DNA from: a candidate division FCPU426 bacterium | GTDB taxonomy: Bacteria > Oederibacteriota > Muellerivitia > Muellerivitales > Muellerivitaceae | Assembly: GCA_963771075.1 (NCBI GenBank) | Contig: CAVYSE010000018.1 | Coordinates: forward strand, 108,551 to 172,550 | Reading direction: 5' to 3' | Length of the DNA stretch: 64,000 nt | Shown here: positions 1-64,000 of the stretch, piece after piece | Layout: each line of letters begins with the position of its first letter | Numbering within the stretch: the first letter of the stretch is position 1 | Translations under genes and position numbers: made by a program | The notes under the pieces: generated by a model | Seen by the model: the letters and a program-made list of their open reading frames with translations, nothing else | What the model was told of the DNA's origin: nothing | Database searches by the model: none

Positions 1-1
1 C

Positions 2-3000
2 CCGGGAGGCGTCTTCAGCGACGGGGCCACCTTGTTCGTCGCGGATACCGGTTACAACCGGATCCTGGTCTACAGCCCGATCCCCTCGAACTCCACCGTC
101 GCGCCGAATTTTATCATCGGCCAACCCGATTATTTCACCGGGACCGCCAACACGGGGGGCGCCTCGTCCCAATCCCTCAGCACGCCCTACCATGTCTTTG
201 AGGCGGGGGGGAAACTTTTTGTGGCGGATTCGGGCAACAACCGGGTTCTGATTTACAACAGCCTGCCGTCGGGTTTTGGCGCTTCCGCGGACGTGGAAAT
301 CGGCCAGCCCAACATGACCACCGTCACGGCCAATACGGGAGGGCTGAGCGCCCAATCCCTGTCCCTTCCCGCGAATGTTTTCTCGGACGGGACCCGGTTG
401 TTCGTCGCCGACGTCGGCAATAACCGGGTATTGATCTTTAACAGCATTCCCGTGACCCAAAACGCGGCGGCCGATGTCGTGATCGGCCAACCCAATATGA
501 CCACCGCCACCGCCAGCGCGCCGGCATCCTTCAGCCTGAGTTCACCCGCAGGGGTATGGGGGGACGGGACCCGCCTCTTCGTTTCCGATTACGGCAACAA
601 CCGGGTTTTGGTCTATAACTCCATCCCGGTTACGAACAATACCCCCGCCGACCAGGTGCTGGGCCAGGCCGATTTCGTGAGCGGCGGAGCCAACCGGGGA
701 AGCTGTATCGGGCCCAACACCCTCTATCATCCCTGGGCGGTCGCCCAGGCGGGAACCCAATTCCTGGTGTCCGATAATACCAATCACCGGGTTTTGATTT
801 TTCAGGATACCCCGATGCCGACCGCCACTCCCACCAACACTTTCGTGTTGTCGCCGACCCCTTCCTCCACCGGTACCCCGACTTCCACCCCGACATCCAC
901 CTTCACTTCCGCGATGACCTCCCTTCCTACCTCCACCCCGGGGCCTGGAAGCGTGCTTGGAAATTTAGGCGCCGACCAGTTCGTCAGCGCGGTCGCGGTA
1001 TCGGGCAACACGGTCTATATAGGAGGCGCTTTCCAGAAAATCGGAATCAAGGTGGGGCAGGGGGCGGCGCTCGACCCGACGAACGGAACACCCCTCCCCA
1101 ATTCCGCGCCGGTTTCCGGCACCCGGATCAACGCGGTCATAAGCGACGGATCGGGCGGCTGGTATATCGGGGGGGATTTCACCTGCGTGCAGGGGATGCC
1201 GATCTCCTACCTCGCCCATATCCTCCCCGGCGGGAACCTGGATACGAACTTTAATCCCCCGGCGCTTTCTTACCCGCTCTATGCCCTCGCCCTTTCGGGA
1301 AACACCCTTTATTTTGGAGGGCAATTTTTCTACGTCGGGGCTTCGAGCCGAAACAACGTGGCCGCGGTCAATGCCACGACGGGAGCCCTCCTCCCCTGGA
1401 ACCCGGGAACGAACGGGACGGTCAACGCCCTGGCGGTTTCGGGCAGTACGGTTTACATCGGGGGAAGCTTCACCCAGGTGGCGTCGACCACCCGTAATTA
1501 CGGCGGCGCGGTGGACGCTTCCTCGGGCGCCCTTCTTTCATGGAACCCCAACCTCAATTCCTACATCGCCGCCATCGCGGTGGGGGCGGGTTCCGTCTAT
1601 ATCGGGGGAAGTTTCACGACGATCAACGGGGGAACCGCCCAAAATTACATCGCGGCCGTGGACCCGGCCACGGGCGCGCCGCAGGCCTTTAACCCGAACC
1701 CCAATGGGACGGTGTACGGCCTTTTGATCTCAGGCACGACCCTCTACGCGGGCGGCAGTTTTAACCTGGTCGGGGCTACGAACCGGAATTACCTTGCCTC
1801 CTGGGACACGGGAACGGGAACCCTTCAGGCCTGGAACCCCAATTGCAATGGGCAGGTCCAATCCCTGGATGTTTCCGGGTCGTCGATCTATGTGGCGGGA
1901 GGGTTCGCGACGATCGGGGGCGCGGCCCGCGCGAACCTGGCGGCGGTCGACGCGACCAGCGGAGCGGTTTTGGCCTGGAATCCCAACTCGAATTCAACGG
2001 CCTACGCGGTGGCGGTTTCAGGCGGGAACGTCTATGTGGGCGGGGGATTCACCCTCATGGGGGCGGTGACCCGAAACCACGTGGCGGCCATCGATATCCC
2101 CTCGGGAACGCTTTTGAGCTGGAACCCCGACGCGGATGAGCAGGTTACCGCCCTGGCCGTTTCCGGCAGCACGGTTTATATCGGCGGTTTTTTCATCCAT
2201 ATCAATGGCACGGTCGCCCGCAATTATTTGGCCTCGGTCGATACCCTTTCCGGTTCCGCCCGGCCCTTTAATCCCAACCTCAATTACAATCCTTACTCGC
2301 TGATCGTTTCGGGGACGACCCTCTATGTCGCGGGTAATTTTTCCCTTTGCGGGTCCACCACCCGCAACAACCTGGCCGCGGTGGACTCCACGTCGGGTTC
2401 CCTTCTCTCGTGGAACCCCAACGCGAACAATATCGTTTACGGTCTCGCCCAGTCGGGCTCGACGATCTACGCCGGGGGCAATTTTACGGCGATGAACGGG
2501 GGTACGACCCGCAATTACCTCGCGGCAGTGGACGGCACCACCGGCAACTTACTGCCTTGGAACCCGAACCCCAATTCTTACGTGAACGTTTTGACCGCTT
2601 CCGGGAACCGGGTCTACGCGGGCGGATGGTTCACCACGATGAATGGAGGCACCCCCCAAAGTTACCTCGCGGCCTTGGACGGGACGACGGGGACGGACCT
2701 GGCCTGGAATCCCAACCCCAACAACGCGGTGGATGCCCTGGCCCTTTCCGGCGGGGTCCTGTACACGGGCGGTGTTTTTACAGCGATCGGGGGCGCATCC
2801 AGGAGCATGATGGCCGCCTTGGACGCGGCCTCTGGAACAGCGCTTTCATGGACCGCGAACACGAACATTCAGGTATCCTCGATTGCCCTTTCGCCGGGAA
2901 ATGTATTCATGGGCGGGGATTTCACGGCTTTTGGATGTTTGCCCGCCTATTATTACGGCCAGATCGGGGCCGCTCCCACGGCCACCATAACTTCCACCGT

Positions 3001-5659
3001 TACCTCAACGTCCACGCCCACCGCCACTTCCACCTCCACGCCCACACCTAGCCCGACTTACTCACCTACCCAAACACCGACTATTACATCCACTTGGACA
3101 CCCACGACGACTGCCACGATCACCCCCGACCCTTCCGATACGGTCTCCTCCACCTCCACTATCACCTTAACACCCACGGTTACCGATACTTACACCAACA
3201 CCATTACCAATAGCCCGACCATTACGGAAACCCCGACCGTCACCTTAACACCCACTTCCACGGATACTTACACGAGCACGATTACCCTGTCCCCGACTGG
3301 AACCGTAACACCTACGATTTCCGATACACCCACTAACACCAACACCATTACGAATAGCCCGACAATCACGGATACCCCGACCGGTACGAACACGGTCACC
3401 ACCAGCCCGACCTATACGAATACGGTTACGAACAGCTCGACTATTACCGACACTCCAACCAACACCAATACGATCACTTTGACACCCACGATTTCCGATA
3501 CACCCACGCAAACAAACACTATTACGAATAGCCCAACGATCACGGATACGCCGACTGGCACGAATACGATCACCAGCAGCCCGACCTATACAGATACGGT
3601 GACCAATACCCCGACCATTACCGACACTCCAACCAACACCAATACGATCACTTTGACACCCACGATTTCCGATACGCTAACCCAAACCAACACGATTACG
3701 AATAGCCCGACGATCACGGATACCCCGACCAACACGAACACGATCACCAGCAGCCCGACCTATACAGATACGGTGACCAATACCCCGACCATTACCGACA
3801 GTCCTACCAACACCAATACGATCACATTGACACCCACGATTTCCGATACGCCAACCCAAACCAACACGATTACGAATAGCCCGACGATCACGGATACACC
3901 GACCGGTACGAACACGGTCACCACCAGCCCGACCTATACGAATACGGTCACGAACAGCCCGACCATCACCGACACTCCAACCAACACCAATACGATCACC
4001 CTGTCCCCGACTGGGACCTTGACACCCACTATTTCTAATACACCTACCCAAACCAACACGATTACGAATAGCCCGACGATCACGGATACCCCGACCAATA
4101 CGAATACGATCACCAGCACCCCGACCTATACCGATACAGTCACGAACAGCCCGACCATTACCGACACTCCCACCAGCACCAATACGATCACCCTGTCCCC
4201 GACTGGGACCTTGACACCCACTATTTCTGATACACCTACCCAAACCAACACGATTACGAATAGCCCAACGATCACGGATACCCCGACCAACACGAACACG
4301 ATCACCAGCACCCCGACCTATACCGATACAGTCACGAACAGCCCGACCAATACCGACACTCCAACCAACACCAATACGATCACCCTGTCCCCGACTGGGA
4401 CCTTGACACCCACTATTTCTGATACACCAACTACCACCAACACCATTACGAATAGCCCAACGATCACGGATACCCCGACCAATACGAATACGATCACCAG
4501 CACCCCGACCTATACGGACACGGTGACTAATACTCCGACCATTACCGACAGCCCCACAAGCACCAATACGATCACCCTGTCCCCGACTGGGACCTTGACA
4601 CCCACTATTTCTGATACACCAACTACCACCAACACCATTACGAATAGCCCAACGATCACGGATACCCCGACCAATACGAATACGATCACCAGCACCCCGA
4701 CCTATACGGACACGGTGACTAATACTCCGACCATTACCGACAGCCCCACAAGCACCAATACGATCACCCTGTCCCCGACTGGGACCCTGACACCCACGAT
4801 TTCCGATACGCCTACCCAAACCAACACCATTACCAATAGCCCGATAATCACGGATACACCGACCCCTTCCTTCTCCCCGACCGGTACTTCCTCGCAAACG
4901 CCGGTTTTCACGGACACGATTACCCTGACCCCGAGCTATACCTGGACTAATACCCCCATCAATACCGTTACCTATACCGTTACGGCAACGGAAACCCCCA
5001 CTTCCAGCCTAACCACCACACCTTCCAGTACCGAAACCCCAACGCCTAGCCTCACCAGCACGCCTACCCCCACTCCCCCCAACACCCCCACAGATAGCCT
5101 CACCCCCACGATGACATTCACCGGGACATTCACGCCCACAAGCACCCCGACGGCCTCTTTGACCTCCACTGCCACGCCATCCGAAACCGGAACCCTCACC
5201 TTGTCTCCCACCGAGACTTGGACCCCTTCGGATACCCTCACGCCAACCGAATCGCCCACGGTCACTATCACCGCAACCTTTACCCCCTCCCCCACATTGA
5301 CCCTCACCCCCACGATCACCCAATCTCCCACCGTGACCCTTTCCCCCACCCCGACGCCGACCTTGGGCACCGGTTCCTACCTTTATTTGAGCGCGAACCG
5401 TTTCAATGTGTTATCCGACCCGCCCCTGCGCGTGGATTGCGGGACCTTGAACGGCGGCGACCTCCAATTGCGGGTTTACAACGCGGTCGGAGCCACCATC
5501 CGGCATCTTTATTCGGGAAACCAGCCATCCGGGGGCTTCAGCCTTTATTGGGACGGCCTGGACGATAACGGGCAGGCGGCCTCGACCGGTTTGTACCTCG
5601 TCGCCCTGATCGAAACCTCGCAGACTCAGATCAAAAAAGTCGTGGTGGTGAAACAGTGA
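2..5659 (+). CDS. Giant secreted surface protein, 5'-truncated by the window edge. Contains NHL-type repeats, about 13 beta-propeller-type 48-aa repeats, a Thr/Pro-rich tandem-repeat stalk and a FlgD-Ig/T9SS-like C-terminal domain.
   Basis: The ORF is open to nt 2: PGGVFSDGATLFVADTGYNRILVY precedes the first listed start, so the gene begins upstream. GNNRVLIYN/GNNRVLIFN/GNNRVLVYN motifs recur every ~47 aa. WNPNxNGxVxALAVSGxTVYxGGxF units recur every ~48 aa (nt ~1000-2940). TPT-rich low complexity spans nt ~2990-5340. The C-terminus reads LRVYNAVGATIRHL..LYWDGLDDNGQAASTGLYLVALIE..KKVVVVKQ. Confidence 0.85.
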   Translation, partial: PGGVFSDGATLFVADTGYNRILVYSPIPSNSTVAPNFIIGQPDYFTGTANTGGASSQSLSTPYHVFEAGGKLFVADSGNNRVLIYNSLPSGFGASADVEIGQPNMTTVTANTGGLSAQSLSLPANVFSDGTRLFVADVGNNRVLIFNSIPVTQNAAADVVIGQPNMTTATASAPASFSLSSPAGVWGDGTRLFVSDYGNNRVLVYNSIPVTNNTPADQVLGQADFVSGGANRGSCIGPNTLYHPWAVAQAGTQFLVSDNTNHRVLIFQDTPMPTATPTNTFVLSPTPSSTGTPTSTPTSTFTSAMTSLPTSTPGPGSVLGNLGADQFVSAVAVSGNTVYIGGAFQKIGIKVGQGAALDPTNGTPLPNSAPVSGTRINAVISDGSGGWYIGGDFTCVQGMPISYLAHILPGGNLDTNFNPPALSYPLYALALSGNTLYFGGQFFYVGASSRNNVAAVNATTGALLPWNPGTNGTVNALAVSGSTVYIGGSFTQVASTTRNYGGAVDASSGALLSWNPNLNSYIAAIAVGAGSVYIGGSFTTINGGTAQNYIAAVDPATGAPQAFNPNPNGTVYGLLISGTTLYAGGSFNLVGATNRNYLASWDTGTGTLQAWNPNCNGQVQSLDVSGSSIYVAGGFATIGGAARANLAAVDATSGAVLAWNPNSNSTAYAVAVSGGNVYVGGGFTLMGAVTRNHVAAIDIPSGTLLSWNPDADEQVTALAVSGSTVYIGGFFIHINGTVARNYLASVDTLSGSARPFNPNLNYNPYSLIVSGTTLYVAGNFSLCGSTTRNNLAAVDSTSGSLLSWNPNANNIVYGLAQSGSTIYAGGNFTAMNGGTTRNYLAAVDGTTGNLLPWNPNPNSYVNVLTASGNRVYAGGWFTTMNGGTPQSYLAALDGTTGTDLAWNPNPNNAVDALALSGGVLYTGGVFTAIGGASRSMMAALDAASGTALSWTANTNIQVSSIALSPGNVFMGGDFTAFGCLPAYYYGQIGAAPTATITSTVTSTSTPTATSTSTPTPSPTYSPTQTPTITSTWTPTTTATITPDPSDTVSSTSTITLTPTVTDTYTNTITNSPTITETPTVTLTPTSTDTYTSTITLSPTGTVTPTISDTPTNTNTITNSPTITDTPTGTNTVTTSPTYTNTVTNSSTITDTPTNTNTITLTPTISDTPTQTNTITNSPTITDTPTGTNTITSSPTYTDTVTNTPTITDTPTNTNTITLTPTISDTLTQTNTITNSPTITDTPTNTNTITSSPTYTDTVTNTPTITDSPTNTNTITLTPTISDTPTQTNTITNSPTITDTPTGTNTVTTSPTYTNTVTNSPTITDTPTNTNTITLSPTGTLTPTISNTPTQTNTITNSPTITDTPTNTNTITSTPTYTDTVTNSPTITDTPTSTNTITLSPTGTLTPTISDTPTQTNTITNSPTITDTPTNTNTITSTPTYTDTVTNSPTNTDTPTNTNTITLSPTGTLTPTISDTPTTTNTITNSPTITDTPTNTNTITSTPTYTDTVTNTPTITDSPTSTNTITLSPTGTLTPTISDTPTTTNTITNSPTITDTPTNTNTITSTPTYTDTVTNTPTITDSPTSTNTITLSPTGTLTPTISDTPTQTNTITNSPIITDTPTPSFSPTGTSSQTPVFTDTITLTPSYTWTNTPINTVTYTVTATETPTSSLTTTPSSTETPTPSLTSTPTPTPPNTPTDSLTPTMTFTGTFTPTSTPTASLTSTATPSETGTLTLSPTETWTPSDTLTPTESPTVTITATFTPSPTLTLTPTITQSPTVTLSPTPTPTLGTGSYLYLSANRFNVLSDPPLRVDCGTLNGGDLQLRVYNAVGATIRHLYSGNQPSGGFSLYWDGLDDNGQAASTGLYLVALIETSQTQIKKVVVVKQ
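3300..4860. repeat. In-frame tandem repeat array inside the giant ORF: about 4 units of 174 bp followed by about 5 units of 192 bp (Thr/Pro-rich stalk).
   Basis: The marker string cacccac(g/t)atttc(c/t)(g/a)atac recurs at ~3309, 3483, 3657 and 3831 (174-bp spacing), then at 4023, 4215, 4407, 4599 and 4791 (192-bp spacing). The 18-bp difference is an extra SPTGTL module. Antisense ORFs with 192-bp periodicity (3934, 4126, 4318, 4510, 4702) reflect the same array. Confidence 0.9.
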
Positions 5660-7545
5660 GGAAACGAACCCTCCTCGCGCTTTTCCTTCTCTTTCTCATC
5701 CCCTGGAAGGGAACCCGGGCGGCGAATTCGCTCACGAGCGGGGCCGATTTCCTGTTGATGACCACCGGCGCCCGTCCGGACGGCATGGGACAGGCCTTCA
5801 GCGCCGTGGCGGACGATATCAACACCCTTACGTTCAACCCCGCGGGCCTGGGAAATATCAGGCTTCCCGAGGTCGGCTACGGCCACGAAAGTTTTTTCTC
5901 GGACATTAGTTATGATTTTTTGGGCGCGGCGGTACCGGCCGGCGAGCTGGGTGTTTTGGGTTTGGGCTACCTGGGCATGGGAACCCCGCCTTTCAACAGC
6001 ACCGCCGACCCCGCCGCCGCAACCTCCTCCGTGATGGACCAGGCCTTTATCGGGGCGTGGGGCAAGTCCTTTTACGACTTCCATGTGGGCGCGGCCCTTA
6101 AATACATCCAGGAAAAGGTGGACACGATCCAGGGAACGGGTTTCGCGGTGGACCTGGGCGCGCGTTTCCGGATCCTGCCCCAATTGACCCTGGCGGGCGC
6201 GGTTTTGAACCTCGGGTCGGGTATCCAATTTTCCTCGCTGGAACCCCTTCCGCTGGTGGCGAACACCGGGGTGGCTTGGAACGCCTATGAAGACCCGAAC
6301 CACAGCCTGACCTTGGCGGGGGACGGTTCCTTTGAGGTGAACTCCAACCTCCAGCATTACAGCGTGGGCGCGGAGTATTGGTTCAAGGACATGGTGGCGT
6401 TGAGGGCCGGATACCTGGCGAATTCCCAGGATGAGGGATTTTCAGTCGGCGCGGGATTTAAGTACCAGTTTTTCCAGTTGGATTACGCCTTCGAGCCCTA
6501 CAACCAACTCGGATCGGTCCACCGCTTTTCGGGTTTGTTGCGCTGGGACGGGCCTTGGGTCGCGGGCGGGGAACCCAACGCCCCGAAATATGTAACCGCC
6601 CGCCCGGGTCCGAGGGGGCTTGAAATCCGGTGGGATAAAGCGTTTGGCCCGGTCCATGCCTATGAGGTCCATATCCAGCCCTTGGATGGAAGGGAGGAGA
6701 TGGTCAGCCCGGCGGTGATCAACCCGGTTTTCCTGTTCAAGGATTGGGACCCCAAAACCCTTTATAAGATCACGGTTCGTTCCGTCGGGGAGGGGGGAGC
6801 CCACAGTTATCCCTCCAAGGAAACCTATTTCCTCTCCAAGGAAAGCGCAAACCCCAGTCCCGCCGAGGCGGTTGAAAGCGATCGGCGGGGGAACCAGGTT
6901 TCCGTCGCCATCGGGTTGCAGGGCCAAGTGGACGGTATCGGATTACGCTTAACTTGGAATGCCCTGAATGGAAGCGATATGACCGGCTATTCCCTCTACC
7001 GCCAGTCTCCCTCGGGACAGGTGGAGAAGGTCAGCCAGGCGCTGAAAAAAAGGACCACCCTCTGGGTGATGGATGCCTCGGGTCTTTACGGCTGGACCTG
7101 GCTCGTGACAGGTGTTTACCGGGACGGACGGGAAAGGGTTTTGGGCGCCTACCTCTGGTACCCTTCCGAGGAGGAATCGGACCGTTTGGCGGGTAAAAAC
7201 CAATTACGGCTTTACGCCAGCCCCCAGCCCCATCGAAGGGTCTACCTGGATTGGGACAAGGACCCGGAGGCCGCGGGTTATTCCCTATTGGTCAGCCGGG
7301 CCGGTGACGGCGTTTATGAGCTGTATCAAGAACTGGGCCGCGCCCATGCCAGCGGGTTGTTCACCGTGGGAGGGAAGCAGAACCCCTATTATTTCGTGGT
7401 GGGGTCCAAAAAGGGGGAGGGACAGTGGGCGAATCATACCAATGAAGCCAAGGCGGAGTTGTTCAACGAAATGCCCGAGATCAATCGAAATTCCTCCCCG
7501 GACCTGTTCGGGGGCCGGGAAGCTACGCCACTGGATGATTATTAA
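5656..7545 (+). CDS. PorV/PorQ/UPF0164-like outer-membrane beta-barrel fused to three C-terminal FN3-like modules.
   Basis: The GTG start overlaps the upstream stop (GTGA at 5656-5659). It has a signal peptide (LLALFLLFLIPWKGTRA). The N-terminal motif GADFLLMTTGARPDGMGQAFSAVADDINTLTFNPAGLG and the barrel end LDYAFEPYNQLGSVHRFSGLLRW resemble PorV-family proteins. The region from nt ~6568 on has repeated 'LEIRWDKA..YEVHIQP', 'LRLTWNAL..GYSLYRQ' and 'VYLDWDKD..GYSLLVSR' FN3-like patterns. Confidence 0.7.
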   Translation: MRKRTLLALFLLFLIPWKGTRAANSLTSGADFLLMTTGARPDGMGQAFSAVADDINTLTFNPAGLGNIRLPEVGYGHESFFSDISYDFLGAAVPAGELGVLGLGYLGMGTPPFNSTADPAAATSSVMDQAFIGAWGKSFYDFHVGAALKYIQEKVDTIQGTGFAVDLGARFRILPQLTLAGAVLNLGSGIQFSSLEPLPLVANTGVAWNAYEDPNHSLTLAGDGSFEVNSNLQHYSVGAEYWFKDMVALRAGYLANSQDEGFSVGAGFKYQFFQLDYAFEPYNQLGSVHRFSGLLRWDGPWVAGGEPNAPKYVTARPGPRGLEIRWDKAFGPVHAYEVHIQPLDGREEMVSPAVINPVFLFKDWDPKTLYKITVRSVGEGGAHSYPSKETYFLSKESANPSPAEAVESDRRGNQVSVAIGLQGQVDGIGLRLTWNALNGSDMTGYSLYRQSPSGQVEKVSQALKKRTTLWVMDASGLYGWTWLVTGVYRDGRERVLGAYLWYPSEEESDRLAGKNQLRLYASPQPHRRVYLDWDKDPEAAGYSLLVSRAGDGVYELYQELGRAHASGLFTVGGKQNPYYFVVGSKKGEGQWANHTNEAKAELFNEMPEINRNSSPDLFGGREATPLDDY

Positions 7546-7576
7546 AAGCAAATCCCACAAACCCATCCCCTGAAAA

Positions 7577-8506
7577 ATGCGCCGATGGCGAAGAACCCTT
7601 TCTGTGGTTAAAATGTGGCGCTTCCTTAATGAGCCGCCCTCGAACCGAGCCGGCAAAGTGAAAACTCTTCAAAGGGTTCCATTGAAAAACACGCCCCGAA
7701 ATTTCGAAGCCCGGGTCCTGGTCAACGAGCCGGCCGGGAACTATTTCCGAATGATCTTCCAGGACCAGGGGGTCCTCCGGAAGGCCCTTCCAGGCCAATT
7801 CATCAATGTCCGCGTCTCGAAGGGACTGAACCCCCTTCTTCGCCGGCCCTTTTCCATCGCCCGGGTCCTGCCCGCTCCCAAAGGAAAGACCCGCGTCGAG
7901 ATCCTTTACGCCCGCATGAGGGAAGGCACCCGGTTGTTGTCCCTCAAGAAACCCGGAGAGACCATCGATGTGCTGGGCCCCCTGGGAAAGCCCTTCCCCT
8001 TTTTGGACCGGAAACACCCCGTTTTGATCGTGAGCGGGGGCATCGGGGTGGCGCCCCTGGTTTTCCTGGCCGAAGTCCTGAAACAAAAGAAAGTTCCCAT
8101 GACCGTCTTTTTGGGGGCCCGGTCCGCGGGCGACTTGATTGACCTGGATGTATTCAAAAAGCTCAAGGTCCCTCTTTATATATCCACCGATGACGGATCC
8201 AAGGGCCAAAAGGGTTTCGTGACCCAATTGCTGGACGACTACCTGGACAAGGGCGAGATCCCCAAGGGCACCGTGATCTACGCCTGCGGGCCCCGGCCCA
8301 TGTTCAAGGCGGTATCCATGGTGGGGGCGAAATTCGAGGTGCCGACCTATCTATCCTGGGAAGAACACATGGGATGCGGCTTAGGGATCTGCCTGACCTG
8401 CGTCTGCCCGGTCAAGCGGGAGGATGGGACCATTCAAATGGTGCGGAGCTGTTACGAGGGCCCGGTTTTTGACGCGACGAAAGTGGAATGGGGGAAGCTG
8501 GGATGA
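7577..8506 (+). CDS. pyrK: Dihydroorotate dehydrogenase (class 1B) electron-transfer subunit.
   Basis: FAD/NAD-binding pattern (RRPFSIA, GGIGVAPLVFL) and a C-terminal 2Fe-2S cysteine cluster (MGCGLGICLTCVCPVK). It lies upstream of pyrD. The true start may be one of the internal Met codons (for example ~7613). Confidence 0.85.
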   Translation: MRRWRRTLSVVKMWRFLNEPPSNRAGKVKTLQRVPLKNTPRNFEARVLVNEPAGNYFRMIFQDQGVLRKALPGQFINVRVSKGLNPLLRRPFSIARVLPAPKGKTRVEILYARMREGTRLLSLKKPGETIDVLGPLGKPFPFLDRKHPVLIVSGGIGVAPLVFLAEVLKQKKVPMTVFLGARSAGDLIDLDVFKKLKVPLYISTDDGSKGQKGFVTQLLDDYLDKGEIPKGTVIYACGPRPMFKAVSMVGAKFEVPTYLSWEEHMGCGLGICLTCVCPVKREDGTIQMVRSCYEGPVFDATKVEWGKLG

Positions 8507-8542
8507 AAAACAATATATCCGGGGAATAGAAGGGAGCGGGTC

Positions 8543-8893
8543 ATGAAAACTCAACACCGTCGCGCGCCTTCCTCGGAAGGGTTCTCCGACTACGAGGAAC
8601 GCATCAAGGAACTAAAGAGGAAAAAGCCGGAGATATATAAGGCCCTCAAGAGCCCCGATCCGCTCGCCTGTTTGGCGTGGAACGTCATCGAACTTCGGGG
8701 CGATAAGGGATGGAGCCAGCAGGAATTGTCCCATCGGGCCGGGGTGGCCAAAAGGGTGATTGCTTATATTGAAGCCTACGAATCCTTCACGGAAAGCTAC
8801 AATGCCTCCGTGAAACTCTTGATCAAAATCAGCCGGGCCCTGGGGGTTTCCTTTTCCAGGCTTTTCCAAGAAGTGGACTTGACGAAGGTATAA
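8543..8893 (+). CDS. XRE-family helix-turn-helix transcriptional regulator.
   Basis: Core HTH_3-like segment: IELRGDKGWSQQELSHRAGVAKRVIAYIE...LIKISRALGVSFSRLF. It is inserted between pyrK and pyrD. Confidence 0.7.
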   Translation: MKTQHRRAPSSEGFSDYEERIKELKRKKPEIYKALKSPDPLACLAWNVIELRGDKGWSQQELSHRAGVAKRVIAYIEAYESFTESYNASVKLLIKISRALGVSFSRLFQEVDLTKV

Positions 8894-8926
8894 GCGCCAA
8901 CTCGGAAAGAAACGATCGAATCAATC

Positions 8927-9883
8927 ATGAAAAAGAAAAAACCTGCAAAACTCAAGCCGACGGCTAAGGCTCCCGACATGGGCGTCACCATCGGCAAGCT
9001 CAAGATGGTCAATCCCGTCATGGTGGCTTCGGGTTGTTTCGGCTATGGCGAGGAAATTTCCAAGTTCTATCCCTTGAAGCGATTGGGCGCCATTATGGTG
9101 AAGGGAACGACCCTGGAACCCCGGCAGGGCAACCTGTTGCCCCGCATGGCGGAAACCCCCTCGGGCATGTTGAATTCCATCGGATTGCAAAACGTCGGGG
9201 TGGAAGCCTTCCTGAAAGAAAAGATGCCCTTTTTGCGGAAGGCCGGCGTACCGGTGGTGGTGAATATCAACGGCCGGACCATCGAGGAATACGCCGAACT
9301 GGCGGCCCGGTTGGACGGGCAACCCGGCATCGGCGCACTGGAAGTGAATATCTCCTGTCCCAATGTGAAGGAGGGAGGGATCGAGTTCGGTTCCAACCCC
9401 GAAATGGCCGCGCGGGTAGTCACGGCGGTGCGAAAAGCCACCACCCACACCCTGATCACCAAGCTTTCCCCCAACGTTACCAGCGTGAAGGTGATCGCCC
9501 GAGCCTGCGTGGAGGCCGGTTCGGACGCCCTCTCGGCCATCAATACGCTGGTGGGCATGGCCATCGACGCCAAGACTCGCAAGCCCCTGCTCCGTCAAGT
9601 GACCGGCGGCCTGTCCGGACCGGCCGTCAAGCCCATTGGCCTCCGGGTGGTTTACCAGATCCGGCAGGAAGTGAAAGTTCCTATCGTGGGCATGGGGGGC
9701 ATCGTGACGGGAGAGGACGCGGCGGAATATATGCTGGCCGGCGCCTCGGCGGTGGCGGTGGGGACCGCCAATTATTTGGAGCCGAGGGCGGCGTTGAACG
9801 TGGTGGAGGGCCTGGAAAAATACATGGTGGAACAAAAAATCCGGAATGTTTCCTCTTTGGTCGGAGGGCTGATTGTTCCTTAA
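8927..9883 (+). CDS. pyrD: Dihydroorotate dehydrogenase B, catalytic subunit.
   Basis: NPVMVASGCFGYGEE, MVKGTTLEPRQGN, PSGMLNSIGLQNVG, NISCPNVKEGG and GGLSGPAVKPIGLR are typical of class 1B PyrD. An alternative start is at 8978 (MGVTIGKLKMVNPV). Confidence 0.9.
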   Translation: MKKKKPAKLKPTAKAPDMGVTIGKLKMVNPVMVASGCFGYGEEISKFYPLKRLGAIMVKGTTLEPRQGNLLPRMAETPSGMLNSIGLQNVGVEAFLKEKMPFLRKAGVPVVVNINGRTIEEYAELAARLDGQPGIGALEVNISCPNVKEGGIEFGSNPEMAARVVTAVRKATTHTLITKLSPNVTSVKVIARACVEAGSDALSAINTLVGMAIDAKTRKPLLRQVTGGLSGPAVKPIGLRVVYQIRQEVKVPIVGMGGIVTGEDAAEYMLAGASAVAVGTANYLEPRAALNVVEGLEKYMVEQKIRNVSSLVGGLIVP

Positions 9884-10355
9884 ACCATTACTCCCGGCTC
9901 TCATTCTCTTTTCGTCTTTTTTGTTTGTGGGGTGTGTGCCCATCCGGCAATTGGTGGAGCGCGGGAACCACGAGGCGTCTTCCTCCCATGCGGCGACCCT
10001 TGAATTGGATCGGGTCGAAAAACCCATCGGGAAAGACGATTGGAAAAACGAGATGGAAGGAATCGCTTCCTGGTACGGGGAGGATTTCAACGGCCACCTG
10101 ACCGCCAACGGCGAGGTCTACGACATGTACGCCTTCACGGCCGCGCACAAAACCCTTCCCTTGGGAACGGTGGTCAAGGTCACCGACGAGGAAAACGGGA
10201 TGACCACCCAGGTGCGGATCAATGACCGCGGGCCTTACGTGACCGGCCGGATCATCGACCTATCCCGCACCGCCGCGCGGGCGCTGGGAATGCGCGGGGA
10301 GGGAACCGCCCGGGTAAAATTGGAAATCGTGAGCTGGCCGAAGAATCAGGACTAA
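9873..10355 (+). CDS. rlpA: RlpA-like (septal ring lytic transglycosylase / rare lipoprotein A) DPBB-domain lipoprotein.
   Basis: TTG start with GGAGGG 4-5 nt upstream. Lipobox LFVGC. DPBB core: ASWYGEDFNGHLTANGEVYDMYAFTAAHKTLPLGTVVKVTDEENGMTTQVRINDRGPYVTGRIIDLSRTAARALG. Confidence 0.8.
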   Translation: MFLKPLLPALILFSSFLFVGCVPIRQLVERGNHEASSSHAATLELDRVEKPIGKDDWKNEMEGIASWYGEDFNGHLTANGEVYDMYAFTAAHKTLPLGTVVKVTDEENGMTTQVRINDRGPYVTGRIIDLSRTAARALGMRGEGTARVKLEIVSWPKNQD

Positions 10356-10522
10356 GTCAGCGCAAGGTTTTCCTTGCGTTTCTTGATTTCCCTTTCGATT
10401 TCCAGCAGGCAACTCACGCAAAAATACCACCCGTCCTTATTCACCAGATTTTTTCCCACGGTCCCCTTTTTTTTACAAAAATCGCATTCTTGAAAAAGAC
10501 TTTCCTGGGTTTGGGTCGGCAT
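10352..10522 (-). CDS. Small (56 aa) zinc-ribbon-like protein, not in the supplied ORF track.
   Basis: Manual translation: MPTQTQESLFQECDFCKKKGTVGKNLVNKDGWYFCVSCLLEIEREIKKRKENLALT. It has two CxxC pairs. GGAGG lies about 6 nt upstream of the ATG (ggaggtgttttATG). Its stop overlaps the rlpA stop region convergently. Confidence 0.45.
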   Translation of the reverse strand: MPTQTQESLFQECDFCKKKGTVGKNLVNKDGWYFCVSCLLEIEREIKKRKENLALT

Positions 10523-10656
10523 AAAACACCTCCTGCGCTTGATACGAATAGGTTAGGGAAGGAGGATTAAATAACTGTAACGAATCCCAAAATGATTAGT
10601 TACAATGGCGTCGGTTCGGGAAAAATCGCCCACTTTTTTGCGTCCACAGGCTGAAA

Positions 10657-11484
10657 GTGATGACTATGACAACCTTCTCGGAAAAATTGAAAGCCGCGAC
10701 CCAGCGCACGAAAGCCTGCCTTTGCGTGGGGCTGGACGTGGACCTGGCCAAGATGCCCAAGGGCCTTTCCCGCGACTCCGAGGGGATCCTGCGATTCTGC
10801 CGATCCATCGTGGAGGCCACCCGCGACCTGGCGGTGGCCTATAAACCCAACCTGGCTTTTTTTGAGTCCCTGGGGCCGCGGGGTTTCGAGATCCTCGAAC
10901 TCATCCGCCAGTCCGTCCCTTACGACTGCCTGTTCGTCGCCGACGCCAAGCGGGGAGATATCGGTAACACCTCCCAGGCCTATGCCCGGGCTTTTTACGG
11001 GCTTTTGAAATCCGACGCGGTGACCCTTTCCCCCTATATGGGGAAGGATTCCATCGATCCCTTCCTCGAATATCCCGGCACCTGTTCCTTTGTCCTTTGC
11101 CTGACTTCCAATCCCTCCGCGGCGGATTTCCAGCTGCAAACCTTGCAAGGCGGGGAGAAGCTTTATGAGAGGGTGGCCAAGACCGCCGTGGGCTGGGGAA
11201 AGGATAAAAAAGGCGAGATCGGCCTGGTCGTGGGCGCCACCCAGGCCCAATACGTCAAGGAACTGAGGGCGATCGCCCCCGATACCGTTTTTCTGGTTCC
11301 GGGGGTGGGAACCCAGGGCGGGGACCTGCAGTCGGTATTGAAAGAAGGACGATCCAAGGATGGATACGGGGTCCTGATCAACGTTTCCCGGCAGATGCTT
11401 TACGCCTCCGCCGAGAATGATTACGCCGACGCGGCCCGGGAACAGGCGCAAAAGCTGGTGAACGAGATGAAGGCGTACTTCTAG
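10657..11484 (+). CDS. pyrF: Orotidine 5'-phosphate decarboxylase (type 2).
   Basis: CLCVGLDVDL, VAYKPNLAFFE, FVADAKRGDIGNTS and VPGVGTQGG motifs. Alternative starts are at 10660 and 10666. Confidence 0.9.
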   Translation: MMTMTTFSEKLKAATQRTKACLCVGLDVDLAKMPKGLSRDSEGILRFCRSIVEATRDLAVAYKPNLAFFESLGPRGFEILELIRQSVPYDCLFVADAKRGDIGNTSQAYARAFYGLLKSDAVTLSPYMGKDSIDPFLEYPGTCSFVLCLTSNPSAADFQLQTLQGGEKLYERVAKTAVGWGKDKKGEIGLVVGATQAQYVKELRAIAPDTVFLVPGVGTQGGDLQSVLKEGRSKDGYGVLINVSRQMLYASAENDYADAAREQAQKLVNEMKAYF

Positions 11485-11488
11485 GATT

Positions 11489-11968
11489 ATCGCCAAGACA
11501 CGAAGACACGAAGGAAATCCAAATGGATTTTGTTCAAACGGACAAAGCCATGATGAAAATAGACGATGATACGGAAAGAATCGCCAAGGAAATTGTCGAT
11601 TCGGCTTATCAAGTCCACAATCTTTTAGGCCCTGGCCTCTTAGAGAGTGCTTACGAAGTATGTCTGGCTCACGAATTAGAACTTAGGGGCTTAAAAATTG
11701 AACGCCAGGTGGAAGTGCCTTTTGAGTATAAAGGAATTCGTATAGACGCAGGATTTGTTGGTGGAAAAGCGAGTTATCGTGGAAGTTAAGGCGATGGAGG
11801 GTTTGCTTCCCGTTCACCGATATCAGTTGATCACTTATTTAAAGCTTTCAAAACACAATCTGGGTTTTCTTGTAAACTTTAATGAATCTGTCATCAAGAA
11901 TGGACTAAAACGAATTATTCTTTCAAAGTAATGATTCATCGTTTTTCGCGTCTTGGCGTCTTCGCGAT
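11489..11968. mobile_element. Inverted-repeat cassette copy a (cargo: frameshifted GxxExxY gene), inserted between pyrF and pyrE.
   Basis: Left end: atcgccaagacacgaagacacgaagg (11489-11514). Right end: ttcgcgtcttggcgtcttcgcgat (11945-11968). The two are imperfect reverse complements. Each terminus is 2-3 tandem CNCNAAGA octamers. The outer flanks (acttctaggatt / aaactttgaagt) extend the dyad. Confidence 0.7.
11523..11931 (+). pseudogene. GxxExxY family (PD-(D/E)XK-like, PDDEXK_3) protein with an apparent frameshift.
   Basis: Frame 1: [55 protein letters not shown], then a stop at 11789. The conserved C-terminal half, [57 protein letters not shown], continues in another frame to 11931. The shift is at ~11750-11765 (a T/G run). 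A full-length paralog is at 33007-33450. Confidence 0.75.
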
Positions 11969-11974
11969 TAAACT

Positions 11975-12574
11975 TTGAAGTTCGGGGGGAAAATGACGAA
12001 CGACGAAGTCCTGAAAATATTCGAGGAAACACACGCCCTCTTGAAGGGGCATTTCCGCCTTTCCTCGGGCCGCCACAGCGACCGGTATTTACAATGCGCC
12101 CTGGTGTTGCAATATCCCTGGCAGGCGGAGAAGCTAGGGCAAGCCCTCGCGGAAAAAGTCAAGGAATTGAAGCCCCAGGCGGTTCTTTCGCCCGCCATGG
12201 GCGGGCTTTTCGTGGGGCATGAACTGGCCCGCGCGCTCAAGGTCCGGTCGATCTTCACCGAACGCAACAAGGAAACCGACGCCATGGAACTCAAAAGGGG
12301 TTTTACCGTGGAAAAGGGCGAGAGGATCTTCACCGTCGAGGATATATTCACGACCGGGAAATCCGTCAAGGAATCCTACCAGGTGGTCCGCAATATGGGC
12401 GCCGAGGTGGTAGGCGTGGGATGCCTGATCGACCGCAGCGGCGGCGAAATTGCCTTTGACGTGCCGGTCCGTTCGCTGGCGTCCTTGAAGGTGGAAAGCT
12501 GGGAAGAGAAGGATTGCGCCCTTTGCAAACAGGGGATGCCGGTGGTGAAACCCGGTTCCCGGTCCAAATTCTAA
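11975..12574 (+). CDS. pyrE: Orotate phosphoribosyltransferase.
   Basis: LLKGHFRLSSGRHSDRYLQCALVLQYP plus the PRPP-binding loop IFTVEDIFTTGKSV. Confidence 0.88.
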   Translation: MKFGGKMTNDEVLKIFEETHALLKGHFRLSSGRHSDRYLQCALVLQYPWQAEKLGQALAEKVKELKPQAVLSPAMGGLFVGHELARALKVRSIFTERNKETDAMELKRGFTVEKGERIFTVEDIFTTGKSVKESYQVVRNMGAEVVGVGCLIDRSGGEIAFDVPVRSLASLKVESWEEKDCALCKQGMPVVKPGSRSKF

Positions 12575-12595
12575 GGAAAACGTCAACTTCAAGGA

Positions 12596-12730
12596 TTAGC
12601 GCCAAGACACGAAGAAGAGTAGGCATAAAATGAACGGGGTTAACCAATTAGGAGTGTAAAAGGAATAAGTCTTTGACTTTAGTGTTCGCACGAAGAACTT
12701 GTTTTCTTGGGGCCTTCGTGTCTTGGCGAT
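12596..12730. repeat. Cargo-less (MITE-like) copy b of the inverted-repeat cassette.
   Basis: Left end: ttagcgccaagacacgaagaag. Right end: cttggggccttcgtgtcttggcgat. The flanking aacttcaaggatt / ggatttgaagtt extend the inverted repeat. About 90 bp lie between the ends with no ORF. It starts ~20 nt after the pyrE stop. Confidence 0.65.
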
Positions 12731-12761
12731 GGATTTGAAGTTAATCGATAATGAGGTTTGA

Positions 12762-13046
12762 ATGCCCGAAAAGAAACCCCAACCTAAGACCGATTCCTCT
12801 CCCGCCGACCGAAACACGGTCCGGGAATATATCCAGGCGAACCTGCTGGTATGGGGTTTCCTGGTATTGCTGGGAATCATCGCCTTCTTCTTCGTGTGCG
12901 GGGGAGTTTGGGATGACGTGTCCGAGGGGACCCTGGAATTCCTTTTCGTGATCATGGGCGGCGGCTTTACCCTGGTATCCGCCTTGGACTATCTTTACGA
13001 CCGGAATTTCCGCGCCCAAGCCGCCAACGAGGAGGAACATTCTTGA
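12762..13046 (+). CDS. Small membrane protein (two predicted TM helices), function unknown.
   Basis: Hydrophobic stretches LLVWGFLVLLGIIAFFFVCGGV and LEFLFVIMGGGFTLVSAL. Its stop overlaps the next start (TTGA). Confidence 0.5.
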   Translation: MPEKKPQPKTDSSPADRNTVREYIQANLLVWGFLVLLGIIAFFFVCGGVWDDVSEGTLEFLFVIMGGGFTLVSALDYLYDRNFRAQAANEEEHS

Positions 13047-14104
13047 ACTCTTTCTTGAATAAAAGGATTGCGCTGTTTCTGGCCTGGACCCTCCTGTTTT
13101 CCCCCGGGATGACCGCCCTTTCCTTCGCCCAGGCGGCGAATGCCACGGGGGCGAATGCCATGGCGGCGAACACACCTTTGGCATCGTCGGCCAACGCGGC
13201 CGCGACCCCTTCGCCGGCCGACCCCGACGAGCTTTCCACGATCCAGCACCTGGCCCAAGCCGGTTATTTAGGCGATCAAAAGGCCAAATACCTTTCTGAA
13301 AACTTGACCGAGGACCAGATTACGGACGCGTTATTGGCCATTTATGAACAGCTTTCCGCCGTGGATTCCAAGACCCTATCCCCTGGAAACAAACAATATA
13401 CGCTGGATGATTTGCAGGCCCTCCAGGCGCTGGTCAAGGATAAGGCGGAGGATATCCGTGCCCGGAAGGTTTCCTCCTGGCGTTTTGATAACAAGATCCA
13501 GAAGATGATCGCGGCCCTCGGCGGAACCGCCCCTGCCCCGGCCAGTACGGCCGCGCCCCCGCCCACCGCGACTGTCCTTCCCGCAGCGCCCACCGCGACC
13601 CCTACCCCGGTCGTCACGCCCGGCCCTTCACGGCAGGAGTTCGAAAGTTTGAAATCCAACCTCCAGGATTTGGACCGGAAAACCCTGGACATCCAAAAGA
13701 GCTATGACCTGAAAGCCGATGAAATCGCCAAAAGCAACGATGAAATGAAGAAATCCAACGCGGAGGTCCGGGAACAGCTGGACCTGGTGAAAAACCTCAT
13801 CGACCGGGTCCAGGAAGACCTTCAAAAGACGGAAAACCGCCTGGAGCAGGTGAGCCAAAAGGCGGAGGAAAAGAACATCACGGACACGGAGCTGGAGCAG
13901 GAATTAACGGTCATGCACAAGGATATGAGGGATAATGTGCAGGATGTGAGCGTACTCAAGCAGGAAGTGGCGAAGTTGGATAAGAGCGGCGAGGTCAAGA
14001 GCGAGAACGTGCTGGACCAGGTCCTTGACTCGAAATGGCTCGCGGGCGGGGCCCTGGTGGTCGGGTTGGCCGCCTTGGTGGTGGGTTTAAGCAACCATAA
14101 GTAA
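13043..14104 (+). CDS. Secreted coiled-coil protein with a C-terminal membrane anchor, function unknown.
   Basis: Signal peptide (ALFLAWTLLFSPGMTALSFAQA), an Ala/Pro/Thr-rich linker, a long heptad-like charged region (QEFESLKSNLQDLDRKTLDIQKSYDLKADEIAKSNDEMKKSNAEVREQLDLVKNLIDRVQEDLQKTENRLEQVSQKAEEK) and a terminal TM (WLAGGALVVGLAALVVGL). Confidence 0.55.
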   Translation: MNSFLNKRIALFLAWTLLFSPGMTALSFAQAANATGANAMAANTPLASSANAAATPSPADPDELSTIQHLAQAGYLGDQKAKYLSENLTEDQITDALLAIYEQLSAVDSKTLSPGNKQYTLDDLQALQALVKDKAEDIRARKVSSWRFDNKIQKMIAALGGTAPAPASTAAPPPTATVLPAAPTATPTPVVTPGPSRQEFESLKSNLQDLDRKTLDIQKSYDLKADEIAKSNDEMKKSNAEVREQLDLVKNLIDRVQEDLQKTENRLEQVSQKAEEKNITDTELEQELTVMHKDMRDNVQDVSVLKQEVAKLDKSGEVKSENVLDQVLDSKWLAGGALVVGLAALVVGLSNHK

Positions 14105-14179
14105 ACCGGGGGTTGTTCTGGAACCGCCGGTAAGGTGGGGCGGGTAAATTTAAAAGAGTTTTGAATAAAGGAGCGGACC

Positions 14180-14830
14180 ATGTTCTTAGGACATTATGGG
14201 GTCGGGATGGCGGCGAAAAAGATCGCCCCAAAAACTTCCCTGGGCATTCTCCTGGCGGCGGCCCAGTGGCTGGACATTCTCTGGCCGCTTTTCCTGATCC
14301 TGGGCATCGAGCATGTACGCATCACGCCTAATTGGACCAAGCTCAGCCCGTTGGAGTTTTACGACTTTCCCATGTCCCACAGCCTCCTGATGGTCGGCTT
14401 TTGGGCCTTGCTATGGTGGCTGGTTTCCACGGCCCTTAAGATGAACTGGAAAGTCTCGCTGATCCTTCCGGGCCTGGTCGTGAGCCATTGGGTCTTGGAC
14501 CTGCTGGTCCACCGCCCGGACCTTCCGCTGACGCCGCGAAGCAGCACGGTGATGGGATTGGGATTGTGGAACTATCCCATCTGGACCATCAACCTCGAGT
14601 TCATCCTATTGATCGTCGGATTCGCCCTCTATATCGGCTGCACGGAGGCAAAAGATAGGATCGGTTCCATCGGTCCTTGGGTCTTGACCGGCTTTCTCGT
14701 GGCCGTCTATGTGGCCAGCCTGGTGTCCCCGCCGCCGCCCTCATCGGATTTCGTCGCCTGGATGGCCCTTTCCCTATGGGCGCTTTACCCCATCGCCCAT
14801 TGGATCGACCGGCACCGTAAGCCTGCCTGA
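14180..14830 (+). CDS. Polytopic membrane protein. It may be a YdjM/DUF457-like membrane hydrolase, but that assignment is not secure.
   Basis: Six or more hydrophobic segments, an N-terminal MFLGHYGVG and several conserved-looking His residues (EHV, MSHS, SHWVLDLLVHRPD). Confidence 0.45.
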   Translation: MFLGHYGVGMAAKKIAPKTSLGILLAAAQWLDILWPLFLILGIEHVRITPNWTKLSPLEFYDFPMSHSLLMVGFWALLWWLVSTALKMNWKVSLILPGLVVSHWVLDLLVHRPDLPLTPRSSTVMGLGLWNYPIWTINLEFILLIVGFALYIGCTEAKDRIGSIGPWVLTGFLVAVYVASLVSPPPPSSDFVAWMALSLWALYPIAHWIDRHRKPA

Positions 14831-14832
14831 AC

Positions 14833-15273
14833 ATGAAGCCCATTACGGTCCGGAAGGCCAACGATTCGGACGAAAGCGCCCTGGCGCTGGTATACCGGGC
14901 CGTCTTTTCCTCCCCCCCCTACCAGGAACCCTGGACCGACCACGCGGCACGGTTACGGGTGCGCCAGCTTCTCCAGGCCATCGACGGCATGGGTTGGGTC
15001 GTGACCCTTTACGGCCAGCCTGTAGGTTTTGCCTTCATTCAAATGAAAGAGGGATACAACGGCAGCTACGTGGAACTTTTAGAAACCGCGGTGCACCCCT
15101 ATCTTCAGGGCCAAGGAATGGGGAGCCTCCTGATGGGGGAAGTCCTGAAGTTCAAAAGGTCCAAGAAATTGAAAACCCTCTATGGGGTTTGTTTGAATCC
15201 AAAACTCGGAACCTTTTTCAAGAAATGCGGGTTTAAACTTTCAAAACGGGCAAGACTTTGGTCCAAACTTTGA
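14833..15273 (+). CDS. GNAT-family N-acetyltransferase.
   Basis: Acetyl-CoA-binding motif A-like LQGQGMGSLLMGEVL, the typical length (146 aa) and the terminal FFKKCGFK. Confidence 0.75.
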   Translation: MKPITVRKANDSDESALALVYRAVFSSPPYQEPWTDHAARLRVRQLLQAIDGMGWVVTLYGQPVGFAFIQMKEGYNGSYVELLETAVHPYLQGQGMGSLLMGEVLKFKRSKKLKTLYGVCLNPKLGTFFKKCGFKLSKRARLWSKL

Positions 15274-15435
15274 TGTTCGATGTGAAAATTGACACTTTTG
15301 AATTAAATCGATAGAAATTTAACGTTTAAACCCTTTTAAATAGCTAAAAACGTATCAAGACCCCCCGAAAACTTAGTTTTTGATGGTATGGAAAATGCTT
15401 TTCCTAAATGAAACGATTCTTTTCAAGGGGATAGC

Positions 15436-15579
15436 ATGGCTCGGGTTTGGATCCTACTTATGGGTTTGGTCTTAATGACTTTGGCTTTTGCTTGCGCTTC
15501 GCGAAGCCTGCAATCGCCGGTGAATCCCGAACAGGGCCTCACCCTCGTTCCCACCGCGACCTTGACGCCGACACAATAA
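15436..15579 (+). CDS. Small (47 aa) putative lipoprotein, not in the supplied ORF track.
   Basis: MARVWILLMGLVLMTLAFACASRSLQSPVNPEQGLTLVPTATLTPTQ. It has a signal peptide with lipobox LAFAC. It sits in an AT-rich intergenic region with a TTGACA-N17-TAGAAA promoter-like sequence at 15289-15317. Confidence 0.35.
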   Translation: MARVWILLMGLVLMTLAFACASRSLQSPVNPEQGLTLVPTATLTPTQ

Positions 15580-15600
15580 GACACTGATTCAAGCTGGCCT

Positions 15601-17337
15601 TCATTCAATCCTCAAACCTGCCGCTTTAACCTCCAACGTCAAACTTCTTTCTTTCGTGAGCGTCACCATTCCCATGGGTGCCCCGGGGATGCGCCTCACA
15701 TTTTTCTTTTCGGTGTAACTCACGGTCACCTTTTCCCCGGCCTTGGCCTTGCTGCGCGTGGCCGCGGCCTGGGCCGCCATATGGATGAGTTCAAGGGTGG
15801 GTACGGCCCCGCGCTGGAGGCGGCGGAGCAAAACATGGGAACCGGGCAAATCCCGCACATGGAACCAGAGGTCCTCCGGCTGGGCCAGTTGGAAGGTAAC
15901 GTAATCATTGGCGGCGGCGGAAGTGCCCGCGCAAAGCTCGAATTCCTTTCCGATTTTTTCCCGGAAAATATTGGGGGTCGGCACCTTTTCAATCCTGGGC
16001 TTGGCGGTTTTGAGCCTGACGGCCTTCTCGACCGGGAAGAGTTCCTGGTGGGCCTTCTTAATCTCCCGGGGGTCTTTGAGGGCGGGCAGGCTCCGCTGGG
16101 CCGATTTCAACTGCTCGATCCGGGTCTTGACCTCGTTTTCCCTTTTTTCAACCTGGGCCAGTCCCCTCGATCCCTTTTGGGCCTTCTTGAAATAACGCTG
16201 GGCGTTCAGGAGGGGAGTGGCTTCCGGGTCGAGGGGAACGCGTTGAAGCTCGGGGTTTCCCCGGATCACGTCCTCCAAGACCGTCTCGGACTGGTGGATC
16301 TTGATCTTGTGAAGCTGGGCCATGATCAGTCTCGCCCCACCATTGGTATTGGTCGGACCGTTCGGCTTCGGCCGGTCTTTCTTCAGCTTTTCCATGATCC
16401 GTTTCTCATGCTTGAGCGCCTTGGCGATCTCGCTTTCCAAGGTGGTTTTTTGGGAAAGCCAATGGCGGTGCTGGTTGTCCAATTGGAACAACCGGGAGAG
16501 GGCCTGATAGGCGGTGGGGAAGGTTTCCCTTTCCTTGGCCGTGGGAATGGACTCGTGGAAGAGGCGCAGGACCGGGGGCGGGCCCAGGAACAGGATGAAA
16601 TCATGCCAAGGGCCCCTCCAGCGCAAGCTTTTTCACCCGGTCCCATTCGGTAAAGGCGCCGTCGCTAAAGCTTTCCAGGTAGACCGGAAAGCTCAGGGTC
16701 GGTGCCCCGCAAATCGGTTTTCAGCCAAGGTCCGAGGGGCGGACGGCCCGCCATGGGCCCAGAGAGCTTGGAGGGACGATGGGTCCAAATCCCAAAGGTT
16801 GGGCTTGTCCCCGGGCTGGGGGGCGGGGGAATAGGGGACCTGGGGAAGCACCGGCCTTTCCGAGTCGTTGCGGTAACGCAGGGCGCTGATGATCCCGCCG
16901 TCGCCGCCGATCAGGATCAAATTCGGATACTTGGGGAGCCCCTCGAAGATCAGCTTGAACGGACCGTCGTGGGTCTTCAAAAGAATCTGGATCACCCTTT
17001 GGCCGGGTTCCTGGACCACGTCCAGGACCTGGGCGTAATCCAGGTTCTTGCGCAGGGACCTGCAAAAATTGGGAGGCTTGTCCAGGGCGGGAGGTTTTTG
17101 ATCGGTCAGGAAGAGGATCGGCTTCAGGGCCATCAGGGCCGTGACCAGGTAATAGGTTCTGCCGGTCGGGGTGGTAAAGGGACAACTCCACATGGTCGGG
17201 GGAGGACTGGGAGACGTGGGAGACCCTTGAACCGGGTAATAGGGATTTCAGTTCCCGGGCCAGCAGGGTGGCGAGTAGGGGTGTCAGGTTTGGGTCCTCA
17301 AGGTTGGCATTGGGTTGAATTTTACCATTTTGTTTGA
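15601..17337 (-). pseudogene. rqcH: RqcH/FbpA (NFACT-family, ribosome quality control) homolog broken by at least three frameshifts.
   Basis: C-terminal piece (15601-16626) has the NFACT-R/DUF814 hallmark EDLWFHVRDLPGSHVLLR. A middle piece (16693-17193) has NFACT-N-like TGRTYYLVTALMALKPILFLTD...KLIFEGLPKYPNLILI. The N-terminal LTPLLATLLARELKSLLPGSRVSHVSQSSPDHVELSLY lies in a third frame (17150-17310). A further segment, LSFPVYLESFSDGAFTEWDRVKKLALEG, is in yet another frame at ~16620-16700. Confidence 0.75.
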
Positions 17338-17419
17338 AGGGTAGGGCCCTTGTTTGGGGGGGCCGGGGGGAATAAACTGAGGAAGATACAGGGTGATCGC
17401 AAGGCTCAAGGGGACGCGG

Positions 17420-19100
17420 ATGGATCAGCCATGGCTATCTTCTTATGACCGGGGAGTGCCAAAAACCCTTGAATACCCGGAATGCACCCTTCCGGACCTG
17501 CTCCAACAAACCGCCGAAAAGTACCCCCGCCATTCCGCGATCCATTATTTCGGTTCGACCCTCACCTACCGGGAACTCAACCAAAAAGTCGACCAATTCG
17601 CCAATCTTTTGATCCGGGAGGGCGTCCAACCCGGCGACCGGGTGGCCCTTTACCTGCCCAACTGCCCGCCTTGTGTCATCGCCTTTTTCGGGGCCATGCG
17701 GGCCGGGGCGGTGGTGACGCAATTGAACCCCCTCTACTCCAAAACCGAGACCGTCCACCAGCTGAAAGATTCGGGGGCGAGGGTGGTGGTGTCGCTGGAC
17801 CGGTTCGTGCCCATCCTCGATTCGATCATTGAGGAATGCGGCCTTCGAAAAATTTGGCTGACCCGCATCAACGATTATTTCGCCAAACCCCTGAAGTGGT
17901 TTTATCCCCTGCGCGCGATGGCGCAAAAGTCCTGGGTGCGTTGGCCGGATAAGGCCATTTACCGAAGTTTCGTGAAGGACCTGGATTCGGCTCTCGGCGC
18001 CAGTCCATGCCCTGTCCCTGGCGAAGATGGACGACACGGCCATCCTGCAATATACCGGCGGAACCACCGGGGTTTCCAAGGGCGTGATCCTGACCCAGCG
18101 GAACCTGGTGGCCAACGCTTACCAGTGCAAGTTGTGGTTCCCGGGCATTCCCGACGGGAGCGCGGTCTTTTTGATCGCGGTGCCGATTTTCCATTGCTAC
18201 GGCTTGACCGCGGGCATGAACTTCGCGCTTTTCAAAGCCTCGCCCATGGTGCTCCTGCCCAAGTTCGACGTAACGCAGGTGCTGGAGGCCATCCAAAAAT
18301 ACAAGGTGGCGGTTTTCCCGGGTGTGCAGGCCATGTACAACGCCATCAACCAGCATCCCCGGACCTCCCATTACGACCTTCGAAGCATCGTGGCCTGCCT
18401 TTCCGGCGCCGGGCCCCTGCACCTGGAGGTCCAGAAGAAATTCGAGGAGCTGACGGGCGGGCGTGTCTCGGAAGGCTACGGGCTGACCGAGGCATCCCCC
18501 GTCACGCATTGCAACCCCATTTTTGGAAAACGCAAGATCGGGTGCATCGGCGTGCCCTTTCCGGGTACGGATTGCAAGATCGTGGACTTGGAGACGGGCA
18601 AGAAGACCCTGGGCGCGGGGGAGGTCGGCGAGATTATCGTCAAAGGCCCGCAGGTCATGCAGGGCTACTGGAACCACCCGGAAGAAACCGCCAAGGTATT
18701 GAAGGACGGATGGCTTTATACGGGGGACATCGGGACCATGGACGCCGACGGGTTCTTTTCCGTCGTGGACCGCAAGAAGGATATGGTCAAGGTCGGGGGT
18801 GAAAGTGTATTCCCGCGCGAGGTGGAGGAAGTTTTATTCCAGCACCCCAAAGTCCTGGATTGCGTGGTGGCGGGCGTGCCGGACGCGGCCATGGTGCACA
18901 AGGTGAAGGCCTACATCGTTTTGAAACCGGGCCAATCGGCCGATCCCCAGGACATCATCGATTTTTGCAAGGGGCAAATGGCGAAATACAAGGTCCCCAA
19001 GGACGTGGAGTTCAGGGAGTCTTTGCCCAAGAACATGATCGGGAAGATGCTGAGGCGGTTGCTGGTGGAAGAAGAAAAGGAAAAACTAAAGAAGATTTAA
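17420..19100 (+). pseudogene. fadD: Long-chain fatty acid--CoA ligase (AMP-binding, FadD-like) with one apparent frameshift.
   Basis: N-terminal frame: MDQPWLSSYDRGVPKTLEYPE...YRELNQKVDQFANLLIREGVQPGDRVALYLPNCP. The AMP-binding motif ILQYTGGTTGVSKGVILTQRNL and the rest (to KMLRRLL) are in the frame of ORF 18027-19100. That second frame is open from 17976, so the shift lies at ~17976-18005. Confidence 0.8.
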
Positions 19101-19572
19101 CCGCCAAGACGCAAAGACGCCAAGGGAACCTTTGGAGGATTTATGGTAGAGAATTTTCCATATTGTTTATCGGGGGTTGATGATTCGTTATTTGAAGGAA
19201 AGATTAAGAATTTTGCCTCGGGTGATAGGTTGCGCTTCAAAAGTATTGTTATTTATCGAGATAAGAATTGTATTTATGTGACTACCGAGGGAAATACGAC
19301 TCCTGAGAATGCAATCGACGAAACGAAAGCAATTTTTGATGTTGCTCAAAAACAATTGGAAGAAATAACAAATCGGAGCTTTGACTTCAAAAAGTTGATA
19401 GATGGTGTTTCAGTTGAGTTTTTACTGTTTGGCCCAATAGGTAATTTTCTTGCCATTATGAAAGACGGTGAGATGGATTTTGATATAGGCCGATATTTGC
19501 AAATGGCGAACCGGGAAAGTTTCGGGAGATGAAATAATTTAGTAGTTCTTGGCGGCTTGGCGGTGAAAAAAG
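19098..19572. mobile_element. Inverted-repeat cassette copy c (cargo: AT-rich 129-aa orphan ORF).
   Basis: Left end: aaccgccaagacgcaaagacgccaagg (19098-19124), which begins within the fadD stop codon. Right end: ttcttggcggcttggcggtgaaaaaag (19547-19572). Confidence 0.7.
19143..19532 (+). CDS. Hypothetical protein (cassette cargo), no recognisable family.
   Basis: GGAGG lies 5-6 nt upstream of the ATG. By eye the ORF is markedly more AT-rich than its neighbours. Confidence 0.55.
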   Translation: MVENFPYCLSGVDDSLFEGKIKNFASGDRLRFKSIVIYRDKNCIYVTTEGNTTPENAIDETKAIFDVAQKQLEEITNRSFDFKKLIDGVSVEFLLFGPIGNFLAIMKDGEMDFDIGRYLQMANRESFGR

Positions 19573-19834
19573 ATTTAGGGGGCTAATATCAAATTCGCCA
19601 TTTTTTCCCTGACCTCGATGTGGGAGAGGGTTTGGCGGGTATCGGCCTGTTGAAGACCCTTTTCGATTTTCGCCAGGAACAACAATCGCTCCATGGCGTC
19701 TTCAATGGAAGCGTTTTTCGGAAGGGCTTGAACAGCTTTGAGTGTTTTTTGTTTCGCGGTCATAAAAGAAGAATAACAGCATTGATGGGCTGGTTCAATA
19801 TTTCGGTTTTCTTCGCGTCTTCGCGGTAAAAAAG
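19573..19834. mobile_element. Second cassette unit d, abutting copy c. It ends with another right-type terminus.
   Basis: Right end: ttcttcgcgtcttcgcggtaaaaaag (19809-19834). The sequence following both right ends is duplicated (aaaaaagatttaggggg vs aaaaaagcctttaggggg). No separate left end is visible between c and d. Confidence 0.55.
19575..19763 (-). CDS. Small (62 aa) antitoxin-like protein (cassette cargo).
   Basis: MTAKQKTLKAVQALPKNASIEDAMERLLFLAKIEKGLQQADTRQTLSHIEVREKMANLILAP. The LPxxxSxED...L....KI..G.......SHxEV pattern resembles small addiction-module-component proteins. The longer listed ORF (to 20024) would overlap the thiolase start, so the internal Met was chosen. No toxin partner is adjacent. 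Confidence 0.4.
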   Translation of the reverse strand: MTAKQKTLKAVQALPKNASIEDAMERLLFLAKIEKGLQQADTRQTLSHIEVREKMANLILAP

Positions 19835-19850
19835 CCTTTAGGGGGCGAAC

Positions 19851-21041
19851 ATGAAAGAAGTGGTCATCGTGGACGGGGTCCGGACGCCCATGGGCGTTTT
19901 GGGCGGGGCCTTGAAAGACGTTCCGGCGCAGGACCTGGCCGTCGCGGTCATCAGGGAGATCGTGAAGCGTAACAACCTGAAAGGCAGCGAGGTCGAGGAA
20001 GTGATCCTGGGCTGCGTGGGGCACTCCTCGGACGCCTTAAACGTGGCCCGGGTCTCGGCGTTGATAGCGGGACTTCCCAAAGAGACGACCGGTTATACGG
20101 TCCAGCGCAACTGCTCCTCAGGGATGCAGGCGGTCGTTAACGCCTTCCAGAATATCCAATGCGGGGACGCGGATGTGCATATCGCGGGCGGGACCGAGTC
20201 CATGAGCCGGGCGCCCTACCTCAACCGGGATATGCGCTTTGGCAAGCGGATGCGGGATTCCATCATGGTGGACAGCCTGACGGAAGGCCTGACCGACGCG
20301 GTATGCCACCTCATCATGGGCCAGACGGCAGAGGTTTTGGCCGAGGAATTCCAGATTTCACGTAAGGAACAGGACGAATACGCCGTCCAAAGCCATAAAA
20401 AGGCTTTCCGGGCCCAGCGGGAAAACAAGTTCAAGGAAGAGATCGTGCCGGTCATGGTGCCGAAAAAGGTGCTGGGAAAGCCCGTGACCCCCGAGCCGGT
20501 CAACCAGGATGAAGGCATCAACGCCGCGCTGAATGAGCAAAGCCTGGCCACCTACCCCACTATCTTCAAGGAGAACGGAACCGTGACCCCCGGCAATTCC
20601 TGCGGTATCAACGACGGAGCCTGCGCCTTGCTGGTGATGAGCAGGGAAAAGGCCGACGCCTTGGGTTATCAACCCCTGGGTTATATCCGTTCTTACGCCT
20701 TCGCGGGGGTTGAGCCGGAGAGGATGGGCATCGGGCCGGCTCTTGCTATCCCCAAGGCCTTGAAAAAAGGCGGGTTGGAAATGAAGGACATGGGTTTGAT
20801 CGAGATCAATGAGGCTTTCTCGGCCCAGATCCTGGCGGTGGACCGGATGCTCAAAATGAACCGGGAAATCTTGAACGTGAACGGCGGTGCCATCGCCATC
20901 GGGCATCCGGTAGGAATGACCGGCGCCCGGTTGATCTTGACGGCATTAAGGGAAATGGCCCGCCGTAACGTTAACTTATCCGTTATTTCCATGTGCGTGG
21001 GCGGAGGCATTGGAGGAGCGATGGTGTTTGAAAGGAAATAA
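19851..21041 (+). CDS. fadA: Acetyl-CoA C-acyltransferase (thiolase).
   Basis: VIVDGVRTPMG, the active-site region VQRNCSSGMQAV, and the C-terminal NVNGGAIAIGHPVGMTGARL and MCVGGGIGGAMVFE. Confidence 0.9.
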   Translation: MKEVVIVDGVRTPMGVLGGALKDVPAQDLAVAVIREIVKRNNLKGSEVEEVILGCVGHSSDALNVARVSALIAGLPKETTGYTVQRNCSSGMQAVVNAFQNIQCGDADVHIAGGTESMSRAPYLNRDMRFGKRMRDSIMVDSLTEGLTDAVCHLIMGQTAEVLAEEFQISRKEQDEYAVQSHKKAFRAQRENKFKEEIVPVMVPKKVLGKPVTPEPVNQDEGINAALNEQSLATYPTIFKENGTVTPGNSCGINDGACALLVMSREKADALGYQPLGYIRSYAFAGVEPERMGIGPALAIPKALKKGGLEMKDMGLIEINEAFSAQILAVDRMLKMNREILNVNGGAIAIGHPVGMTGARLILTALREMARRNVNLSVISMCVGGGIGGAMVFERK

Positions 21042-21043
21042 TC

Positions 21044-21107
21044 TAGTCGACCGTTCGCAGTCGGCAGTCGACGGTTTAACTGTGAGCTGTCGATGGTCGA
21101 CCGTGGA
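21044..21107. repeat. Post-stop-codon short repeat, family 2 (GTCGAC/GCTAAC-motif type), copy 1.
   Basis: tagtcgaccgttcgcagtcggcagtcgacggtttaactgtgagctgtcgatggtcgaccgtgg. It shares cgcagtcgRcag and gtcgacgg with the copy after groEL. The palindromic GTCGAC cores allow hairpins. Confidence 0.35.
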
Positions 21108-21144
21108 CTAATAACCTGTTAATCGTGTGATGGGGGAGGAAGAA

Positions 21145-22356
21145 ATGTTTATCTACAAGGCGGGAGTTGTCGGTGCGGGCGCCATGGGGGCGGGGATCGC
21201 CCAGGTTATATCCTTCTCTGGACTTCCGGTTGTTTTGAAAGACACGGACGAAGCTCGTGTGAAAAAGGGGCTCGATACCGTCCGCAAGATCTACCAGGGC
21301 CGGGTGGATAAGGGCAAGATGGCCCCCTCGGAGATGGAACAAAAGGTGCCGCTGGTTCAGGGAACCACTTCCTGGGACGATTTCAAGGATTGCGACATCG
21401 TCATTGAGGCGGTATTCGAGAACATGCAGGCCAAGCAGGATGTTTTCCGGGAAATGGAAAAGGCCCTGCCCGAAACCGCCATTATGGCCACCAACACCTC
21501 CGCCCTTTCCATCACCCAGATCGCTTCGTCCGTGAAAAGGTCCGAAAAGGTCATCGGCCTTCACTTCTTCAACCCGGCCGGGGCCATGAAACTGGTGGAG
21601 GTGATTCCGGGCCTGCAAACATCCCACGACACGGTGGATGACACGGTGGCCTTTTCCGAATCGCTCCGTAAGTTTCCCGTCAGGGTCAAGGAATGCGCGG
21701 GGTTTCTCGTGAACCGGCTCTTACTGCCTTTCCTCAACGAATCCGCCTTTGCCCTGCAGGAAGGCTCCGCTAGCGCGGAAGATATCGACGCGGCCCTCCT
21801 GGCCTTCGGCATGCCCATGGGCCCCATCGCCTTGATGGACCTGTTGGGGTTGGAGGTTTGCGCGGATGTGGCGACGATCCTCTATGATTCCTTCGGCCCC
21901 CGCATGAAGGTGGCGGAAATCCTCTATGAAATGAAAAAGGCGGGCCGGTTCGGGGTTAAAAACGGGATGGGCTTTTATTCTTACGACGAGGCCAAAAAGG
22001 CCGATTTGAAATCCCTTGTGGAGGCGATCCAGCAAAAAACAGGGATCCAGGGAACACCCTTCAGCCTGGAAAGGCTCTTGTTCCAAATGATCAACGAGGC
22101 CGCCTACTGCCTGGAAGAAAACGTGGCCTCCCCCGGGGATATCGACCTGGCTATGATGGCTGGCACGGGATTTCCGCAGGACAAGGGCGGGCCTTTGCAC
22201 CTGGCGGACGCGCTGGGCGTGGACGTAGTATTGGCTAAGCTGAACGATTTCTCAAAGCAACTGGGCCCCCGGTTTTGGCCCGCCCCCATCTTGAAACGAA
22301 TGGTTTCTGCGAATTACTTGGGACAAAAGGCGAAAAAAGGATTTTTCAACTACTAA
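21145..22356 (+). CDS. 3-hydroxyacyl-CoA dehydrogenase (NAD-binding plus C-terminal domains).
   Basis: Rossmann motif GVVGAGAMGAGIAQV, HFFNPAGAMKLVEVI and GFLVNRLL. GGAGG lies 5 nt upstream of the ATG at 21145. Confidence 0.88.
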   Translation: MFIYKAGVVGAGAMGAGIAQVISFSGLPVVLKDTDEARVKKGLDTVRKIYQGRVDKGKMAPSEMEQKVPLVQGTTSWDDFKDCDIVIEAVFENMQAKQDVFREMEKALPETAIMATNTSALSITQIASSVKRSEKVIGLHFFNPAGAMKLVEVIPGLQTSHDTVDDTVAFSESLRKFPVRVKECAGFLVNRLLLPFLNESAFALQEGSASAEDIDAALLAFGMPMGPIALMDLLGLEVCADVATILYDSFGPRMKVAEILYEMKKAGRFGVKNGMGFYSYDEAKKADLKSLVEAIQQKTGIQGTPFSLERLLFQMINEAAYCLEENVASPGDIDLAMMAGTGFPQDKGGPLHLADALGVDVVLAKLNDFSKQLGPRFWPAPILKRMVSANYLGQKAKKGFFNY

Positions 22357-22365
22357 CCAAACAAC

Positions 22366-22436
22366 AGCCATTAGCTCTTGGACATTAGCTTTTAGCTAAC
22401 GGCCAACCGCTGAGGGCTAACAGCTGAGGCCGGCGA
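22366..22436. repeat. Post-stop-codon short repeat, family 2, copy 2.
   Basis: gccattagctcttggacattagcttttagctaacggccaaccgctgagggctaacagctgaggccgg. Internal direct repeats are present (cattagct x2, gctaac x2, gctgagg x2). It shares agctaacgg with copy 3. Confidence 0.35.
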
Positions 22437-22449
22437 CCAAGGAGGAGAA

Positions 22450-23229
22450 ATGGGACAGTTCGTAAACACTTCTATTGAGGCAAAAGTAGCGACGGTGAGG
22501 ATCAACAATCCGCCCGTGAACGTGCTTACTCAGGCGGTCATGAAAGAACTGGAAGGCGTCTTCGATGAGCTGGCTGGGAACAAAGAGGTGAAATGCATCG
22601 TCTTAACTGGCACGGGCCAAACCTTCATCGCCGGGGCTGACATCAAGCACATGGCCACGATCCGTACCCCCGAGGACGGCAAGAAAGCGGCCGGTGAGGG
22701 CCAGCGGCTATTCATGAAAATCGAGCGCATGGAAAAGCCGGTCATCGCGGCCATCAATGGGGTCTGTTTGGGAGGAGGAACCGAACTGGCCCTGGCCTGC
22801 CATATCCGATTCTGTTCCGACCGCGCCCGTTTGGGACAACCCGAGACTAAGCTGGGTATTATCCCCGGTTTCGGTGGAACCCAAAGGCTAACCCGTTTGG
22901 TGGGACGGGCCAAGGCGTTAGAATGGATCTTGACCGGGGATAATATCGCCCCAAAGGACGCCGAAGACGCGGGGTTGGTCAATCACGTGATTCCCGACGC
23001 CGAGTTGCTCCGCCAGGTCCAGGGTTTCGCGAAGAAGGTGGCCATGCAGCCCATGAGCGCCCTGAAACAGGTTTTAATCGCGGTGCGGGACGGGTTGCAG
23101 GAGCCCAACCTGGATCAGGCGATGAAAATAGAATTGGAATCCTTCGGAAAGTGCTGTGAATCCCCTGACATGGGGGAGGGTATTGCTTCCTTCATCGAGA
23201 AACGCCAACCAAAGTTCACGGATCAATGA
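22450..23229 (+). CDS. Enoyl-CoA hydratase/isomerase (crotonase family).
   Basis: VLTGTGQTFIAGADI, AAINGVCLGGGTELALACHIR, GQPETKLGIIPGFGGTQRL and FIEKRQPKF. Confidence 0.9.
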   Translation: MGQFVNTSIEAKVATVRINNPPVNVLTQAVMKELEGVFDELAGNKEVKCIVLTGTGQTFIAGADIKHMATIRTPEDGKKAAGEGQRLFMKIERMEKPVIAAINGVCLGGGTELALACHIRFCSDRARLGQPETKLGIIPGFGGTQRLTRLVGRAKALEWILTGDNIAPKDAEDAGLVNHVIPDAELLRQVQGFAKKVAMQPMSALKQVLIAVRDGLQEPNLDQAMKIELESFGKCCESPDMGEGIASFIEKRQPKFTDQ

Positions 23230-23240
23230 CAAAAATTTTT

Positions 23241-23346
23241 TTACCGCGAAGTCGCGAAGAAAAGCTAAACACCCAGATTGGAACCCCAAGATGAATTTGA
23301 TAAGTATTGAACGACATTTTGAGGTATTTTTCGCGTCTTCGCGATG
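23241..23346. repeat. Cargo-less (MITE-like) copy e of the inverted-repeat cassette.
   Basis: Left end: ttaccgcgaagtcgcgaagaaaag. Right end: tttttcgcgtcttcgcgatgg. About 60 bp lie between them with no ORF. It begins ~12 nt after the hydratase stop. Confidence 0.6.
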
Positions 23347-23400
23347 GGATAGGTTTTTGTTAGACCTTTTTAAGATGGGGAGAGAAAACGAAGGGAACCC

Positions 23401-24270
23401 TTGAAGAAGAAAATAAAAAAACACAACAAGCCCTTTCACACGCTGGAGCAACTTCGGGAAGCCCGGCAAGAAAACCAGTTTAAGGTCGGTGTCGCCCTTT
23501 GCGGCGGGGTGGCTTACGGGATCATGCAGATCGGCATCTTGAAAGCCCTGGAGGAAGCGGGCATCCCGGTGGATTGCCTGGCAGGCACCAGCGCGGGGTC
23601 CATCATCGCGGCGGGTTACGCCTCGGGGCTACCTATCCAGCATATTGAGGAGATCGGCATCCACACCCATTGGGGCGAGTTGTTTTCCCTGAAAATGTCC
23701 CGCATGGGACTGGTTTCCTCCGGACCCATCGAGGATTACATCCGCAAGTACTTCAAGGTCGCGACTTTCGAGGAGCTCAAGAAACCCCTGGCGGTGGTGG
23801 CCACCGATATCTGTTCCGGCGAGGAAGTGGTGTTCACCCATGGGCCCCTGGACAAGGCGGTGCGGGCTTCCTGCTCGATTCCCGGAATTTACACCCCGGT
23901 GGAAATGGCGGGACGGCAGTTGGTGGACGGCGGGATGGCGGAAAATGTTCCGGTCCTGGCCCTGAAAAGCCTGGGAGCGGATATCGTGATCGCCTGCAAT
24001 GTCTTCGGCCACCCCCAGGTTTTCCCCAAGGCGACCAACGTTTTCCAGATCCTCATGCGGGTCTGGTATTTCTTCGTGTCGGAGGAAGTCTCCTGGCGGG
24101 AATCGGCCGATATTATCATTGAGCCCGACCTGCGAAAATTCGATTTGTTCAGCTTTGATAAGGGGAAGACCCTGATCGAAAAGGGCCGTCAAGAAGCCAA
24201 AAAGCATATTCCCAAACTGCAACAAACCATGCAGCGCCGTTTTTTCCTGAGGCCTGAAATCTACCGATAG
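23401..24270 (+). CDS. Patatin-like phospholipase.
   Basis: Oxyanion GGGVAYG, nucleophile elbow GTSAG and catalytic Asp motif LVDGGMAENVP. TTG start. Confidence 0.85.
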   Translation: MKKKIKKHNKPFHTLEQLREARQENQFKVGVALCGGVAYGIMQIGILKALEEAGIPVDCLAGTSAGSIIAAGYASGLPIQHIEEIGIHTHWGELFSLKMSRMGLVSSGPIEDYIRKYFKVATFEELKKPLAVVATDICSGEEVVFTHGPLDKAVRASCSIPGIYTPVEMAGRQLVDGGMAENVPVLALKSLGADIVIACNVFGHPQVFPKATNVFQILMRVWYFFVSEEVSWRESADIIIEPDLRKFDLFSFDKGKTLIEKGRQEAKKHIPKLQQTMQRRFFLRPEIYR

Positions 24271-24286
24271 ACAAACTCCATCAAAA

Positions 24287-24423
24287 TTTTCCACCCCGAA
24301 GGGCCGAAGTTAAATCAATGTTAAGCCCGATTTAAGGTATTTCTTCCCGTGGTTGCCCCAAAGGGTGAGTTTTTTCAATTTGTTATGACCCTTAATGCCA
24401 TCCTCGTGTCTTCGCGGTGGAAA
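24287..24423. repeat. Degenerate cargo-less copy f of the inverted-repeat cassette.
   Basis: Left end: ttttccaccccgaagggccgaag. Right end: cctcgtgtcttcgcggtggaaa. It begins ~17 nt after the patatin stop. Confidence 0.5.
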
Positions 24424-24459
24424 TCCTTGTTTTTCCTTATCCTTTGACGGTTCGCTCCC

Positions 24460-24488
24460 TTGACTCCCTTGGGGCCCGTGCTTATATT
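24460..24488 (+). promoter_or_regulatory. Sigma70-type promoter of groESL.
   Basis: TTGACT (24460-24465), a 17-nt spacer and TATATT (24483-24488), placed directly upstream of the CIRCE element. Confidence 0.7.
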
Positions 24489-24497
24489 AACGCCCTC

Positions 24498-24524
24498 TTA
24501 GCACTCGTTCTAATTGAGTGCTAA
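24498..24524 (+). promoter_or_regulatory. CIRCE operator (HrcA-binding inverted repeat).
   Basis: A perfect TTAGCACTC-N9-GAGTGCTAA lies ~90 nt upstream of groES. Confidence 0.92.
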
Positions 24525-24613
24525 ATCGACTCATTCGGTTTTTAACAACAAGTTTCATGTCCCGCGGGCCCCGTTCTAAAGGGCCCGGGATTCAAATCAC
24601 AGGAGGTTGGTTG

Positions 24614-24904
24614 ATGAAATTCCGTCCTTTGTATGACCGCATCATGGTGGAACGCGTGGAAGAGGAAGAAAAGACCAAAACCGGGATCATCATTCCCGAC
24701 GCGGCTCGTGAGAAGCAGCAGCGCGGAAAGGTGATTTCCGTGGGTAAGGGCCGAGTCACTGAGAAGGGTGAAATTATTCCCCTGATCGTGAAAGAGGGGG
24801 ACGTGGTCCTCTTCGAGAAATACGGCGGCGAGGACCTCAAGATCGACGGCAAAGAATACGTCGTATTGAAGGAAGAGGGTGTCATCGGGATCGTGGAAGG
24901 CTGA
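24614..24904 (+). CDS. groES: Co-chaperonin GroES.
   Basis: MKFRPLYDRIMVERVEEEEKTKTGIIIPDAAREK..GKVISVGKG. AGGAGG lies 7 nt upstream of the ATG at 24614. The listed ORF start at 24518 is an N-terminal over-extension through the CIRCE region. Confidence 0.93.
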   Translation: MKFRPLYDRIMVERVEEEEKTKTGIIIPDAAREKQQRGKVISVGKGRVTEKGEIIPLIVKEGDVVLFEKYGGEDLKIDGKEYVVLKEEGVIGIVEG

Positions 24905-24944
24905 TTTTTAGCAGGTTCAACATTCACTTTTTAACATTCGATAA

Positions 24945-26603
<1,659 letters not shown>

Positions 26604-26605
26604 AA

Positions 26606-26645
26606 GCAGTCCGCAGTCGACAGCTAACGGTCGACGGCTAGAAGC
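26606..26645. repeat. Post-stop-codon short repeat, family 2, copy 3.
   Basis: cagtccgcagtcgacagctaacggtcgacggctagaag, starting 3 nt after the groEL stop. Confidence 0.35.
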
Positions 26646-26660
26646 AAAGGCTAAATCAAA

Positions 26661-26695
26661 AGCCCTCGGCGAAGACGCCGGGGGCTTTTTGCTTT
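26661..26695 (+). terminator. Rho-independent terminator after groEL.
   Basis: Stem agccc(t)cggcg / cgccggggct with an aaga loop, followed by tttttgcttt. Confidence 0.7.
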
Positions 26696-26714
26696 ATGGA
26701 GCCCAGAGGTGGCG

Positions 26715-26743
26715 TTGACACTACCCGGTTCCATCCCTATTAT
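26715..26743 (+). promoter_or_regulatory. Sigma70-type promoter upstream of the zinc-ribbon gene.
   Basis: TTGACA (26715-26720), a 17-nt spacer and TATTAT (26738-26743), ~34 nt upstream of the ATG at 26777. Confidence 0.6.
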
Positions 26744-26776
26744 TAAGTTCACTTAGAGAGAAAAAGGGGAAAAACA

Positions 26777-27082
26777 ATGCCGAATTACGACTATGCCTGC
26801 GATAAATGCGGGAAATTTGAGGTTTGGCAATCCATAAAGGATAATGCCCTAACCGCCTGCCCGACCTGCGGGTCCAAGGTGGAAAGGCTGATCTCGGCCA
26901 ATGTGGGTTTTATCCTGAAGGGATCAGGGTTCTACCAGAATGAATACAAGAATAAACCGGCGGCACCGGTGATGGATAAGAAACAACCCGCTCCGGCTGT
27001 TGAAACCACCCCCCCGGCTTCTTGCGCGGCGGGAGATGCCTGTTGCGGCGGGGTTTGCAGCACGGCTTCATCGGATAATTGA
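26777..27082 (+). CDS. FmdB-family zinc-ribbon protein (CxxC_CxxC_SSSS type).
   Basis: MPNYDYACDKCGKFEVWQSIKDNALTACPTCGSKVERLIS. Confidence 0.8.
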   Translation: MPNYDYACDKCGKFEVWQSIKDNALTACPTCGSKVERLISANVGFILKGSGFYQNEYKNKPAAPVMDKKQPAPAVETTPPASCAAGDACCGGVCSTASSDN

Positions 27083-27111
27083 TTATTTAATATAACTTCG
27101 GGAGTCTAAGC

Positions 27112-27297
27112 ATGGCACCAGGATGGATCATCGGGATCGTAGTGGGTTACGTTTTTTTCAACCTGGGATTATGGAAGTCCGATTCCACACCCAAACCCCA
27201 GGACACCCTTTGGGCCATGGCCATGCTGGGGGGAACCCTGCTGATGTTCGTTTCCGTGCTGTTGTGGGCCGTTCCCAATTTCTTTACCGCTCCCTGA
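27112..27297 (+). CDS. Small membrane protein (2 TM), function unknown.
   Basis: Hydrophobic segments WIIGIVVGYVFFNLGLW and AMAMLGGTLLMFVSVLLWAV. Confidence 0.45.
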   Translation: MAPGWIIGIVVGYVFFNLGLWKSDSTPKPQDTLWAMAMLGGTLLMFVSVLLWAVPNFFTAP

Positions 27298-27313
27298 ACC
27301 CTCGAGGAAACCC

Positions 27314-27643
27314 TTGAAAGAACTCATCAGCGAACAACAGGCCGACTGGATCATCCTGGGTTTATCGGTCGCCATCGCGCTGGGTGGTTTGGTGTTCGGC
27401 TTCCTCTTCTCCAAAACCAAAAAGGGCGCTGAAAAAAAGGCCCATTGGGCCCAGGCCTTGCTGGTGACCCTCATCGGGTTGACCGTCTGGGGCTTTTGGA
27501 ACCTTTACAATTCCATCGAGAATTACTACGGCCTGGATTCCCTGAAGGCCTTGGGCATCAATTTTTGTATCGCGGTCGGTTTGGGCCTTTTGTTTTTAGC
27601 CCTATTCTGGTTTGTCCCTTCCTGGGCCTCGAAATCCAAGTAG
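27314..27643 (+). CDS. Membrane protein (3 TM), function unknown.
   Basis: TTG start and three hydrophobic helices (WIILGLSVAIALGGLVFGFLF, ALLVTLIGLTVWGFW, FCIAVGLGLLFLALFWFV). Confidence 0.45.
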   Translation: MKELISEQQADWIILGLSVAIALGGLVFGFLFSKTKKGAEKKAHWAQALLVTLIGLTVWGFWNLYNSIENYYGLDSLKALGINFCIAVGLGLLFLALFWFVPSWASKSK

Positions 27644-27644
27644 T

Positions 27645-27787
27645 TTTCACCGCGAAGAAAGACTTAAACCATCTATGTTTCAACACCAAGACACCCGGCC
27701 TTTTGAAACACAATCATTGGGTAATGGCCCGGAAACCAAACCATTAACCCGGCTATTCCCGATGCCCTCGCGCTTTCACGGTGAAAA
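27645..27787. repeat. Degenerate cargo-less copy g of the inverted-repeat cassette.
   Basis: Left end: ttttcaccgcgaagaaagac (starts 2 nt after the stop at 27643). Right end: ctcgcgctttcacggtgaaaa. Confidence 0.45.
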
Positions 27788-27848
27788 ATGCGTCTTGTTT
27801 GGGACTTTTCACCAAAACTGCCACCGGGCAGAGTGCGTCTAAACGATC

Positions 27849-28739
27849 ATGAAATCCCCAAGTTCTTCCGATCCCCTTTCCGTATTAAGAGAAGTTAAAA
27901 GGCTCGAACTCGTCACCCGCGGGGCGGTGGACACCCTCTTGAAAGGTTCTTACAAGAGCACCTTCCGGGGCCAGGGTCTTGAATTCCACCAGGTGCGGGA
28001 ATACGACCCCCAGGACGATTACCGTTCCATCGATTGGAACGTGACCGCCCGGCTGAACGCCCCCTACGTCAAGACCTTCATTGAGGAAAGGGAACTGCAG
28101 GTCATACTGGCGGTGGACCTTTCCGCGTCCCTCTGGTACGGCACAGGGCCTTCCAGCAAACGCGAGACCGCCCTGCGGCTTTGCGCCCTTTTGGCTTTTG
28201 CCGCCGTCCAGCACCAGGACCGGGTCGGGCTTCTCGTCTTCACGGACCGAGTTGAGTATTACGTGCCTCCCAAAAGGGGCAAGGCCGCTACCTTAGGCCT
28301 GCTGCGGACCCTCATTACCTTCAAGCCGAAGGGGAAAAAAACCCTCTTTCGTCCAGCCCTTCAAATGCTCACCAAAGTCCTGCGCCGCCGTAGCGTTCTT
28401 TTTTGGATCTCCGACTTTACCGAACCCATTCCCATGGAGGAGGCCAGCTTCCTCGCCAAGAGGCACGACATGGTCGCCGCGGTTTTGAAAGACCCCGTCG
28501 AAGCGGGTTTCAAGCTGCCCGCGAGGGTGGCGGTGCGGGATCCCGAGACCGGCAAGGTGGGTTTTCTATCGCCCGGGTCCATGAAGGCCTACCAAATGGC
28601 CGATGAGTTCCGGGAAAAACAGCTGAGGGCCTTGACCGCCAAGGGGGTGGACCGGCTTAACCTGACCGCCGGGGCCGGGGTCGTGACCGCCTTGAAGGGT
28701 TTCTTCAAGACCCGCATGGAACGCATGGGCAGGCGCTGA
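27849..28739 (+). CDS. DUF58-domain protein (MoxR-associated, vWA-like).
   Basis: FHQVREYDPQDDYRSIDWNVTARLNAPYVKTFIEERELQVILAVDLSASL. Confidence 0.85.
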   Translation: MKSPSSSDPLSVLREVKRLELVTRGAVDTLLKGSYKSTFRGQGLEFHQVREYDPQDDYRSIDWNVTARLNAPYVKTFIEERELQVILAVDLSASLWYGTGPSSKRETALRLCALLAFAAVQHQDRVGLLVFTDRVEYYVPPKRGKAATLGLLRTLITFKPKGKKTLFRPALQMLTKVLRRRSVLFWISDFTEPIPMEEASFLAKRHDMVAAVLKDPVEAGFKLPARVAVRDPETGKVGFLSPGSMKAYQMADEFREKQLRALTAKGVDRLNLTAGAGVVTALKGFFKTRMERMGRR

Positions 28740-29836
28740 TGATCCCCGGGAACTTCCATTTCGCCGACCCCCAATGGCTATACCTGGCCTTCGCGCTTCC
28801 CCTGGTGCCCCTGGCTTTTTACCTTTCCGCCCGGCTTAAGCCTTCCACCCTTTACCTTGGAAACCCCCGGCTCGTCGCGGCCGCGCCCAGCTTCTGGTCC
28901 GGGGTTTGGTTTCCCTGGCTCCTGCGGCTGTTGGTTCTTCTGCTTTGCATCGTGGCCGCCGCCAAGCCCCAGGCCGGCCAAAAAAAAGTGGAGCAGAAAA
29001 AACAAGTGACCGACCTTTTCGTGGCCTTCGACGTTTCCGGCTCCATGCTCACGGCCGATCTGAAACCCAACCGGGTTACCGCCGCCAAGAAGCTTCTTTC
29101 GGAGTTCCTGGACAAGGTTCAGGATGTGCGGGTGGGACTGACCGTTTTCGCCAGCATCAGTTTTACCCAGTGCCCCCTGACCACCGACATGGCCATCGTT
29201 AAAAAACTACTGGCCAACGTGGATGTCTATTCGGTCAAGCTGGATGGGACCGCCATCGGGGACGCGCTCGTCTCAAGCTTGAATCGGATGCAACAAGGCA
29301 TTGGAAAGATAGGCGGCGACGAAGAAACCAAACCCACACTGATTGGAAAATTACTGGCCGAACCCACTCCAAGCGGCGAAGCCGCGCCCAAGGACACCCA
29401 GGCGATCCTTCTTCTCACGGACGGGGGCAACAACGCCGGGATCGTGGACCCCCTTCAAGCGGCCCGGATCCTAGCCTCCAAGGGCGTGAAGGTTTACGCC
29501 ATCGGGGTGGGTGGAAATGGTTCAGCCAACCTGTTTTACCAGGGACGGACTTACGCCCAAACCGATCAATATGGAAACCCGCTTCACGACGAAGGGGTGG
29601 ACAAGGTGCTTTTAGGTGAAATCGCACGCATTACGGGGGGAAGGGTTTATTTTGCCCAGAACAACCAAGCCCTCGAGAGCGTCTTAAAAGACATAGCCCA
29701 GCTTCAAAAAAGAGAGGTTTCCACCGTAACCAGCTGGCAATACGAGGAACTGGGTTTTTGGTTCCTATTGGCCGCTTTTGCCCTATTGCTCCTGGACTTG
29801 GTTTTGGAAACCACCCTATTGAGGACCTTGCCATGA
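28739..29836 (+). CDS. batA: VWA-domain membrane protein, BatA-like.
   Basis: N-terminal TM helices, then the VWA MIDAS motif VAFDVSGSM, TAIGDAL and LLLTDGGNN, and a C-terminal TM. Confidence 0.8.
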   Translation: MIPGNFHFADPQWLYLAFALPLVPLAFYLSARLKPSTLYLGNPRLVAAAPSFWSGVWFPWLLRLLVLLLCIVAAAKPQAGQKKVEQKKQVTDLFVAFDVSGSMLTADLKPNRVTAAKKLLSEFLDKVQDVRVGLTVFASISFTQCPLTTDMAIVKKLLANVDVYSVKLDGTAIGDALVSSLNRMQQGIGKIGGDEETKPTLIGKLLAEPTPSGEAAPKDTQAILLLTDGGNNAGIVDPLQAARILASKGVKVYAIGVGGNGSANLFYQGRTYAQTDQYGNPLHDEGVDKVLLGEIARITGGRVYFAQNNQALESVLKDIAQLQKREVSTVTSWQYEELGFWFLLAAFALLLLDLVLETTLLRTLP

Positions 29837-30837
29837 CAGGATTGAATATCGATTTTGGCAACCCCAACGCTTTGTTTCCGCTCTTAACAGTCCTTCTTTT
29901 GATGCTGGCTTGGGGAGCCTGGACCCTTTGGAAGGATCGCCGGGACCTGGATTATTTGGGTGAGCAAAACCTGGTCTGGTCCCCGCTGAGGGTTTGGGCC
30001 CGCCGGGCCGTGAAGGGAACCTTGGCCTTGGTCGCGCTTGTCTTTTTGTTTTTGGGAGCCGCCCAGCTTCAGGGCAAACCGGTTCCCGAAGAACTGAATA
30101 TGAGCGGTGTGGACGTCATGATCGTACTGGATGTCTCGAAAAGCATGTTGTCCCAAGACATCCTTCCGAACCGGCTCACGGCCGCCAAGCGGGCACTTTT
30201 CAATTGGATTTCCAACCGGCAGGGGGACCGGGTAGGCCTAGTCATCTTCGCCGGGGAATCCCTGGTTCAAGTGCCGCTGACCATGGATTTAAACGCCGTC
30301 CAGTTGGTCTTGGTCAAGGCGGATCCGGACGAGGTGGACAGGGGAGGAACGGATATTGGCGAGGGAATCCAGACCGCCCTGGATTCACTGGATAAAGAGG
30401 AAGATAAAAAAAGAGGGAAGGCCATTCTGCTGATGACCGACGGGGAGATAACGGAGGGTTCTGCCATCCTACCGAAGGTTCTTGAGCGGGCTGCGCAAAT
30501 GAAGGTTCCAATCGTAACGGTAGGCATGGGCACCCCCCAGGGAAGGCCGATCCCGGACGGAACGGCCTTTTGGGGCGAGATGACTTATAAGAGAGACGCT
30601 GGAGGGTCGGTTCACATCAGTCGGCTGGATGAGACGACGCTTCGCCATATTGCCGACTCGACCTGGGGTGAATATATCCCGGGCGATACCGAACAGAACC
30701 TCAAGTCGATCAATTCGACGCTGGATAAGCTTCAAAAAACACTGATGAAGGGCGAGGGCGGCATGAAGAGGGAAGAACTTTCCCCCCGGATGGCCCTGGG
30801 GGCCGCCTTTTCGCTTTTCCTGGCTTCGGTGTTATGA
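29833..30837 (+). CDS. batB: VWA-domain membrane protein, BatB-like.
   Basis: The ATG at 29833 overlaps the batA stop (ATGA). MIDAS VLDVSKSM, GTDIGEGI and ILLMTDGE. C-terminal TM. Confidence 0.8.
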   Translation: MTGLNIDFGNPNALFPLLTVLLLMLAWGAWTLWKDRRDLDYLGEQNLVWSPLRVWARRAVKGTLALVALVFLFLGAAQLQGKPVPEELNMSGVDVMIVLDVSKSMLSQDILPNRLTAAKRALFNWISNRQGDRVGLVIFAGESLVQVPLTMDLNAVQLVLVKADPDEVDRGGTDIGEGIQTALDSLDKEEDKKRGKAILLMTDGEITEGSAILPKVLERAAQMKVPIVTVGMGTPQGRPIPDGTAFWGEMTYKRDAGGSVHISRLDETTLRHIADSTWGEYIPGDTEQNLKSINSTLDKLQKTLMKGEGGMKREELSPRMALGAAFSLFLASVL

Positions 30838-31913
30838 AGATGGGCATGGAACCTATGGAAACAAATCAAAATCCAACGCAAAACCACAAAGAGCCAACGA
30901 AAGGCGTAATCTTTTTGGGGAAACCAAACACGAATAAAACCCGATTGCTATGCCCGGAAAAATCACTATTTTCCCAGTGGCTTGCAGTTTTATTGCTGGC
31001 GATTTTGCCGGGGATGAGCCATGCCTTCAGCCTATCGCCGGGCCGGGACGCCTATGAGGGCAAGGACTACCTGCAGGCCGAAAAGATTTTCGGGGAAGAG
31101 GCCCAGAAGAATAAAAATGATTGGGCCGCCGCCTATGGATGGGGAAACGCCTTGTACCAGGAAGGGAAATATTCAGAGGCCCAAAAGGCATATGAACAGT
31201 CCTTGGAGCATAAACCTGACATGGAATCGGGCTGGTACAACCTGGGCAACAGCTATTTTCAGCAACAAAGGTATAAAGACGCCATTGAGGCATACAAAAA
31301 GACTCTTCAGCTGGACCCTAAAGACAGCGACGCAAAACATAACCTGGAATTGGCGGAAAAACTGATGAAGGAGAGTCCCAAATCGGACAAGAGCGACGAA
31401 AAACGCAAGGAAGAACAACAAACTCCCAGCCCGACCCCCACCCAACCTCCAGGCCAACAAAACAACCAGCAGGGCGGGAAGTCCGATCAACAGCAAAACG
31501 ACTCAAACTCAAAGAATCCAAACAATTCCCAAAACCCTTCAAATCAAAAGAACCAAAATCAAAATCAGGGGCAACAGCAAAAGCCGGCCGCTTCCAAACA
31601 ACAACAAAACCAACAGCAGGCCGAACAACAACGCCAGCAGCAGGCTGCCCAACAACGCCAGGCGGACCAGCAAAGGGCCGAGGAGGCGAAGAAACAGATG
31701 GGCATGTCTGATGAGCAGGTGAAGCAGTTGATGTCCCAGCTTCAAAATCGGGAAGCCCAGGCCCAGCGTTTTTATTCGCCCCATCCGGACCGGGACAGCA
31801 AAAAAGCGCAGGATAACTTCTGGAATTTTCTTCCCAGGGAAAATAGCGAGTTCATGAAGCGTTTTTTTGGACAGCCATCCAACGATAAAAACCAGCCTGC
31901 GGAGGATTGGTGA
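30834..31913 (+). CDS. TPR-repeat protein, BatC-like, with a long Gln/Asn-rich low-complexity region.
   Basis: ATGA overlap with batB. TPR units: YLQAEKIFGEEAQ, AAYGWGNALYQEGKYSEAQKAYEQSL, GWYNLGNSYFQQQRYKDAIEAYKKTLQLDP. A Q/N tract spans ~31410-31700. Confidence 0.7.
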   Translation: MKMGMEPMETNQNPTQNHKEPTKGVIFLGKPNTNKTRLLCPEKSLFSQWLAVLLLAILPGMSHAFSLSPGRDAYEGKDYLQAEKIFGEEAQKNKNDWAAAYGWGNALYQEGKYSEAQKAYEQSLEHKPDMESGWYNLGNSYFQQQRYKDAIEAYKKTLQLDPKDSDAKHNLELAEKLMKESPKSDKSDEKRKEEQQTPSPTPTQPPGQQNNQQGGKSDQQQNDSNSKNPNNSQNPSNQKNQNQNQGQQQKPAASKQQQNQQQAEQQRQQQAAQQRQADQQRAEEAKKQMGMSDEQVKQLMSQLQNREAQAQRFYSPHPDRDSKKAQDNFWNFLPRENSEFMKRFFGQPSNDKNQPAEDW

Positions 31914-32014
31914 GCCGGTGGCCATTTTGCCTGCCGTTCGGGTTAGAATACGCGGGCTCGAGGGGCTGGCGGCATTGACGAAAGCGGAAGTCAAGAACAT
32001 AAGGAAGGGAAAGC

Positions 32015-33010
32015 ATGAAACCGATTGAAACGAGAAAAAACAGGCCTTGGACCCTCTGGGTCCTGGCCTTTCTACTGGCCGCTCCCCTGGCATCCCAAAC
32101 GAATAACAGCGGGGAAGAAGTGGGCCTGCGAATGGACGTGGATAAAAGGCAGGTGGAGGTGGGCGATACACTTTCCCTCACGATCGAATTCAAGCAATTG
32201 ATGGTGGGAGGAAGCAATGTATCCGCCCAGCCTAATTTCCCGACCCCGGAGCTTTTTCAGGAAGGCAGTAGCTTTAATTCCACGCAAGTCACCATCGTGA
32301 ACCAAAAGACGGCCCAGACGACCACGACCCACATGAACCTGGTGGCGGTTAAACCCGGAAGCGAAACCTTGGGGCCCGCCAGCGTCATTTTTCAGGACCC
32401 TTCCGGGAAAAGGCAGGAGATCCGATCCAATGTGATCAACGTGACGGTCACCGAAAAAAAGCCGTTTTCCCTTTTTGGAGGGTCCAAACCGACTTCCCTG
32501 CCGGCGGTGAACCCGGCTCCGGCCCAGGCTCCCGCGGATGAGGGCTTAAGGGACCTGAAACCATTGTTGCCGGATCCCATCCTCTTCTTGTTGAAGCTGT
32601 TAATTTGGATCGCCATTCTCGTCTTAGTTGGAGTCTTGGTTTGGAGGATCACGAAACCCAAAAAATCCGCCGTTAAAGGTCCCCCCCCCATCGGGGAGGA
32701 AAAGCGCTTGAGGGATATCTGGAAAAAACTTTCCGACGAGGACCTTTCCGCGGAGATTTTCTGCCGGTCCCTGTCTTCCCTGGTCCGCGAGTGCCTCCAA
32801 TACCATTTTGAGTTCGACGCGGTGGATCTTACGACAGAGGAAATATTCCGGGAATTGAAGAAACATGAATTAACCTCCAAGGAGATGGAGGCCGTTGAAA
32901 AGTGCCTGAAGGCCTGCGACCGGGTGCTTTACGCCGATGGGAACCTGACGGGAAGGGACGCCCTGCGTGCCCTTGCCTCGAACCTGCTGCCGAAGGTGTC
33001 AAACAATTGA
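32015..33010 (+). CDS. BatD-like (oxygen-tolerance family) membrane-anchored protein.
   Basis: Signal peptide, a beta-rich ectodomain (DKRQVEVGDTLSLTIEF...VAVKPGSETLGPASVIFQDPSGKRQEIRSNVINVTV), a single TM (LLIWIAILVLVGVLVW) and a cytoplasmic tail. Its position after batC is as in Bat operons. Confidence 0.55.
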   Translation: MKPIETRKNRPWTLWVLAFLLAAPLASQTNNSGEEVGLRMDVDKRQVEVGDTLSLTIEFKQLMVGGSNVSAQPNFPTPELFQEGSSFNSTQVTIVNQKTAQTTTTHMNLVAVKPGSETLGPASVIFQDPSGKRQEIRSNVINVTVTEKKPFSLFGGSKPTSLPAVNPAPAQAPADEGLRDLKPLLPDPILFLLKLLIWIAILVLVGVLVWRITKPKKSAVKGPPPIGEEKRLRDIWKKLSDEDLSAEIFCRSLSSLVRECLQYHFEFDAVDLTTEEIFRELKKHELTSKEMEAVEKCLKACDRVLYADGNLTGRDALRALASNLLPKVSNN

Positions 33011-33450
33011 ACCGCGAAGACGCGAAGGTAAACCCGGTAAAGAAATTCGGGAAAGATGATATATCGATCGAGAAGAATGATATCGCCAGAACGGTTGTTG
33101 ACGCAGCTTTCGCGGTGCATCGGGAAATGGGCCCCGGATTGTTGGAAAGTATTTACGAGTCATGCTTGGTTAAAGAGCTGCAAAAACGGAATGTTGGATT
33201 CGAACGGCAAAAATGTATTCCAATTCACTATGCCGGTGAATTATTAGATGAAAAGTTTCGATTGGATTTGTTGGTTGAAGAAAAAATAATTGTTGAAATA
33301 AAAGCTGTAGAAGAACTATTGCCTATTCATGAGGCGCAGGTTTTGACTTATCTCAAACTTATAGGGTGCGAGATTGGTTTTTTAATCAATTTTAACGTCC
33401 GTTTCATCAAGGATGGCATCCGGCGGATTGTTTTGTCAAAAAAACACTAA
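33007..33450 (+). CDS. GxxExxY family (PD-(D/E)XK-like, PDDEXK_3) protein.
   Basis: VVDAAFAVHREMGPGLLESIYESCLVKELQKRNVGFERQKCIPIHYAGELLDEKFRLDLLVEEKIIVEIKAVEELLPIHEAQVLTYLKLIGCEIGFLINFN. The only in-frame canonical start upstream of the conserved core is the TTG at 33007, inside the left repeat. The start is therefore uncertain, and a 5' frameshift is an alternative. Confidence 0.75.
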   Translation: MNREDAKVNPVKKFGKDDISIEKNDIARTVVDAAFAVHREMGPGLLESIYESCLVKELQKRNVGFERQKCIPIHYAGELLDEKFRLDLLVEEKIIVEIKAVEELLPIHEAQVLTYLKLIGCEIGFLINFNVRFIKDGIRRIVLSKKH

Positions 33451-33480
33451 AAGACGTTCTTCGCGTCTTCGCGGTGAAAA
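33009..33480. mobile_element. Inverted-repeat cassette copy h (cargo: full-length GxxExxY gene), inserted between batD and moxR.
   Basis: Left end: gaaccgcgaagacgcgaagg (33009-33028), overlapping the batD stop. Right end: gttcttcgcgtcttcgcggtgaaaa (33456-33480). The core is a perfect 16-nt reverse complement. Confidence 0.75.
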
Positions 33481-33502
33481 TCTCGACTTAAGGGAGCAAG
33501 AA

Positions 33503-34492
33503 ATGCCTACGCAAAATGAAGAATTAACTCAAGAAGGCCAGCGCCTCAGCGAACAGTTTCTGAAAGCGAAGGATGAGGTGCAAAAGGTTATTGTGGGCCA
33601 GGGCGATTTGATCGATCGTCTCCTTTTGGGACTGCTGACCCGCGGGCACCTGCTCTTGGAGGGCTTGCCGGGACTGGCGAAGACCCTTGCGGTAAAGACG
33701 CTTGCGGAGGCATTGGGCGTCAGTTTCAGCCGAATCCAGTTTACCCCCGACCTTTTGCCCGCCGACCTGCTGGGAACCAGGATATATAACCCTGGCAAGG
33801 GTGACTTCAAAACCCAGAAGGGCCCCGTTTTTGCCAACCTGGTGTTGGCCGATGAGATCAACCGGGCCCCCGCGAAGGTGCAGTCCGCCCTACTGGAAGC
33901 CATGCAGGAACACCAGGTCACCATTGGGCCCGATACATTCAAGTTGGAGGAGCCCTTTTTTGTCATGGCGACCCAGAACCCGATCGAACATGAGGGCACC
34001 TACCCCCTTCCGGAGGCCCAGGTGGACCGCTTTTTGATGAAGATTTTCGTGGGGTATCCCAGCTTCGAGGAGGAAAAGCAAATTATCGATCGGATGACCC
34101 AGGGACAAAGTATAAAGACCTCAGAGATACTTTCCGCCCAGGCCATTCTCAAGGCCCAGCGCCAGGTAGACGGCATCTACGTGGGGGAAGCCTTGAAGGA
34201 TTACATCGTTCACCTGGTGTCAGCCACCCGGCGGCCGAAAGATTACCAATTGGCTTCCCTCCAACCCCTTATCGAGTACGGGGCCAGCCCCCGCGCCTCG
34301 ATGGGCTTGACGGTCGCGGCGAAAGCCAGGGCCTTTTTGAACGGCCGGGGCTATGCCACGCCCGATGACGTGAAGGCACTGGCGGGTAACGTTATCCGCC
34401 ACCGCTTGATCCTTACCTATGAGGCTGAAGCGCAAAACTTGACCACCGACCAGGTCATCTCGCAAATCCTCGCCAAAGTACCTGTGCCGTGA
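33503..34492 (+). CDS. moxR: MoxR-family AAA+ ATPase.
   Basis: Walker A LLEGLPGLAKT, Walker B LVLADEINRA, ATQNPIEHEGTYPLPEAQVDRF and GASPRA. The ATG at 33503 was chosen. The listed start at 33413 reads through the cassette's right repeat. Confidence 0.9.
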   Translation: MPTQNEELTQEGQRLSEQFLKAKDEVQKVIVGQGDLIDRLLLGLLTRGHLLLEGLPGLAKTLAVKTLAEALGVSFSRIQFTPDLLPADLLGTRIYNPGKGDFKTQKGPVFANLVLADEINRAPAKVQSALLEAMQEHQVTIGPDTFKLEEPFFVMATQNPIEHEGTYPLPEAQVDRFLMKIFVGYPSFEEEKQIIDRMTQGQSIKTSEILSAQAILKAQRQVDGIYVGEALKDYIVHLVSATRRPKDYQLASLQPLIEYGASPRASMGLTVAAKARAFLNGRGYATPDDVKALAGNVIRHRLILTYEAEAQNLTTDQVISQILAKVPVP

Positions 34493-35493
34493 GCTTCCAG
34501 GCCCGAAACTCCAAAAGCGGTCTCTCGGGGAGAGGAGGTTATGGGGCCATTGTTTTAATCCTATTGGGGTTAGGGTTCGGGGCGGGATGCGGTCAAAAAC
34601 CACATTACACCGCGCTCTCCCTTCCACTGCCTCCTACCGAAGATTCGGGGGTGCAAAACGGGGAATATATTCAAACCCAATACGGTTTCGCTTTCCCGGT
34701 CCCCCCCAAATGGATGTCCCTGGGCCTTTCGGAGGAACAGGAAATGGATGTAGTCGCCTGTTTTGCCGATCCTACCAAAACACTCGTGACCCGGTTTTCG
34801 GTCCAACTCGTTCCTTCGGACCAGACTTTTTCCCCCAAGGACTGGTCCGCCTCGGTCGAGAAAGATCTAAAGGCGAAACAATTCCAAATCGAGACGAAAG
34901 ACTCCCGGGAGGAATGGAAAACGGCGGGCAGTGAAAGGTGGATCTCCCAGGCCTTTCATGTATTGGACGTGAGGCAAAAAGAATGGTTGGATAACGAATG
35001 GGTACTCAATCGGGGCGACCTGCTTTTGCAGGTACATGCCACCCTGCCCGAAGAGAAGGCCTCGGCGGATGAGGGAAAAAAATTATTGAAGGCCCTGGAA
35101 GGGGCGCTTACCCGTATCCATTGGTACATGCCCATCGGACCCAGGGGAATATCACCCGAACGGTACGAGTTGCAGGCCTTTACGGAAGGTTTTCAACTGG
35201 CATTGGAATCGGGCTCCCTGCCAAAGACCTATCTCTTTTTTGACGACCTTTACCCGGGCCGGGCCGAATGGGCATCCTGGTACCAGCAAGCCTTGGGAGG
35301 CAAGGATCCGAAGTCCCTGAACTTGAAGGCGGCTTTGGAGGGACTTGTGATCAACGGGGAAAACGCAACCGCTTCTTTTTCACTATCCATGAACAATCCC
35401 GCGGCGGGAAAACCGGTAAAGTTGGAGAGAAGTTTCAAGCTTTCGAAGAAGGAACGAAGCTGGAAGATCACGGAACCGGTGGGGAAAAAATAA
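34489..35493 (+). CDS. Hypothetical lipoprotein.
   Basis: The GTG start overlaps the moxR stop (GTGA). Lipobox-like LGLGFGAGCG. No recognisable domain. Confidence 0.5.
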   Translation: MSFQARNSKSGLSGRGGYGAIVLILLGLGFGAGCGQKPHYTALSLPLPPTEDSGVQNGEYIQTQYGFAFPVPPKWMSLGLSEEQEMDVVACFADPTKTLVTRFSVQLVPSDQTFSPKDWSASVEKDLKAKQFQIETKDSREEWKTAGSERWISQAFHVLDVRQKEWLDNEWVLNRGDLLLQVHATLPEEKASADEGKKLLKALEGALTRIHWYMPIGPRGISPERYELQAFTEGFQLALESGSLPKTYLFFDDLYPGRAEWASWYQQALGGKDPKSLNLKAALEGLVINGENATASFSLSMNNPAAGKPVKLERSFKLSKKERSWKITEPVGKK

Positions 35494-35748
35494 GGGGACA
35501 TCTAAAAATTCACACGGAGAAACACGGGCATTTCAATTAACCTTATAGTGAATGAAGCATGGTTCTGTTTTCTTTGGTCCTTTGGGAGGAAGAACCTGAG
35601 ACAGGATTTTTAGTTGATTTTGACAACCTCAAAGGCAATTATTCGGGATGCCCTTAAATAACCCTTGTTATAGGCCTCTAATTCGATTTGAAGGTTAAAC
35701 CACCCAGCGTTAAACTTTCTTTAAAATGTTCCAATTGAGGAGAGTTTT

Positions 35749-38700
35749 TTGGGCCATCAATTTTTATCGAATCGGATGGGCAAAAAAAACTATTCCTTAT
35801 TTATTTCCGCCCTGTTGGCGATACCCCTCTCTTTTTTTCCAAGCGACCTTCATTCCCAAACCTATATCGGTAACCAGAGCGTCGTGGACAGCACTTATTT
35901 TAATGGTGTTCAATCCTCCCTGTTGCCAGCGATTTCCTACCGCTTTACGATTCCCGGAACCAACACGCTTCCGGTGACCGCGATCTATTTGAACGCGGCT
36001 TCCAACTATACAAGTGCTTCTTCCTCGGGTAATTATGTCATCAGCGTACAAAACGATTCCTCCGGGTTTCCCGGAGCGACCACGATCGTGGGTCCGGTGA
36101 CGGTCACTTTTCCGCCGAGCGGTGGTCCCGTTTCATTTGATTGGTATGAAATAGATGTTCCTCAAGCATCCGTCTCCGGCGGAACGGTTTACCAATTGGT
36201 GGTTGACGGGTCGGGCATTACAACGAATAAATTCATGGATTTCACATCGGGTTCGCTTCCGGACCTTAAGATCATACCCTTGAATCAGGTCCCGGACCCC
36301 AATTGCGACTCCGTGACATTCAGCGGAAGTGTTTGGAATTCCCAAGCGGAAATGCCTGTTTTTGTTCTCCAATTTAACAGTAACGCCACCCCCGATTTTG
36401 GAAACCCCTATGACAATTACGATCCCGCGAATTACGCGGATGCTACCGACTCGACGGGTCAAGTTTTTAATACGGGAGGCTCGAATTTATTTGTGGACCG
36501 GTTAGGGGTATATGCCAATCGCTTGACGAACCCGGCGGATAATCTTTATGGTTCCGTTTACGACCTCACAGCCCATGTGACGGTGGGAGCCGTCACGATA
36601 TTGGAGTCAAACGTGAATACCTTCAACGCGTGGGCGGAGGCAAATTTCAGCCCCCCCCTTTCCCTCAATGGCGCACACAATTACGAGGTGTTGCTTACGT
36701 CTCCCGGGTCCGCCTCCGCCACCGATTTTTATTATTTCCCGGCGCCTTTTCACGGAGGTACTTTTGACGACCTGACCTATGGAAGCACCCAGTCTTATGC
36801 CGAGTACAACTCTAACTATCCGACTCCTATCATGACCCCTGAGCCCTTCGAGGACCTGGGGTTCAGGTTCAGAGTGTTTATGACATTGACTCCCTCGGTT
36901 ACTCCAACGCTAACCCCAACCCCGACTTTAACATCAACTTCGACTCCTACAACCACGCCTACCGTAACGGCAACCCCCACCGTGACTTACGCCCCCTTTA
37001 ACGGTTCCATCTTCTATTTCACGAATGGTGATTCCACCAACCCGGGGCCTCCGGTCCAGGTCTTCAGCAATTCGGCCCCGGCTTCCCTCGTGACCGTTAA
37101 TATTTCCTCGGCGGGCAACAGTACCGCCTCCCCGTTGGGCGCTTGGGTCTCGGAGCCGCTTAATGGGCCGACCATCCCCGCCGGAAATTGGGATTTCGCC
37201 TTATATGGGTACGCGGATACCGCCGGTGCTAACGTTTATTACGACGTGAAAGTTTATGATTATTCTCTTTCCGGGCCCACCACCACCCTTTTATTTGAAA
37301 GTGTATCCCCCATCCAAATTTCCACTTCTCCCAACACTTTGGTGGAATGGTTTGCCAGCCAACCAAGCTATACCTTGGGCGTGCGGGACAAGATCTTTGT
37401 GCAGGTTTCGGTCAATAATACCTCCGCCACCACCTCGAACGCTTTTTTCCAATATGGGGGTAACCCCGATTATTCGCGTATCACGGCACCGGGGTATGGC
37501 ACGGGCGCCGCGGACAAGTTTGGAAATCGGTCGATCATCGGGGGACCTGTAACCTTCGGGCTGGATGCGAACGCTAAACGGGTCGGGATGCGGTTCACGG
37601 CGAATACCACCGGCTCCATTTCGGCGGTTCAGGTCTATATGTACAGTTTGTTGGGAGTTCCGGGTTATAAGGTCTCCCTCCAGGGGGACTCCGCTGGCAT
37701 TCCCGACGGATACCTGACATCCCCCACCAGTTTCACCCCGATTTCGGGATGGAACAATATCAGCCTTTCTACCTCCGTCCCCGTCACGGCGGGGGGAACT
37801 TATAACCTGGTAGTGGAATGGGATGGCCTATCCGTTCTTTCCTCGAACAACGCGATCCTTTTGAGCGGAACCTCCCCGGATCATGGATATATCCCCGTAA
37901 GCCAAACCTTTAGCGGGGTTTTGGGAACCGTGCAGGACATGGGCTTGGGCGGGGGGTGGAGTCCCTTGAGCGTCATGCCGGTTTTCCTGGTTGATTTAAA
38001 CGGCGCATGGTTTGGGAACCCCTTGGTAAACTCGGGCGGCAGTAGCATCGTGGGGACCAATTACCTAGCCCAACGGTTCAGGGTATTAAGTACGCCCCTG
38101 ACCATCGCCTCGGTGGCGGCTTTTGTCCAAGAAGTAGGGGGCACCCCGCCATTGGACAGTTTGTACTGGGAAATACGGGACACTACCACCAATACCGTTC
38201 AACCCGGCGGATCCGGAACCTTGGCGACCAATAACCAAGTCACCACGACAGCCAATTGGATCGGCGGGGCGATACCCACCCTGATCCTCGCGCCCGGAAC
38301 CTATCGGTTAGTTCTCAAGAGCCCCCAGTCCTCAGGCGGGAACTATTATTTTTGGCCGGCCCAGGGCCCTATGTCGACTGTCTCTCCTTATACCGATACA
38401 ACCTATGATGGGGTCAATTCCTACTCTGAAATTTCCAGCGATGGAGGAAACACCTTCGGCACTATCTCGCCTTCGCTCAATTACGATTTCGGTTTTGATT
38501 TCGTTCCCGGAACCAGCACCCTGGCTACTTACACTCCGAGCGTGACTCCCACAAGCACCGCCACCCAAACGCCCTCGATTACCAGCACCCCGACGCCGAC
38601 CCTCACCAATACCATTACGCTCAGCCCCACCATTACGAATACCTTCACGATCACTCCGACCCTGTCCAATACGACCACGCTCACGCCGACCATTACCCTT

Positions 38701-39579
38701 TCTCCCACCATCACCCTGTCGCCGACTGTTACTTTGACACCGACAATAACGCTGACTCGGACGATTACGAATACTTACACCAATACCATCACTCTCACAC
38801 CCACGATTACGCTCACTCGGACGATAACAAATACCTATACCCCCACCCCTACCCTGACCCCGACCATTACGAGCACCCTTTCACTCACGCCGACGATTAC
38901 CACCACTTTTACGCTCACCCCGACGGTCACGAATACATTCACCCACACTCCATCGCTTACGCCAACCGTAACAAATACCGAAACTTACACGATAACGCTT
39001 ACCCCAACCGTCACAACCACCTTTACGAGTACCATCACACTTACTCCCACCGTGACGAATACCATTACCAGTACCATCACTCCTACTCCAACCAATACCA
39101 GCTCAATGACCATTACCCCCACCCTTACGAATACCCCGACTGAATCCTTCACCCCAACCTTGACGAGTACCTCCACCCAAACAGCCACCCTTACCTTTAG
39201 CCCCACCGTCACCCACTCCCCGACCATCACGAACACGCCGACCCTAACGCTTTCTCCGACCCCAACAGGAAGTCCCACCAATACACCAACTCCGAATATG
39301 GCGATGTACCTGTCGGATAATTATTTCAACCCGGCGGCGGGCGCAACCCTGGGGATCGACGTTCTCATTACGCAAAGCGGGGAAGTGAAGATCATGGTTT
39401 ATAACCTGTTGGGAGAAGAGGTGGTCAAGCTGGTAGACCAGAATCTCAATGTAGGAAGTTACCATTTCACCTGGGACGGGCGTAATCGTTCGCAAGATCT
39501 GGTTGGGAATGGTGTTTATTTGGTGCTAATAGAACAGGCTTCCGGGAATTTCATCCGAAAAGTCATCGTCTTGAAATAA
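35749..39579 (+). CDS. Large secreted protein with four related beta-sandwich-like modules (DUF4082-like pattern), two Thr/Pro-rich linkers and a FlgD-Ig/T9SS-like C-terminal domain.
   Basis: TTG start with GAGGAGAG 4 nt upstream, and a signal peptide (LFISALLAIPLSFF). Modules are marked by YRFTIPG..VTAIYLN..GGTVYQLVVDG, GQVFNTG..VDRLGVYAN..HNYEVLLTS, GMRFTAN..ISAVQVYMY..GGTYNLVVEWDG and AQRFRVL..IASVAAFVQ..PGTYRLVLKS. The C-terminal domain reads KIMVYNLLGEEVVKLVDQ..YHFTWDGRNRSQDLVGNGVYLVLIE..IRKVIVLK. Confidence 0.8.
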   Translation: MGHQFLSNRMGKKNYSLFISALLAIPLSFFPSDLHSQTYIGNQSVVDSTYFNGVQSSLLPAISYRFTIPGTNTLPVTAIYLNAASNYTSASSSGNYVISVQNDSSGFPGATTIVGPVTVTFPPSGGPVSFDWYEIDVPQASVSGGTVYQLVVDGSGITTNKFMDFTSGSLPDLKIIPLNQVPDPNCDSVTFSGSVWNSQAEMPVFVLQFNSNATPDFGNPYDNYDPANYADATDSTGQVFNTGGSNLFVDRLGVYANRLTNPADNLYGSVYDLTAHVTVGAVTILESNVNTFNAWAEANFSPPLSLNGAHNYEVLLTSPGSASATDFYYFPAPFHGGTFDDLTYGSTQSYAEYNSNYPTPIMTPEPFEDLGFRFRVFMTLTPSVTPTLTPTPTLTSTSTPTTTPTVTATPTVTYAPFNGSIFYFTNGDSTNPGPPVQVFSNSAPASLVTVNISSAGNSTASPLGAWVSEPLNGPTIPAGNWDFALYGYADTAGANVYYDVKVYDYSLSGPTTTLLFESVSPIQISTSPNTLVEWFASQPSYTLGVRDKIFVQVSVNNTSATTSNAFFQYGGNPDYSRITAPGYGTGAADKFGNRSIIGGPVTFGLDANAKRVGMRFTANTTGSISAVQVYMYSLLGVPGYKVSLQGDSAGIPDGYLTSPTSFTPISGWNNISLSTSVPVTAGGTYNLVVEWDGLSVLSSNNAILLSGTSPDHGYIPVSQTFSGVLGTVQDMGLGGGWSPLSVMPVFLVDLNGAWFGNPLVNSGGSSIVGTNYLAQRFRVLSTPLTIASVAAFVQEVGGTPPLDSLYWEIRDTTTNTVQPGGSGTLATNNQVTTTANWIGGAIPTLILAPGTYRLVLKSPQSSGGNYYFWPAQGPMSTVSPYTDTTYDGVNSYSEISSDGGNTFGTISPSLNYDFGFDFVPGTSTLATYTPSVTPTSTATQTPSITSTPTPTLTNTITLSPTITNTFTITPTLSNTTTLTPTITLSPTITLSPTVTLTPTITLTRTITNTYTNTITLTPTITLTRTITNTYTPTPTLTPTITSTLSLTPTITTTFTLTPTVTNTFTHTPSLTPTVTNTETYTITLTPTVTTTFTSTITLTPTVTNTITSTITPTPTNTSSMTITPTLTNTPTESFTPTLTSTSTQTATLTFSPTVTHSPTITNTPTLTLSPTPTGSPTNTPTPNMAMYLSDNYFNPAAGATLGIDVLITQSGEVKIMVYNLLGEEVVKLVDQNLNVGSYHFTWDGRNRSQDLVGNGVYLVLIEQASGNFIRKVIVLK

Positions 39580-39679
39580 TGCCGGGTTTGAAGACCCATT
39601 TCAGGGTTTTTCTTTTTCAGGGTTCCATCCTGCTCCAATGGCTATAATCCTTTTAATTTCCATCGTGTCAGGGGGTTTT

Positions 39680-40552
39680 ATGCGCAGTATGACGGGTTTT
39701 GGCCGGGGTACAGGGCAGGGCAAGACGGTACAGGTAGTGGCAGAGATCAAGACCGTAAATCACAAATACCATGACCTTTCCTTGAAGGTGCCCCTCTCCT
39801 ATCAATTTCTCGAACCCGAAATGAGGGAACTTATCCTTGCCTCCGTGACCCGCGGTAAGGTTGATTTTTTCCTGAAAGACTTGTCTCCCAACCGTTCCCG
39901 AACGGTTGAGGTCAATGAACCCCTTTTAACCCAATATCTTCAGGCGGCCCAGAAGGCGGCCAAAAAACATAAATTGAAGGGGGACCTTTCCGTGGAAGCC
40001 TTGCTGAGGCTGCCGGATGTCTTGAGCGTCACAGAATCAGACCGGCAGGAAGCCGACCAGAAGAAAGCGGCGTTGGAATCGGTCGGGGAAGCGCTGAAAG
40101 CTTTGGAAAAAATGAGACTCGCTGAAGGATCTAGACTGTCCAAGGATATTCTGGAAAGGGCCAAGGATATCTCCGCGACCATCCAATTGCTGCGGGCCCG
40201 GCATAAGATCCTTGTCGCGGATAAAATCAAGCTTTTCAAGGAAAAGATCGCTGAATTCCTTCCCGAACCCCTCGTGGATCAGACCCGGGTTGCAACCGAG
40301 GAAGCGGTTCTGCTTCAACGCTTTGACATCTCAGAGGAAATGACCCGTTTGGAAAGCCACTTGACCGCCCTGCAGGAAACGCTGAAGGAAAAAGGGAGTG
40401 TGGGGCGCAAATTGGATTTTCTAATCCAGGAAATGAACCGGGAAACTAACACCATCGGCTCCAAATCCGCCGACGCCAAAATGGCCCAGGGGGTCGTGCG
40501 GTTGAAGGAATTGTTGGAACAGATCCGGGAACAGATCCAAAACATCGAGTAG
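39680..40552 (+). CDS. yicC: YicC/YloC-family protein.
   Basis: MRSMTGFGRG start, DISEEMTRLESHL and GRKLDFLIQEMNRETNTIGSKS. It is followed by gmk and rpoZ, as is common. Confidence 0.88.
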   Translation: MRSMTGFGRGTGQGKTVQVVAEIKTVNHKYHDLSLKVPLSYQFLEPEMRELILASVTRGKVDFFLKDLSPNRSRTVEVNEPLLTQYLQAAQKAAKKHKLKGDLSVEALLRLPDVLSVTESDRQEADQKKAALESVGEALKALEKMRLAEGSRLSKDILERAKDISATIQLLRARHKILVADKIKLFKEKIAEFLPEPLVDQTRVATEEAVLLQRFDISEEMTRLESHLTALQETLKEKGSVGRKLDFLIQEMNRETNTIGSKSADAKMAQGVVRLKELLEQIREQIQNIE

Positions 40553-40700
40553 AAGCTGCTTGCGCAGTTCATGAAAAATTGGGCCCAACAAACTTTTGGA
40601 AATGCGTTTGGGCTTTTTATCAAACTTTAATAAGGTCTTGTAATAATACGGAATAGAAAGTTTGGCTTTGTGAAATTTGTGTTCTTTGGGGTGAAGGTTC

Positions 40701-41297
40701 ATGGTTAAAAAAGGACTCGTGATTGTTCTTTCCGCGCCCTCGGGTGGCGGGAAGACCACCCTGGCGGAGCGTCTTCTCAAACAGGAAAAAAATCTCATCC
40801 GTTCGATTTCGTGCACCACCCGAAAACCCAGGCCAGGCGAGAAAAGCGGAAAAGCCTATTTTTTTGTATCCGAAAAGAGGTTCCGGTCCGAGATGAAAAA
40901 AAACGGATTCCTGGAATGGGCGAAGGTCCACGGCCACTATTACGGAACTCCCAAACGATGGGTCGGCCAACAACTCCGAAGAGGCAAGGATGTCCTATTC
41001 GTCATTGATGTCCAGGGAGGGGCTGCGCTTAAACGCCAGGATGCGGGGGCTCTGTTGATCTTTGTGAATCCTCCCACCTTGAGGGCTCTACGGGACCGGT
41101 TGCTCAAACGCGGCGACAACAGCCCCCGAGACCTGGCCCTTCGGTTGAAAAACGCCAAAAGTGAAATAAAACAAGGCCGCCAATATGATTACCGGGTTGT
41201 GAATGACCAAATTCCACGAGCCGTAAGGGAAATCAGGGGTATTTTGCGGCTTGTTCGACAGGCGAGGGCCAGAGTTTGGACGCTAGGGGCTGATTGA
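40701..41297 (+). CDS. gmk: Guanylate kinase.
   Basis: P-loop SAPSGGGKTTL, TTRKPRPGEKSGKAYFFV and YYGT. Confidence 0.92.
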   Translation: MVKKGLVIVLSAPSGGGKTTLAERLLKQEKNLIRSISCTTRKPRPGEKSGKAYFFVSEKRFRSEMKKNGFLEWAKVHGHYYGTPKRWVGQQLRRGKDVLFVIDVQGGAALKRQDAGALLIFVNPPTLRALRDRLLKRGDNSPRDLALRLKNAKSEIKQGRQYDYRVVNDQIPRAVREIRGILRLVRQARARVWTLGAD

Positions 41298-41398
41298 TTA
41301 CCTGGAAAGACGGGCCCTTTTTATACATTTTTCGCCCTTTTTCAGTATAATTCCATCCCTTGGCGGCAATGGAGCCGCCTTAAAACGCTGGAGGTCGC

Positions 41399-41641
41399 AT
41401 GGCAATCACGACGGATGACAAGCTTAATTCGACTTTTGTGAATCCCGAAAACAAGTACCTTTCGGTTTTGGCCGCCTCGAAAAGAGCCCGCCAATTGCTG
41501 GACAAGGCCGAGAAGCACAACCTGACCGTGGACACGGAAAAAGTCATTTTGCAGGCCTTAATGGAGTTCCGCGAGGGAAAGGTGCAATTCACCTTCTCCG
41601 ACGCGCCCGTTAAAAAGAAGAAAGATAAAGAAAAGGATTAA
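41399..41641 (+). CDS. rpoZ: DNA-directed RNA polymerase subunit omega.
   Basis: NKYLSVLAASKRARQL core, small size, and a position between gmk and coaBC. Confidence 0.8.
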   Translation: MAITTDDKLNSTFVNPENKYLSVLAASKRARQLLDKAEKHNLTVDTEKVILQALMEFREGKVQFTFSDAPVKKKKDKEKD

Positions 41642-41650
41642 AAGCGGCTT

Positions 41651-41686
41651 CCCCGGCCAGTGGTTGGCTAGCGGTTGCCGGCTGAA
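41651..41686. repeat. Post-stop-codon short repeat, family 2, copy 4 (most divergent).
   Basis: ccccggccagtggttggctagcggttgccggctgaa resembles tagctaacggccaaccgctgagg of copy 2. Confidence 0.25.
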
Positions 41687-41692
41687 ACGAGG

Positions 41693-42949
41693 ATGACCCA
41701 AGCCATCCGAAAACCCAGGGTACTCCTTGGCGTCACAGGTAGTGTGGCCGCCTACAAGGCCGTGGAACTCATCCAAGCCTTAAAAGTATTCGCGGAAGTC
41801 CGAGTGGTAGCCACCGAAGCGGGAGGGAAGCTGGTGCCCCTCTCAGCCTTAAAAAAAGCGTCCGGTTTCCCGGTTTGGAAAAGTTTGTTCGCCGGCTCAA
41901 CGCCCATTCCTCCCGGCACCCCCAGCGGATCCCATCCCCGCGCCACGGTTCCCCACATTGAATACGCCAAACAGGCGGATTTGATCCTCATTGCCCCCGC
42001 CACGGCCAATTGCATGGCGAAGCTTTCGTTGGGAATAGCGGATGACCTTCTCACTTCGTTGTGCCTATACGCGGAATGCCCCCTTTGGCTCGCGCCAGCC
42101 ATGAACGTCAATATGTGGAACCATCCCGCCACGAGGAAAAATCACCATATCCTTTTGGGAAGAGGCGTTCGATTCCTTGGACCGGATAGGGGTTTCCTGG
42201 CTTGCGGCGACGTGGGGGAAGGGCGGTTCGCGGAACCCCTTGAAATCGCGTCACAGGTGGAAAGTTATTTCAAAAAAAACAAAACCTGGAGGGGTTTAAG
42301 GGTGGTGGTGACCGCCGGGCCCACCCAGGAAGCCCTTGATCCGGTGAGGGTTTTGACGAATCATTCCAGCGGGAAGATGGGGTACGCCCTGGCCCAGGCC
42401 GCCCTGAACCGGGGAGCGGAAGTGACCCTGCTGCATGGTCCGGTCTCCCTGGCCCCCCTGACAAGGGCGAAGATGGTCCCGGTGACCACCGCCCTGGAAT
42501 TGCGTGCCGAGGTTTTAAAAGCCTTGCCGCACACAGACCTTCTCATTATGGCGGCGGCCGTAGCGGATTACCGTCCGGCCCAACCATCCCGGAACAAGAT
42601 TAAAAAATCAAAATCCAGGTTGAGTCTCCGTTTGGTAAAAAATCCGGATATCTTGGGGGAGGTATTAAAGCGCCGGGGTCCACGACAGGTGATCGTGGGG
42701 TTCGCCGCCGAAACCGACCATTTGCGCTCGAAAGCCGAAAAAAAGTGGAATCATAAGCCCTGTGATATCCTGGCGGCCAACCGTGTGGGCAAGGGTCGCG
42801 TTTTCGGGACCGATCAAAATGAGTTGTTGGTTTTTTCAAGATTGTCCTCCAAGCCCACTCCGATAGGGCCCGCTACCAAAGCCACCATCGCCGAGAAGTT
42901 GTTGGAATTAACCGAGCCGTTATTAAAATCTGTTCATTTAAAAGGCTGA
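41693..42949 (+). CDS. coaBC: Bifunctional phosphopantothenoylcysteine decarboxylase / phosphopantothenate--cysteine ligase.
   Basis: VLLGVTGSVAAYKA, IAPATANCMAKLSLGIADDLL, VTAGPTQEALDPVRVLTNHSSGKMG and AAAVADYRP. An alternative TTG start is at 41675. Confidence 0.9.
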   Translation: MTQAIRKPRVLLGVTGSVAAYKAVELIQALKVFAEVRVVATEAGGKLVPLSALKKASGFPVWKSLFAGSTPIPPGTPSGSHPRATVPHIEYAKQADLILIAPATANCMAKLSLGIADDLLTSLCLYAECPLWLAPAMNVNMWNHPATRKNHHILLGRGVRFLGPDRGFLACGDVGEGRFAEPLEIASQVESYFKKNKTWRGLRVVVTAGPTQEALDPVRVLTNHSSGKMGYALAQAALNRGAEVTLLHGPVSLAPLTRAKMVPVTTALELRAEVLKALPHTDLLIMAAAVADYRPAQPSRNKIKKSKSRLSLRLVKNPDILGEVLKRRGPRQVIVGFAAETDHLRSKAEKKWNHKPCDILAANRVGKGRVFGTDQNELLVFSRLSSKPTPIGPATKATIAEKLLELTEPLLKSVHLKG

Positions 42950-42951
42950 AT

Positions 42952-44625
42952 ATGAAAATTTGGATTTATCTCATCGCGTTCCTTTTGACGAGTTTGACCT
43001 ACGGACAAAATGGACAAGTTCCAACCACCCAGGGAAAACCGCTTTTCGTACCCGGCGAAGTCCTGGTCCGTCTCAAGGAGAATACGGCAGGTGCGGATAA
43101 AGCCCGCCTATTGGGGGCAAAAGCCCATGCCGCCCCATCGGAACTCAAGGGGGTCTACCGTCTTGAATTGGAGGCGGGGGAAGATGTCCAAGCCCGCGTG
43201 GAAGAATTAAAAAAAGATCCGGCGGTGGACCTGGTCCAACCCAATTATTGCTATTACGCCTCATCCGCTCCCGCCTCCTGCAGCCCGAACGTCCTTAATT
43301 TCGCTACGCCAGAATATTGGCCCTTGACGATCATTCAAGCTCCCCAAGCATGGGCGACGATCAACGGAAGCTGCTCGCCCCTTTTACTAGGCGCCGGTGT
43401 GACCGTGGCGGTGTTGGATACGGGAGTTTCGGTGACCCATCCAGGTTTGACGGGAGTCAGCGTTTCAGGGTCAGTGACGAACAGTGTTTCCGGGGGTATC
43501 AATACCGCCGATGATTACGGCCATGGAACCTACGTCGCGGGTATCCTGGCCGGTCAATGGAACGCCAATGGGATGGCGGGATTGGCTCCCGGCATTACCC
43601 TCATGCCGATCAAGGTATTGGACCATTGCGGTAAGGGTAATTCGGACGAGATCGCCGCGGGAACAATCTTTGCGGTGAACCATGGGGCTCGAGTCCTTAA
43701 TTTTTCACTCGGCGGTCCGGGTCAAGACGACCTGGAACAGGAAGCCATTGACCAGGCCCTTTCCGCCGGTTGCGTGGTGGTGGCGGCGTCGGGAAACGAA
43801 TCAAACCTGCCGGGTACCCTTGCCCCACTGAATTACCCGGCGGCCTATCCCGGTGTGCTTTCCGTGGGAGCCAGTGACGAAAACGACCATGTGGCACCCT
43901 ATTCGAACGGCGGCACTGGGTTAGAAATGGTGGCCCCCGGTGGAACCTATTCGGGATTACCTGCACCTAGCCCGAGTAATTTTTCCTTATTCGCATCCCA
44001 GTTGATTTTCAGCACGATTCTTGACCCGAGCGCTCCTCTCTGCGCGCCCGTGACCCAATCCGATTTTATACTAGACCCGGCAAATCCCTTGTATGGCGTA
44101 GCGGCCGGCACCTCCGCCGCCACTCCTTTTGTTTCCGCTACCGCAGCTTTGTTGTTTTCGGTTCATCCCGACATGACGAATAACCAGGTAGTCAATGCCA
44201 TCGTCAATAACACTGAAAGTCTCAATGGGAATACCGGATGGGACGCTGAAACCGGCTATGGCCGCTTGAATGTCTACCAAGCCCTTCTCAACGCCCAAAA
44301 CTCAACTGGGAAAATCACGCCTTTTCTCAAAACCTTCAACTATCCCAACCCCTTTTATCCTGACATGACGCCCTCCATCACCATCACGGTGCCCCTGGCT
44401 TCGTCCCAGATGGTTGAATTGACCATCAGGGATTCGGGTGGAAAATTGGTTTTTCACGAAATCACCCCGGCCCTTCCGCAATTTAAATCCTTCGGTATCA
44501 CTTGGGACGGGCGGAACTCCACGGGCCAATTGGTCACGACTGGAATATATTTTTATACCGTGACTGCGGGCGGGGTGACGGGCCACAATAAGATCGTCGT
44601 GGTACGCGGAAGCACGAGCCCATGA
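42952..44625 (+). CDS. Secreted S8 (subtilisin-family) serine protease with a FlgD-Ig/T9SS-like C-terminal domain.
   Basis: Signal peptide, an inhibitor-I9-like propeptide (VPGEVLVRLKE...VEELKKDPAVDLVQPN) and the catalytic triad contexts VAVLDTGV, HGTYVAGI and GTSAATPFVSATAALL. The C-terminal domain reads NYPNPFYPD..VELTIRDSGGKLVF..ITWDGRNSTGQLVTTGIYFYTV..NKIVVVR. Confidence 0.88.
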   Translation: MKIWIYLIAFLLTSLTYGQNGQVPTTQGKPLFVPGEVLVRLKENTAGADKARLLGAKAHAAPSELKGVYRLELEAGEDVQARVEELKKDPAVDLVQPNYCYYASSAPASCSPNVLNFATPEYWPLTIIQAPQAWATINGSCSPLLLGAGVTVAVLDTGVSVTHPGLTGVSVSGSVTNSVSGGINTADDYGHGTYVAGILAGQWNANGMAGLAPGITLMPIKVLDHCGKGNSDEIAAGTIFAVNHGARVLNFSLGGPGQDDLEQEAIDQALSAGCVVVAASGNESNLPGTLAPLNYPAAYPGVLSVGASDENDHVAPYSNGGTGLEMVAPGGTYSGLPAPSPSNFSLFASQLIFSTILDPSAPLCAPVTQSDFILDPANPLYGVAAGTSAATPFVSATAALLFSVHPDMTNNQVVNAIVNNTESLNGNTGWDAETGYGRLNVYQALLNAQNSTGKITPFLKTFNYPNPFYPDMTPSITITVPLASSQMVELTIRDSGGKLVFHEITPALPQFKSFGITWDGRNSTGQLVTTGIYFYTVTAGGVTGHNKIVVVRGSTSP

Positions 44626-45617
44626 AAAAGCTTCTTCCGGGTTGGTTTCTAATGTTTTTATTTGCATTTAGGTGTTTTTTACCCTCCGGTGCCTTTGCCT
44701 CGGGGGGCCAACGCCCAAATGCCTATACCGAATATGGCGTAGGGGGGGCGCCGGAAGCCATGGCCGGGGCCGCGGTCGGGTTAAGGAACGATCCGTCTTG
44801 CGGTTTTTGGAACCCGGCGGGTTTAACCGCCGTCAAGAATATTCAAATCGAGGCGCAGAACAGCTTCCTATCCCTCAATCAATCCCTTGATTACTACTCT
44901 TTCAGCGCAAACCTCCAAGACTCGGTCTATTGCGGGTTGTCCCTATTGGCCTATAGCGCCGGAAATGACTTGGAGGTCCGAAATGGAAATTCCATGAACC
45001 CAGACAGCATCCTGAGCGACGCGGAATACACCGGTCTCCTATCAGGCGCATTCCGTTTGAGCCCCCATTGGGCGGGGGGCTTCAATTTGAAACTTCTCCT
45101 GAATAATCTGGGAAACGTTCAAAGTGCGAATGGAACTGGTTTTGGCTTTGACACGGGGCTTCAGTACCGGGTCGATAACGACACGACCATTGGGCTGGTG
45201 GTCCAGGATCCCTATACGGTTTTCACCTATCAAGATTCTTTCTCGACCGTGATTCCCACAACATTCCGGTGGGGGATGAACCGGCGGGAAGAGTCTTTGC
45301 GGGGAAACTGGGCCTTTGACCTGGAATGGAGCCAAGACCTGGGTTTCCAACCGCGCCTTGGGGCCGAATGGTTTCCCTTTGAGGTGCTCGCCTTGCGGGC
45401 TGGAGTTTGGGCGGGAGGCTTGAATTCAGGTGATAACGGAGTCGGCCCGACCCTCAATTTGACTTGCGGTCTCGGGATTTTAATACCGCTTCGAAAATCT
45501 TTTGTCCCTCGGCAATCTGGCGTGGATCAAATTATCATCGATTATTCATTGATTCCCGATCCCCAACAGCCGGGAGCGGTCTTGAATCAAATCGCGGCAT
45601 CGGGCAAATTTATGTAA
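44622..45617 (+). CDS. PorV/PorQ/UPF0164-like outer-membrane beta-barrel (barrel only).
   Basis: The ATG overlaps the protease stop (ATGA). Signal peptide, GGAPEAMAGAAVGLRNDPSCGFWNPAGL and alternating beta-strand patterns. The late LALRAGVW and IIIDYSL segments resemble the corresponding parts of the other two barrels. Confidence 0.65.
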   Translation: MKKLLPGWFLMFLFAFRCFLPSGAFASGGQRPNAYTEYGVGGAPEAMAGAAVGLRNDPSCGFWNPAGLTAVKNIQIEAQNSFLSLNQSLDYYSFSANLQDSVYCGLSLLAYSAGNDLEVRNGNSMNPDSILSDAEYTGLLSGAFRLSPHWAGGFNLKLLLNNLGNVQSANGTGFGFDTGLQYRVDNDTTIGLVVQDPYTVFTYQDSFSTVIPTTFRWGMNRREESLRGNWAFDLEWSQDLGFQPRLGAEWFPFEVLALRAGVWAGGLNSGDNGVGPTLNLTCGLGILIPLRKSFVPRQSGVDQIIIDYSLIPDPQQPGAVLNQIAASGKFM

Positions 45618-45621
45618 TCCG

Positions 45622-46491
45622 ATGGTTCTCGGCCGGACATTTTTAATAATGAATTGGAAAAAAGTCATGTCTCAACCAAATTCGTTAAAACAACAATTGG
45701 AAACCTGCCGGAGACTAGGCATCCGGTATTTGTCCATGCCCAAAGAGAACCCTTCCTCCGGAGGCGTCGGGCAATCAGACCGGACGCCCCTGGATCAAGA
45801 AGGCCTCAAAAACCACCCAGCGGTAAAGGCTATCCCGAAACCTGAATTAAATGCCCCCTCTTCCCCGACAAGGCGTTCTTTGAAAATGCTTTCCCGGGAT
45901 TCATGGATGACCCTGAACCAGGACAGCGTGGAGGGGATGGAACTAACCGCGTACGAAGCGGATATCCACGATTGTCAAAACTGCGCCCTTGGTGCGACCC
46001 GAACCCGGTTCGTTTTCGGGAGCGGCAACCCAAAAGCGGAGGTGATGTTTGTGGGGGAGGCTCCAGGGGCGGATGAGGATGCCCAGGGTTTACCCTTTGT
46101 CGGACGAGCTGGACAACTTTTGACCAAGATTATCGAGTCCACTAAAACCTGGAAAAGGGAGGAGGTATTCATTTGCAATGTGTTGAAATGCCGGCCTCCG
46201 GGAAACCGCACTCCCTTGCCGGAGGAAGTCGAGCACTGCAGGCCTTACCTTGAGGAACAGGTCCGCATCATCAAGCCCAAACTGATTATGGCGCTGGGGG
46301 CCAGCGCCGCCCAGGCGCTTTTGTCCACCAAAGAGCCGGTTGGAAAACTTCGTAACCGATGGCATGATTATTCGGGTATTCCACTCAGGGTCACTTACCA
46401 TCCTGCTGCTTTATTAAGGTTTGAGGGATATAAGAAGGATGTTTGGGCTGATATGAAGGAATTTTCAACGAAATACGGGTTAATTAAATGA
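45622..46491 (+). CDS. Uracil-DNA glycosylase, family 4, with an N-terminal extension of about 100 aa.
   Basis: [62 protein letters not shown] and TYHPAALLR. Confidence 0.88.
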
Positions 46492-46586
46492 AAATAAGAG
46501 CTTCAAGGGGAATTATTGTTTGCCGTTAAACCTGTATAATCCGGTGAAAATAAATTCCCCATTCTTCTAATGAACGGTAAGTCTCA

Positions 46587-49500
46587 ATGATGTGCAATAA
46601 ATGGAAATTTAAATCTGCTTTGGCATTAATATTCGTGTTCATTGTCACGCCCTCTGTTTTCGCGGATTGCCTTGTTTCGGATCAATTTAACAATGAAATC
46701 CTTCCGGCTTGGACAGCGCTCGATATTGGTACCGCCTCACTTGGTGTTACCTCTGTCGGTTCAGTCCTAACCATGACCAGCAATGACCCCGGTATGCCCG
46801 GCGGCGGGGGAACCACTTCGGATTCATTTTATTATCTTTATCAATCTTCCACTGGTGATCCGGAGGTTACACTCCAAATCGATTCGATGCCGGCCGCCAC
46901 CGGGGGCCGATTGGGGATCATGTTCCGAAATGGTATCCCGCCCGGGGATGTTTTCGCCTATGTTTTTGCCGCGACGACCGGGGCGGGCACGGGAAGTTTT
47001 AATACCATGTATAGGAATCCCGCGAATACCGGCAACCAAACATTAGGTACAGCGGCTGGGAATTGGACAACCGCGACTCTTCCGGTTTATGTACGGATGT
47101 CGAAGGCGGGCACGAATTTTGACGCTTATTTCTCGAACGACGGGAATACCTGGACGAGGTTTGCCAACATTGGCGTTGCAGGATTTACCGCATCTCCCTA
47201 TTTGGTGGGCATAGCCCTGGCTTCAGCGAATAATGTAGCGCCGGGCGACACAGGTTCGGTCGAAGATTTTAGCGTCATATCGGGTTACTGTACCCAAACC
47301 AACACACCGACTTTTTCCAGTACGACTACCCCGACCCAGACCCCCACACTCACGCCGACGATCACGAATACCGTGACCCTGACTCCGACGGTGACCTTGA
47401 CACCGACTGAGAGCTACACGATCACGCTTACGCCGACGATCACCGATACCGTGACCTTGACGCCAACGATCACGAATACGGAAACCCTGACTCCGACCAT
47501 CACGCCGACCTTCACGGCTACACCCACGGTAACGATGACCTATACGGTGACCCAGACGCCGCCGGTACTCAATATAGTTCGTGTGACGCCACCCGTGGAT
47601 GCGACGGTGATACCGGGAAGCCAGGGAGTGTCGGTGGTTCAAGTGAAAGTCAGCAACAACGATGGGGAGGGAGTGAACCTCAATTACGTGGTATTGCAGG
47701 CGACAGGGACGGGGGATTCGTTGCCGGTTAACGTCACGGCGGTGAATTTGTACAAGGGCTCAACCTTGTTGGCAAGTTCGACCTATTCGGGGACGTCGCC
47801 GAACGAATATGTCACCCTGGGAGGATTCCCGTTGGATGGGATAGGGGCGGGGTTATCGCAGAATTACATGATTACGTATGATTTCGCGGGTGGAGCGGGG
47901 TTGGGGACCTATGGGATGAACGTGGTTGGAGCGGGGGGGGTGGGACAAAGTACGGGACAACTGGTCCAGTTAACGGGGGTGCCGTTTGCGGGGGCAACGA
48001 TCATGGTGGCGGCGGCGACTCCCACACCAACCTTTACGGCGACGAGCAGTTTCACCTCTACATCGACCTGGACGGGTACCTCGACGCCGACGATCACCCT
48101 GACTCCGACGGTGACCCTGACGCCGACCCCGAGCTACACGATCACGCTTACCCCAACGATCACGAACACGGTGACCCTAACTCCGACGGTGACCTTGACG
48201 CCGACTGAGAGCTACACGATCACACTCACGCCGACGATCACGAATACCGTGACCCTGACCCCGACGGTGACTTTGACACCGACTGAGAGCTACACGATCA
48301 CGCTTACGCCGACGATCACCGATACCGTGACCTTGACGCCAACGATCACGAATACGGAAACCCTGACTCCGACCATCACGCCAACCTTCACGGCTACACC
48401 CACGGTAACGATGACCTATACGGTGACCCAGACGCCGCCGGTACTCAATATAGTTCGTGTGACGCCACCCGTGGATGCGACGGTGATACCGGGAAGCCAG
48501 GGAGTGTCGGTGGTTCAAGTGAAAGTCAGCAACAACGATGGGGAGGGAGTGAACCTCAATTACGTGGTATTGCAGGCGACAGGGACGGGGGAATCGTTGC
48601 CGGTTAACGTCACGGCGGTGAATTTGTACAAGGGCTCAACCTTGTTGGCAAGTTCGACCTATTCGGGGACGTCGCCGAACGAATATGTCACCCTGGGAGG
48701 ATTCCCGTTGGATGGGATAGGGGCGGGGTTATCGCAGAATTACATGATTACGTATGATTTCGCGGGTGGAGCGGGGTTGGGGACCTATGGGATGAACGTG
48801 GTTGGAGCGGGGGGGGTGGGACAAAGTACGGGACAACTGGTCCAGTTAACGGGGGTGCCGTTTGCGGGGGCAACGATCATGGTGGCGGCGGCGACTCCCA
48901 CACCAACCTTTACGGCGACGAGCAGTTTCACCTCTACATCGACCTGGACGGGTACCTCGACGCCGACGATCACCCTGACTCCGACGGTGACCCTGACGCC
49001 GACCCCGAGCTACACGATCACGCTTACCCCAACGATCACGAACACGGTGACCCTAACTCCGACGGTGACCTTGACGCCGACTGAGAGCTACACGATCACA
49101 CTCACGCCGACGATCACGAATACCGTGACCCTGACCCCGACGGTGACCTTGACACCGACTGAGAGCTACACGATCACACTTACGCCGACGATCACCGATA
49201 CCGTGACCTTGACGCCAACGATCACGAATACGGAAACCCTGACTCCGACCATCACGCCAACCTTCACGGCTACACCCACGGTAACGATGACCTATACGGT
49301 GACCCAGACGCCGCCGGTACTCAATATAGTTCGTGTGACGCCACCCGTGGATACGACGGTGATACCGGGAAGCCAGGGAGTGTCGGTGGTTCAAGTGAAA
49401 GTCAGCAACAACGATGGGGAGGGAGTGAACCTCAGTTACGTGATATTGCAGGCGACAGGGACGGGGGAATCGTTGCCGGTTAACGTCACGGCGGTGAATT

Positions 49501-52500
49501 TGTACAAGGGCTCAACCTTGTTGGCAAGTTCGACCTATTCGGGGACGTCGCCGAACGAATATGTCACCCTGGGAGGATTCCCGTTGGATGGGATAGGGGC
49601 GGGGTTATCGCAGAATTACATGATTACGTATGATTTCGCGGGTGGAGCGGGGTTGGGGACCTATGGGATGAACGTGGTTGGAGCGGGGGGGGTGGGACAA
49701 AGTACGGGACAACTGGTCCAGTTAACGGGGGTGCCGTTTGCGGGGGCAACGATCATGGTGGCGGCGGCGACTCCCACACCAACCTTTACGGCGACGAGCA
49801 GTTTCACCTCTACATCGACCTGGACGGGTACCTCGACGCCGACGATCACCCTGACTCCGACGGTGACCCTGACGCCGACCCCGAGCTACACGATCACGCT
49901 TACCCCAACGATCACGAACACGGTGACCCTAACTCCGACGGTGACCTTGACGCCGACTGAGAGCTACACGATCACACTCACGCCGACGATCACGAATACC
50001 GTGACCCTGACTCCAACAGTGACCTTGACGCCGACTGAGAGCTACACGATCACACTTACGCCGACGATCACCGATACCGTGACCTTGACGCCAACGATCA
50101 CGAATACGGAAACCCTGACTCCGACCATCACGCCAACCTTCACGGCTACACCCACGGTAACGATGACCTATACGGTGACCCAGACGCCGCCGGTACTCAA
50201 TATAGTTCGTGTGACGCCACCCGTGGATACGACGGTGATACCGGGAAGCCAGGGAGTGTCGGTGGTTCAAGTGAAAGTCAGCAACAACGATGGGGAGGGA
50301 GTAAACCTCAGTTACGTGATATTGCAGGCGACAGGGACGGGGGAATCGTTGCCGGTTAACGTCACGGCGGTGAATTTGTACAAGGGATCAACCTTGTTGG
50401 CAAGTTCGACCTATTCGGGGACGTCGCCGAACGAATATGTCACCCTGGGAGGATTCCCGTTGGATGGGATAGGGGCGGGGTTATCGCAGAATTACATGAT
50501 TACGTATGATTTCGCGGGTGGAGCGGGGTTGGGGACCTATGGGATGAACGTGGTTGGAGCGGGGGGGGTGGGACAAAGTACGGGACAACTGGTCCAGTTA
50601 ACGGGGGTGCCGTTTGCGGGGGCAACGATCATGGTGGCGGCGGCGACTCCCACACCAACCTTTACGGCGACGAGCAGTTTCACCTCTACATCGACCTGGA
50701 CGGGAACACCGACACCGACCATCACCCTGACACCGACGATCACCAATACCGTGACCTTAACCCCAACGATCACGAATACGGTGACCCTGACTCCGACAAT
50801 CACGAACACGGTGACCCTGACTCCAACAGTGACCCTGACACCGACGATCACCAATACCGTGACCTTAACCCCGACAATCACCAACACGGTGACCTTGACG
50901 CCGACAATCACGAATACAGTGACGAATACGCCGACCTTTACGCCGACCGTGACAAGCACTTGGACCTCGACCACGACTCCGACGGTGACTCCGACGGTGG
51001 GGCTGGCCTTGTCGTGGAACAATCTGCCCTCGCCGCAGAACTATTTGTTTAACCAGATAAACGTATCGAGTCTGCAGTTCGTATTGACGTCGACGGCGCA
51101 GGAGAATGTGCTGGTGAAACAGCTGGTGTTCACGGGCGGCGGGAGCGTGGGCTGGACCGGGGATGTGGTGGCGGGGAGCGTGAGGTTGTACCAGGACAAT
51201 TCACCGGGTTCCAATGGGTTGTATAACGCCGCCGATACGCTGTTGCTGGGAAGCCAAACCTTTGACTCAACGGGAGCGGTGACATTCACGAGCCTGTCGG
51301 GATTGACAAGCCTGGCGTCGGGAGCGCCGCAAACCTTCCTGCTGGTGTTTGACCTGAACATGGGGGGATTGGCGAGCAAGACTTTTGACAACGGGCTGGC
51401 CTTGGGAGGGATCACGGCGAACGGCCAGACGACGGGGCAGGGGGCGATCCTGACAGGTGCGAACATCACGGGGAAAACGCATACGATTTCACCGGTAACA
51501 GCCACGCCGACTTCCACGAATACGGTTACGCTCACGCCGACGACCACCAATACCGTAACCTTGACCCCGACGATCACGAACACAGTAACCCTGACTCCGA
51601 CGGTGACCTTGACGCCGACGATCACCAATACCGTGACCTTGACCCCGACGATCACGAACACGGTGACCCTGACACCGACGATCACCAATACCGTGACCTT
51701 AACCCCGACAATCACCAACACGGTGACCTTGACGCCGACAATCACGAACACGGTGACGAATACGCCGACCTTTACGCCGACCGTGACAAGCACTTGGACC
51801 TCGACCACGACTCCGACGGTGACTCCGACGGTGGGGCTGGCCTTGTCGTGGAACAACCTGCCCTCGCCGCAGAACTATTTGTATGACCAGGTTAACGTAT
51901 CGAGTCTGCAGTTCGTATTGACGTCGACGGCGCAGGAGAATGTGCTGGTGAAACAGCTGGTGTTCACGGGCGGTGGGAGCGTGGGCTGGACCGGGGATGT
52001 GGTGGCGGGGAGCGTGAGGTTGTACCAGGACTCGTCCTTGAACGGCTTGTATTCGGTTGGGGCCGATACCCTTTTGTTGGGAGGACAAAGCTTCAATGGA
52101 TCAGGTTCCGTGACCTTTCAAAACCCGAACGGAGTTACGGCTCCGTTGGTGTCGGGCATGCCGCAAACCTTCCTGCTGGTGTTTGATCTGAACATGGGGG
52201 GATTGGCGAGCAAGACTTTTGACAACGGGCTGGCCTTGGGAGGGATCACGGCGAACGGCCAGACGACGGGGCAGGGGGCGATCCTGGCAGGTGCCGACAT
52301 CACGGGGAAAACGCATACGATTTCACCGGTAACAGCCACGCCGACAGCGACCACCACCTTTACAACCACAGCGACTTCGACCGATACCATCACACCCACG
52401 CCGTCGGTCACGCAAACTCACACATCCACATTTACCTTCACCGAGACCCCGACTCCGACCCTTACCTTGACCTTTACCTCGACCTTCACGCCAACCGAGA

Positions 52501-54110
52501 CGGCCACGGCAACCTTTACCCCAACGCCGACTAATACGTCCACCTATACCGCGACATCTACCGCTTCTTTTACGGCTACCTTCACGCCAACCTTCACCTT
52601 CACGGTCACTCCCACACCCACCTTTACCATTCAGCCGCCTTCTTCCATCGTCGTCCTGCCCCAAACCGCCCCCGTAACGGCAGGGGGATATGCCTCGGTG
52701 ACCTTGGAGGTGTTAAATGGAGCAGGACAACCGGCTACCCTTGAAACGGCGATGACATTGAGTCTGAATTCAAACTCGACCGGAGAAAATGCCATTTGGT
52801 TGTCTCCATCGTCGAGTGGCACGACAATCAACTCCGTTAATTTTACGTCTGGGAGCGTCGCTCAAACCTTGGTTTATTACAGGGATGATCTAGCCGGGAA
52901 TTGGACTCTCACCGCATCTTCCTTCAACCTTGCTTATGGGACCATTAATGTGATTCCGGGCGCATTTATGAGCTTGCAAGTATTGCTGCCGGGTCAAACC
53001 GCCGATCCTGGTCATCCAACCGCGGATCCAATTGGAATACTGGGTAATCCTTCATCCGCTGTCGCAGGTTCCCCGGTTCAAGTTACGCTGAACGCGGTGG
53101 ACGCCTATTTCAACCGGGTTTTATCTATTGACGATCCATTAACCTTGACCCTCACCGATCCCGCGGCCCCGGCTGGCGGGACCGTGAATCTTTCGGGTGG
53201 AACGGCAATAAAACCTGTAACTTTTTATTCCCCTGGCAACCAAGCTGTCACTGCCACGGATACGGTTACTGGCCCCAAGACGGGTTCCAGCGGTTTATTA
53301 ACGATCCTGGGGGGGACAGCCAGCACCCTATTGGACATCGTTCATAATTCGCCAATCCTTTCCGGCGAAGGGTTGGGTGCGGTGGGTGTGACTTTCATGA
53401 ATTTCAAATTATCCGTTCAAAGCGGACAAAACCCGATCCGATTGGATAGCCTCACCCTGCATGCCAGGGATTCCTACGGCAATGATGTGCCCTTAGACAC
53501 CGCCTTTCAAAACCTTAAACTTATTTCCGGCCCACAAATTTTCATTTTGCCTCTGTCCTCAGTCAATACCGGGATCGTGAGTCTCGCTCCTTTGTCCGCT
53601 GGCATTACTTTTGACGTGGCAGCCGCCTCTCCCATCACCTTGAACCTGACGGGGGATATATCCTCCACCGCGACCGCCAGAAACATATCCCTTTCGGTGG
53701 ATGCTTCCGCCTCAGTCGTGGCGCATGATCCCGTTTCAGCAGTTTCGGCGGCGGTTGTGGCGACGGGAGATCCCACTGGGTTCCCTATGGTCTCAGGCTT
53801 GCTTGTATTGGAGCCTTCGGATGTATCTAAAACTTATGGAAATTATCCTAATCCCTTCCGTCCGGGGATCGAAAACACGACTATTGAATTTTATTTACCC
53901 GCGCCCTCCTCCGTTTCGTTGATTTTGTACGATGTGTTAGGAAACAAGGTTTTAACCCTTTTGAAAGGCCAAAACCTACCTACGGGCCTACAGCGCTTAG
54001 TTTGGGACGGCCGTAACGGTTCAGGTGCCCCGGTGATTAGCGGTATTTATTACGCCCAACTTACGGTAAATGGGACAAGCTACCTAGTGAAAGTGGCGGT
54101 GGTCCGATGA
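46587..54110 (+). CDS. Giant (2507 aa) secreted adhesin-like protein. Contains an N-terminal lectin/LamG-like domain, 4 near-identical Ig-like modules, 2 modules of a second type, further Ig-like regions and a FlgD-Ig/T9SS-like C-terminal domain.
   Basis: Signal peptide (LALIFVFIVTPSVFA). The N-terminal domain carries YVRMSKAGTNFDAYFSNDGNTWTRF. Repeated modules PVLNIVRVTPPVD...GATIMVAAATPT are separated by TPT linkers. Two modules read VGLALSWNNLPSPQNYL...GKTHTISPVTATPT. The C-terminal domain reads NYPNPFRPG..VSLILYDVLGNKVLTLL..LVWDGRNGSGAPVISGIYYAQL..VKVAVVR. Confidence 0.9.
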   Translation: MMCNKWKFKSALALIFVFIVTPSVFADCLVSDQFNNEILPAWTALDIGTASLGVTSVGSVLTMTSNDPGMPGGGGTTSDSFYYLYQSSTGDPEVTLQIDSMPAATGGRLGIMFRNGIPPGDVFAYVFAATTGAGTGSFNTMYRNPANTGNQTLGTAAGNWTTATLPVYVRMSKAGTNFDAYFSNDGNTWTRFANIGVAGFTASPYLVGIALASANNVAPGDTGSVEDFSVISGYCTQTNTPTFSSTTTPTQTPTLTPTITNTVTLTPTVTLTPTESYTITLTPTITDTVTLTPTITNTETLTPTITPTFTATPTVTMTYTVTQTPPVLNIVRVTPPVDATVIPGSQGVSVVQVKVSNNDGEGVNLNYVVLQATGTGDSLPVNVTAVNLYKGSTLLASSTYSGTSPNEYVTLGGFPLDGIGAGLSQNYMITYDFAGGAGLGTYGMNVVGAGGVGQSTGQLVQLTGVPFAGATIMVAAATPTPTFTATSSFTSTSTWTGTSTPTITLTPTVTLTPTPSYTITLTPTITNTVTLTPTVTLTPTESYTITLTPTITNTVTLTPTVTLTPTESYTITLTPTITDTVTLTPTITNTETLTPTITPTFTATPTVTMTYTVTQTPPVLNIVRVTPPVDATVIPGSQGVSVVQVKVSNNDGEGVNLNYVVLQATGTGESLPVNVTAVNLYKGSTLLASSTYSGTSPNEYVTLGGFPLDGIGAGLSQNYMITYDFAGGAGLGTYGMNVVGAGGVGQSTGQLVQLTGVPFAGATIMVAAATPTPTFTATSSFTSTSTWTGTSTPTITLTPTVTLTPTPSYTITLTPTITNTVTLTPTVTLTPTESYTITLTPTITNTVTLTPTVTLTPTESYTITLTPTITDTVTLTPTITNTETLTPTITPTFTATPTVTMTYTVTQTPPVLNIVRVTPPVDTTVIPGSQGVSVVQVKVSNNDGEGVNLSYVILQATGTGESLPVNVTAVNLYKGSTLLASSTYSGTSPNEYVTLGGFPLDGIGAGLSQNYMITYDFAGGAGLGTYGMNVVGAGGVGQSTGQLVQLTGVPFAGATIMVAAATPTPTFTATSSFTSTSTWTGTSTPTITLTPTVTLTPTPSYTITLTPTITNTVTLTPTVTLTPTESYTITLTPTITNTVTLTPTVTLTPTESYTITLTPTITDTVTLTPTITNTETLTPTITPTFTATPTVTMTYTVTQTPPVLNIVRVTPPVDTTVIPGSQGVSVVQVKVSNNDGEGVNLSYVILQATGTGESLPVNVTAVNLYKGSTLLASSTYSGTSPNEYVTLGGFPLDGIGAGLSQNYMITYDFAGGAGLGTYGMNVVGAGGVGQSTGQLVQLTGVPFAGATIMVAAATPTPTFTATSSFTSTSTWTGTPTPTITLTPTITNTVTLTPTITNTVTLTPTITNTVTLTPTVTLTPTITNTVTLTPTITNTVTLTPTITNTVTNTPTFTPTVTSTWTSTTTPTVTPTVGLALSWNNLPSPQNYLFNQINVSSLQFVLTSTAQENVLVKQLVFTGGGSVGWTGDVVAGSVRLYQDNSPGSNGLYNAADTLLLGSQTFDSTGAVTFTSLSGLTSLASGAPQTFLLVFDLNMGGLASKTFDNGLALGGITANGQTTGQGAILTGANITGKTHTISPVTATPTSTNTVTLTPTTTNTVTLTPTITNTVTLTPTVTLTPTITNTVTLTPTITNTVTLTPTITNTVTLTPTITNTVTLTPTITNTVTNTPTFTPTVTSTWTSTTTPTVTPTVGLALSWNNLPSPQNYLYDQVNVSSLQFVLTSTAQENVLVKQLVFTGGGSVGWTGDVVAGSVRLYQDSSLNGLYSVGADTLLLGGQSFNGSGSVTFQNPNGVTAPLVSGMPQTFLLVFDLNMGGLASKTFDNGLALGGITANGQTTGQGAILAGADITGKTHTISPVTATPTATTTFTTTATSTDTITPTPSVTQTHTSTFTFTETPTPTLTLTFTSTFTPTETATATFTPTPTNTSTYTATSTASFTATFTPTFTFTVTPTPTFTIQPPSSIVVLPQTAPVTAGGYASVTLEVLNGAGQPATLETAMTLSLNSNSTGENAIWLSPSSSGTTINSVNFTSGSVAQTLVYYRDDLAGNWTLTASSFNLAYGTINVIPGAFMSLQVLLPGQTADPGHPTADPIGILGNPSSAVAGSPVQVTLNAVDAYFNRVLSIDDPLTLTLTDPAAPAGGTVNLSGGTAIKPVTFYSPGNQAVTATDTVTGPKTGSSGLLTILGGTASTLLDIVHNSPILSGEGLGAVGVTFMNFKLSVQSGQNPIRLDSLTLHARDSYGNDVPLDTAFQNLKLISGPQIFILPLSSVNTGIVSLAPLSAGITFDVAAASPITLNLTGDISSTATARNISLSVDASASVVAHDPVSAVSAAVVATGDPTGFPMVSGLLVLEPSDVSKTYGNYPNPFRPGIENTTIEFYLPAPSSVSLILYDVLGNKVLTLLKGQNLPTGLQRLVWDGRNGSGAPVISGIYYAQLTVNGTSYLVKVAVVR
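47345..50705. repeat. Near-identical 876-bp (292-aa) in-frame tandem repeat, about 3.8 copies.
   Basis: caccgactgagagctacacgatcacgcttacg occurs at 47401 and 48277 (offset 876). Antisense ORF sets at 47223/48177/49053/49929 and 47909/48785/49661/50537 repeat at 876 bp. Only a handful of substitutions between copies are visible (for example GDS vs GES, NLNYVV vs NLSYVI). Confidence 0.92.
50710..52345. repeat. 834-bp (278-aa) in-frame tandem repeat, 2 copies, more diverged than the 876-bp array.
   Basis: atcaccaataccgtgaccttaaccccgacaatcaccaacacgg occurs at ~50849 and ~51683, and cacggggaaaacgcatacgatttcaccggtaacagccacgccgac at 51467 and 52301 (offset 834 in both cases). Confidence 0.88.
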
Positions 54111-55759
54111 AGACACTGTTCCTTTACATTTTGACCGGCTTTTACACCCTATTCTTCCTAGGGACGGGGGTCCCCATGGTTTGGGGCCAAAGCGCCGAAA
54201 CCGGAGGAATGGTCGACCCGTTCGAATTGGGTGCGTCGGCCAGGGTCCTGGCCATGGGTGATGCTGGTGTGGCCTTGGCCGGGGATGGTGGAGCGGCCCT
54301 TCTCAACCCGGCATTGCTGGCGACCGTCAACCAGAATGATCTCCTGATGTTCCATGCGCCTCTTTTTATCGACACGCTTTATGACAGCGTCGGTTTTGTC
54401 CAACCTCTTACGGGATCCTCCGGCTTTGCCCTGAGTCTTTCGCGTTTGGGGATCGATAATATTTTGCAAACCCAAAACAATATCGTGGCGGTATCCACTT
54501 TCTCGACCCAAGAATGGGAGGCGACCCTAAGCCTGGGGGCGGAGGTTGTACCCGGCTTGGGTATGGGAATCCAGATGAAAGGAATTCAAGAGCAAATCTC
54601 CCTTTACCAAGGGGAGGGCGTAGGGATGGACGCCGGGTTGATTTATCGGTTCGCCCAATCCGAATCGGACTATTCCAAAATCGGACTTCCAAACCTCGTT
54701 CTCGGTATCGCGGCCGTGAATCTTATTTCCCCTCAAATCACCCTTTATCAGACCGGCAGCCAGCCCTCTGAAATCATCAAACCTTCGGTGGGTTTTCTCT
54801 ATGATATCTCCCCTCACGGCGACCGGTTATGGCTTGCGATGGAGGGAGAGATGACCCAGGGAGGAAGCAATCTTGTAAAGGCGGGGGCCGAGTATACTTT
54901 TCAGGGCAATTTTTCCCTCAGGGCTGGGTTTGACGGGGTGAGTCCCACGGCTGGAGGAGGCGTGAGCTTGTCGGGTTTTGAGCTGGATTATGCCTACAAC
55001 CAAAGGGACTTGGGAACCCTTAACCGGTTGTCCCTATCCTACCGCTTCGGGGAATATATCGATCCGGTACAAGCCCAAAAAAGGGAGATGTTAAACGAAA
55101 GGCTGAGCCTGCTTAAATGGGTTGCCCAAAGCTACGAAAAGGACGAGGATTACGACGCCGCGATCAAAGCCTGGAACAATGTTTTAAAAGAATACCCCGA
55201 CGACGCCGAATCGTCCAAGTCCATCCAAAGTTTGAAGGACCGCCGCCATCAACAGGTGGAAGCCCTTATGAAACAAGCCCGTCCCGCCATGCAAAAAGGT
55301 GATTATGTGAGAGGAATACCCATTTTAGGAAAGGTGCTGGCTTTGGAGCCTGGCAATACCGAAGCCCGCAACATGCTTAAACACGTCGACCAGGGAAGGC
55401 AGTTGGAAACCGCTTATTTGGCCGGGGTCGAGGCTTACCGCCACGAAAATTACCGGGAAGCCATGGATTACCTGGAGGGCATTTACGACACCAATCCGGA
55501 TTACCGGGACGTGGCATTGCTCTACCGTGACGTCCAAAGCCGTATTCAGCCCCTGGAATCCCTTCCCAAGGACCTTTCCGATCTCTATGCCAAGGGTGTG
55601 GACGCTTACATGAAGGGCCAATATTCCGGGGCCATTTCCCTATGGCAGCAGGTCCTGGCCAAAGATCCTCGAAACCGGCTAGTGGCCAGGAACTTAGAAG
55701 AAGCCCGGGGCCACTTGGCCGATCCCACCCCCACACCCCAAGTGAAGAGTGCCCCTTGA
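54107..55759 (+). CDS. PorV/PorQ/UPF0164-like outer-membrane beta-barrel fused to a C-terminal TPR domain.
   Basis: The ATG overlaps the giant gene's stop (ATGA). Signal peptide, DPFELGASARVLAMGDAGVALAGDGGAALLNPALLA and the barrel end FELDYAYNQRDLGTLNRLSLSYRF. TPR-like units follow (YEKDEDYDAAIKAWNNVLKEYPDD, GDYVRGIPILGKVLALEPGN, ENYREAMDYLEGIYDTNPDY, GQYSGAISLWQQVLAKDPRN). Confidence 0.7.
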   Translation: MKTLFLYILTGFYTLFFLGTGVPMVWGQSAETGGMVDPFELGASARVLAMGDAGVALAGDGGAALLNPALLATVNQNDLLMFHAPLFIDTLYDSVGFVQPLTGSSGFALSLSRLGIDNILQTQNNIVAVSTFSTQEWEATLSLGAEVVPGLGMGIQMKGIQEQISLYQGEGVGMDAGLIYRFAQSESDYSKIGLPNLVLGIAAVNLISPQITLYQTGSQPSEIIKPSVGFLYDISPHGDRLWLAMEGEMTQGGSNLVKAGAEYTFQGNFSLRAGFDGVSPTAGGGVSLSGFELDYAYNQRDLGTLNRLSLSYRFGEYIDPVQAQKREMLNERLSLLKWVAQSYEKDEDYDAAIKAWNNVLKEYPDDAESSKSIQSLKDRRHQQVEALMKQARPAMQKGDYVRGIPILGKVLALEPGNTEARNMLKHVDQGRQLETAYLAGVEAYRHENYREAMDYLEGIYDTNPDYRDVALLYRDVQSRIQPLESLPKDLSDLYAKGVDAYMKGQYSGAISLWQQVLAKDPRNRLVARNLEEARGHLADPTPTPQVKSAP

Positions 55760-58170
55760 ATTTAAAACAGATCTACCTACGCATTGCGGCTCGTATGACG
55801 CCGGATTCCAAAAGGCGGCATTTTAAATTGGAGGTCCCCGCACAGGAATTGGAACTCCTGACAATCAAAGATTTTGTACAGCGGGTTTGCGATTCCGCGG
55901 GATGCTCCCAAAAGGAAACCTCTGGATTTAAGCTGGCCATCGATGAGGCTTGTACCAATATCATCCGACATGCTTACCAGGGAAAAAGCGACGGGAAAAT
56001 CAAGGTGGAGATGGGTATCGGCCTGGCCGACCTGAAAACAACCATCACGGATTATGGCAAGCCCTTCGATTTTAATTCGGTCCAAGATCCCGACCTCAAC
56101 CATTACGTGGAGATTGGTAAAAAAGGGGGGCTGGGGATTTGGCTGATCCGCAAAGTTATGTCCCGGGTTTCCTATAAGGCTTATCCCGACCGCAATGAAT
56201 TGGTGATGTACCGGCGTTTATCCAACGCTCCGCCCCAACAGCTGGGATTGAAAAAGGGTGCGGTCTCGGTTTCAGTTAAGTTCACGATTGGGGCGGTGGC
56301 CTTAGTGGCGATTCTTTTCGTGACCTTTTATTTCTCCCTGAGTCACCGGCGGGAGGAGGAAGGCTTCCGGCACCAGAGGGAATACGTGAATTTGATCCTT
56401 GGGTCCTTGGCTTCCGAGTCCGGATCAGGGGTTTCCCGCAAGGACAACCTTGGGATGGAAAACCTCATACGCCAGGTGAAGGCCCAGGACGCGGGCAGGT
56501 CGCTTGATTACATCTTTATCGTCGGTTTGGACGGCGTTTTCCTGGCCCATACCGACCTTCGACAAATTCTCAGGCCCTATGCGCGTCCGCCTGGGGAAAA
56601 ATTCAATCCCAAGGGGGGGATCCAGGTCTTCCAACTTCAAACTACGGAAGGAAAAGTGAGTGATTCCATCGCACCCATTTATTACAAGGGACAGGTGGTG
56701 GGAGAGGTGCATGTGGGGGTGGAGGGAAAGACCATTCGAGAGGCCACCCGGCAGATCGAAAACGAATTGCGAAACCAGCTTTTAGCCGCTTCCTTGTTCA
56801 TGATGGTACTACTCTGGCTTCTGTCCCGAATTATCATCCAGCCTTTCCGGAAGATTTTGATGGGGGTCAACGCCGTTTCCTCTGGAAATCTGGACGCGAA
56901 AATTGAGATCGACACCCAGGATGAGTTTGGACAATTGGCGGGCATTTTCAATGAAATGACCAATAAGCTCCAGGAATCCCAAAAGGGGATGATGGAGCAA
57001 GAACGCATGCAAAAGGAAATGCAGGTCGCTCAGCAGATCCAACACACCCTTTTGCCGGCCGATTTCCCCCAGATTGAGGGGTATGAGATCGGCGCTACCT
57101 ACCGGTCCGCGAAGGAGGTGGGGGGGGATTACTACGATTTCTTCTGGGTGGACCCGACTACCCTGGGTATCGTAGTGGCCGACGTTTCGGGCAAAGGAGT
57201 GCCTGGTTCCATGGTGATGACCATGATCCGGACGGCTATGCGCCTGGAGGCCCGCGGCAACAAGAGCGCCTCGGACACCCTCTCCAAGGTCAACCGGCAT
57301 GTGACCTCGGATATGAAACGGGGGATGTTCGTCACAATGTTTTACATCATCCTGGATTCCCGGACGCGGGCGATCAATTTCGCCAGCGCGGGCCATAACC
57401 CCATGATTCTTTACCGGGGTAAAACCAAGGAAGTCTACTTTCTCAAACCGAAGGGATTCCCGGTGGGCATAGACCTTCCGGAGGAGGAGATGTTCACCCG
57501 CAACCTAGCCCTGCAGAAAATTCAACTGGAAAAAAACGATATGCTGGTCATCTATACGGACGGGATTACCGAGGCGATGAATCCTGAAAAAGCCCAATTC
57601 GGGGAAACCCGGTTGGTGCAAGTCATCAAGGAAAATTCCCACCTGACACCCCAGGAATTTGTGGAGCAGTTAAATTTGGCCATCGCCCAGTTCACCCGGG
57701 GGGCGGAACAAAACGATGACATCACGGTGGTGGCGATCAAGGAGAAAATGAAGGCCGAGTCGGTGGAGTTCAAGTTCAGAAAGAACCTTTTGGACCTCGT
57801 AGAGAAGAAGGGGCTGTCCGTGATCGAGGCATGCCGCCAAATGAACGTCTCGACCAAAGCGTATTATCGATTCAAAAAGATGGTGACGGACAAAGGCCGG
57901 GCCAGCTTGAAGCCCACCCGGTCCCAGCGTAACAGCGATATCCGCGAATTGACGATACCCCAAAAGGAAGCTTTGATGACCTTGTTGTGCAAGAACCCCG
58001 AATTCGGACCCCAAAGGCTCTCACAGGCTTTGAAGAAGCTGACCCCCCCTGTTCGAGTGGAGTCGAGTCTCATCTACGATCACTTGAAGCGGAAGAGTTT
58101 AAGTACGGTCAATCAAAGGAAAGCCTTCGCTGCCATCTCGGTTGACAGCGAGAAAGCCGGAAGCCCATAA
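55756..58170 (+). CDS. Multidomain signalling protein: RsbW/SpoIIAB-like HATPase kinase domain, TM, extracytoplasmic region, TM, HAMP, PP2C (SpoIIE/RsbU-type) phosphatase and a C-terminal transposase-type HTH region.
   Basis: The TTG at 55756 overlaps the upstream stop (TTGA). An alternative ATG is at 55795. Kinase domain: KLAIDEACTNIIRHAY...GKKGGLGIWLIRKVMSRV. HAMP: IIQPFRKILMGVNAVSSGNLDAKIEIDTQDEFGQLAGIFNEMTNKL (~56834-56980). PP2C: AQQIQHTLLP..GGDYYDF..VADVSGKGVPGSMVM..YTDGITEA..DDITVVAIK (~57022-57741). Tail: LSVIEACRQMNVSTKAYYRFKK..PTRSQRNS..IPQKEALMTLLCKNPEFGPQRLSQALKK..SSLIYDHLKRKSL (~57780-58170). Confidence 0.8.
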   Translation: MNLKQIYLRIAARMTPDSKRRHFKLEVPAQELELLTIKDFVQRVCDSAGCSQKETSGFKLAIDEACTNIIRHAYQGKSDGKIKVEMGIGLADLKTTITDYGKPFDFNSVQDPDLNHYVEIGKKGGLGIWLIRKVMSRVSYKAYPDRNELVMYRRLSNAPPQQLGLKKGAVSVSVKFTIGAVALVAILFVTFYFSLSHRREEEGFRHQREYVNLILGSLASESGSGVSRKDNLGMENLIRQVKAQDAGRSLDYIFIVGLDGVFLAHTDLRQILRPYARPPGEKFNPKGGIQVFQLQTTEGKVSDSIAPIYYKGQVVGEVHVGVEGKTIREATRQIENELRNQLLAASLFMMVLLWLLSRIIIQPFRKILMGVNAVSSGNLDAKIEIDTQDEFGQLAGIFNEMTNKLQESQKGMMEQERMQKEMQVAQQIQHTLLPADFPQIEGYEIGATYRSAKEVGGDYYDFFWVDPTTLGIVVADVSGKGVPGSMVMTMIRTAMRLEARGNKSASDTLSKVNRHVTSDMKRGMFVTMFYIILDSRTRAINFASAGHNPMILYRGKTKEVYFLKPKGFPVGIDLPEEEMFTRNLALQKIQLEKNDMLVIYTDGITEAMNPEKAQFGETRLVQVIKENSHLTPQEFVEQLNLAIAQFTRGAEQNDDITVVAIKEKMKAESVEFKFRKNLLDLVEKKGLSVIEACRQMNVSTKAYYRFKKMVTDKGRASLKPTRSQRNSDIRELTIPQKEALMTLLCKNPEFGPQRLSQALKKLTPPVRVESSLIYDHLKRKSLSTVNQRKAFAAISVDSEKAGSP

Positions 58171-58209
58171 TGACACATCTTTCGGCCCTTTTCCTTATTT
58201 GGAGGAACC

Positions 58210-58572
58210 ATGGATAACATCACGGTCAGCGTTGCCGACCATTCCAATCATAAAGATATTGTTGTTTTAACGGTCAAGGGTTTCATTGACACCACGACCG
58301 CACCGGAATTCGAGAAAAAGTTCCTGGGGGTATTGAGCGATAAGAAATATAAGTTGATTGTCGACTTGAAAGATGTCAATTACATCAGTTCCGCTGGGTG
58401 GGGAATCTTCATCAGCGAAATCAAGCGCATCCGGTCCCAAAAAGGGGACCTCATTTTGGTGGGAATGAACCCCGAAGTAAGCGAGGTTTTTGAGCTTTTG
58501 GAGTTCAATTCCATCCTGAAGTCCTTTCCCAGCGTGGATCTGGGGCTCAAAAAAGGCTTCGATAAAGCGTAA
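58210..58572 (+). CDS. STAS-domain anti-sigma-factor antagonist (RsbV/SpoIIAA-like).
   Basis: VVLTVKGFIDTTTAPEFEKKF...LIVDLKDVNYISSAGWGIFISEI...GDLILVGMNPEVSEVFELLEFNSIL. GGAGG lies upstream of the start. Confidence 0.82.
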   Translation: MDNITVSVADHSNHKDIVVLTVKGFIDTTTAPEFEKKFLGVLSDKKYKLIVDLKDVNYISSAGWGIFISEIKRIRSQKGDLILVGMNPEVSEVFELLEFNSILKSFPSVDLGLKKGFDKA

Positions 58573-58653
58573 AGGAGCGTTCGGATGGGACGCGCTCTCC
58601 TCAAACGGTGCGTGTCTTAATCTCAGGATTTGAAGATCCGAGAAACGGAAACT

Positions 58654-59385
58654 ATGGAAAGCAATACCCTCAACTCACTTCTTGATATCAATGGCAAACA
58701 TTTCACGGTTGAAACCAGCTTGGCCCAGGGCAAGAACCGGGTTCTTTCCGTGGCTCAATTAGATGGAAGAATTCTTTCCCAGCGTGAATTTGAGTTACCC
58801 GAGGGTCTGGATGAGGATGGCAAGAAGCGGTTCAACCAGGAAACCCATAAAAACCGGCTTGTAGAGTTGGAGTCCATTTTTCGACTGAACCGGAAGATCG
58901 ATGAAAAGCCGACGCCTGACGCCTGCTGGAAAATCGGCGTAATCCTGATGTCGAATGGCTTTTATGAGGATGCCCGCCAGCGTTTTTTGAAGGCCATGGA
59001 AATGGATCCCCAGCATCTGCAGGCCCTCAAATGTTACGGTATCAACCTGACCCTGCTGGATGATTACGAAGCCGCTTTGGCTATTCTGAACCATGCACGG
59101 GAATTGGGCCCCTCCTTTGCCGACATTTATTACCACCTGGGAAATGTTCATCTTTACCGAAGGGAACTGGACGAGGCTGTCCAATCCTATCTCCAAGCTC
59201 TCCAAATCAATCCCCGCTACGCGGATGCCAGGCTTCGTTTGGCCACCGCTTGCGTTGGCTATTTAACTATCGGCGATTTGAGTGTCAGTGACGGCGGCAA
59301 AACGGCCGAGTTGGCGGAAAGAGCCAAGGCGGAGGCCGAAACGGCGGCGACATTAAACCCTAAACTTCGGAACGGTCCTTCATGA
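58654..59385 (+). CDS. TPR-repeat protein.
   Basis: TPR units WKIGVILMSNGFYEDARQRFLKAMEMDPQH, YYHLGNVHLYRRELDEAVQSYLQALQINPRY. An alternative TTG start is at 58630. Confidence 0.65.
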   Translation: MESNTLNSLLDINGKHFTVETSLAQGKNRVLSVAQLDGRILSQREFELPEGLDEDGKKRFNQETHKNRLVELESIFRLNRKIDEKPTPDACWKIGVILMSNGFYEDARQRFLKAMEMDPQHLQALKCYGINLTLLDDYEAALAILNHARELGPSFADIYYHLGNVHLYRRELDEAVQSYLQALQINPRYADARLRLATACVGYLTIGDLSVSDGGKTAELAERAKAEAETAATLNPKLRNGPS

Positions 59386-59795
59386 TGGCGACCGACTATC
59401 TGAAGAGCCGCAGGTTCTCAAACGCCTTCCAGACCTTTTTGGAAGTGCGGCCGCGGTTCGTTCCCCGGATCGGGGATGAAATTATTTTTTTCTTCACCTT
59501 GACGCTTCTCTATGGCAGCGAGGGGATTGACCTGCAAATGACCGAGCAATACATCGAGAAGTTATCCAAAGTAATCGAGGAATATCCCCATTACGCGGAC
59601 CTGCACCACCATTTGGGCGTTGCCTACCTCATTAAGTGCCGTTTCGACGTCAGCCGATCGCTCAAGGAATTTAAAAAGGCCTTAACCATCAACCCGCAAT
59701 TCCAAAAAGCCCTGAACAACGCCGAGGATACTGAGGAATTGCATCGCCGGGTCTTGGTCTCGTTGAAAAAGGCCATTATTTCAAAAGGGAATTAA
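59382..59795 (+). CDS. Small TPR-like protein.
   Basis: ATGA overlap with the preceding gene. HHHLGVAYLIKCRFDVSRSLKEFKKALTINPQF. Confidence 0.55.
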   Translation: MMATDYLKSRRFSNAFQTFLEVRPRFVPRIGDEIIFFFTLTLLYGSEGIDLQMTEQYIEKLSKVIEEYPHYADLHHHLGVAYLIKCRFDVSRSLKEFKKALTINPQFQKALNNAEDTEELHRRVLVSLKKAIISKGN

Positions 59796-59839
59796 GGTTG
59801 TTGAATGGCGGAATCGGCGGGTTGCCTTAAACTGAACCC

Positions 59840-60223
59840 TTAAGCCTCAGGCACGGGCGTCAAAGAGTAGTTTTTCTCCAAAAACCCGACATGATCCGCC
59901 GAGGGGTTATCGAAATTGACACCGTAAGCGTACCGGCCCATGGTTTTCATGGGGTTTTTCCGGGCCCAAACGACTTTTCCCGGGAAGGTCATGGCGTGGC
60001 TTCCATCCAAGGAATCCAGTTCGAGACTCAGGTTCGTTTTCTCGACCATGGTCTTGTTGGAGTAGATTTGGGCTCCGGTCGAGCTGATGTTGACTAGGTG
60101 GGCCCGAAAGACATCGGTCTGGTTTGAGTTTAATAGACGGCCTTTGATGGATTTCACCATCACGACCCTATTGTTATTGGTCCGTTTGAACGTTTCGGGA
60201 TTAGGCCGGGGAATCTTTTTCAT
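59840..60223 (-). CDS. PilZ-like domain protein (putative c-di-GMP receptor).
   Basis: The internal ATG at 60223 has GGAG upstream. The N-x-S-x-x-G motif (VNISSTGAQI) is present and the beta-barrel-like remainder ends in YAYGVNF. The N-terminal arginine motif is RTNNNR (Rx4R rather than RxxxR). Confidence 0.55.
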   Translation of the reverse strand: MKKIPRPNPETFKRTNNNRVVMVKSIKGRLLNSNQTDVFRAHLVNISSTGAQIYSNKTMVEKTNLSLELDSLDGSHAMTFPGKVVWARKNPMKTMGRYAYGVNFDNPSADHVGFLEKNYSLTPVPEA

Positions 60224-60338
60224 GTGGGTTCTCCTGGTCAGTTTACCGTTATAGCATAACATCCCGTCCAGCCCCTTGGGCGATAAAAATCCCATAACAT
60301 GGGGTTTTGTTGAATTGAGGGAAGAAGAGGTTTTGGAT

Positions 60339-61643
60339 ATGCCTAACGTACGAGTTCGTTTTGCTCCCAGTCCCACCGGCTATCTCCATGTAGGCGGAGC
60401 CCGGACCGCGCTTTTTAACTGGCTCTATGCACGCCATTTGGGCGGGAAATTTATATTGCGAATTGAAGATACGGACCGGGAAAGGTCCAAGATCGAATAT
60501 GAGGAAGGCATCATCCGGGACCTGCAATGGCTGGGCCTGGATTGGGATGAGGGGCCAGGGTTGGGGGGGCCTCATGGGCCGTACCGCCAAACCGAAAGGG
60601 CCTCTTTTTACCGGGACCAGCTCAAAAAGCTCCTGAACGGGGGTTTTGCATATCCTTGCTTTTGCACCCATAAGGAACTGGAAGCCGAAAGGACGAAGGC
60701 CCAATCAGAGGGCGAGGGCTATCATTATTCCGGGAAATGCCGGGTTCTCTCCAAGGAACAGGCGGCGGCTCGACAAAAATCGGGGGAAGCCTTCTCGGTC
60801 AGGCTCCGGGTCCCGGAGGGGCGCACCCTCTTTCACGATCTCATCCGGGGCGAAGTGGCCGTGGAACACACCGAAGTGGATGATTTTATACTTGTTCGAA
60901 GCGGGGGAGAGCCTACCTATAACTTTGTGGTGACCGTTGACGACGCCCTGATGGAAATGACGCATGTGATCCGTGGTGAAGACCATATCTCCAATACGCC
61001 CAAGCAGATTTTAATTTATCAGGCATTGGGGTTGACCCCGCCCCAGTTCGCCCATATTCCCTTGATTTTGGGTCCGGACCGAACCCCGCTTTCCAAGCGG
61101 CACGGGGCCAACTCGGTAGGGGAATTCAAACGCCAGGGTTACCTGCCCGAGGCCATGCTCAACTATTTGGCCCTCCTGGGTTGGTCGCTTGACGGCAAGA
61201 GCGAAATGTTTTCAAAAAACGACTTGGTTCACAAATTCAGCCTAGACCGTGTTCAAAAGAGTCCTGCGGCTTTTGATTACGACAAGCTCCAGTGGATGAA
61301 CGGCCACTATATCCGGGAGGCGGACCCGGAAAGGGTTTACCAGTTGTGCCTAGAATATCTTTGGGACGCTGATGCCATCAACGAGGATTTCATGCGGCAT
61401 GGGGGGGAAGCCCTCAAACGCATGATCACATCGGTCAAGAGCGGGTTGAAAACAATCTCCGACGTGGGGGGGCAGATCACTTATTTCCTGGGAGAGGTGC
61501 ACACCTATGACCCCCAGGGCTTGGAAAAGTACATGACCCCTTCCGCAATTCCCGCCTTGGAAAAGTGCGCATTTATTTTGGAGGAAACCATGGATTTTAC
61601 CGCCATGACGTTGGAATCCAAAATGCGGGATAGGTGCATCTGA
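60339..61643 (+). CDS. gltX: Glutamate--tRNA ligase. The reading frame breaks near the 3' end, and the last ~65 aa continue in the +1 frame to 61842.
   Basis: VRVRFAPSPTGYLHVGGARTALFNWLYA (HIGH region), ILRIEDTD and PLSKRHG (KMSK-like). The C-terminal ELGIKFAEMVHPMRLAITGRTASPNIFELIEILGK lies in ORF 61645-61842. Confidence 0.9.
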   Translation: MPNVRVRFAPSPTGYLHVGGARTALFNWLYARHLGGKFILRIEDTDRERSKIEYEEGIIRDLQWLGLDWDEGPGLGGPHGPYRQTERASFYRDQLKKLLNGGFAYPCFCTHKELEAERTKAQSEGEGYHYSGKCRVLSKEQAAARQKSGEAFSVRLRVPEGRTLFHDLIRGEVAVEHTEVDDFILVRSGGEPTYNFVVTVDDALMEMTHVIRGEDHISNTPKQILIYQALGLTPPQFAHIPLILGPDRTPLSKRHGANSVGEFKRQGYLPEAMLNYLALLGWSLDGKSEMFSKNDLVHKFSLDRVQKSPAAFDYDKLQWMNGHYIREADPERVYQLCLEYLWDADAINEDFMRHGGEALKRMITSVKSGLKTISDVGGQITYFLGEVHTYDPQGLEKYMTPSAIPALEKCAFILEETMDFTAMTLESKMRDRCI

Positions 61644-62006
61644 ATTGGGGATCAAGTTCGCTGAAATGGTGCATCCCATGCGCTTGGCAATCACGGGGCG
61701 AACGGCCAGTCCTAATATTTTCGAATTGATTGAGATTTTGGGGAAGGGACGGTGTATTGTCAGGATCTTGCGGTTTATCCGCATGATCCGCAACTCCGCT
61801 CCGGCCGTTAACAAGGATGAAAAGCCCGAAAATCAAGGGTAAACCGGTGTTCAGGAAGGTTGCCATCCGGATGGCCTTGGGTTAGTTTAGGTTATTCCAT
61901 TAGTCATGAGGGGGAGACATGAGTGAAAGTATAGAATTCGTATTTCATCGCGGGCGAGAAAAAAGGACGATTAAGGCCGGTCAGCCGAAAGGATTGGGCC
62001 CAGATC

Positions 62007-62483
62007 GTGGGCTGGTGGAATGACCCGGAAGTCCGCCGTTTATTTGACGTCCACTTTGTGGACCAAACTTTTTCCGACGCTGAAAAGTGGTTCGCCCGAA
62101 CCAATTCCCCGGACGACGAGAAATTAGCCCGTTCCTTCGTGCTGGAAGTGGATCAGGACGGCAAATGGATTCCCGTGGGAACGGCGGAATTTTACAACGA
62201 ACGGCCTTCCCACAAATGCGCTGATTTTGGTTTTTTAATAGGCGACAAGCAATGGTGGGGCATGGGGATCGGCACCGAGGCCGCCAAGCGCATGGTCAAA
62301 TACGGCTTGGAGCAGTTGAACTATAAACGCATCGGGGCCGTTTCTGCGTCTTATAACGTGCGCTCCCTGAACGCGTTGCAAAAAGCGGGATTCCAGATTG
62401 AGGGAATCCGCAAGAGCTACGTGCTTCGCGACGGGGAATGGCATGACCAGACGATGATGTCGATCGTGAATCCCAAAATTTAA
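62007..62483 (+). CDS. GNAT-family (RimJ/RimL-like) N-acetyltransferase, with a probable frameshift at the 5' end.
   Basis: WWNDPEVRRLFD...WWGMGIGTEAAKRMVKYGLEQLNYKRIGAVSASYNVRSLNALQKAGFQIEG. The same frame is open from 61935 (KKGRLRPVSRKDWAQIVGWW) but has no start codon. The ATG at 61919 is in another frame and meets this one at the A-run 61959-61964. Confidence 0.75.
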   Translation: MGWWNDPEVRRLFDVHFVDQTFSDAEKWFARTNSPDDEKLARSFVLEVDQDGKWIPVGTAEFYNERPSHKCADFGFLIGDKQWWGMGIGTEAAKRMVKYGLEQLNYKRIGAVSASYNVRSLNALQKAGFQIEGIRKSYVLRDGEWHDQTMMSIVNPKI

Positions 62484-62617
62484 AACGCCTTTTACGCCGC
62501 ACATAGGCCTTCTCAGCGTGGAAAACCTCTTTGCGGCGTAATTATTTCTGTGTTTATTGGCCAATAAGCCTGTGCTAAAATTCCCGCCCTGTTGATCTGT
62601 TCTTTCAGGTCAATCGA

Positions 62618-62691
62618 TTGGGAGATCGTCTAACGGTAGGACAGCAGATTCTGGATCTGCTTATCTAGGTTCGAGTCCTAGTCTCCCAGCC
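62618..62691 (+). tRNA. tRNA-Gln (anticodon CUG), CCA encoded.
   Basis: The 74-nt cloverleaf folds by hand. Acceptor: tgggaga/tctccca. D arm: gtct-aacggta-ggac. Anticodon arm: gcaga-ttCTGga-tctgc. Variable loop: ttat. T arm: ctagg-ttcgagt-cctag. Discriminator g, then cca. The U1-A72 pair and overall similarity fit bacterial tRNA-Gln. Confidence 0.9.
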
Positions 62692-62714
62692 ATTTTTTAT
62701 CATTAACATTAATT

Positions 62715-62778
62715 GAAAAACCGGCTTGCCCTTCAATTCGAGAAATAAGTTCTAAATATGTATCTGTGAAGGGCAGCC
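62715..62778 (-). terminator. Possible terminator hairpin for the minus-strand glycosyltransferase-like genes.
   Basis: On the minus strand, ggctgcccttca ... tgaagggcaagcc is followed by ggtttttc. The loop is long (~29 nt), so confidence is limited. Confidence 0.35.
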
Positions 62779-62807
62779 CCATTTCAAATATAAAATTTAA
62801 ATAAAAC

Positions 62808-63533
62808 TTAAGCACTCCATTGAGTAGAAAAATCCCCTTGAACGGCGGTGGGGCCCGAGTGGATCAGGCGGCTTTTCATATCCGCCCAGATTTCCCCACC
62901 CACTGCCAGCCAACGCCTGCAAAAACTGTAATCCTCGCTTAAATACTCTCCCGTTTCAGGGGCGATCATGCAATTGAAAAGGGCGCCGGTTTCACCTTCT
63001 GATCCCTTATAAAGAAGCTCCGGGTATTTTTCGATCATGAGCGTTAGGGCTTCCCGTTTCAACATGAGAAAACCGGTGCCCGCATAGCGAACCCGGACGA
63101 AATCGTTTCGGGTTTCAACCATTCCGGGCTTTTCGGGGTCAAACACATAGCTCAGCGCCGCCTCGTCGGGACGGTTTTTTCCTTCTAGAACCAGGGCCTT
63201 CAGCTTTTGGGGGTCCAGCCACTTATGGGGATAAATGGCAGCGGTGGCCGGGGTATCGAAATCAAGCAAACGAAAGACCTGTTCAGGCTTGAACCCAATA
63301 TCCCCGTCGATGAAAAGCAGGTGGGTGGCGCCGGGCTTGGCCATGAACCGGGCCGCCAGGTCCTGCCGGGCCCGGGGAATCAAGGCGTCACCGGGATGGG
63401 CCCAGACCTCCAATGCCACGCTCTTTTTTCGGCAGGCGGGCTGGAGTTGGAGCATGGAATTGATGTAAAGGCTGGAAAGTTTCCCCTCCCAACAGGGGGT
63501 CGCCACCACCAGATGAATCTTAGGATCGCTCAT
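62808..63533 (-). CDS. Putative GT-A-like glycosyltransferase (DxD motif), paralog 1.
   Basis: The ATG at 63533 overlaps the upstream paralog's stop (ATGA). HLLFIDGDIGF (DxD), GTGFLMLKREAL and the conserved EDYSFCRRWLAVGGEIWAD. The listed longer ORF (to 63671) overlaps the paralog. Confidence 0.5.
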   Translation of the reverse strand: MSDPKIHLVVATPCWEGKLSSLYINSMLQLQPACRKKSVALEVWAHPGDALIPRARQDLAARFMAKPGATHLLFIDGDIGFKPEQVFRLLDFDTPATAAIYPHKWLDPQKLKALVLEGKNRPDEAALSYVFDPEKPGMVETRNDFVRVRYAGTGFLMLKREALTLMIEKYPELLYKGSEGETGALFNCMIAPETGEYLSEDYSFCRRWLAVGGEIWADMKSRLIHSGPTAVQGDFSTQWSA

Positions 63534-64000
63534 GCCTGGACCCCCTGGATTCCCAAGTGGACCAACCGGCTCTGGGTATCGGCCCAGATCTCTCCGCCCA
63601 TCTCCGTCCAAAGCCTGCAAAAGCTCTCGTCCTCGGGAAGGTACCGATGGTTGGGTCCGTCGATTTGGCAATTGAAGAATGAGTAAAGATAACTGCTGTT
63701 CTTAAGGGGATTCATGGGACTGGACCCGCCGGAATACTTCAACTGGGGGTATTTCTGCATCATCGCCAAAAGGGCTTGCCGCCGAATCATTAAAAAACCC
63801 GCCCTGGCGAAGGGAACTTTTACGAACTCTTCCTTTGAATCTGGAACCGTCTTGACTTCAGCTTGGGGGACTAGGGGCAAAGACCCGGGCTTGTTCGGAT
63901 AAGGAGCTGAAACGATATCCTTCCCGATATGTAAAAGCCTAAAGACCTGGCGGGGATCAAAACCGATGTCCGAATCGATAAATAGAAGATGGGTGGAGGT
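63530..64000 (-). CDS. Putative GT-A-like glycosyltransferase, paralog 2 (5' end beyond the window).
   Basis: The reading frame is open to nt 64000. THLLFIDSDIGFDPRQVFRLL, RAGFLMIRRQAL and EDESFCRLWTEMGGEIWAD parallel paralog 1. Confidence 0.5.
   Translation of the reverse strand, partial: TSTHLLFIDSDIGFDPRQVFRLLHIGKDIVSAPYPNKPGSLPLVPQAEVKTVPDSKEEFVKVPFARAGFLMIRRQALLAMMQKYPQLKYSGGSSPMNPLKNSSYLYSFFNCQIDGPNHRYLPEDESFCRLWTEMGGEIWADTQSRLVHLGIQGVQA

Follow-up and report, generated by a model that had tools for sequence, protein, structure and literature searches.

A family of small cassettes with inverted heptamer-array arms and GxxExxY genes in operons of a candidate division FCPU426 bacterium

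Results

We analyzed a 64,000-nucleotide stretch of a contig from a candidate division FCPU426 bacterium (hereafter the window) and found in it eight cassettes which, with the balance of evidence somewhat in favor, belong to a widespread, phylum-spanning family of selfish small DNA elements resembling REPIN–RAYT systems and MITEs. The full-length element measures about 460–480 bp and carries one GxxExxY gene of about 125 aa between terminal inverted repeats, which are present both in the window cassettes and at GxxExxY loci elsewhere. We found no published description of these arm-framed GxxExxY cassettes in the literature.

Anatomy of the cassettes

The original prediction listed eight copies, of which seven are two-armed cassettes, while the one placed at 19573–19834 has a right arm only. 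Cassette 1 (11485..11968, plus strand) lies between pyrF and pyrE, and its left arm (11489–11514, ATCGCCAAGACACGAAGACACGAAGG) and right arm (11942–11968) enclose a GxxExxY pseudogene (11523–11931) with a frameshift near 11750–11790; the independent assembly L121 shows this frameshift too. TAG, the stop codon of pyrF (11482–11484), falls within a 10-nt stretch, TCTAGGATTA, common to the left flank of cassette 2. The latter (12585..12741, plus strand), between pyrE and the next gene, is devoid of an ORF; its core arms (12600–12614 and 12714–12728) are 100% complementary, and the inverted repeat spans 12585–12741 with arms of about 30 nt, wider than the 12596–12730 first assigned to it. Cassette 3 (19098..19569, plus strand) is located directly 3′ of fadD, the TAA stop codon of which overlaps the arm end TTAACC; a left arm of three units (19098–19124) and a right arm of two (19548–19569) frame a 129-aa ORF (19143–19532). 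Cassette 4 (19570..19834, strand unassigned) is the half cassette, with its right arm at 19809–19834 and a 63-aa ORF on the minus strand (19578–19766). This arm and about 19 nt of downstream flank (AAAAAAGNNTTTAGGGGGC) repeat the end of cassette 3 in direct orientation.

Cassettes 5, 6, and 7 are all on the plus strand and without an ORF. Cassette 5 (23234..23352, core 23241–23346) is found between the enoyl-CoA hydratase and patatin genes, with the arms ACCGCGAAGTCGCGAAG and CTTCGCGTCTTCGCGAT; cassette 6 (24283..24427, core 24287–24423) follows the patatin gene, upstream of the groES promoter and a CIRCE element; cassette 7 (27644..27790, core 27645–27787) begins 1 nt past the stop codon of a gene ending at 27643. 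The arms of the last two are degenerate (TTTTCCACCCCGAAGGGCCGAAG and CCTCGTGTCTTCGCGGTGGAAA in cassette 6, TTTTCACCGCGAAG and CGCGCTTTCACGGTGAAAAA in cassette 7). Cassette 8 (33007..33482, core 33009–33480, plus strand), between batD and moxR, is intact: its perfect 17-nt arms (33011–33027 and 33459–33475) are flanked by TGAACC and GGTGAAAA, and its GxxExxY gene (33007–33450) is called from a TTG at 33007, overlapping the batD stop codon TGA (TTGA). The copies have only their arms in common, the interiors of the empty cassettes being unrelated, and the GC content of the interiors is 35–46% versus 54.8% for the window.

The arm motif CGCGAAGACGCGAAG is indeed repeated in the window, with 17 matches at up to three mismatches versus 1.9 ± 1.2 in shuffled sequences (shuffle maximum 5); a looser, degenerate motif gave 16 matches versus 0.34 expected, and all true matches fall within 11.4–33.5 kb. 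The repeat unit is not the strict octamer first proposed. It is a heptamer, CRCNRAG, present in two to four copies per arm with spacers of 1–2 nt, giving a period of 8–9. Each arm has an outer cap, TKMAC, and a complete arm end reads TTTTCACC / GGTGAAAA. In the arm profile, conservation sets in exactly at TKMAC at both ends of the element. A ninth copy had been suspected at ~35505–35600; this segment contains a left-arm-like string, yet folds no better than shuffled sequences (z +0.86) and was rejected.

Placement and insertion polymorphism

All the window copies lie between protein-coding genes, scattered in housekeeping operons, and Pfam confirmed the identities assigned to the flanking genes. 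Their reported position just 3′ of stop codons held when the distances were re-measured on the sequence at seven junctions: the gap measures 4 nt for pyrF, 10–21 nt for pyrE, 11 nt for enoyl-CoA hydratase, 16 nt for patatin, and 1 nt for the gene that terminates at 27643, with the arm overlapping the stop codon itself at fadD (TAA) and batD (TGA). At GxxExxY loci, the arms start at a median of about 20 nt past the stop codon, and many abut or overlap it; the genes begin 0–20 nt beyond the preceding stop and share the orientation of the upstream neighbor in 31 of 35 cases and that of the downstream neighbor in 31 of 37.

Six cassette junctions are short and cassette-free in relatives sharing 72–80% nucleotide identity. 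The pyrF–pyrE site is empty in L122, L124, L126, and L130; the spacer is 7–17 nt in relatives at the junction of cassette 2, 4–40 nt in L131, L133, and L124 at that of cassette 5, and about 52 nt, without a cassette, in L131, L132, and L133 at that of cassette 7. The fadD–thiolase junction of L124 and L125 carries a hairpin of a different unit variant (CACAGAG type). The batD cassette has an orthologue in L132, the closest relative, and is absent from L131 and L133. Since related genomes lack cassettes at the same gene junctions, the cassettes are insertions. The original prediction opposed a mobile family with presence/absence polymorphism to conserved regulatory hairpins occupying all orthologous positions and no other sites; the former is what we observe, because orthologous operons contain empty junctions and further copies exist in many genomes and phyla.

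No target-site duplication was found: no direct repeat stands beside single cassettes, the spacers of the relatives are too diverged to fix the boundaries, and the terminal tetramers, judged by eye, fit neither a consistent duplication model nor a strict inverted-repeat model. Nothing in this genome points to recent transposition, given that arms alone are common to the copies and that strain contigs 99.3–99.8% identical have the same cassettes in each; the two GxxExxY genes of the window are about 50% identical. Polymorphic indels between near-identical loci correspond to other types of MITE. The nuclease gene of the batD cassette is under strong purifying selection (dN/dS 0.09 versus the L132 orthologue), and this cassette has stayed at a single site over dS > 1, a history more suggestive of domestication or long-term residency than of active parasitism.

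Folding of the arms

The terminal ends pair better than shuffled sequences on either strand, as anticipated, with z ranging from −1.7 to −5.8 (−3.0 and −5.8 for cassette 2, −4.0 and −3.9 for cassette 5, −1.7 and −3.3 for cassette 6, −3.8 and −5.1 for cassette 7). The suggestion that the arms are terminator-like was not supported: no terminator-like site coincides with any arm in the 11.0–30.9 kb scanned, cassette 8 lying beyond it, and either strand reads T-run, stem, and A-run, where the T and A runs merely extend the stem.

Such stable predicted stems, in sense orientation within operons and directly 3′ of stop codons, raise the question of whether the arms serve the host, being selected as mRNA stems for processing by RNase III or otherwise, as stabilizers, or as stop–start spacing devices, with GxxExxY as a cellular gene and the polymorphism as gain and loss of regulatory modules. 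Consistent with this are the long-term retention of the batD cassette at its low dN/dS and the parallel with rRNA intervening sequences and their 28-bp RNase III-cut stems (PMC4990558). We nevertheless hold this explanation to be unlikely. Mismatches between the arms on the sense strand are unbiased, with no excess of G·U over A·C (17 versus 24, p = 0.35), and the inter-unit spacers are non-complementary between arms in 54 of 81 cases, yet the units are 93% identical; selection thus apparently acts on the repeat units and not on RNA pairing. Moreover, pairing does not need the uniformity of units seen within an arm, close relatives manage without cassettes at these junctions, the arms do not resemble terminators, and they match no Rfam family, the window yielding a single tRNA at gathering thresholds and nothing relevant up to E = 5. 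There is no rRNA in the window.

The GxxExxY protein and other cargo

Both predicted GxxExxY cargo genes match the family, the one in cassette 1 being frameshifted. The cassette 8 protein scores 148 bits against PF13366 (Pfam cut-off 22) and 150.5 bits against TIGR04256 (NCBIfam cut-off 35), and the two frameshifted pieces of cassette 1 score 62.8 and 57.4 bits. The catalytic motif D…ExK is intact in cassette 8, with D, E, and K completely or almost completely conserved in two GxxExxY alignments. The AlphaFold model (pLDDT 94.9) adopts a restriction-endonuclease-like fold, for which the top PDB matches are Cas4 SSO0001 (PDB 4ic1, probability 1.0, TM 0.51–0.57, 26% identity), then lambda exonuclease and RecE. 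The protein is predicted to be a minimal Cas4/RecB-like PD-(D/E)XK nuclease. With Cas4, its best structural match, it shares the D…ExK nuclease core; it differs in its length (~125 aa versus ~200 aa), its setting outside any CRISPR context, and the four-cysteine Fe–S motif, which is not obvious by inspection, the alignments having one invariant Cys. A nuclease of 125 aa has no obvious strand-transfer or ligation activity.

The 129-aa and 63-aa ORFs of cassettes 3 and 4 match no protein family, so that the label "antitoxin-like" given to part of the cargo is tentative. Only two full-length homologue clusters of the 129-aa ORF occur among 1.84 billion representative proteins, and one of them (L214) again follows a fadD-like gene. 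In agreement with the original prediction, profile searches (Pfam, NCBIfam) gave no recognizable transposase in any window copy, nor was there a Y1_Tnp/IS200-like match among the window proteins.

Distribution and gene–arm association

The exact 17-mer arm is present at at least 120 loci, in Cyanobacteria, Planctomycetota, Acidobacteriota, Chloroflexota, Myxococcota, Nitrospirota, and others; among these loci are 32 plus/minus pairs, and several of the pairs enclose GxxExxY genes. Conversely, we took 80 GxxExxY genes from metagenomes on protein similarity alone, 75 of them with usable flanks. Heptamer arrays were detected on both sides of 47 of these 75 genes and on one side of 20, versus 0 of 780 control windows; detectable arms are missing at the other 8. 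The tie between cassettes and nuclease-like cargo is thus much stronger than first noted, and this arm architecture, found around most GxxExxY genes in many phyla, indicates that these genes are probably markers of a mobile element of an undescribed kind.

Within an element, unit positions 2 and 5 show 94% and 97% uniformity, yet across elements they split about 50/50. Protein similarity follows unit type (none of 2000 permutations reached the observed value), and AAG and GAG units match two GxxExxY protein clades which differ at alignment columns 30, 31, 35, and 39. The spacing of these columns would put them on one face of an α-helix, as judged from the alignment; simple co-inheritance could alternatively account for the association of clade and unit type.

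These data also bear on a passive role of the gene. The arms might be ends recognized by an unrelated enzyme from another locus, either a transposase or a recombinase, and GxxExxY the commonest passenger of non-autonomous elements, for instance an addiction- or defense-type gene; transposases are absent from every copy, other cargo is possible between the same arms, and cassette 4 and the tandem arrays, with their repeated junctions, recall site-specific cassette recombination. This appears quite improbable, as gene and arms are associated across many phyla and unit variants and cargo other than GxxExxY is rare. Furthermore, protein clade co-varies with unit type, a pattern not expected if the gene were a passenger moved by different host-specific enzymes.

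The inner lengths of the cassettes are bimodal, at most 150 nt or 300–500 nt, with a sharp gene-sized mode. L163 and L180 contain tandem arrays of cassettes; in L163, two copies are internal-deletion derivatives in which only the initial ~25 nt of the ORF and its 3′ end survive, and in L066 one element is nested within another. PD-(D/E)XK homing endonucleases exist, and one of them, I-Bth0305I, is among the weak structural matches of the GxxExxY model. By analogy, the nuclease might cut empty cassettes or cognate arm arrays and repair from a filled copy would install the gene, the arms supplying a portable target and homology and reaching new sites otherwise. A single genome can contain both empty and filled cassettes with the same arms, cargo differs between the same arms, and both the nesting in L066 and the sharp gene-sized mode would agree with such homing. 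However, the empty cassettes of the window, with their unrelated interiors, are not just gene-less forms of the filled ones, arm homology is only 25–35 bp and imperfect, and the empty copies of L163 are deletion derivatives of a full copy rather than virgin targets, which makes homing a doubtful explanation.

Discussion

The preferred reading, that of a selfish cassette family, finds its nearest parallel in the REP/REPIN–RAYT systems reported by Nunvar et al. (2010) and by Bertels and Rainey (2011). Both combine an enzyme gene set between inverted copies of a short repeat with numerous short inverted doublets that lack a gene and lie in extragenic space, as observed for the present family, with hairpins just 3′ of genes, and with long-term, largely vertical inheritance and purifying selection on the enzyme. 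The enzyme here is a predicted PD-(D/E)XK nuclease instead of a Y1/HUH (IS200/IS605-like) transposase, the arms are heptamer arrays instead of single GTAG-type palindromes, an identical arm sequence is found in different phyla, and the elements are co-oriented inside operons. Correia/nemis elements of Neisseria and ERIC are bacterial MITEs co-transcribed with neighboring genes. Like them, the cassettes are short, apparently non-autonomous, and located at gene ends with inverted repeats at their termini; they show presence/absence polymorphism, comprise internal-deletion derivatives of a longer element, as seen in L163, and can form stems in mRNA; unlike them, they have iterated heptamer ends and a cross-phylum rather than one-genus range, with no target-site duplication found and no DDE transposase partner.

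I-Ssp6803I and I-Bth0305I are free-standing or intron-borne PD-(D/E)XK homing endonucleases. The cassettes similarly place a small nuclease gene between or within conserved genes without disruption, and host repair could aid their spread, in this case outside any intron or intein context; given the many different host junctions per genome, any target would be in the portable arms and not in the host gene. Integron cassettes each have one attC with R/L boxes (GTTRRRY) and are arrayed beside intI/attI. They resemble the present elements in their small, promoter-less, co-oriented ORFs with a structured repeat and in tandem arrays (L163, L180, and cassettes 3 and 4), and differ from them in having one attC per ORF and not two inverted arms; here, integrase and attI are lacking, the arm profile shows no GTTRRRY core, and the cassettes are dispersed among housekeeping operons.

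The rRNA intervening sequences to which related small genes had been linked are 23S rRNA insertions with an S23p ORF, found in Coxiella and Leptospira, with RNase III-cut 28-bp stems (PMC4990558). That cargo role holds for the four-helix-bundle S23p family (PMC4990558) and is putative for GxxExxY. The two kinds of element are alike in their size of ~430–480 nt, single small ORF, 25–30 bp terminal stem, sporadic distribution suggesting horizontal transfer, and toleration because the host RNA still functions (PMC4990558). The cassettes differ in residing in protein-coding operons rather than in 23S rRNA helices 25 or 45, and in combining a nuclease ORF with repeat-array arms in place of a four-helix-bundle protein.

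In the selfish-cassette reading, elements occupy the short gap that separates a stop codon from the following ribosome-binding site, oriented as the host operon and sometimes themselves providing the stop codon. Host genes would be left intact and the GxxExxY gene expressed by read-through transcription. The nuclease may bind the heptamer arrays as iterons and mobilize cassettes in trans; its cuts at the arms or between them would drive spread or maintenance, with host repair or recombination finishing the process. Copies whose gene is lost or replaced would persist as hairpin-forming empty cassettes, like MITEs or REPINs, and the arms would also make stems in operon transcripts. The non-GxxExxY cargo and the one-armed cassette 4 are outside what this reading explains.

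We extend this proposal tentatively, and with less confidence than doubt, to the whole GxxExxY (TIGR04256/PF13366) family, which might be the enzyme of an undescribed class of mobile elements: a Cas4-like nuclease of ~125 aa that would recognize inverted CRCNRAG iteron arrays, with one helix setting AAG/GAG specificity. The element itself would insert within operons, exactly at stop codons, and leave hairpin relics throughout intergenic space. If true, this would account for thousands of unexplained multi-copy GxxExxY genes in at least ten bacterial phyla.

Architecture of the cassettes in the window

The window carries seven two-armed cassettes, recognized by reading the sequence and by an inverted-repeat scan, at positions 11489–11968 (cassette 1), 12596–12730 (cassette 2), 19098–19569 (cassette 3), 23241–23346 (cassette 5), 24287–24423 (cassette 6), 27645–27787 (cassette 7), and 33009–33480 (cassette 8). 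In all seven, the right arm is the reverse complement of the left arm. An arm is an array of CRCNRAG units with a cap, T-K-M-A-C, outside the first unit, and the full arm end is TTTTCACC...GGTGAAAA. The original prediction had described at least eight copies with octamer-iteron termini. The inverted arrays are borne out, as CGCGAAGACGCGAAG is found 17 times (≤3 mismatches) in the 64-kb window versus 1.9 ± 1.2, with a maximum of 5, in dinucleotide-preserving shuffles, and a degenerate form of the arm motif 16 times versus 0.34 expected; the repeat unit, however, is a heptamer, of the AAG class in all window copies. The remaining copy, cassette 4 (19573–19834), has a right arm only; this arm and the ~19 nt downstream of it repeat, in direct orientation, the end of cassette 3. 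A possible ninth copy at ~35.5 kb was rejected, its folding being no better than that of shuffled sequence (z +0.86). The terminal stems of the cassettes fold better than shuffles on both strands (z −1.7 to −5.8), as predicted. The cap string TTTTCACC, present at 27645–27652, recurs at 27804–27811, 17 nt downstream of cassette 7, in native-looking sequence.

The GC content of the cassette interiors is 35–46%, versus 54.8% for the window. Cassettes 1 (11.5 kb) and 8 carry the two expected genes of the small PD-(D/E)XK nuclease-like family GxxExxY, with PF13366/TIGR04256 profile matches; the gene at 11.5 kb is frameshifted, and the same frameshift is present in an independent read-level assembly. 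Neither the 129-aa nor the 63-aa cargo ORF matches a Pfam, NCBIfam, or PHROGs family, which leaves the original 'antitoxin-like' label tentative, and comparison of the empty-cassette interiors of the window with each other revealed no homology beyond the arms. The 129-aa cargo of cassette 3 has a homologue (43% identity) at 600–1261 of L214, a locus from a second lineage, directly after a fadD-like C-terminus (...EEEKAKLKN*), so that the same rare gene occupies the same fadD junction; the arm-like strings there are degenerate only. Another homologue, at 540–1700 of the fetched locus L215, is part of an array of small genes, each preceded by a ~25-nt repeat (GGTTCGCAAAATCGTTGAATCCGGGGA), possibly another cassette-array system.

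Orthologous junctions in related genomes

Related genomes were fetched by way of genes homologous to pyrE or to a VWA gene in the bat operon. Contigs 99.3–99.8% identical to the window carry the same cassettes, while relatives at 72–80% nucleotide identity keep the gene order and have short spacers at the cassette junctions: 51–63 nt, or overlapping genes, at pyrF–pyrE, 7–17 nt between pyrE and the next gene, 15–34 nt at fadD–thiolase, 4–40 nt at hydratase–patatin, ~52 nt between gene X and DUF58, and 17–18 nt at batD–moxR. This is the presence/absence polymorphism anticipated for mobile cassettes; the cassette-free relatives and the low-GC interiors therefore run against the alternative of regulatory hairpins conserved at all orthologous positions. 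In L132, the closest relative, batD–moxR contains a GxxExxY cassette with the same ends as that of the window, and two other relatives, L124 and L125, carry exactly at fadD–thiolase an empty hairpin of another repeat variant, CCGCAGAGGTCACGGAGGGCACAGGG...CTCTGTGCCCTCTGTGGTGAAA (z −9.1).

The target-site duplications sought in the orthologous operons, at the junctions of the relatives and in the terminal tetramers, were not found. An all-against-all comparison of the fetched loci for filled and empty pairs returned unrelated MITEs only, and neither a target-site duplication or footprint nor recent cassette movement was seen in the compared loci. An unrelated MITE, a 161-nt element at 5195–5355 of L124 with the terminal inverted repeat GTAGTGACTCAGTTTGA, is absent from the 98–99% identical L130; further polymorphic MITE-like insertions separate the Microcoleus loci L002/L018, L034/L074, and L016/L088. 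Several cassette-free junctions (L122, L126, and L131) begin with stop-TTTCAC, stop-TCAC, or stop-ACCGCG. Such empty sites, like the recurrence of the cap near cassette 7, could reflect target preference, microhomology, or old footprints.

Two other intergenic hairpins of the beta-oxidation operon consist of different short units in tandem and may represent further families of unit-built hairpins: one at 21053–21108, with GTCGAC-type units (z −3.4), is conserved in L131 and absent from L133 and L124, and one at 22366–22418 has TTAGCT-type units (z −1.4). Upstream of groES, at 24460–24525, lie a sigma-70-like promoter (TTGACT-17-TATATT) and, 3' of it, a CIRCE-like inverted repeat, TTAGCACTC-N9-GAGTGCTAA; these elements and the strong intrinsic terminator after groEL (26658–26689) are conserved in relatives. 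The fadD-like acyl-CoA ligase gene upstream of cassette 3 (17393–19100) is split by a frameshift or an assembly error into the overlapping frames 17393–18802 and 18027–19100, with Pfam AMP-binding positions 1–99 in one and 162–384 in the other. A 1875-aa ORF (32–5659) with long Thr/Pro-rich repeats of the TPTxTDT type explains why GC and AT skew are strongly anomalous at 3–5 kb.

Placement at stop codons

In the window, each left arm either overlaps the + strand stop codon before it or starts up to 21 nt beyond, close to the 0–20 nt originally described. Pfam identifies the genes on either side as pyrF, an AMP-binding acyl-CoA ligase, thiolase, 3-hydroxyacyl-CoA dehydrogenase, enoyl-CoA hydratase, patatin, BatD, and a MoxR ATPase. 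When the strand of the nuclease gene is taken as the sense strand, the upstream neighbor points the same way in 31 of 35 cases and the downstream neighbor in 31 of 37. The first unit follows the upstream stop codon at a median distance of ~20 nt, with the cap adjoining or overlapping the stop in 7/31 cases. In the window, the fadD TAA lies inside the cap TTAACC and the batD TGA inside the cap TGAACC, and the pyrF TAG falls within a 10-nt stretch common to the left flank of cassette 2. BatD ends in ...LLPKVSNN* in the window and in L132 versus ...LLPKIQ* in the cassette-free L131, and the window PyrF is shorter than those of relatives by one or two residues. The stop codon seems sometimes to be supplied by the element itself.

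Ribosome-binding sites are kept downstream at the cassette junctions. The intact GxxExxY ORF (P0250) is called from a TTG overlapping the batD TGA, and the last unit of cassette 1 (CGAAGGA) is located 8 nt 5' of an ATG. The suggestion that the arms form terminator-like structures was not supported, a scan of 11.0–30.9 kb placing no terminator-like site on any arm; an Rfam scan at gathering and E-value thresholds assigned the arms to no family. We infer that GxxExxY is expressed through operon read-through.

Association of arms with GxxExxY genes across phyla

Additional copies exist well beyond this genome. The exact 17-mer ACCGCGAAGACGCGAAG is present at at least 120 loci in a 596-Gb collection, where we estimate ~70 single matches by chance, and the matches listed include Cyanobacteria, Planctomycetota, Acidobacteriota, Chloroflexota, Myxococcota, Nitrospirota, Verrucomicrobiota, and others. 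At ≥32 loci, a minus arm comes at most 2.5 kb after a plus arm, mostly within ~500 nt, and a GxxExxY gene lies inside several such pairs. For the reverse test, 80 metagenome GxxExxY genes were chosen on protein similarity alone (47–60% identity), and an array was defined as at least two units matching C[AG]CN[AG]AG, in inverted orientation across the gene. Among the 75 loci with usable flanks, arrays were found on both sides in 47, on one side in 20, and on neither in 8, as compared with both-side arrays in 0/780 control windows from the same loci. The idea of a mobile cassette family linked to its nuclease cargo is thus supported and much broadened.

The GxxExxY family is very large, with more than 7,900 cluster representatives at E ≤ 1e-10 among the best 8,000 candidates. 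Viruses were rejected as vehicles since relatives are almost absent from viral contigs: there are four in 2.9 million, one of them with typical arms. Three large viral contigs (L217–L219) encode more distant PD-(D/E)XK relatives (37–40% identity) flanked by AT-rich repeats of another kind, which are direct, not inverted.

Unit composition of the arms

An arm comprises about three units separated by 1–2 nt, and at either end of the element conservation begins abruptly, and symmetrically, with the T-K-M-A-C that borders the first unit on its outer side. Units vary between elements (CGCAGAG, CACAGAG, CACGAAG, CACAAAG, CACGGAG, CGCGAAG, and others) and are uniform within them: positions 2 and 5 agree in 94 and 97%, respectively, whereas across elements both are ~50/50; position 4 varies freely. 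The paired units of the two arms are 93% identical, while the inter-unit spacers differ between arms in 54/81. Uniformity of the units within one arm is not needed for pairing, and the sense-strand transition mismatches between arms show no G.U preference indicative of RNA-level selection (17 G.U versus 24 A.C). The stem will still form in any transcript of the arms; the pattern nevertheless appears to fit iterated recognition sites or concerted unit copying better than selection for an RNA stem.

Protein similarity follows unit type, the observed value being reached in 0/2000 permutations. AAG units accompany the clade ...VVDAA.KVH...LGFLIN and GAG units the clade ...IIGAAIEVH...VGLLIN. The strongest residue–unit associations (0.64–0.75 bit) involve alignment columns 30, 31, 35, 39, and 126, the first four of which are near the start of the conserved domain with a spacing that would fit one face of an α-helix. 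This association could be a lead toward specific recognition, and could equally result from co-inheritance.

Empty and tandem cassettes

The inter-arm distance is bimodal across all fetched DNA, with 92 cases at ≤150 nt and 53 at 300–500 nt, the latter being almost all GxxExxY. Of the three tandem cassettes in L163, two retain only the first ~25 nt of the ORF plus, in one of them, its final ~50 nt; the tandem array of L180 numbers at least six copies. Judged by these remnants, shortened and full copies would stand in the relationship of a MITE to its autonomous element. In both arrays, 10–15 nt of left-flank sequence recur at each junction, and with them the stop codon of the host gene. These repeated junctions and the right arm shared by cassettes 3 and 4 may reflect tandem duplication, long target duplications, or site-specific recombination. 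At 4712–4959 of the fetched locus L066, a CGCAGAG-type empty cassette is nested in the loop of a CGCGAAG-type cassette.

The cassette nuclease

The D...ExK motif is invariant in GxxExxY alignments. By sequence, the family has no match in the PDB. An AlphaFold model built from 46 sequences (pLDDT 94.9) has as its best PDB match Cas4 SSO0001 (probability 1.0, TM 0.51–0.57, 26% identity), followed by lambda exonuclease and RecE; structural matches to splicing endonucleases and a PD-(D/E)XK homing endonuclease are weak. Between the cassette cargo gene and its L132 orthologue, dN/dS is 0.09 at dS ~1.6, the same as for the neighboring VWA gene (0.10), and these rates indicate that the batD–moxR cargo is a functional gene long kept at one site. 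With vertical inheritance this long and under purifying selection, the cassettes may have been domesticated or be of benefit to the host.

Discussion

The best-supported reading of these genomic comparisons is a phylum-spanning family of small selfish cassettes. In such a family, a minimal Cas4-like nuclease gene would be framed by inverted heptamer-iteron arrays, the cassette would insert beside stop codons, in the same sense as the operon, and MITE-like derivatives would persist. In function, the nearest analogue is the REPIN-RAYT system, from which the cassettes differ in enzyme and repeat architecture; in architecture, it is the 23S rRNA intervening sequence, a 444-nt element with a 28-bp stem and a small ORF (PMC4990558). 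The cassettes belong to neither, and among interspersed-repeat and mobile-cassette systems their enzyme and the architecture of their ends would be without precedent. The full text of open-access papers and preprints, searched also with the arm sequences, gives no account of them.

A minimal nuclease whose heptamer recognition is simple and seems re-codable (AAG and GAG classes) could have practical uses. Insertion at stop codons within operons without polarity would be an unusual lifestyle, raising questions of read-through expression, mRNA processing, and translational coupling. If correct, our findings would account, in genomes of Cyanobacteria, planctomycetes, acidobacteria, and others, for a frequent origin of intergenic hairpins and of spurious extensions at the N-termini of ORFs. 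They would also place another kind of enzyme among the few proteins that maintain bacterial interspersed repeats, and give a biological role to GxxExxY, a very large and widespread protein family of unknown function.

Follow-up and report, generated by a model that had tools for sequence, protein, structure and literature searches.

Paired genes for C-terminal-domain proteins and PorV-family barrels in a candidate division FCPU426 bacterium

Cargo and barrel genes in the window

The window, i.e., the whole 64,000-nt stretch of contig CAVYSE010000018.1 that was analyzed, stems from a bacterium of candidate division FCPU426, a sister group of Firestonebacteria and Goldbacteria. It encodes four secreted proteins ending in a common C-terminal domain (CTD), here termed cargos, and three barrel proteins (Table 1). 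The open reading frames and coordinates of the original prediction were reproduced in the sequence. The range 42952–55759, for which the cargo-barrel modules had been proposed, holds two of the pairs, but the third falls outside it. The N-terminus of cargo 1 is cut by the window edge, and its frame is open to the first window base. In cargo 3, a fervidolysin-type prodomain was found, and the catalytic motifs DTG, HGT and GTSAA are visible. Cargo 2 is an "orphan", since no barrel gene adjoins it and yicC comes next.

Table 1. Cargo genes, barrel genes and associated features of the window.
Feature	Position	Strand	Description
Cargo 1	32–5659	+	Giant secreted protein; NHL and beta-propeller-like repeats, long Thr/Pro-rich linker, C-terminal CTD
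Cargo 1 linker array	3308–4864		192-nt tandem array
Cargo 1 CTD	5351–5656	+	PF13860, 38.9 bits; class pairing with FN3-bearing barrels
Overlap cargo 1/barrel 1	5656–5659		GTGA
Barrel 1	5656–7545	+	Signal peptide, 14-strand PorV/PorQ-family barrel (about aa 27–296), three FN3-like modules
Cargo 2	35749–39579	+	Orphan CTD protein; DUF4082, Thr/Pro linkers
Cargo 3	42952–44625	+	Secreted subtilisin-like S8 peptidase; PF00082 (168.7 bits), PF22148, PF13860 (31.2 bits); CTD at about aa 460–550
Overlap cargo 3/barrel 2	44622–44625		ATGA
Barrel 2	44622–45617	+	PorV-like 14-strand barrel, no appendage; conserved partner of the S8 peptidase
Cargo 4	46587–54110	+	2507-aa repetitive surface protein, Thr/Pro linkers; four 876-nt and two 834-nt repeat modules
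Cargo 4 CTD	53781–54107		CTD
Overlap cargo 4/barrel 3	54107–54110		ATGA
Barrel 3	54107–55759	+	PorV/PorQ-family barrel (about aa 40–320) and C-terminal TPR domain (about aa 325–525)

The predicted 4-nt stop/start overlaps were read directly in the sequence, as CAGTGA at 5656, CCATGA at 44622 and CGATGA at 54107. Each barrel requires the overlapping start for its signal peptide; in barrel 1, translation from the next start in frame (5755) would begin downstream of the peptide.

Assignment of barrels and CTDs to families

The proposed PorV likeness of the barrels was scored with the PorV/PorQ model NF033709 (cutoff 90). Barrel 1 (141.9) and barrel 3 (97.1) exceeded the cutoff, but barrel 2 (62.3) did not. 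A PDB search with a profile built from barrel 2 and related barrels matched PorV of F. johnsoniae (6h3i_F) with E=1.4e-20 and TodX with E=1e-4. With the AF2 model of barrel 2 (pLDDT 81), the PorV structures 8gl6_F and 6h3i_F came out on top in Foldseek (TM 0.64), with FadL as a close second. The AF2 model of barrel 1 (pLDDT 80) showed 14 strands followed by beta-sandwich modules at residues 311–393, 417–500 and 519–601, the first of which is a Pfam fn3 domain (residues 309–389). As anticipated, the barrels differ in their appendages, which comprise three FN3-like modules in barrel 1, none in barrel 2 and a TPR domain in barrel 3. All barrels missed the equivalog models, with best scores of 52.5 for PorV (NF033710; cutoff 250) and 66.4 for PorQ (NF033711; cutoff 220), and 43–62.4 bits for PorV2 (NF052325; cutoff 325). 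Models of PorP/SprF in NCBIfam and Pfam gave no match to the three barrels at E≤0.1. By sequence, the three barrels are assigned to the PorV/PorQ family and are not orthologues of PorV, PorQ or PorV2.

The NPAGL motif noted near the N-terminus of the barrels is present, but it is the NPA hatch motif of the FadL superfamily (cf. the "delta NPA" FadL mutants) and therefore lacks PorV specificity. Weak Pfam Toluene_X matches to the N-terminal hatch, together with the FadL structures among the close Foldseek seconds, would fit barrels that work as generic porins or as channels of the FadL type for small molecules and whose position beside CTD proteins is meaningless. However, the sequence profile favours PorV by 16 orders of magnitude. 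The original prediction had set PorV against families such as FadL, and PorV/PorQ was found to be preferred.

All four CTDs sit at the extreme C-terminus of their proteins. Scanned alone, all four C-termini matched PF13860 (FlgD_ig) as suggested, with 31.0–38.9 bits (cutoff 27), and so did 20/20 CTDs from relatives; in full-length scans, cargo 2 reached only 24.4 bits and cargo 4 only 26.4 bits. PF13860 is a fold-level family and not a functional one. Since Ig domains of the FlgD_ig type also form internal modules in the periplasmic part of fusions with PorV-like barrels (P0095 and P0130), a FlgD_ig match alone is no proof of a secretion signal. The type-A model TIGR04183 (cutoff 23) recognized cargo 2 (38.2 bits) and cargo 4 (32.9 bits), whereas the S8 protein (22.3) and cargo 1 (18.1) fell narrowly short, and PF18962 remained below cutoff in all four CTDs. 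As for type-B CTDs, CHU_C (PF13585) scored 13.6–19.7 bits against a cutoff of 27, and TIGR04131 did not match any of the four C-termini.

A CTD profile searched against the PDB aligned over its full length to the retained CTDs of PorU (6za2, residues 1054–1154, E=6e-6) and PorZ (5m11, E=2e-5). The RgpB CTD was matched as well; cleaved cargo CTDs align over the last strand or strands only. The CTD of the S8 protein matched the CTDs of PorZ (1e-6) and PorU (1e-5) best. The single consensus originally given for the four CTDs captured a common domain, but it is loose, with NYPNPF occurring in 2/4 and LSxNxFN in the other two. The signature of the cargo 1 class is LSxNxFN ... WDG.DD.G...STGLYL ... 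KKVxVxK.

Conservation of the pairing in relatives

A CTD-ending ORF lies directly upstream of 30 of the 31 evaluable FCPU426/Firestonebacteria barrels, mostly with the same overlap. In Poribacteria, which are major sponge symbionts, 23/24 barrels are paired in this way, and the partner is a 2000–3300-aa adhesin-like protein with Ig repeats. Among other barrels, mostly from Bacteroidota, the pairing was found for 7/42. The cargo-barrel pairing is far beyond chance. Adjacency and overlap, the latter itself conserved in relatives, are kept to 30–50% identity in all three barrel classes; for barrel 1 orthologues (30–64% identity), the upstream CTD ORF ends 4 nt into the barrel gene in 5/5 cases. 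Coincidental adjacency, the outcome that would have spoken against the original prediction, was not seen, since the pairing is conserved in relatives.

CTD sequence classes track barrel classes, with local alignment scores of 175–335 within and 50–100 between classes. The passenger domains of barrel-1-class partners are mutually unrelated except for one common NHL region, and CTD and barrel are kept. Between the UDG and TPR/GltX genes, in a backbone that is otherwise syntenic, cargo 4 and barrel 3 occur or are missing together, as a unit, and the pair was kept in loci L005, L006, L010, L011 and L016. Thus, the idea of dedicated pairs is supported, because the pairing is conserved, CTD classes track barrel classes, and cargo 4 and barrel 3 move together. 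Against it stand the score of barrel 2 below the NF033709 cutoff and the CTD protein of the window that lacks a barrel; the CTD class of this orphan is kept in loci L005, L019 and L009, there too without a barrel. A role of the barrels as channels beside CTD proteins by accident is largely refuted by the PorV-preferring profile, the conserved pairing (three paralogous classes in at least two phyla, overlap included) and the matching of CTD and barrel classes, and is considered very improbable.

Wherever the 5' flank of an FCPU426/Firestonebacteria locus is intact, the gene of the CTD-bearing S8 peptidase is followed by that of barrel 2, always in the same housekeeping synteny (YicC-Gmk-CoaBC-S8-barrel-UDG). 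Since this pair occurs in every related genome in a constant core-gene neighbourhood while other pairs come and go, it might be the lineage's counterpart of the PorU-PorV attachment (sortase) complex, with a surface protease, anchored by its barrel, removing or processing the CTDs of other cargos. The order of CTD peptidase and barrel is the same as in porU-porV, the CTDs of PorZ and PorU are the best matches of the S8 CTD, and the top equivalog-level match of barrel 2 is PorV2, the Bacteroidota neighbour of which is the putative sortase PorU2. [quoted passage not shown] A C25 peptidase was not found in the window, where the S8 enzyme is the sole CTD-bearing peptidase. A sortase role of this pair is regarded as unlikely.

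Proposed mechanism and comparison with known systems

The dedicated pairs are probably two-gene modules, each combining a CTD-bearing surface protein or protease with its own PorV-family barrel as dedicated carrier and probable anchor. The first gene encodes a protein with predicted Sec export, either a putative surface protein or an S8 protease, that ends in a beta-sandwich CTD of about 90 aa of the T9SS type-A/FlgD-Ig kind. The second is translationally coupled to it via an ATGA, GTGA or TAATG overlap, which would give 1:1 co-expression, and encodes a PorV/PorQ-family barrel of the outer membrane with 14 strands. By homology, each barrel would use its extracellular face to bind the CTD of the partner encoded with it, and would act as dedicated carrier and probably as a permanent non-covalent anchor that holds the partner, its CTD retained, at the cell surface. 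This anchoring is modelled on PorV holding PorU, PorQ holding PorZ, and PorP/SprF-like barrels holding type-B CTD adhesins (PMC9143113, PMC10202324, PMC12365241, PMC12618676). An even number of strands places a barrel's C-terminus in the periplasm; the FN3 extension of barrel 1 and the TPR extension of barrel 3 are therefore predicted to lie there and probably link the complex to further components of the envelope.

The cargo could cross the outer membrane through a SprA-like translocon encoded elsewhere in the genome, or by something else. Among the scanned window proteins, no SprA, PorK/L/M/N or PorU was found, and no T9SS core genes lie beside the Poribacteria pair. Since the T9SS is described as exclusive to Bacteroidota (PMC12618676) and the window holds no core gene, the translocation step of the dedicated-pair reading is putative. 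The missing core genes at both places, the strict 1:1 coupling with unit-wise gain and loss, and the occurrence in phyla for which literature searches turned up no T9SS report would also fit self-contained export, in which the partner would cross the outer membrane through its PorV-like barrel, perhaps together with BAM, resembling two-partner secretion or a "proto-T9SS" without SprA and PorKLMN. However, the 14-strand FadL/PorV fold with its N-terminal hatch is too narrow for a folded multi-domain cargo, PorV is not the pore in solved T9SS structures, and the orphan CTD protein has no barrel of its own; such export is therefore judged improbable. A broader scenario, should FCPU426, Firestonebacteria and Poribacteria be devoid of SprA and PorKLMN, is put forward only tentatively and is doubtful: the modules might form a free-standing, modular export and anchoring system for giant surface proteins, a minimal or ancestral type IX sorting with one barrel per CTD class and the S8-barrel pair as PorU-PorV sortase.

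The original prediction held that such an arrangement had not been described. This has to be narrowed, since the dedicated-pair logic is known in Bacteroidota (porU-porV, PorZ-PorQ, type-B cargos with porP/sprF, and PorV2/PorU2); new is that several private PorV-family barrels are paired with type-A-like CTDs, that barrels are fused to FN3 or TPR domains predicted to be periplasmic, and that the hosts lie outside Bacteroidota/FCB. In its present form, or in FCPU426, Firestonebacteria or Poribacteria, the cargo-barrel pairing has not previously been reported. The prevailing view confines the T9SS and its CTD cargos to Bacteroidota, and assigns one PorV to all type-A CTDs and private barrels to type-B cargos only; in the modules described here, type-A-like CTDs are systematically coupled, each to a private barrel of the PorV family, and this holds for FCPU426/Firestonebacteria as well as Poribacteria, at least two candidate phyla that are not related. 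The modules provide a simple genomic rule, a CTD-ending ORF followed by a barrel, by which the principal surface proteins of such uncultured bacteria may be located, and they offer naturally occurring cognate and non-cognate pairs with which to study how PorV-like barrels read CTDs. The absence of the T9SS core, if true, would be a clue to the evolution of type IX sorting.

Two-partner secretion (TpsA/TpsB) is likewise a cargo-plus-barrel operon. There, the barrel TpsB is of the Omp85 type, has 16 strands and bears POTRA domains, and the TPS signal is found at the N-terminus of TpsA. Families of Omp85, POTRA and TPS (Pfam, NCBIfam) had no match among the scanned barrels and cargos, and the earlier comparison with two-partner secretion, where the barrel is the translocator, was not supported, the fold being the 14-strand FadL/PorV type with an N-terminal hatch and not Omp85/TpsB. 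In BamG-BamH, a FadL-like barrel is the platform for a surface protein of the same operon (BamG2-BamH2; PMC12578637), but the BamG match was only E=0.042. PorV2 and PorU2 (NF052325/NF052324, "putative type IX sorting system") are NCBIfam-curated neighbours, for which no publication was found in the literature search. Here, too, a PorV-family barrel adjoins a large type-A-CTD protein (locus L065), and PorV2 is the top NCBIfam model for barrel 2, yet far under cutoff; unlike in the modules described here, the Bacteroidota barrel PorV2 precedes PorU2.

In the type-B CTD/PorP-SprF systems (F. johnsoniae SprB-SprF, P. gingivalis PG1035-PorP), as in the modules, the barrel gene lies directly 3' of the cargo gene. 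This layout is established; each cargo needs its own barrel and remains attached to it, and there, too, orphan cargos exist that have no linked barrel (PMC9143113, PMC12618676). In contrast, the CTDs found here are type-A-like/FlgD-Ig, the barrels are PorV/PorQ-like, and the hosts are FCPU426 and Poribacteria instead of Bacteroidota. In PorU-PorV and PorZ-PorQ, a retained type-A CTD is held at the surface by a PorV-family barrel (PMC10202324, PMC12365241). The gene order of porU immediately upstream of porV, which is shared by the modules, was seen in the Zixibacteria locus L092, the only locus with a canonical PorU-PorV pair, and the CTDs described here align best to those of PorU and PorZ. 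The modules differ in that an S8 protease and giant proteins with repeats take the place of a C25 sortase or PorZ as partners, that at least three parallel pairs occur per genome region, and that two barrels carry predicted periplasmic FN3 or TPR extensions and the equivalog cutoffs are missed. With PorV as general shuttle (SprA-PorV; 6H3I, 8GL6), the modules share barrel fold and family and, by prediction, recognition of a beta-sandwich CTD. In Bacteroidota, a single PorV serves all type-A cargos (PMC12618676), whereas here each CTD class comes with a co-encoded barrel.

Cargo and barrel genes of the window

Four genes of the window encode secreted proteins ending in a C-terminal domain (CTD; cargo 1 to 4), and three encode outer-membrane barrels of the PorV/PorQ family (barrel 1 to 3). 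According to the original prediction, the start of each barrel gene overlaps the stop of the preceding cargo gene by 4 nt. Direct reading of the junctions confirmed this layout, ORFs and overlaps alike, with the two genes of a pair in different reading frames, and a complete signal peptide was obtainable only from the overlapping start for each of the three barrels. The remaining genes of the window are housekeeping genes: pyrK, pyrD, pyrF and pyrE, beta-oxidation genes, the GroEL gene, a Bat/MoxR/VWA operon, YicC-Gmk-CoaBC, UDG and GltX.

Coordinates of the cargo and barrel genes and of related loci (window positions unless a retrieved locus, L, is named)
Feature	Location	Strand	Remarks
Cargo 1	32-5659	+	NHL repeats, other repeats, Thr/Pro-rich linker, CTD at end; N-terminus cut by window edge
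Barrel 1	start 5656	+	GTG start overlapping TGA stop of cargo 1; junction read in sequence
Cargo 2 (orphan CTD protein)	35749-39579	+	CTD at end; yicC next, no barrel
Cargo 3 (S8 subtilase)	42952-44625	+	CTD at end
Barrel 2	start 44622	+	ATGA overlap with S8 gene; junction read in sequence
Cargo 4	46587-54110	+	2507 aa, highly repetitive, CTD at end
Barrel 3	start 54107	+	ATGA overlap with cargo 4; junction read in sequence
Orphan CTD protein in relatives	L005 1-5040; L019 139-5065; L009 2154-4572		Conserved CTD class
Poribacteria pairs	L021-L077; e.g., L021 3299-9868 and 9893-10864		

Cargo 4 contains an 876-nt module in four copies (repeats 47304-50231; 92-93% identity with copy one in a 300-nt segment) and an 834-nt module in two copies (97% identity; repeats 50826-51959). 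The Thr/Pro linker of cargo 1 is encoded by a tandem array of 192 nt x 8.4 (3308-4864). Since these repeats are recent internal expansions, a short-read assembly may misstate their copy numbers. The repetitive composition also gives rise to two long antisense ORFs (3677-4897 and 51041-51856). GC skew was strongly negative (about -0.16) across cargo genes (1-8000 and 36001-40000); the cause is the C-richness of the Thr/Pro codons and not replication.

Two further genes were conspicuous. An AMP-binding (acyl-CoA synthetase-like) gene at 17393-19100 lies in two overlapping plus-strand ORFs in different frames, 17393-18802 covering profile positions 1-99 and 18027-19100 covering positions 162-384 and the C-terminal domain. 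A frameshift is therefore likely, either in a pseudogene or through an assembly error. Downstream of barrel 3, the ORF 55642-58170 encodes an RsbW-like anti-sigma kinase domain, a HAMP domain and a SpoIIE/PP2C phosphatase domain, followed by a C-terminal region resembling the N-terminus (HTH) of IS481 transposases. Its listed start, which overlaps barrel 3 by 118 nt, is probably over-extended. The gene occurs in some relatives and is missing from others, independently of the cargo 4-barrel 3 pair.

Affinities of the C-terminal domains and the barrels

The four CTDs, each scanned alone, all passed PF13860 (FlgD_ig). Two of them also passed the type-A model TIGR04183, the other two falling just short. 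The type-B models were not matched by the window CTDs, and membership of that type was rejected. A profile built from 20 such CTDs could be aligned over its full length with the PorU (6za2) and PorZ (5m11) CTDs, and with those of cleaved cargos over the last strands only. [quoted passage not shown] The orphan CTD of cargo 2 forms a separate conserved class (MYLSxNxFNP ... GNGVYLVLIEQxSGNxxRKVIVLK). In some relatives its gene lies between the Bat/MoxR operon and yicC, and in others it is missing.

In the NCBIfam PorV/PorQ family model NF033709 (cutoff 90), barrel 1 scored 141.9, barrel 3 scored 97.1 and barrel 2 scored 62.3. The proposed family assignment was thus borne out by this model for barrels 1 and 3 and not for barrel 2. 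Matches of the window barrels to the PorV, PorQ and PorV2 equivalog models were far below the cutoffs, and PorP/SprF membership was rejected since no PorP/SprF model matched. The originally noted motif ending in NPAGL is the NPA hatch motif of the FadL superfamily, and is therefore a marker of the superfamily and not of PorV.

A reading of the barrels as FadL/TodX transporters had to be weighed. The AF2 structure predicted for barrel 2 (pLDDT 81) resembled PorV of the substrate-bound T9SS translocon most closely (8gl6_F, 6h3i_F; TM 0.64), and FadL proteins ranked close behind. A profile of barrel 2 orthologues and the other two barrels of the window matched F. johnsoniae PorV (6h3i_F) at E=1.4e-20 and TodX at only 1e-4, in the N-terminal hatch only. 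The transporter reading was rejected on this profile evidence and on the conserved pairing with cargo genes. For barrel 1, AF2 (pLDDT 80) gave 14 strands and, after them, three beta-sandwich modules, which confirms the three FN3-like modules predicted; barrel 3 carries a TPR domain.

Several metagenomic PorV-like barrels (P0095, P0096, P0098, P0107, P0125, P0130, P0106 and P0108) are fused C-terminally to periplasmic modules, among them TPR domains, Thr/Pro linkers, internal repeats of FlgD_ig and OmpA-like domains that bind peptidoglycan. Many barrels of this family may accordingly connect the outer membrane with the cell wall, in a manner reminiscent of PorP-PorE. P0095 and P0130, which combine a PorV-like barrel with FlgD_ig, were considered as 'Rosetta-stone' fusions and rejected: their Ig domains are internal, lie before the OmpA domain and are not terminal CTDs. 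As periplasmic spacers, they do not demonstrate CTD-barrel binding, and a FlgD_ig match alone is therefore not a secretion signal.

Pairing in related and distant genomes

The closest genomic loci came from candidate division FCPU426, whose barrels share 44-74% identity with barrel 2, and from one Firestonebacteria MAG, together termed the FCPU426 group. FCPU426 is a separate candidate phylum in the NCBI taxonomy and has been grouped with Goldbacteria, beside Firestonebacteria and Elusimicrobia (PMC7031533); it is thus placed outside Bacteroidota. HMMs of the window CTDs and of the aligned barrels were run on stop-to-stop ORFs of all retrieved loci, and a barrel was counted as paired under the strict criterion that an adjacent ORF terminates in a CTD.

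Barrel 2 followed the S8-CTD gene in all FCPU426-group loci with an intact 5' flank, with constant synteny (YicC-Gmk-(RpoZ)-CoaBC-S8-barrel-UDG). TPR-barrels were again preceded by cargo 4-like genes in five loci (L005, L006, L010, L011 and L016), and all five barrel 1 orthologues (30-64% identity) had an upstream CTD ORF ending 4 nt inside the barrel gene. In total, 30 of the 31 evaluable FCPU426-group barrels were paired, and nearly all junctions kept an overlap, either ATGA/GTGA or, with 1 nt shared, TAATG. The last 95 cargo residues clustered by barrel class (mean local alignment score of 175-335 within and 50-100 between classes). The passengers of barrel 1-class partners were mostly unrelated (NHL propeller, L-type lectin, fn3 arrays), with CTD and barrel kept. 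Between the UDG and TPR/GltX genes, cargo 4 and barrel 3 were either both present or both absent. The anticipated conservation of adjacency in related genomes was thus found and, together with the overlaps, the tracking of barrel class by CTD class and the joint presence or absence, it supports dedicated cargo-barrel pairs.

One barrel 1 orthologue, on a 953-kb contig (L085), appeared unpaired in the public gene calls, which place three small minus-strand genes and no cargo upstream (7841-10004). The same stretch holds a 720-aa plus-strand ORF with a clear CTD that ends 4 nt into the barrel gene, so the unpaired state was rejected as a gene-caller artefact. Automated annotation can miss such Thr/Pro-rich cargo genes. 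In two distant relatives (L087 1-3047 and L090 1-3227), an fn3-cargo/barrel pair is preceded by genes for two proteins, one of about 1200 aa whose N-terminus bears a methylation motif as in type IV pilins and one of about 370 aa. The whole may form a conserved operon for a larger surface structure.

The same arrangement was found in 23 of 24 Poribacteria loci, one Glassbacteria contig and one unclassified MAG. In Poribacteria, an Ig-repeat protein of 2000-3300 aa (Big_13, Big_5, Big_3), whose C-terminus matches the PorU CTD at 1.3e-13, is encoded ahead of a PorV-family barrel (138 bits on NF033709), at a distance of 24-180 nt. In the other loci retrieved, mostly from Bacteroidota, only 7 of 42 barrels had a CTD-ending neighbour ORF. 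In the Bacteroidota locus whose barrel was scanned (L065 9853-16207), PorV2 (NF052325) is immediately followed by PorU2 (NF052324), a putative sortase of about 1700 aa. This PorU2 was missed by the strict criterion because its type-A CTD lies about 40 aa from the protein end. Several further loci (Chitinophagaceae, Hymenobacter, Flavobacteriales) had a downstream ORF of about 1700 aa with a CTD-like region near the C-terminus. PorV2/PorU2 is a second 'sorting system', curated but apparently unpublished, and a literature search on it returned nothing relevant. A Zixibacteria contig (L092) showed the canonical order of C25 PorU with CTD, PorV and Por_Secre_tail protein.

Proposed mechanism and known systems

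Scans of window proteins yielded no T9SS core genes, and none lay in the small genome fractions covered by 20 kb around one Poribacteria pair and one Zixibacteria contig end. Absence of the core from these genomes as a whole is considered unlikely. If SprA and PorKLMN are encoded, the pairs would belong to a T9SS whose type-A shuttles are specialised; without SprA and PorKLMN, they would represent a free-standing system.

In the best-supported model, drawn from homology, each barrel would bind the CTD of its own partner on the cell surface, serving as its dedicated carrier and likely also as its permanent anchor. The gene overlap would ensure 1:1 synthesis of cargo and barrel. From homology, we infer CTD-barrel binding, surface location and CTD retention. 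As a secondary idea, it is attractive to regard the universally conserved S8-barrel 2 pair as a functional analogue of PorU-PorV. Any barrel of the orphan CTD protein must be encoded elsewhere, a situation also seen in F. johnsoniae for type-B cargos that are orphans.

Literature searches on T9SS or PorV in FCPU426, Firestonebacteria, Elusimicrobia and Poribacteria returned nothing relevant, in part community surveys only. No descriptions were found of private barrels in which the CTD is type-A-like and the barrel of the PorV/PorQ family, of several CTD-barrel classes side by side in a genome, of translationally coupled CTD-cargo and barrel genes, of such barrels extended into the periplasm by FN3 or TPR domains, or of cargo-barrel pairs in FCPU426, Firestonebacteria or Poribacteria. 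Within the literature searched, the claim that the arrangement had not been described thus holds for its type-A-like CTD/PorV-family form, but not for the concept of a private barrel.

According to PMC12618676, the T9SS occurs in Bacteroidota exclusively, and PorV serves every CTD of type A. In the same paper, type-B cargos 'commonly' have a cognate porP/sprF-like gene directly after them, on which secretion depends, and some are orphans sharing a shuttle. Type-B cargos remain bound to their PorP-like barrel (PMC9143113). PorU is held on PorV and PorZ on PorQ with CTDs retained, and 'cognate PorV-like barrels' were proposed as protection of CTDs from cleavage (PMC10202324). In the Bacteroidota BAM complex, FadL-like barrels are platforms for surface proteins, and BamG2 and BamH2 are encoded in a single operon (PMC12578637). 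With these precedents (type-B/PorP, PorU/PorV, PorZ/PorQ and BamG/BamH), a private barrel per CTD protein is an established concept. The barrel fold gives no support to the suggested analogy with two-partner secretion. Thus, the original interpretation is partly supported: the cargo-barrel pairs are dedicated, but the arrangement is neither unprecedented nor like two-partner secretion.

Follow-up and report, generated by a model that had tools for sequence, protein, structure and literature searches.

A giant surface protein and its PorV-like barrel are recurrently encoded beside a partner-switching sensor

Why should the gene for a membrane-bound kinase and phosphatase directly follow those for a giant surface protein and an outer-membrane barrel? 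The question arises at a locus within a 64-kb window, the whole stretch of DNA analysed here, for which an earlier reading made from the letters alone (the sequence-only reading) had proposed one six-gene operon: an adhesin, a barrel–TPR protein, a kinase/phosphatase, a STAS protein and two TPR proteins. All module ORFs lie on the + strand, where that reading had placed them.

Genes of the locus

The features are as follows (coordinates, strand, identity, evidence).

46492..46586, +, intergenic leader of the giant gene with a perfect TATAAT at about 46537-46542 (candidate promoter only)
46587..54110, +, giant secreted surface protein, 2507 aa (ORF, repeats, signal-peptide-like hydrophobic N-terminus, conserved C-terminal region)
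53814..54107, +, C-terminal sorting domain (CTD) of the giant protein, ending LVKVAVVR (TIGR04183, FlgD_ig)
54107..55759, +, PorV/PorQ-family outer-membrane barrel with TPR arm (NF033709, Pfam TPR, AF2 model, PDB fold match)
55756..58170, +, fused sensor kinase/phosphatase, 804 aa from TTG (Pfam, NCBIfam, homologue alignment, AF2)
58142..58171, +, sigma-70-like promoter candidate for the STAS-TPR unit, TTGACA-18-CATAAT (conservation)
58210..58572, +, single-domain STAS protein of the anti-sigma-antagonist type, 120 aa (Pfam STAS, TIGR00377)
58654..59795, +, one cytoplasmic TPR protein gene, about 380 aa in relatives (uninterrupted ORF of relatives)
59840..60223, -, convergent PilZ-domain gene, 127 aa from the likely start ATG 60223 (Pfam PilZ)

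The giant protein opens with a hydrophobic, signal-peptide-like Sec signal and an N-terminal domain of ~210 aa, followed by four near-identical repeats of ~292 aa and two more of ~278 aa set apart by Thr/Pro-rich linkers. Its C-terminal region of ~490 aa is conserved within the lineage and terminates in a T9SS type-A sorting domain (27.4 bits against TIGR04183 Por_Secre_tail, cutoff 23; 26.4 bits against FlgD_ig), the sole part of the protein still recognisable in other phyla. The name adhesin is unproven: no adhesin family matched the protein, which gave only the type-A/FlgD_ig CTD and a sub-threshold hint of DUF1349 at the N-terminus. In the leader upstream, the context TTTGCCGTTAAAnCTGTATAAT is common to locus L001 and the TATAAT is also present in L087; no Rfam element was found in 46492..46586.

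The stop codon of the giant gene overlaps the start of the next gene (ATGA at 54107-54110), as had been described. What was previously called a barrel belongs to the PorV/PorQ family, with 14 strands and a TPR arm in the periplasm. The barrel domain occupies residues ~40-315 with 14 predicted strands, and the arm, which gives Pfam TPR matches, is a predicted periplasmic stretch of ~220 residues (~320-538) forming 10 helices. The protein scores 97.1 bits against NF033709 PorV_fam (cutoff 90) and falls well below the equivalog cutoffs of PorV, PorQ and PorV2. Its AF2 model (pLDDT 78) has 14 strands and 10 helices; the top PDB fold match is 8gl6_F from the SprA translocon complex (E=2e-12), with FadL next. 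Pfam UPF0164, a treponemal family, also matches barrels of this kind. Three pairs of CTD-cargo and barrel genes are present in the window, and the other pairs have no regulator.

The third gene encodes a transmembrane sensor with the order kinase-TM-Cache-TM-HAMP-PP2C-HTH. An RsbW-like GHKL kinase (~20-153) is followed by TM1 (177-195), a periplasmic sCache domain (196-342), TM2 (343-361), HAMP and a coiled coil, and then by a PP2C/SpoIIE phosphatase (467-662) and an IS481-like HTH (674-789). The two TM helices, the sCache and HAMP domains and the HTH had all been missed before. The Cache domain is predicted to lie in the periplasm, as is the TPR arm of the barrel. Sequence matches in the PDB are RsbW (6m36), RssB, Rv1364c and SiaA, and the AF2 model (pLDDT 79.5) matches the folds of SiaA-PP2C (TM 0.81), Rv1364c and SpoIIAB. 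The N-box, the G-box and the PP2C Asp residues are invariant among homologues. Scores against family models are low, at 71 bits for the NCBIfam SiaA model (cutoff 700) and below cutoff for the RsbW models.

Barrel and sensor are translationally coupled through an in-frame TTGA at 55756-55759, as first reported, and the 4-nt overlap recurs in L001, L002, L004 and L087. The TTG start is matched exactly by homologue N-termini (P0018 MNLNPFIY, P0001 MKLDRLFQ and P0002, which starts with GTG). Two other starts, ATG 55642 (longer) and ATG 55795, were rejected, as homologue N-termini do not align there.

After the 39-nt gap and GGAGG (58201-58205) noted earlier, the STAS gene starts at ATG 58210. Its product scores 75.6 bits against Pfam STAS and 76.3 bits against TIGR00377. 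The candidate phospho-acceptor is Ser61 in YISSAGWG, which aligns with the phospho-serine of RsbV and SpoIIAA; SSAGWG is kept in the alignable cluster-linked STAS domains of several phyla. The parts of a partner switch recognised at the outset (RsbW-type kinase, PP2C, STAS) are thus present with conserved catalytic and phospho-acceptor motifs.

The supposed pair of TPR genes with an ATGA junction proved to be a single gene, which a 1-nt deletion near 59370 (AACCGG to AACGG) breaks in the window into two ORFs, 58630-59385 and 59382-59795. Relatives carry a single ORF of 379-380 aa in which LNPKLRN-RSFMMATDYL is read through. Since gltX, ~2 kb downstream, is likewise frameshifted, the split is likely an indel error of the assembly. 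The true start is ATG 58654, and TTG 58630 was rejected. Neither a TM segment nor a signal peptide was detected in this TPR protein. The gene is present in those lineage loci that reach far enough downstream, except L095, and also in L007, L009, L013 and L015; in several phyla it is absent or displaced.

The convergent PilZ assignment was borne out (46.9 bits). The gene is present only in close relatives (L001, L002, L004, L087, L089, L090, L093 and L102) and missing from L005, L006 and all other phyla; judged by this gene content, it is a neighbour outside the module core.

Linkage across phyla and transcription of the module

The order giant CTD protein, PorV-like barrel with TPR arm, sensor phosphatase/kinase and, usually, STAS protein was seen in ~36 loci spanning at least seven named phyla and the window's own lineage. 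Wherever upstream sequence is available for a full-length sensor orthologue, the barrel gene immediately precedes it and is itself preceded by the gene for a CTD protein. These loci come from the window's lineage (L001-L006, L087) and from Latescibacterota, Eisenbacteria, Calditrichia, KSB1 and Ignavibacteria. The linkage is reciprocal: among metagenome loci of barrel-TPR orthologues, the sensor adjoins in 16/16 of those with downstream sequence and a CTD protein lies upstream in 17/17. In the negative control, loci holding only generic PP2C relatives, the barrel was found in 0/57. The genes around the core change from lineage to lineage (gltX and PilZ in one, acetate kinase or histidine kinases in others), so inherited synteny by itself does not account for the core. 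The proposed coupling of the circuit to a surface protein and its outer-membrane partner is borne out by this recurrence, and the core order is conserved in related genomes.

The switch itself varies in form. A split version, with sensor PP2C, STAS and a separate RsbW, has the same neighbours in Spirochaetia, Ignavibacteriales, Zixibacteria and others, and Rosetta-stone fusions of 1380-1400 aa join the sensor to several STAS domains in Latescibacterota and Krumholzibacteria. In the sub-lineage L095-L097 no STAS gene adjoins the sensor. The split sensors lack the HTH, which therefore cannot be the universal output. The cluster is also found in a Spirochaetia MAG, from a group not known to have a T9SS.

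Whether the row is one operon is a separate matter. The promoter candidate before the STAS gene agrees with consensus at 11/12 positions, its -35 box lying inside the last conserved sensor codons and its -10 box overlapping the sensor stop codon. It is conserved in 12/12 lineage loci examined, independently of the reading frame (codon control), and no terminator hairpin was found at the sensor/STAS junction in the window. A conserved promoter directly before the STAS gene means that STAS and TPR are probably also transcribed separately. Of the six-gene operon, the recurring linkage stands; the genes number five, and the promoter next to STAS is set against a single unit. Read from gene order and promoter conservation, the five genes probably form one module, and a single transcript is unlikely. 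The sequence-only reading had named what would speak against it, namely independent promoters or terminators with no co-occurrence of the genes, or a sensor starting at ATG 55795 with its own promoter and found elsewhere without adhesin neighbours. Neither is borne out in full: a promoter candidate does precede STAS, but the TTG start is right and the sensor orthologues never occur without their neighbours.

Proposed signalling and its alternatives

In our preferred reading, to which we give a probability of about 0.6, a T9SS-type cargo/anchor pair is joined to a partner switch of the SypE/RsbUVW kind, so that the module would span the envelope and the Cache domain would read the state of the surface. 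One half would be the cargo/carrier pair: Sec would export the giant protein, the type-A CTD would take it across or onto the outer membrane, and its own PorV/PorQ-family barrel, whose gene lies directly downstream with an overlapping start, would keep it at the surface. The other half would be the switch, in which the inner-membrane RsbW-like serine kinase and the PP2C, flanking the periplasmic Cache sensor and HAMP, would set STAS phosphorylation at Ser61. The Cache domain may read either the barrel's TPR arm in the periplasm or the cargo CTD in transit, and whether the surface protein has been made, anchored, loaded or lost would then shift the balance of kinase and phosphatase. Unphosphorylated STAS could bind the kinase domain and so alter the action of the sensor HTH, of the cytoplasmic TPR protein, or of both, most likely as feedback on expression or handling of the surface protein. 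The protein–protein contacts, the direction of signalling and the output are all ones that we infer. There is precedent for a cargo CTD as periplasmic ligand of an inner-membrane sensor in PorA and PorY (PMC12152298). The recurrence across phyla suggests that a protein at the cell surface is tied to a phospho-switch inside the cell in a way not described before; we found no paper that describes coupling of a T9SS-type cargo/anchor pair to a partner switch.

Cache domains usually bind small molecules, and the sensor may read a soluble ligand instead of the TPR arm or CTD. Control could then run from the inside out, which we consider possible but rather unlikely: the STAS switch would regulate production, export or display of the giant protein, no physical signal would pass from barrel to sensor, and the linkage would place a regulator beside its target. 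Small ligands are typical of Cache/HAMP sensors, chlamydial RsbU has a periplasmic ligand-binding domain (PMC11619594), and the SypE/SypA and SiaABCD switches steer biofilm formation or aggregation without a sigma factor (PMC3610818). The similarity to SiaA (NCBIfam) and the SiaA-PP2C fold match point the same way, and the conserved HTH could act on the cluster's own promoters. Adhesin export or display, the output first suggested, is thus one possibility among several, and the reverse direction and an HTH output fit the anatomy at least equally well. Inside-out control does not account, however, for the restriction of the periplasmic TPR arm to this barrel subfamily, or for the translational coupling of barrel and sensor, which hints at matched amounts or a complex; nor does it sit well with the window's unregulated cargo/barrel pairs or with split sensors devoid of an HTH.

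A classical sigma switch, in which the RsbW-like domain would keep a sigma factor from elsewhere in the genome sequestered (as for Bacillus sigma-B or Chlamydia sigma-66) and the surface-protein genes merely belong to, or adjoin, its regulon, seems improbable. In its kinase domain the sensor most resembles RsbW and SpoIIAB, and the STAS protein is closest to RsbV and SpoIIAA. In line with the sequence-only reading, no sigma factor was found among the major ORFs scanned in the window; as this search covered 64 kb, the genome may encode one farther away. However, none of the ~36 loci has a sigma gene within 10 kb of the cluster, the surface-protein pair is always present, and a kinase tethered to the membrane within an 804-aa sensor would be unusual for such an anti-sigma factor. 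Chance or lineage-specific adjacency of unrelated genes has a negligible probability. Close relatives alone would not prove function, since the wider neighbourhood in the window's lineage (S8 protease, second barrel, UDG, gltX, acetyltransferase) is syntenic too, but the core order persists across at least seven named phyla whose flanks differ, whether the module is fused or split and whether the search ran forward or in reverse, and the barrel linkage is absent from the 57 control loci.

Comparison with known systems

FecA-FecR-FecI signalling relies on a barrel in the outer membrane whose periplasmic extension passes word of a surface event to a regulator in the inner membrane. The likeness to our preferred reading is one of analogy only, as the families (TonB-dependent transducer, anti-sigma, ECF sigma) are entirely different. 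Closer in structure are Treponema pallidum TP0548, TP0859 and TP0865, 14-strand FadL-family barrels with a presumptively periplasmic helical TPR extension at the C-terminus, for which the paper describing them reports no further FadL member in Pfam (PMC8407342); these proteins have no reported linkage to CTD proteins or partner switches.

The T9SS barrels PorV (8gl6, PMC10994853), PorQ-PorZ and PorV-PorU share the FadL-like 14-strand PorV/PorQ-family fold, and PorP/SprF-type shuttles encoded beside type-B CTD cargo (PMC9143113, PMC12618676) make cognate cargo-shuttle pairs an established theme. The CTD here is of type A, however, and in Bacteroidota CTDs of that type share one general PorV instead of each having a dedicated neighbour. 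The module barrel also differs from T9SS carriers in its C-terminal periplasmic TPR arm and in failing the PorV, PorQ and PorV2 equivalog cutoffs; its lineages lie mostly outside Bacteroidota, and no known shuttle gene is coupled to a partner switch. In Porphyromonas gingivalis, PorA and PorY combine a CTD as periplasmic ligand with an inner-membrane sensor that regulates T9SS genes (PMC7712824, PMC12152298), but PorY is a histidine kinase feeding PorX and SigP rather than a Ser kinase/phosphatase acting on STAS, no TPR-bearing barrel takes part and the genes are arranged otherwise.

On the side of the switch, Rv1364c of Mycobacterium tuberculosis (PDB 3ke6) unites sensor, PP2C, RsbW kinase and STAS in one chain, comparable to the 1380-1400-aa fusions, but is cytoplasmic, with a PAS sensor, the phosphatase before the kinase and no envelope partners. 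RsbU-RsbV-RsbW (chlamydial RsbU having a periplasmic sensor, PMC11619594) and SiaABCD of Pseudomonas aeruginosa combine a TM PP2C phosphatase, STAS and a GHKL kinase, the three-gene form of the module's split versions, and SiaA-PP2C is the best fold match of the sensor. Unlike them, the module has no linked sigma factor (Rsb) or diguanylate cyclase (SiaD), and none of them is linked to an outer-membrane barrel or CTD protein. SypE-SypA of Vibrio fischeri (PMC3610818, PMC4517449, PMC10120452) likewise has an N-terminal RsbW-like serine kinase and a C-terminal PP2C in one polypeptide, a single-domain STAS target of both activities, independence from sigma and a place within a surface/biofilm locus. 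SypE, however, is a cytoplasmic protein whose central REC domain takes its input from a phosphorelay, whereas the sensor described here has a TM-Cache-TM-HAMP middle and a C-terminal HTH; and where the SypE locus concerns polysaccharide, the structure linked here is a T9SS-type protein/barrel pair.

Gene boundaries and transcription of the module

The ORF table reproduced the gene coordinates of the sequence-only reading, including the two ORFs after the STAS gene and the convergent ORF ending at 59840.

Genes of the module in the window
46587-54110, + strand: giant protein (2507 aa) with a C-terminal sorting domain (CTD) of the type IX secretion (T9SS) type
54107-55759, + strand: outer-membrane barrel with a TPR arm (550 aa)
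55756-58170, + strand: sensor, a fused RsbW-like kinase/PP2C phosphatase (804 aa)
58210-58572, + strand: STAS protein (120 aa)
58630-59385 and 59382-59795, + strand: two ORFs of one cytoplasmic TPR gene

The giant-gene stop overlaps the barrel start as ATGA (54107-54110), and the barrel stop overlaps the in-frame TTG start of the sensor as TTGA (55756-55759). A 39-nt gap then leads to the STAS gene, which has a GGAGG seven bases 5' of its ATG. The TTG start proposed for the sensor was borne out by alignment with 12 homologues, whose N-termini begin exactly at this codon (MNLNPFIY in P0018, MKLDRLFQ in P0001, and P0002 with GTG). Both other starts are ruled out by these N-termini, namely ATG 55795, which the sequence-only reading had named as a threat to its operon, and ATG 55642, the longest ORF of the mechanical ORF list, with a 118-nt overlap with the barrel gene. 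The 4-nt barrel/sensor overlap is also annotated in four related loci (L001, L002, L004 and L087). The giant, barrel and sensor genes, which overlap in this way, are probably co-transcribed and translationally coupled. No terminator was found at the junctions in the window: the two overlaps leave no room for one, and the sensor-STAS junction has no stable hairpin (z=-0.06); among the relatives, a strong hairpin lies between these genes in L087 only. An Rfam search detected no riboswitch 5' of the giant gene and a single RNA gene in the window, a tRNA-Gln (CTG) at 62619-62692.

A near-consensus sigma-70-like promoter candidate, TTGACA-18-CATAAT, lies just 5' of the STAS gene (58142-58171). On its own it means little, since the total of promoter-like and terminator-like sites in the window shows no excess over shuffled sequence, and its weight comes solely from a conservation test. 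All 12 lineage loci examined (the window, L001, L002, L004, L005, L006, L087, L089, L090, L093, L098 and L102) carry TTGAC[A/G]-17/18-NATAAT, 23-64 nt 5' of the STAS start. As a codon control, a single codon was kept in 0/12 invariant Val and 0/15 invariant Asp columns of the sensor; GTTGAC was kept in all 12 loci. The motif is also kept independently of the reading frame: in L004 the sensor stop falls within the -35 box, in the window it falls within the -10 box, and in L093 the sensor ORF runs through both boxes. The conserved -35 box accounts for the odd 'VD' that ends the otherwise variable tail of the sensor, which is probably its by-product.

The proposal that all these genes form one operon therefore stands in part: the overlapping genes at its start probably share a transcript, but a conserved promoter candidate precedes STAS, and the PilZ gene falls outside. 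Independent promoters or terminators at the junctions, with no co-occurrence in relatives, had been named as evidence against it; a promoter candidate is present before STAS, terminators are absent from the junctions in the window, and the co-occurrence holds. We conclude that the five genes are one conserved module, and that STAS and the TPR protein are served by at least one promoter within it.

The two TPR genes described as joined by ATGA are a single gene, as both halves match one 379-392-aa ORF in every relative. By tblastn the window gene changes frame between ...LNPKLRN and RSFMMATDYL, where relatives have CGAAACCGGG and the window has CGGAACGGT, with one base missing. The essential gltX, 2 kb downstream of the TPR gene, is also split over two frames, and GltX of L001 aligns to it in two frames. 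Relative to close relatives there are thus two frameshifts less than 2.5 kb apart (~59370 in the TPR gene and ~61640 in gltX), for which an indel-prone assembly is the simplest explanation. True pseudogenisation of the TPR gene is less likely, since an essential gene is frameshifted too. Three overlapping same-strand ORF pairs elsewhere in the window may be further frameshifts (17393-18802/18027-19100, 14180-14830/14709-15236 and 32015-33010/32902-33450).

Domains of the surface pair and of the switch

The barrel passes the NCBIfam PorV/PorQ family model NF033709 (97.1 vs a cutoff of 90 bits) and fails the equivalog models for PorV (35 vs 250 bits), PorQ (57.6 vs 220) and PorV2 (56 vs 325). 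On sequence grounds it is a PorV/PorQ-family member and no orthologue of PorV, PorQ or PorV2. In an AF2 model (pLDDT 78), 14 strands precede 10 helices, consistent with a 14-strand FadL-like fold. Its best PDB fold match is 8gl6_F of the T9SS SprA translocon complex (367 aa, E=2e-12, TM 0.62), which we take to be PorV from its chain length and family; FadL and TodX come next. The arm of ~220 residues is foreign to the PorV, PorQ and PorV2 families. Given the even number of strands, this C-terminal TPR arm is predicted to be periplasmic, in the same compartment as the Cache domain of the sensor. The earlier description of a barrel-TPR gene is accordingly retained, with a family identity added to it. 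A homologue search with the barrel returned 22 proteins only, probably because TPR words dominated the word filter; this was offset by the metagenome locus scan described below.

The last 536 residues of the giant protein match TIGR04183 (Por_Secre_tail) at 27.4 bits against a cutoff of 23, and the C-terminus also matches FlgD_ig (26.4 bits). A hydrophobic N-terminus ending ...VFA/DC has the features of a Sec signal, and with this signal and the CTD the protein has the sequence marks of a type-A cargo. A Lys lies six residues from its C-terminus, a position at which Lys is a type-A CTD trait (PMC10994853). The label 'adhesin' was not upheld: the CTD is the one part recognised, and no family match marks the protein as an adhesin. 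Neither its repeats nor its N-terminal domain matched a family; searches with the N-terminal 245 residues returned no homologues, the PDB sequence search with this domain found no match, and Pfam on five internal segments gave nothing beyond a sub-threshold DUF1349 (E=0.028). An 876-nt unit occurs four times in the gene, at ~92% identity, and an 834-nt unit occurs twice. Repeat copy number varies among relatives: their giant proteins are 483 to ~2250 aa long, with the last ~490 aa conserved. No SprA/Sov or PorKLMN translocon genes were found within the 64-kb window.

The 'kinase/phosphatase' does contain both enzyme domains, but it is far more than a two-enzyme fusion.

Domains of the sensor, from N- to C-terminus
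Residues ~20-153: HATPase_c_2 (RsbW-like) kinase
Residues 177-195: TM helix 1
Between the two TM helices: sCache_3_2, periplasmic (44.8 bits)
Residues 343-361: TM helix 2
After the second TM helix: HAMP (49.5 bits)
Between HAMP and SpoIIE/PP2C: coiled coil
Residues 467-662: SpoIIE/PP2C phosphatase
C-terminus: conserved DNA-binding region, related to the IS481 transposase N-terminus (NCBIfam E=3e-12; Pfam HTH_29, HTH_32)

The kinase domain scores 86.8 bits with Pfam HATPase_c_2 (cutoff 27.4), matches RsbW in the PDB (6m36, E=3e-13) and has SpoIIAB fold matches at TM 0.71-0.75. The phosphatase domain scores 166.7 bits with Pfam SpoIIE, and a fold search with the sensor model returned the SiaA PP2C domain (TM 0.81), Rv1364c, RssB, SpoIIE and SpoIIAB. 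The N-box and G-boxes of the kinase (E63, N67, H71, D98, G100, G123-G126) and the PP2C aspartates (D457, D460, D475, D601, D653, D654) are invariant in 34 sensor homologues. No REC domain was matched, the centre of the protein consisting of TM, sCache_3_2, TM and HAMP. More than 100 homologue clusters share this architecture at 41-81% identity; the nearest named relatives, from Firestonebacteria, Krumholzibacteria and Latescibacterota, are 41-45% identical.

The STAS protein was identified by Pfam STAS (75.6 bits) and TIGR00377 (76.3 bits vs a cutoff of 53.45). It aligns with RsbV and SpoIIAA, and Ser61, at the position of the RsbV phospho-serine, is the predicted phospho-acceptor. The motif YISSAGWG is conserved among alignable cluster-linked STAS domains, and its Ser-Ser pair is invariant, including in the multiple STAS domains fused to some sensors. 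Kinase, PP2C phosphatase and single-domain STAS protein with its conserved serine thus have the sequence features of a partner switch. Sensor-STAS fusions of 1380-1470 aa provide independent evidence that the two proteins work together. Sensors with three fused STAS domains occur in Latescibacterota and Krumholzibacteria (L007 9977-14383, L009 9908-14239, P0076, P0087 and others; 1380-1405 aa), where two further single STAS genes follow the TPR gene; such a fusion unites all the components of a partner switch, with several substrates, in a single polypeptide.

Conservation of gene order across phyla

For six sensor homologues (long contigs) and 80 relatives (one-genome-per-species contigs), the gene neighbourhood was collected and all its ORFs were scored with the window proteins. 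Every full-length sensor orthologue with upstream sequence has the barrel directly upstream and a large CTD protein before it.

Loci with CTD protein, barrel and sensor in this order
Window lineage: L001-L006, L087
Latescibacterota: L007
Eisenbacteria: L008, L026
Calditrichia: L010-L012, L014
KSB1: L013
Ignavibacteria: L015, L022
MAGs: L009, L044, L046

In Spirochaetia (L024), Ignavibacteriales (L022), Zixibacteria (L025) and the locus L044, the switch is divided over several genes, for a ~550-aa sensor PP2C, STAS and a ~150-aa RsbW; in all four, the giant CTD protein and the barrel keep their place directly upstream. In the Spirochaetia MAG, a 1709-aa CTD protein and a barrel-TPR protein are followed directly by genes for an RsbW-like protein, sensor PP2C, STAS and a second RsbW-like protein (L024 6806-9659); this lineage is not known to have type IX secretion. 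The flanks vary: close relatives have PilZ, gltX and an acetyltransferase there, L006 has acetate kinase, and histidine kinases or DUF4159/DUF4175 are found elsewhere. The latter two genes follow the module in Calditrichia. DUF4159/DUF4175 genes often accompany Bat/MoxR-type clusters, and the window has such a cluster at 27849-35493 (DUF58, VWA, VWA, TPR, MoxR AAA_3). Three sensor relatives lack the upstream barrel (L019, L020, L023), and L095-L097 lack a STAS gene after the sensor.

In the reverse direction, a scan of metagenome contigs with the barrel-TPR alignment yielded 18 loci. The sensor lies directly downstream of the barrel in all those with downstream sequence (16/16), and a CTD protein directly upstream in 17/17. 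No barrel match was found in 57 loci with a generic PP2C only (0/57). The proposed coupling of the circuit to a surface protein and its outer-membrane partner is thus upheld at the level of gene linkage. The order of giant CTD protein, barrel and sensor is kept across phyla, as the suggested conservation check had asked; the PilZ gene, convergent and confined to close relatives, was dropped from the module.

Two distant barrels follow large cargo without a switch (L088, 24% identity with a TPR arm; L106, 25% identity and no TPR arm). The window itself has two more switch-less pairs, 32-5659 with 5656-7545, and an S8 protease (42952-44625) with 44622-45617. Both cargo proteins are secreted and CTD-bearing, and the cargo stop/barrel start overlaps are GTGA and ATGA. 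One of these barrels has an fn3 domain and UPF0164/DUF5723 matches; the partner of the S8 protease best matches the 'PorV2' model. Together with the reverse scan, these pairs indicate that a cargo with a dedicated PorV-like barrel is the general unit, and that one barrel subfamily, that with the TPR arm, is specifically tied to the partner switch. Another secreted protein, of 1276 aa (35749-39579), carries DUF4082, a T9SS-type CTD and long linkers rich in Thr/Pro; it is followed by a YicC-like gene and not by one for a barrel.

Proposed mechanism and known systems

PorZ and PorU are retained at the surface by PorQ and PorV via their uncleaved CTDs. PorV surface loops bind type-A CTDs, and PorV carries cargo away from the translocon (PMC10994853); type-B cargo has dedicated PorP/SprF shuttles encoded alongside (PMC9143113; PMC12618676). 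By analogy with these roles, the dedicated barrel next to the giant type-A CTD protein most plausibly carries or anchors that protein. On a far-reaching reading, to which we give a probability of about 0.3, the module would be a new cell-surface signalling device, in which the barrel would hold the giant protein by its CTD and the TPR arm would report occupancy or mechanical load to the Cache-HAMP kinase/phosphatase, and so to STAS phosphorylation. In our preferred reading, the sensor would read the state of cargo and barrel via the TPR arm or a CTD in transit, and this would shift its kinase/phosphatase balance, which in turn would set the ratio of STAS-P to STAS. Binding of STAS to the kinase domain could then change how active the C-terminal HTH is, or the conserved cytoplasmic TPR protein, or both, and so exert feedback control. 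These two are our inferred candidates for the switched target; the HTH was dropped as a universal output, as split versions lack it. There is a precedent for such outside-in reading: in the periplasm, the sensor PorY has the CTD of PorA as a ligand (PMC12152298).

The chief alternative is an inside-out model, in line with the adhesin export or display that the sequence-only reading had proposed as the output: a soluble ligand would bind to the Cache domain, and the switch would govern how the surface protein is made or displayed. The data are compatible with either direction. A nearby sigma factor as the target, the usual output of such circuits, is argued against by the data: as had been noted for the window, there is no sigma gene near, either there or in the relatives' loci (up to 8-10 kb on each side where the contig allows). 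The data likewise argue against chance adjacency of the module genes, given the linkage found in both scan directions and the empty control loci.

The signalling device, if real, would be the counterpart of FecA-FecR signalling in a system that relies on serine phosphorylation and partner switching and is built from T9SS parts. It would occur in many phyla that have been little studied, among them lineages in which no T9SS translocon is known. A full-text literature search for work linking partner switching to T9SS or to PorV-like proteins turned up no such paper. The novelty lies in the coupling of a partner switch to a CTD/barrel kit, conserved across phyla, and in the fused sensor with its Cache/HAMP/HTH architecture. 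The gene order survives in Latescibacterota, Eisenbacteria, Calditrichota, KSB1, Ignavibacteria, Zixibacteria and Spirochaetia as well as in the window lineage; some carrier phyla have cultivated members, and the module may be amenable to the bench. Pairs of T9SS cargo and carrier have been described almost exclusively in Bacteroidota, and PorV-like barrels with dedicated type-A cargo prove to be widespread outside it.

Partner switches without a sigma factor are known (SypE/SypA, SiaABCD, HsbR/HsbA), with inputs and outputs that are mostly obscure, and in this module one particular giant surface protein, with its anchor, is a concrete candidate for the input or output of such a switch, and one that can be tested. 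The switch would work like SypE/SypA (PMC3610818), where a single polypeptide is both kinase and phosphatase, its substrate is a STAS protein, a sigma factor is not involved and the genes lie in a surface-structure locus. The N-terminal kinase and C-terminal PP2C of the sensor, with a STAS gene 39 nt downstream, follow the SypE pattern, and phosphotransfer is predicted; unlike SypE, the sensor is without the receiver domain that defines that protein. The split forms resemble chlamydial RsbU/V/W or SiaABC, with scores far below those family cutoffs. Finally, the TPR arm of the barrel is reminiscent of helical extensions, so far unexplained, on three FadL-like proteins of Treponema pallidum (PMC8407342), and the module suggests a possible role for such TPR extensions on FadL/PorV-like barrels, those of Treponema pallidum included.
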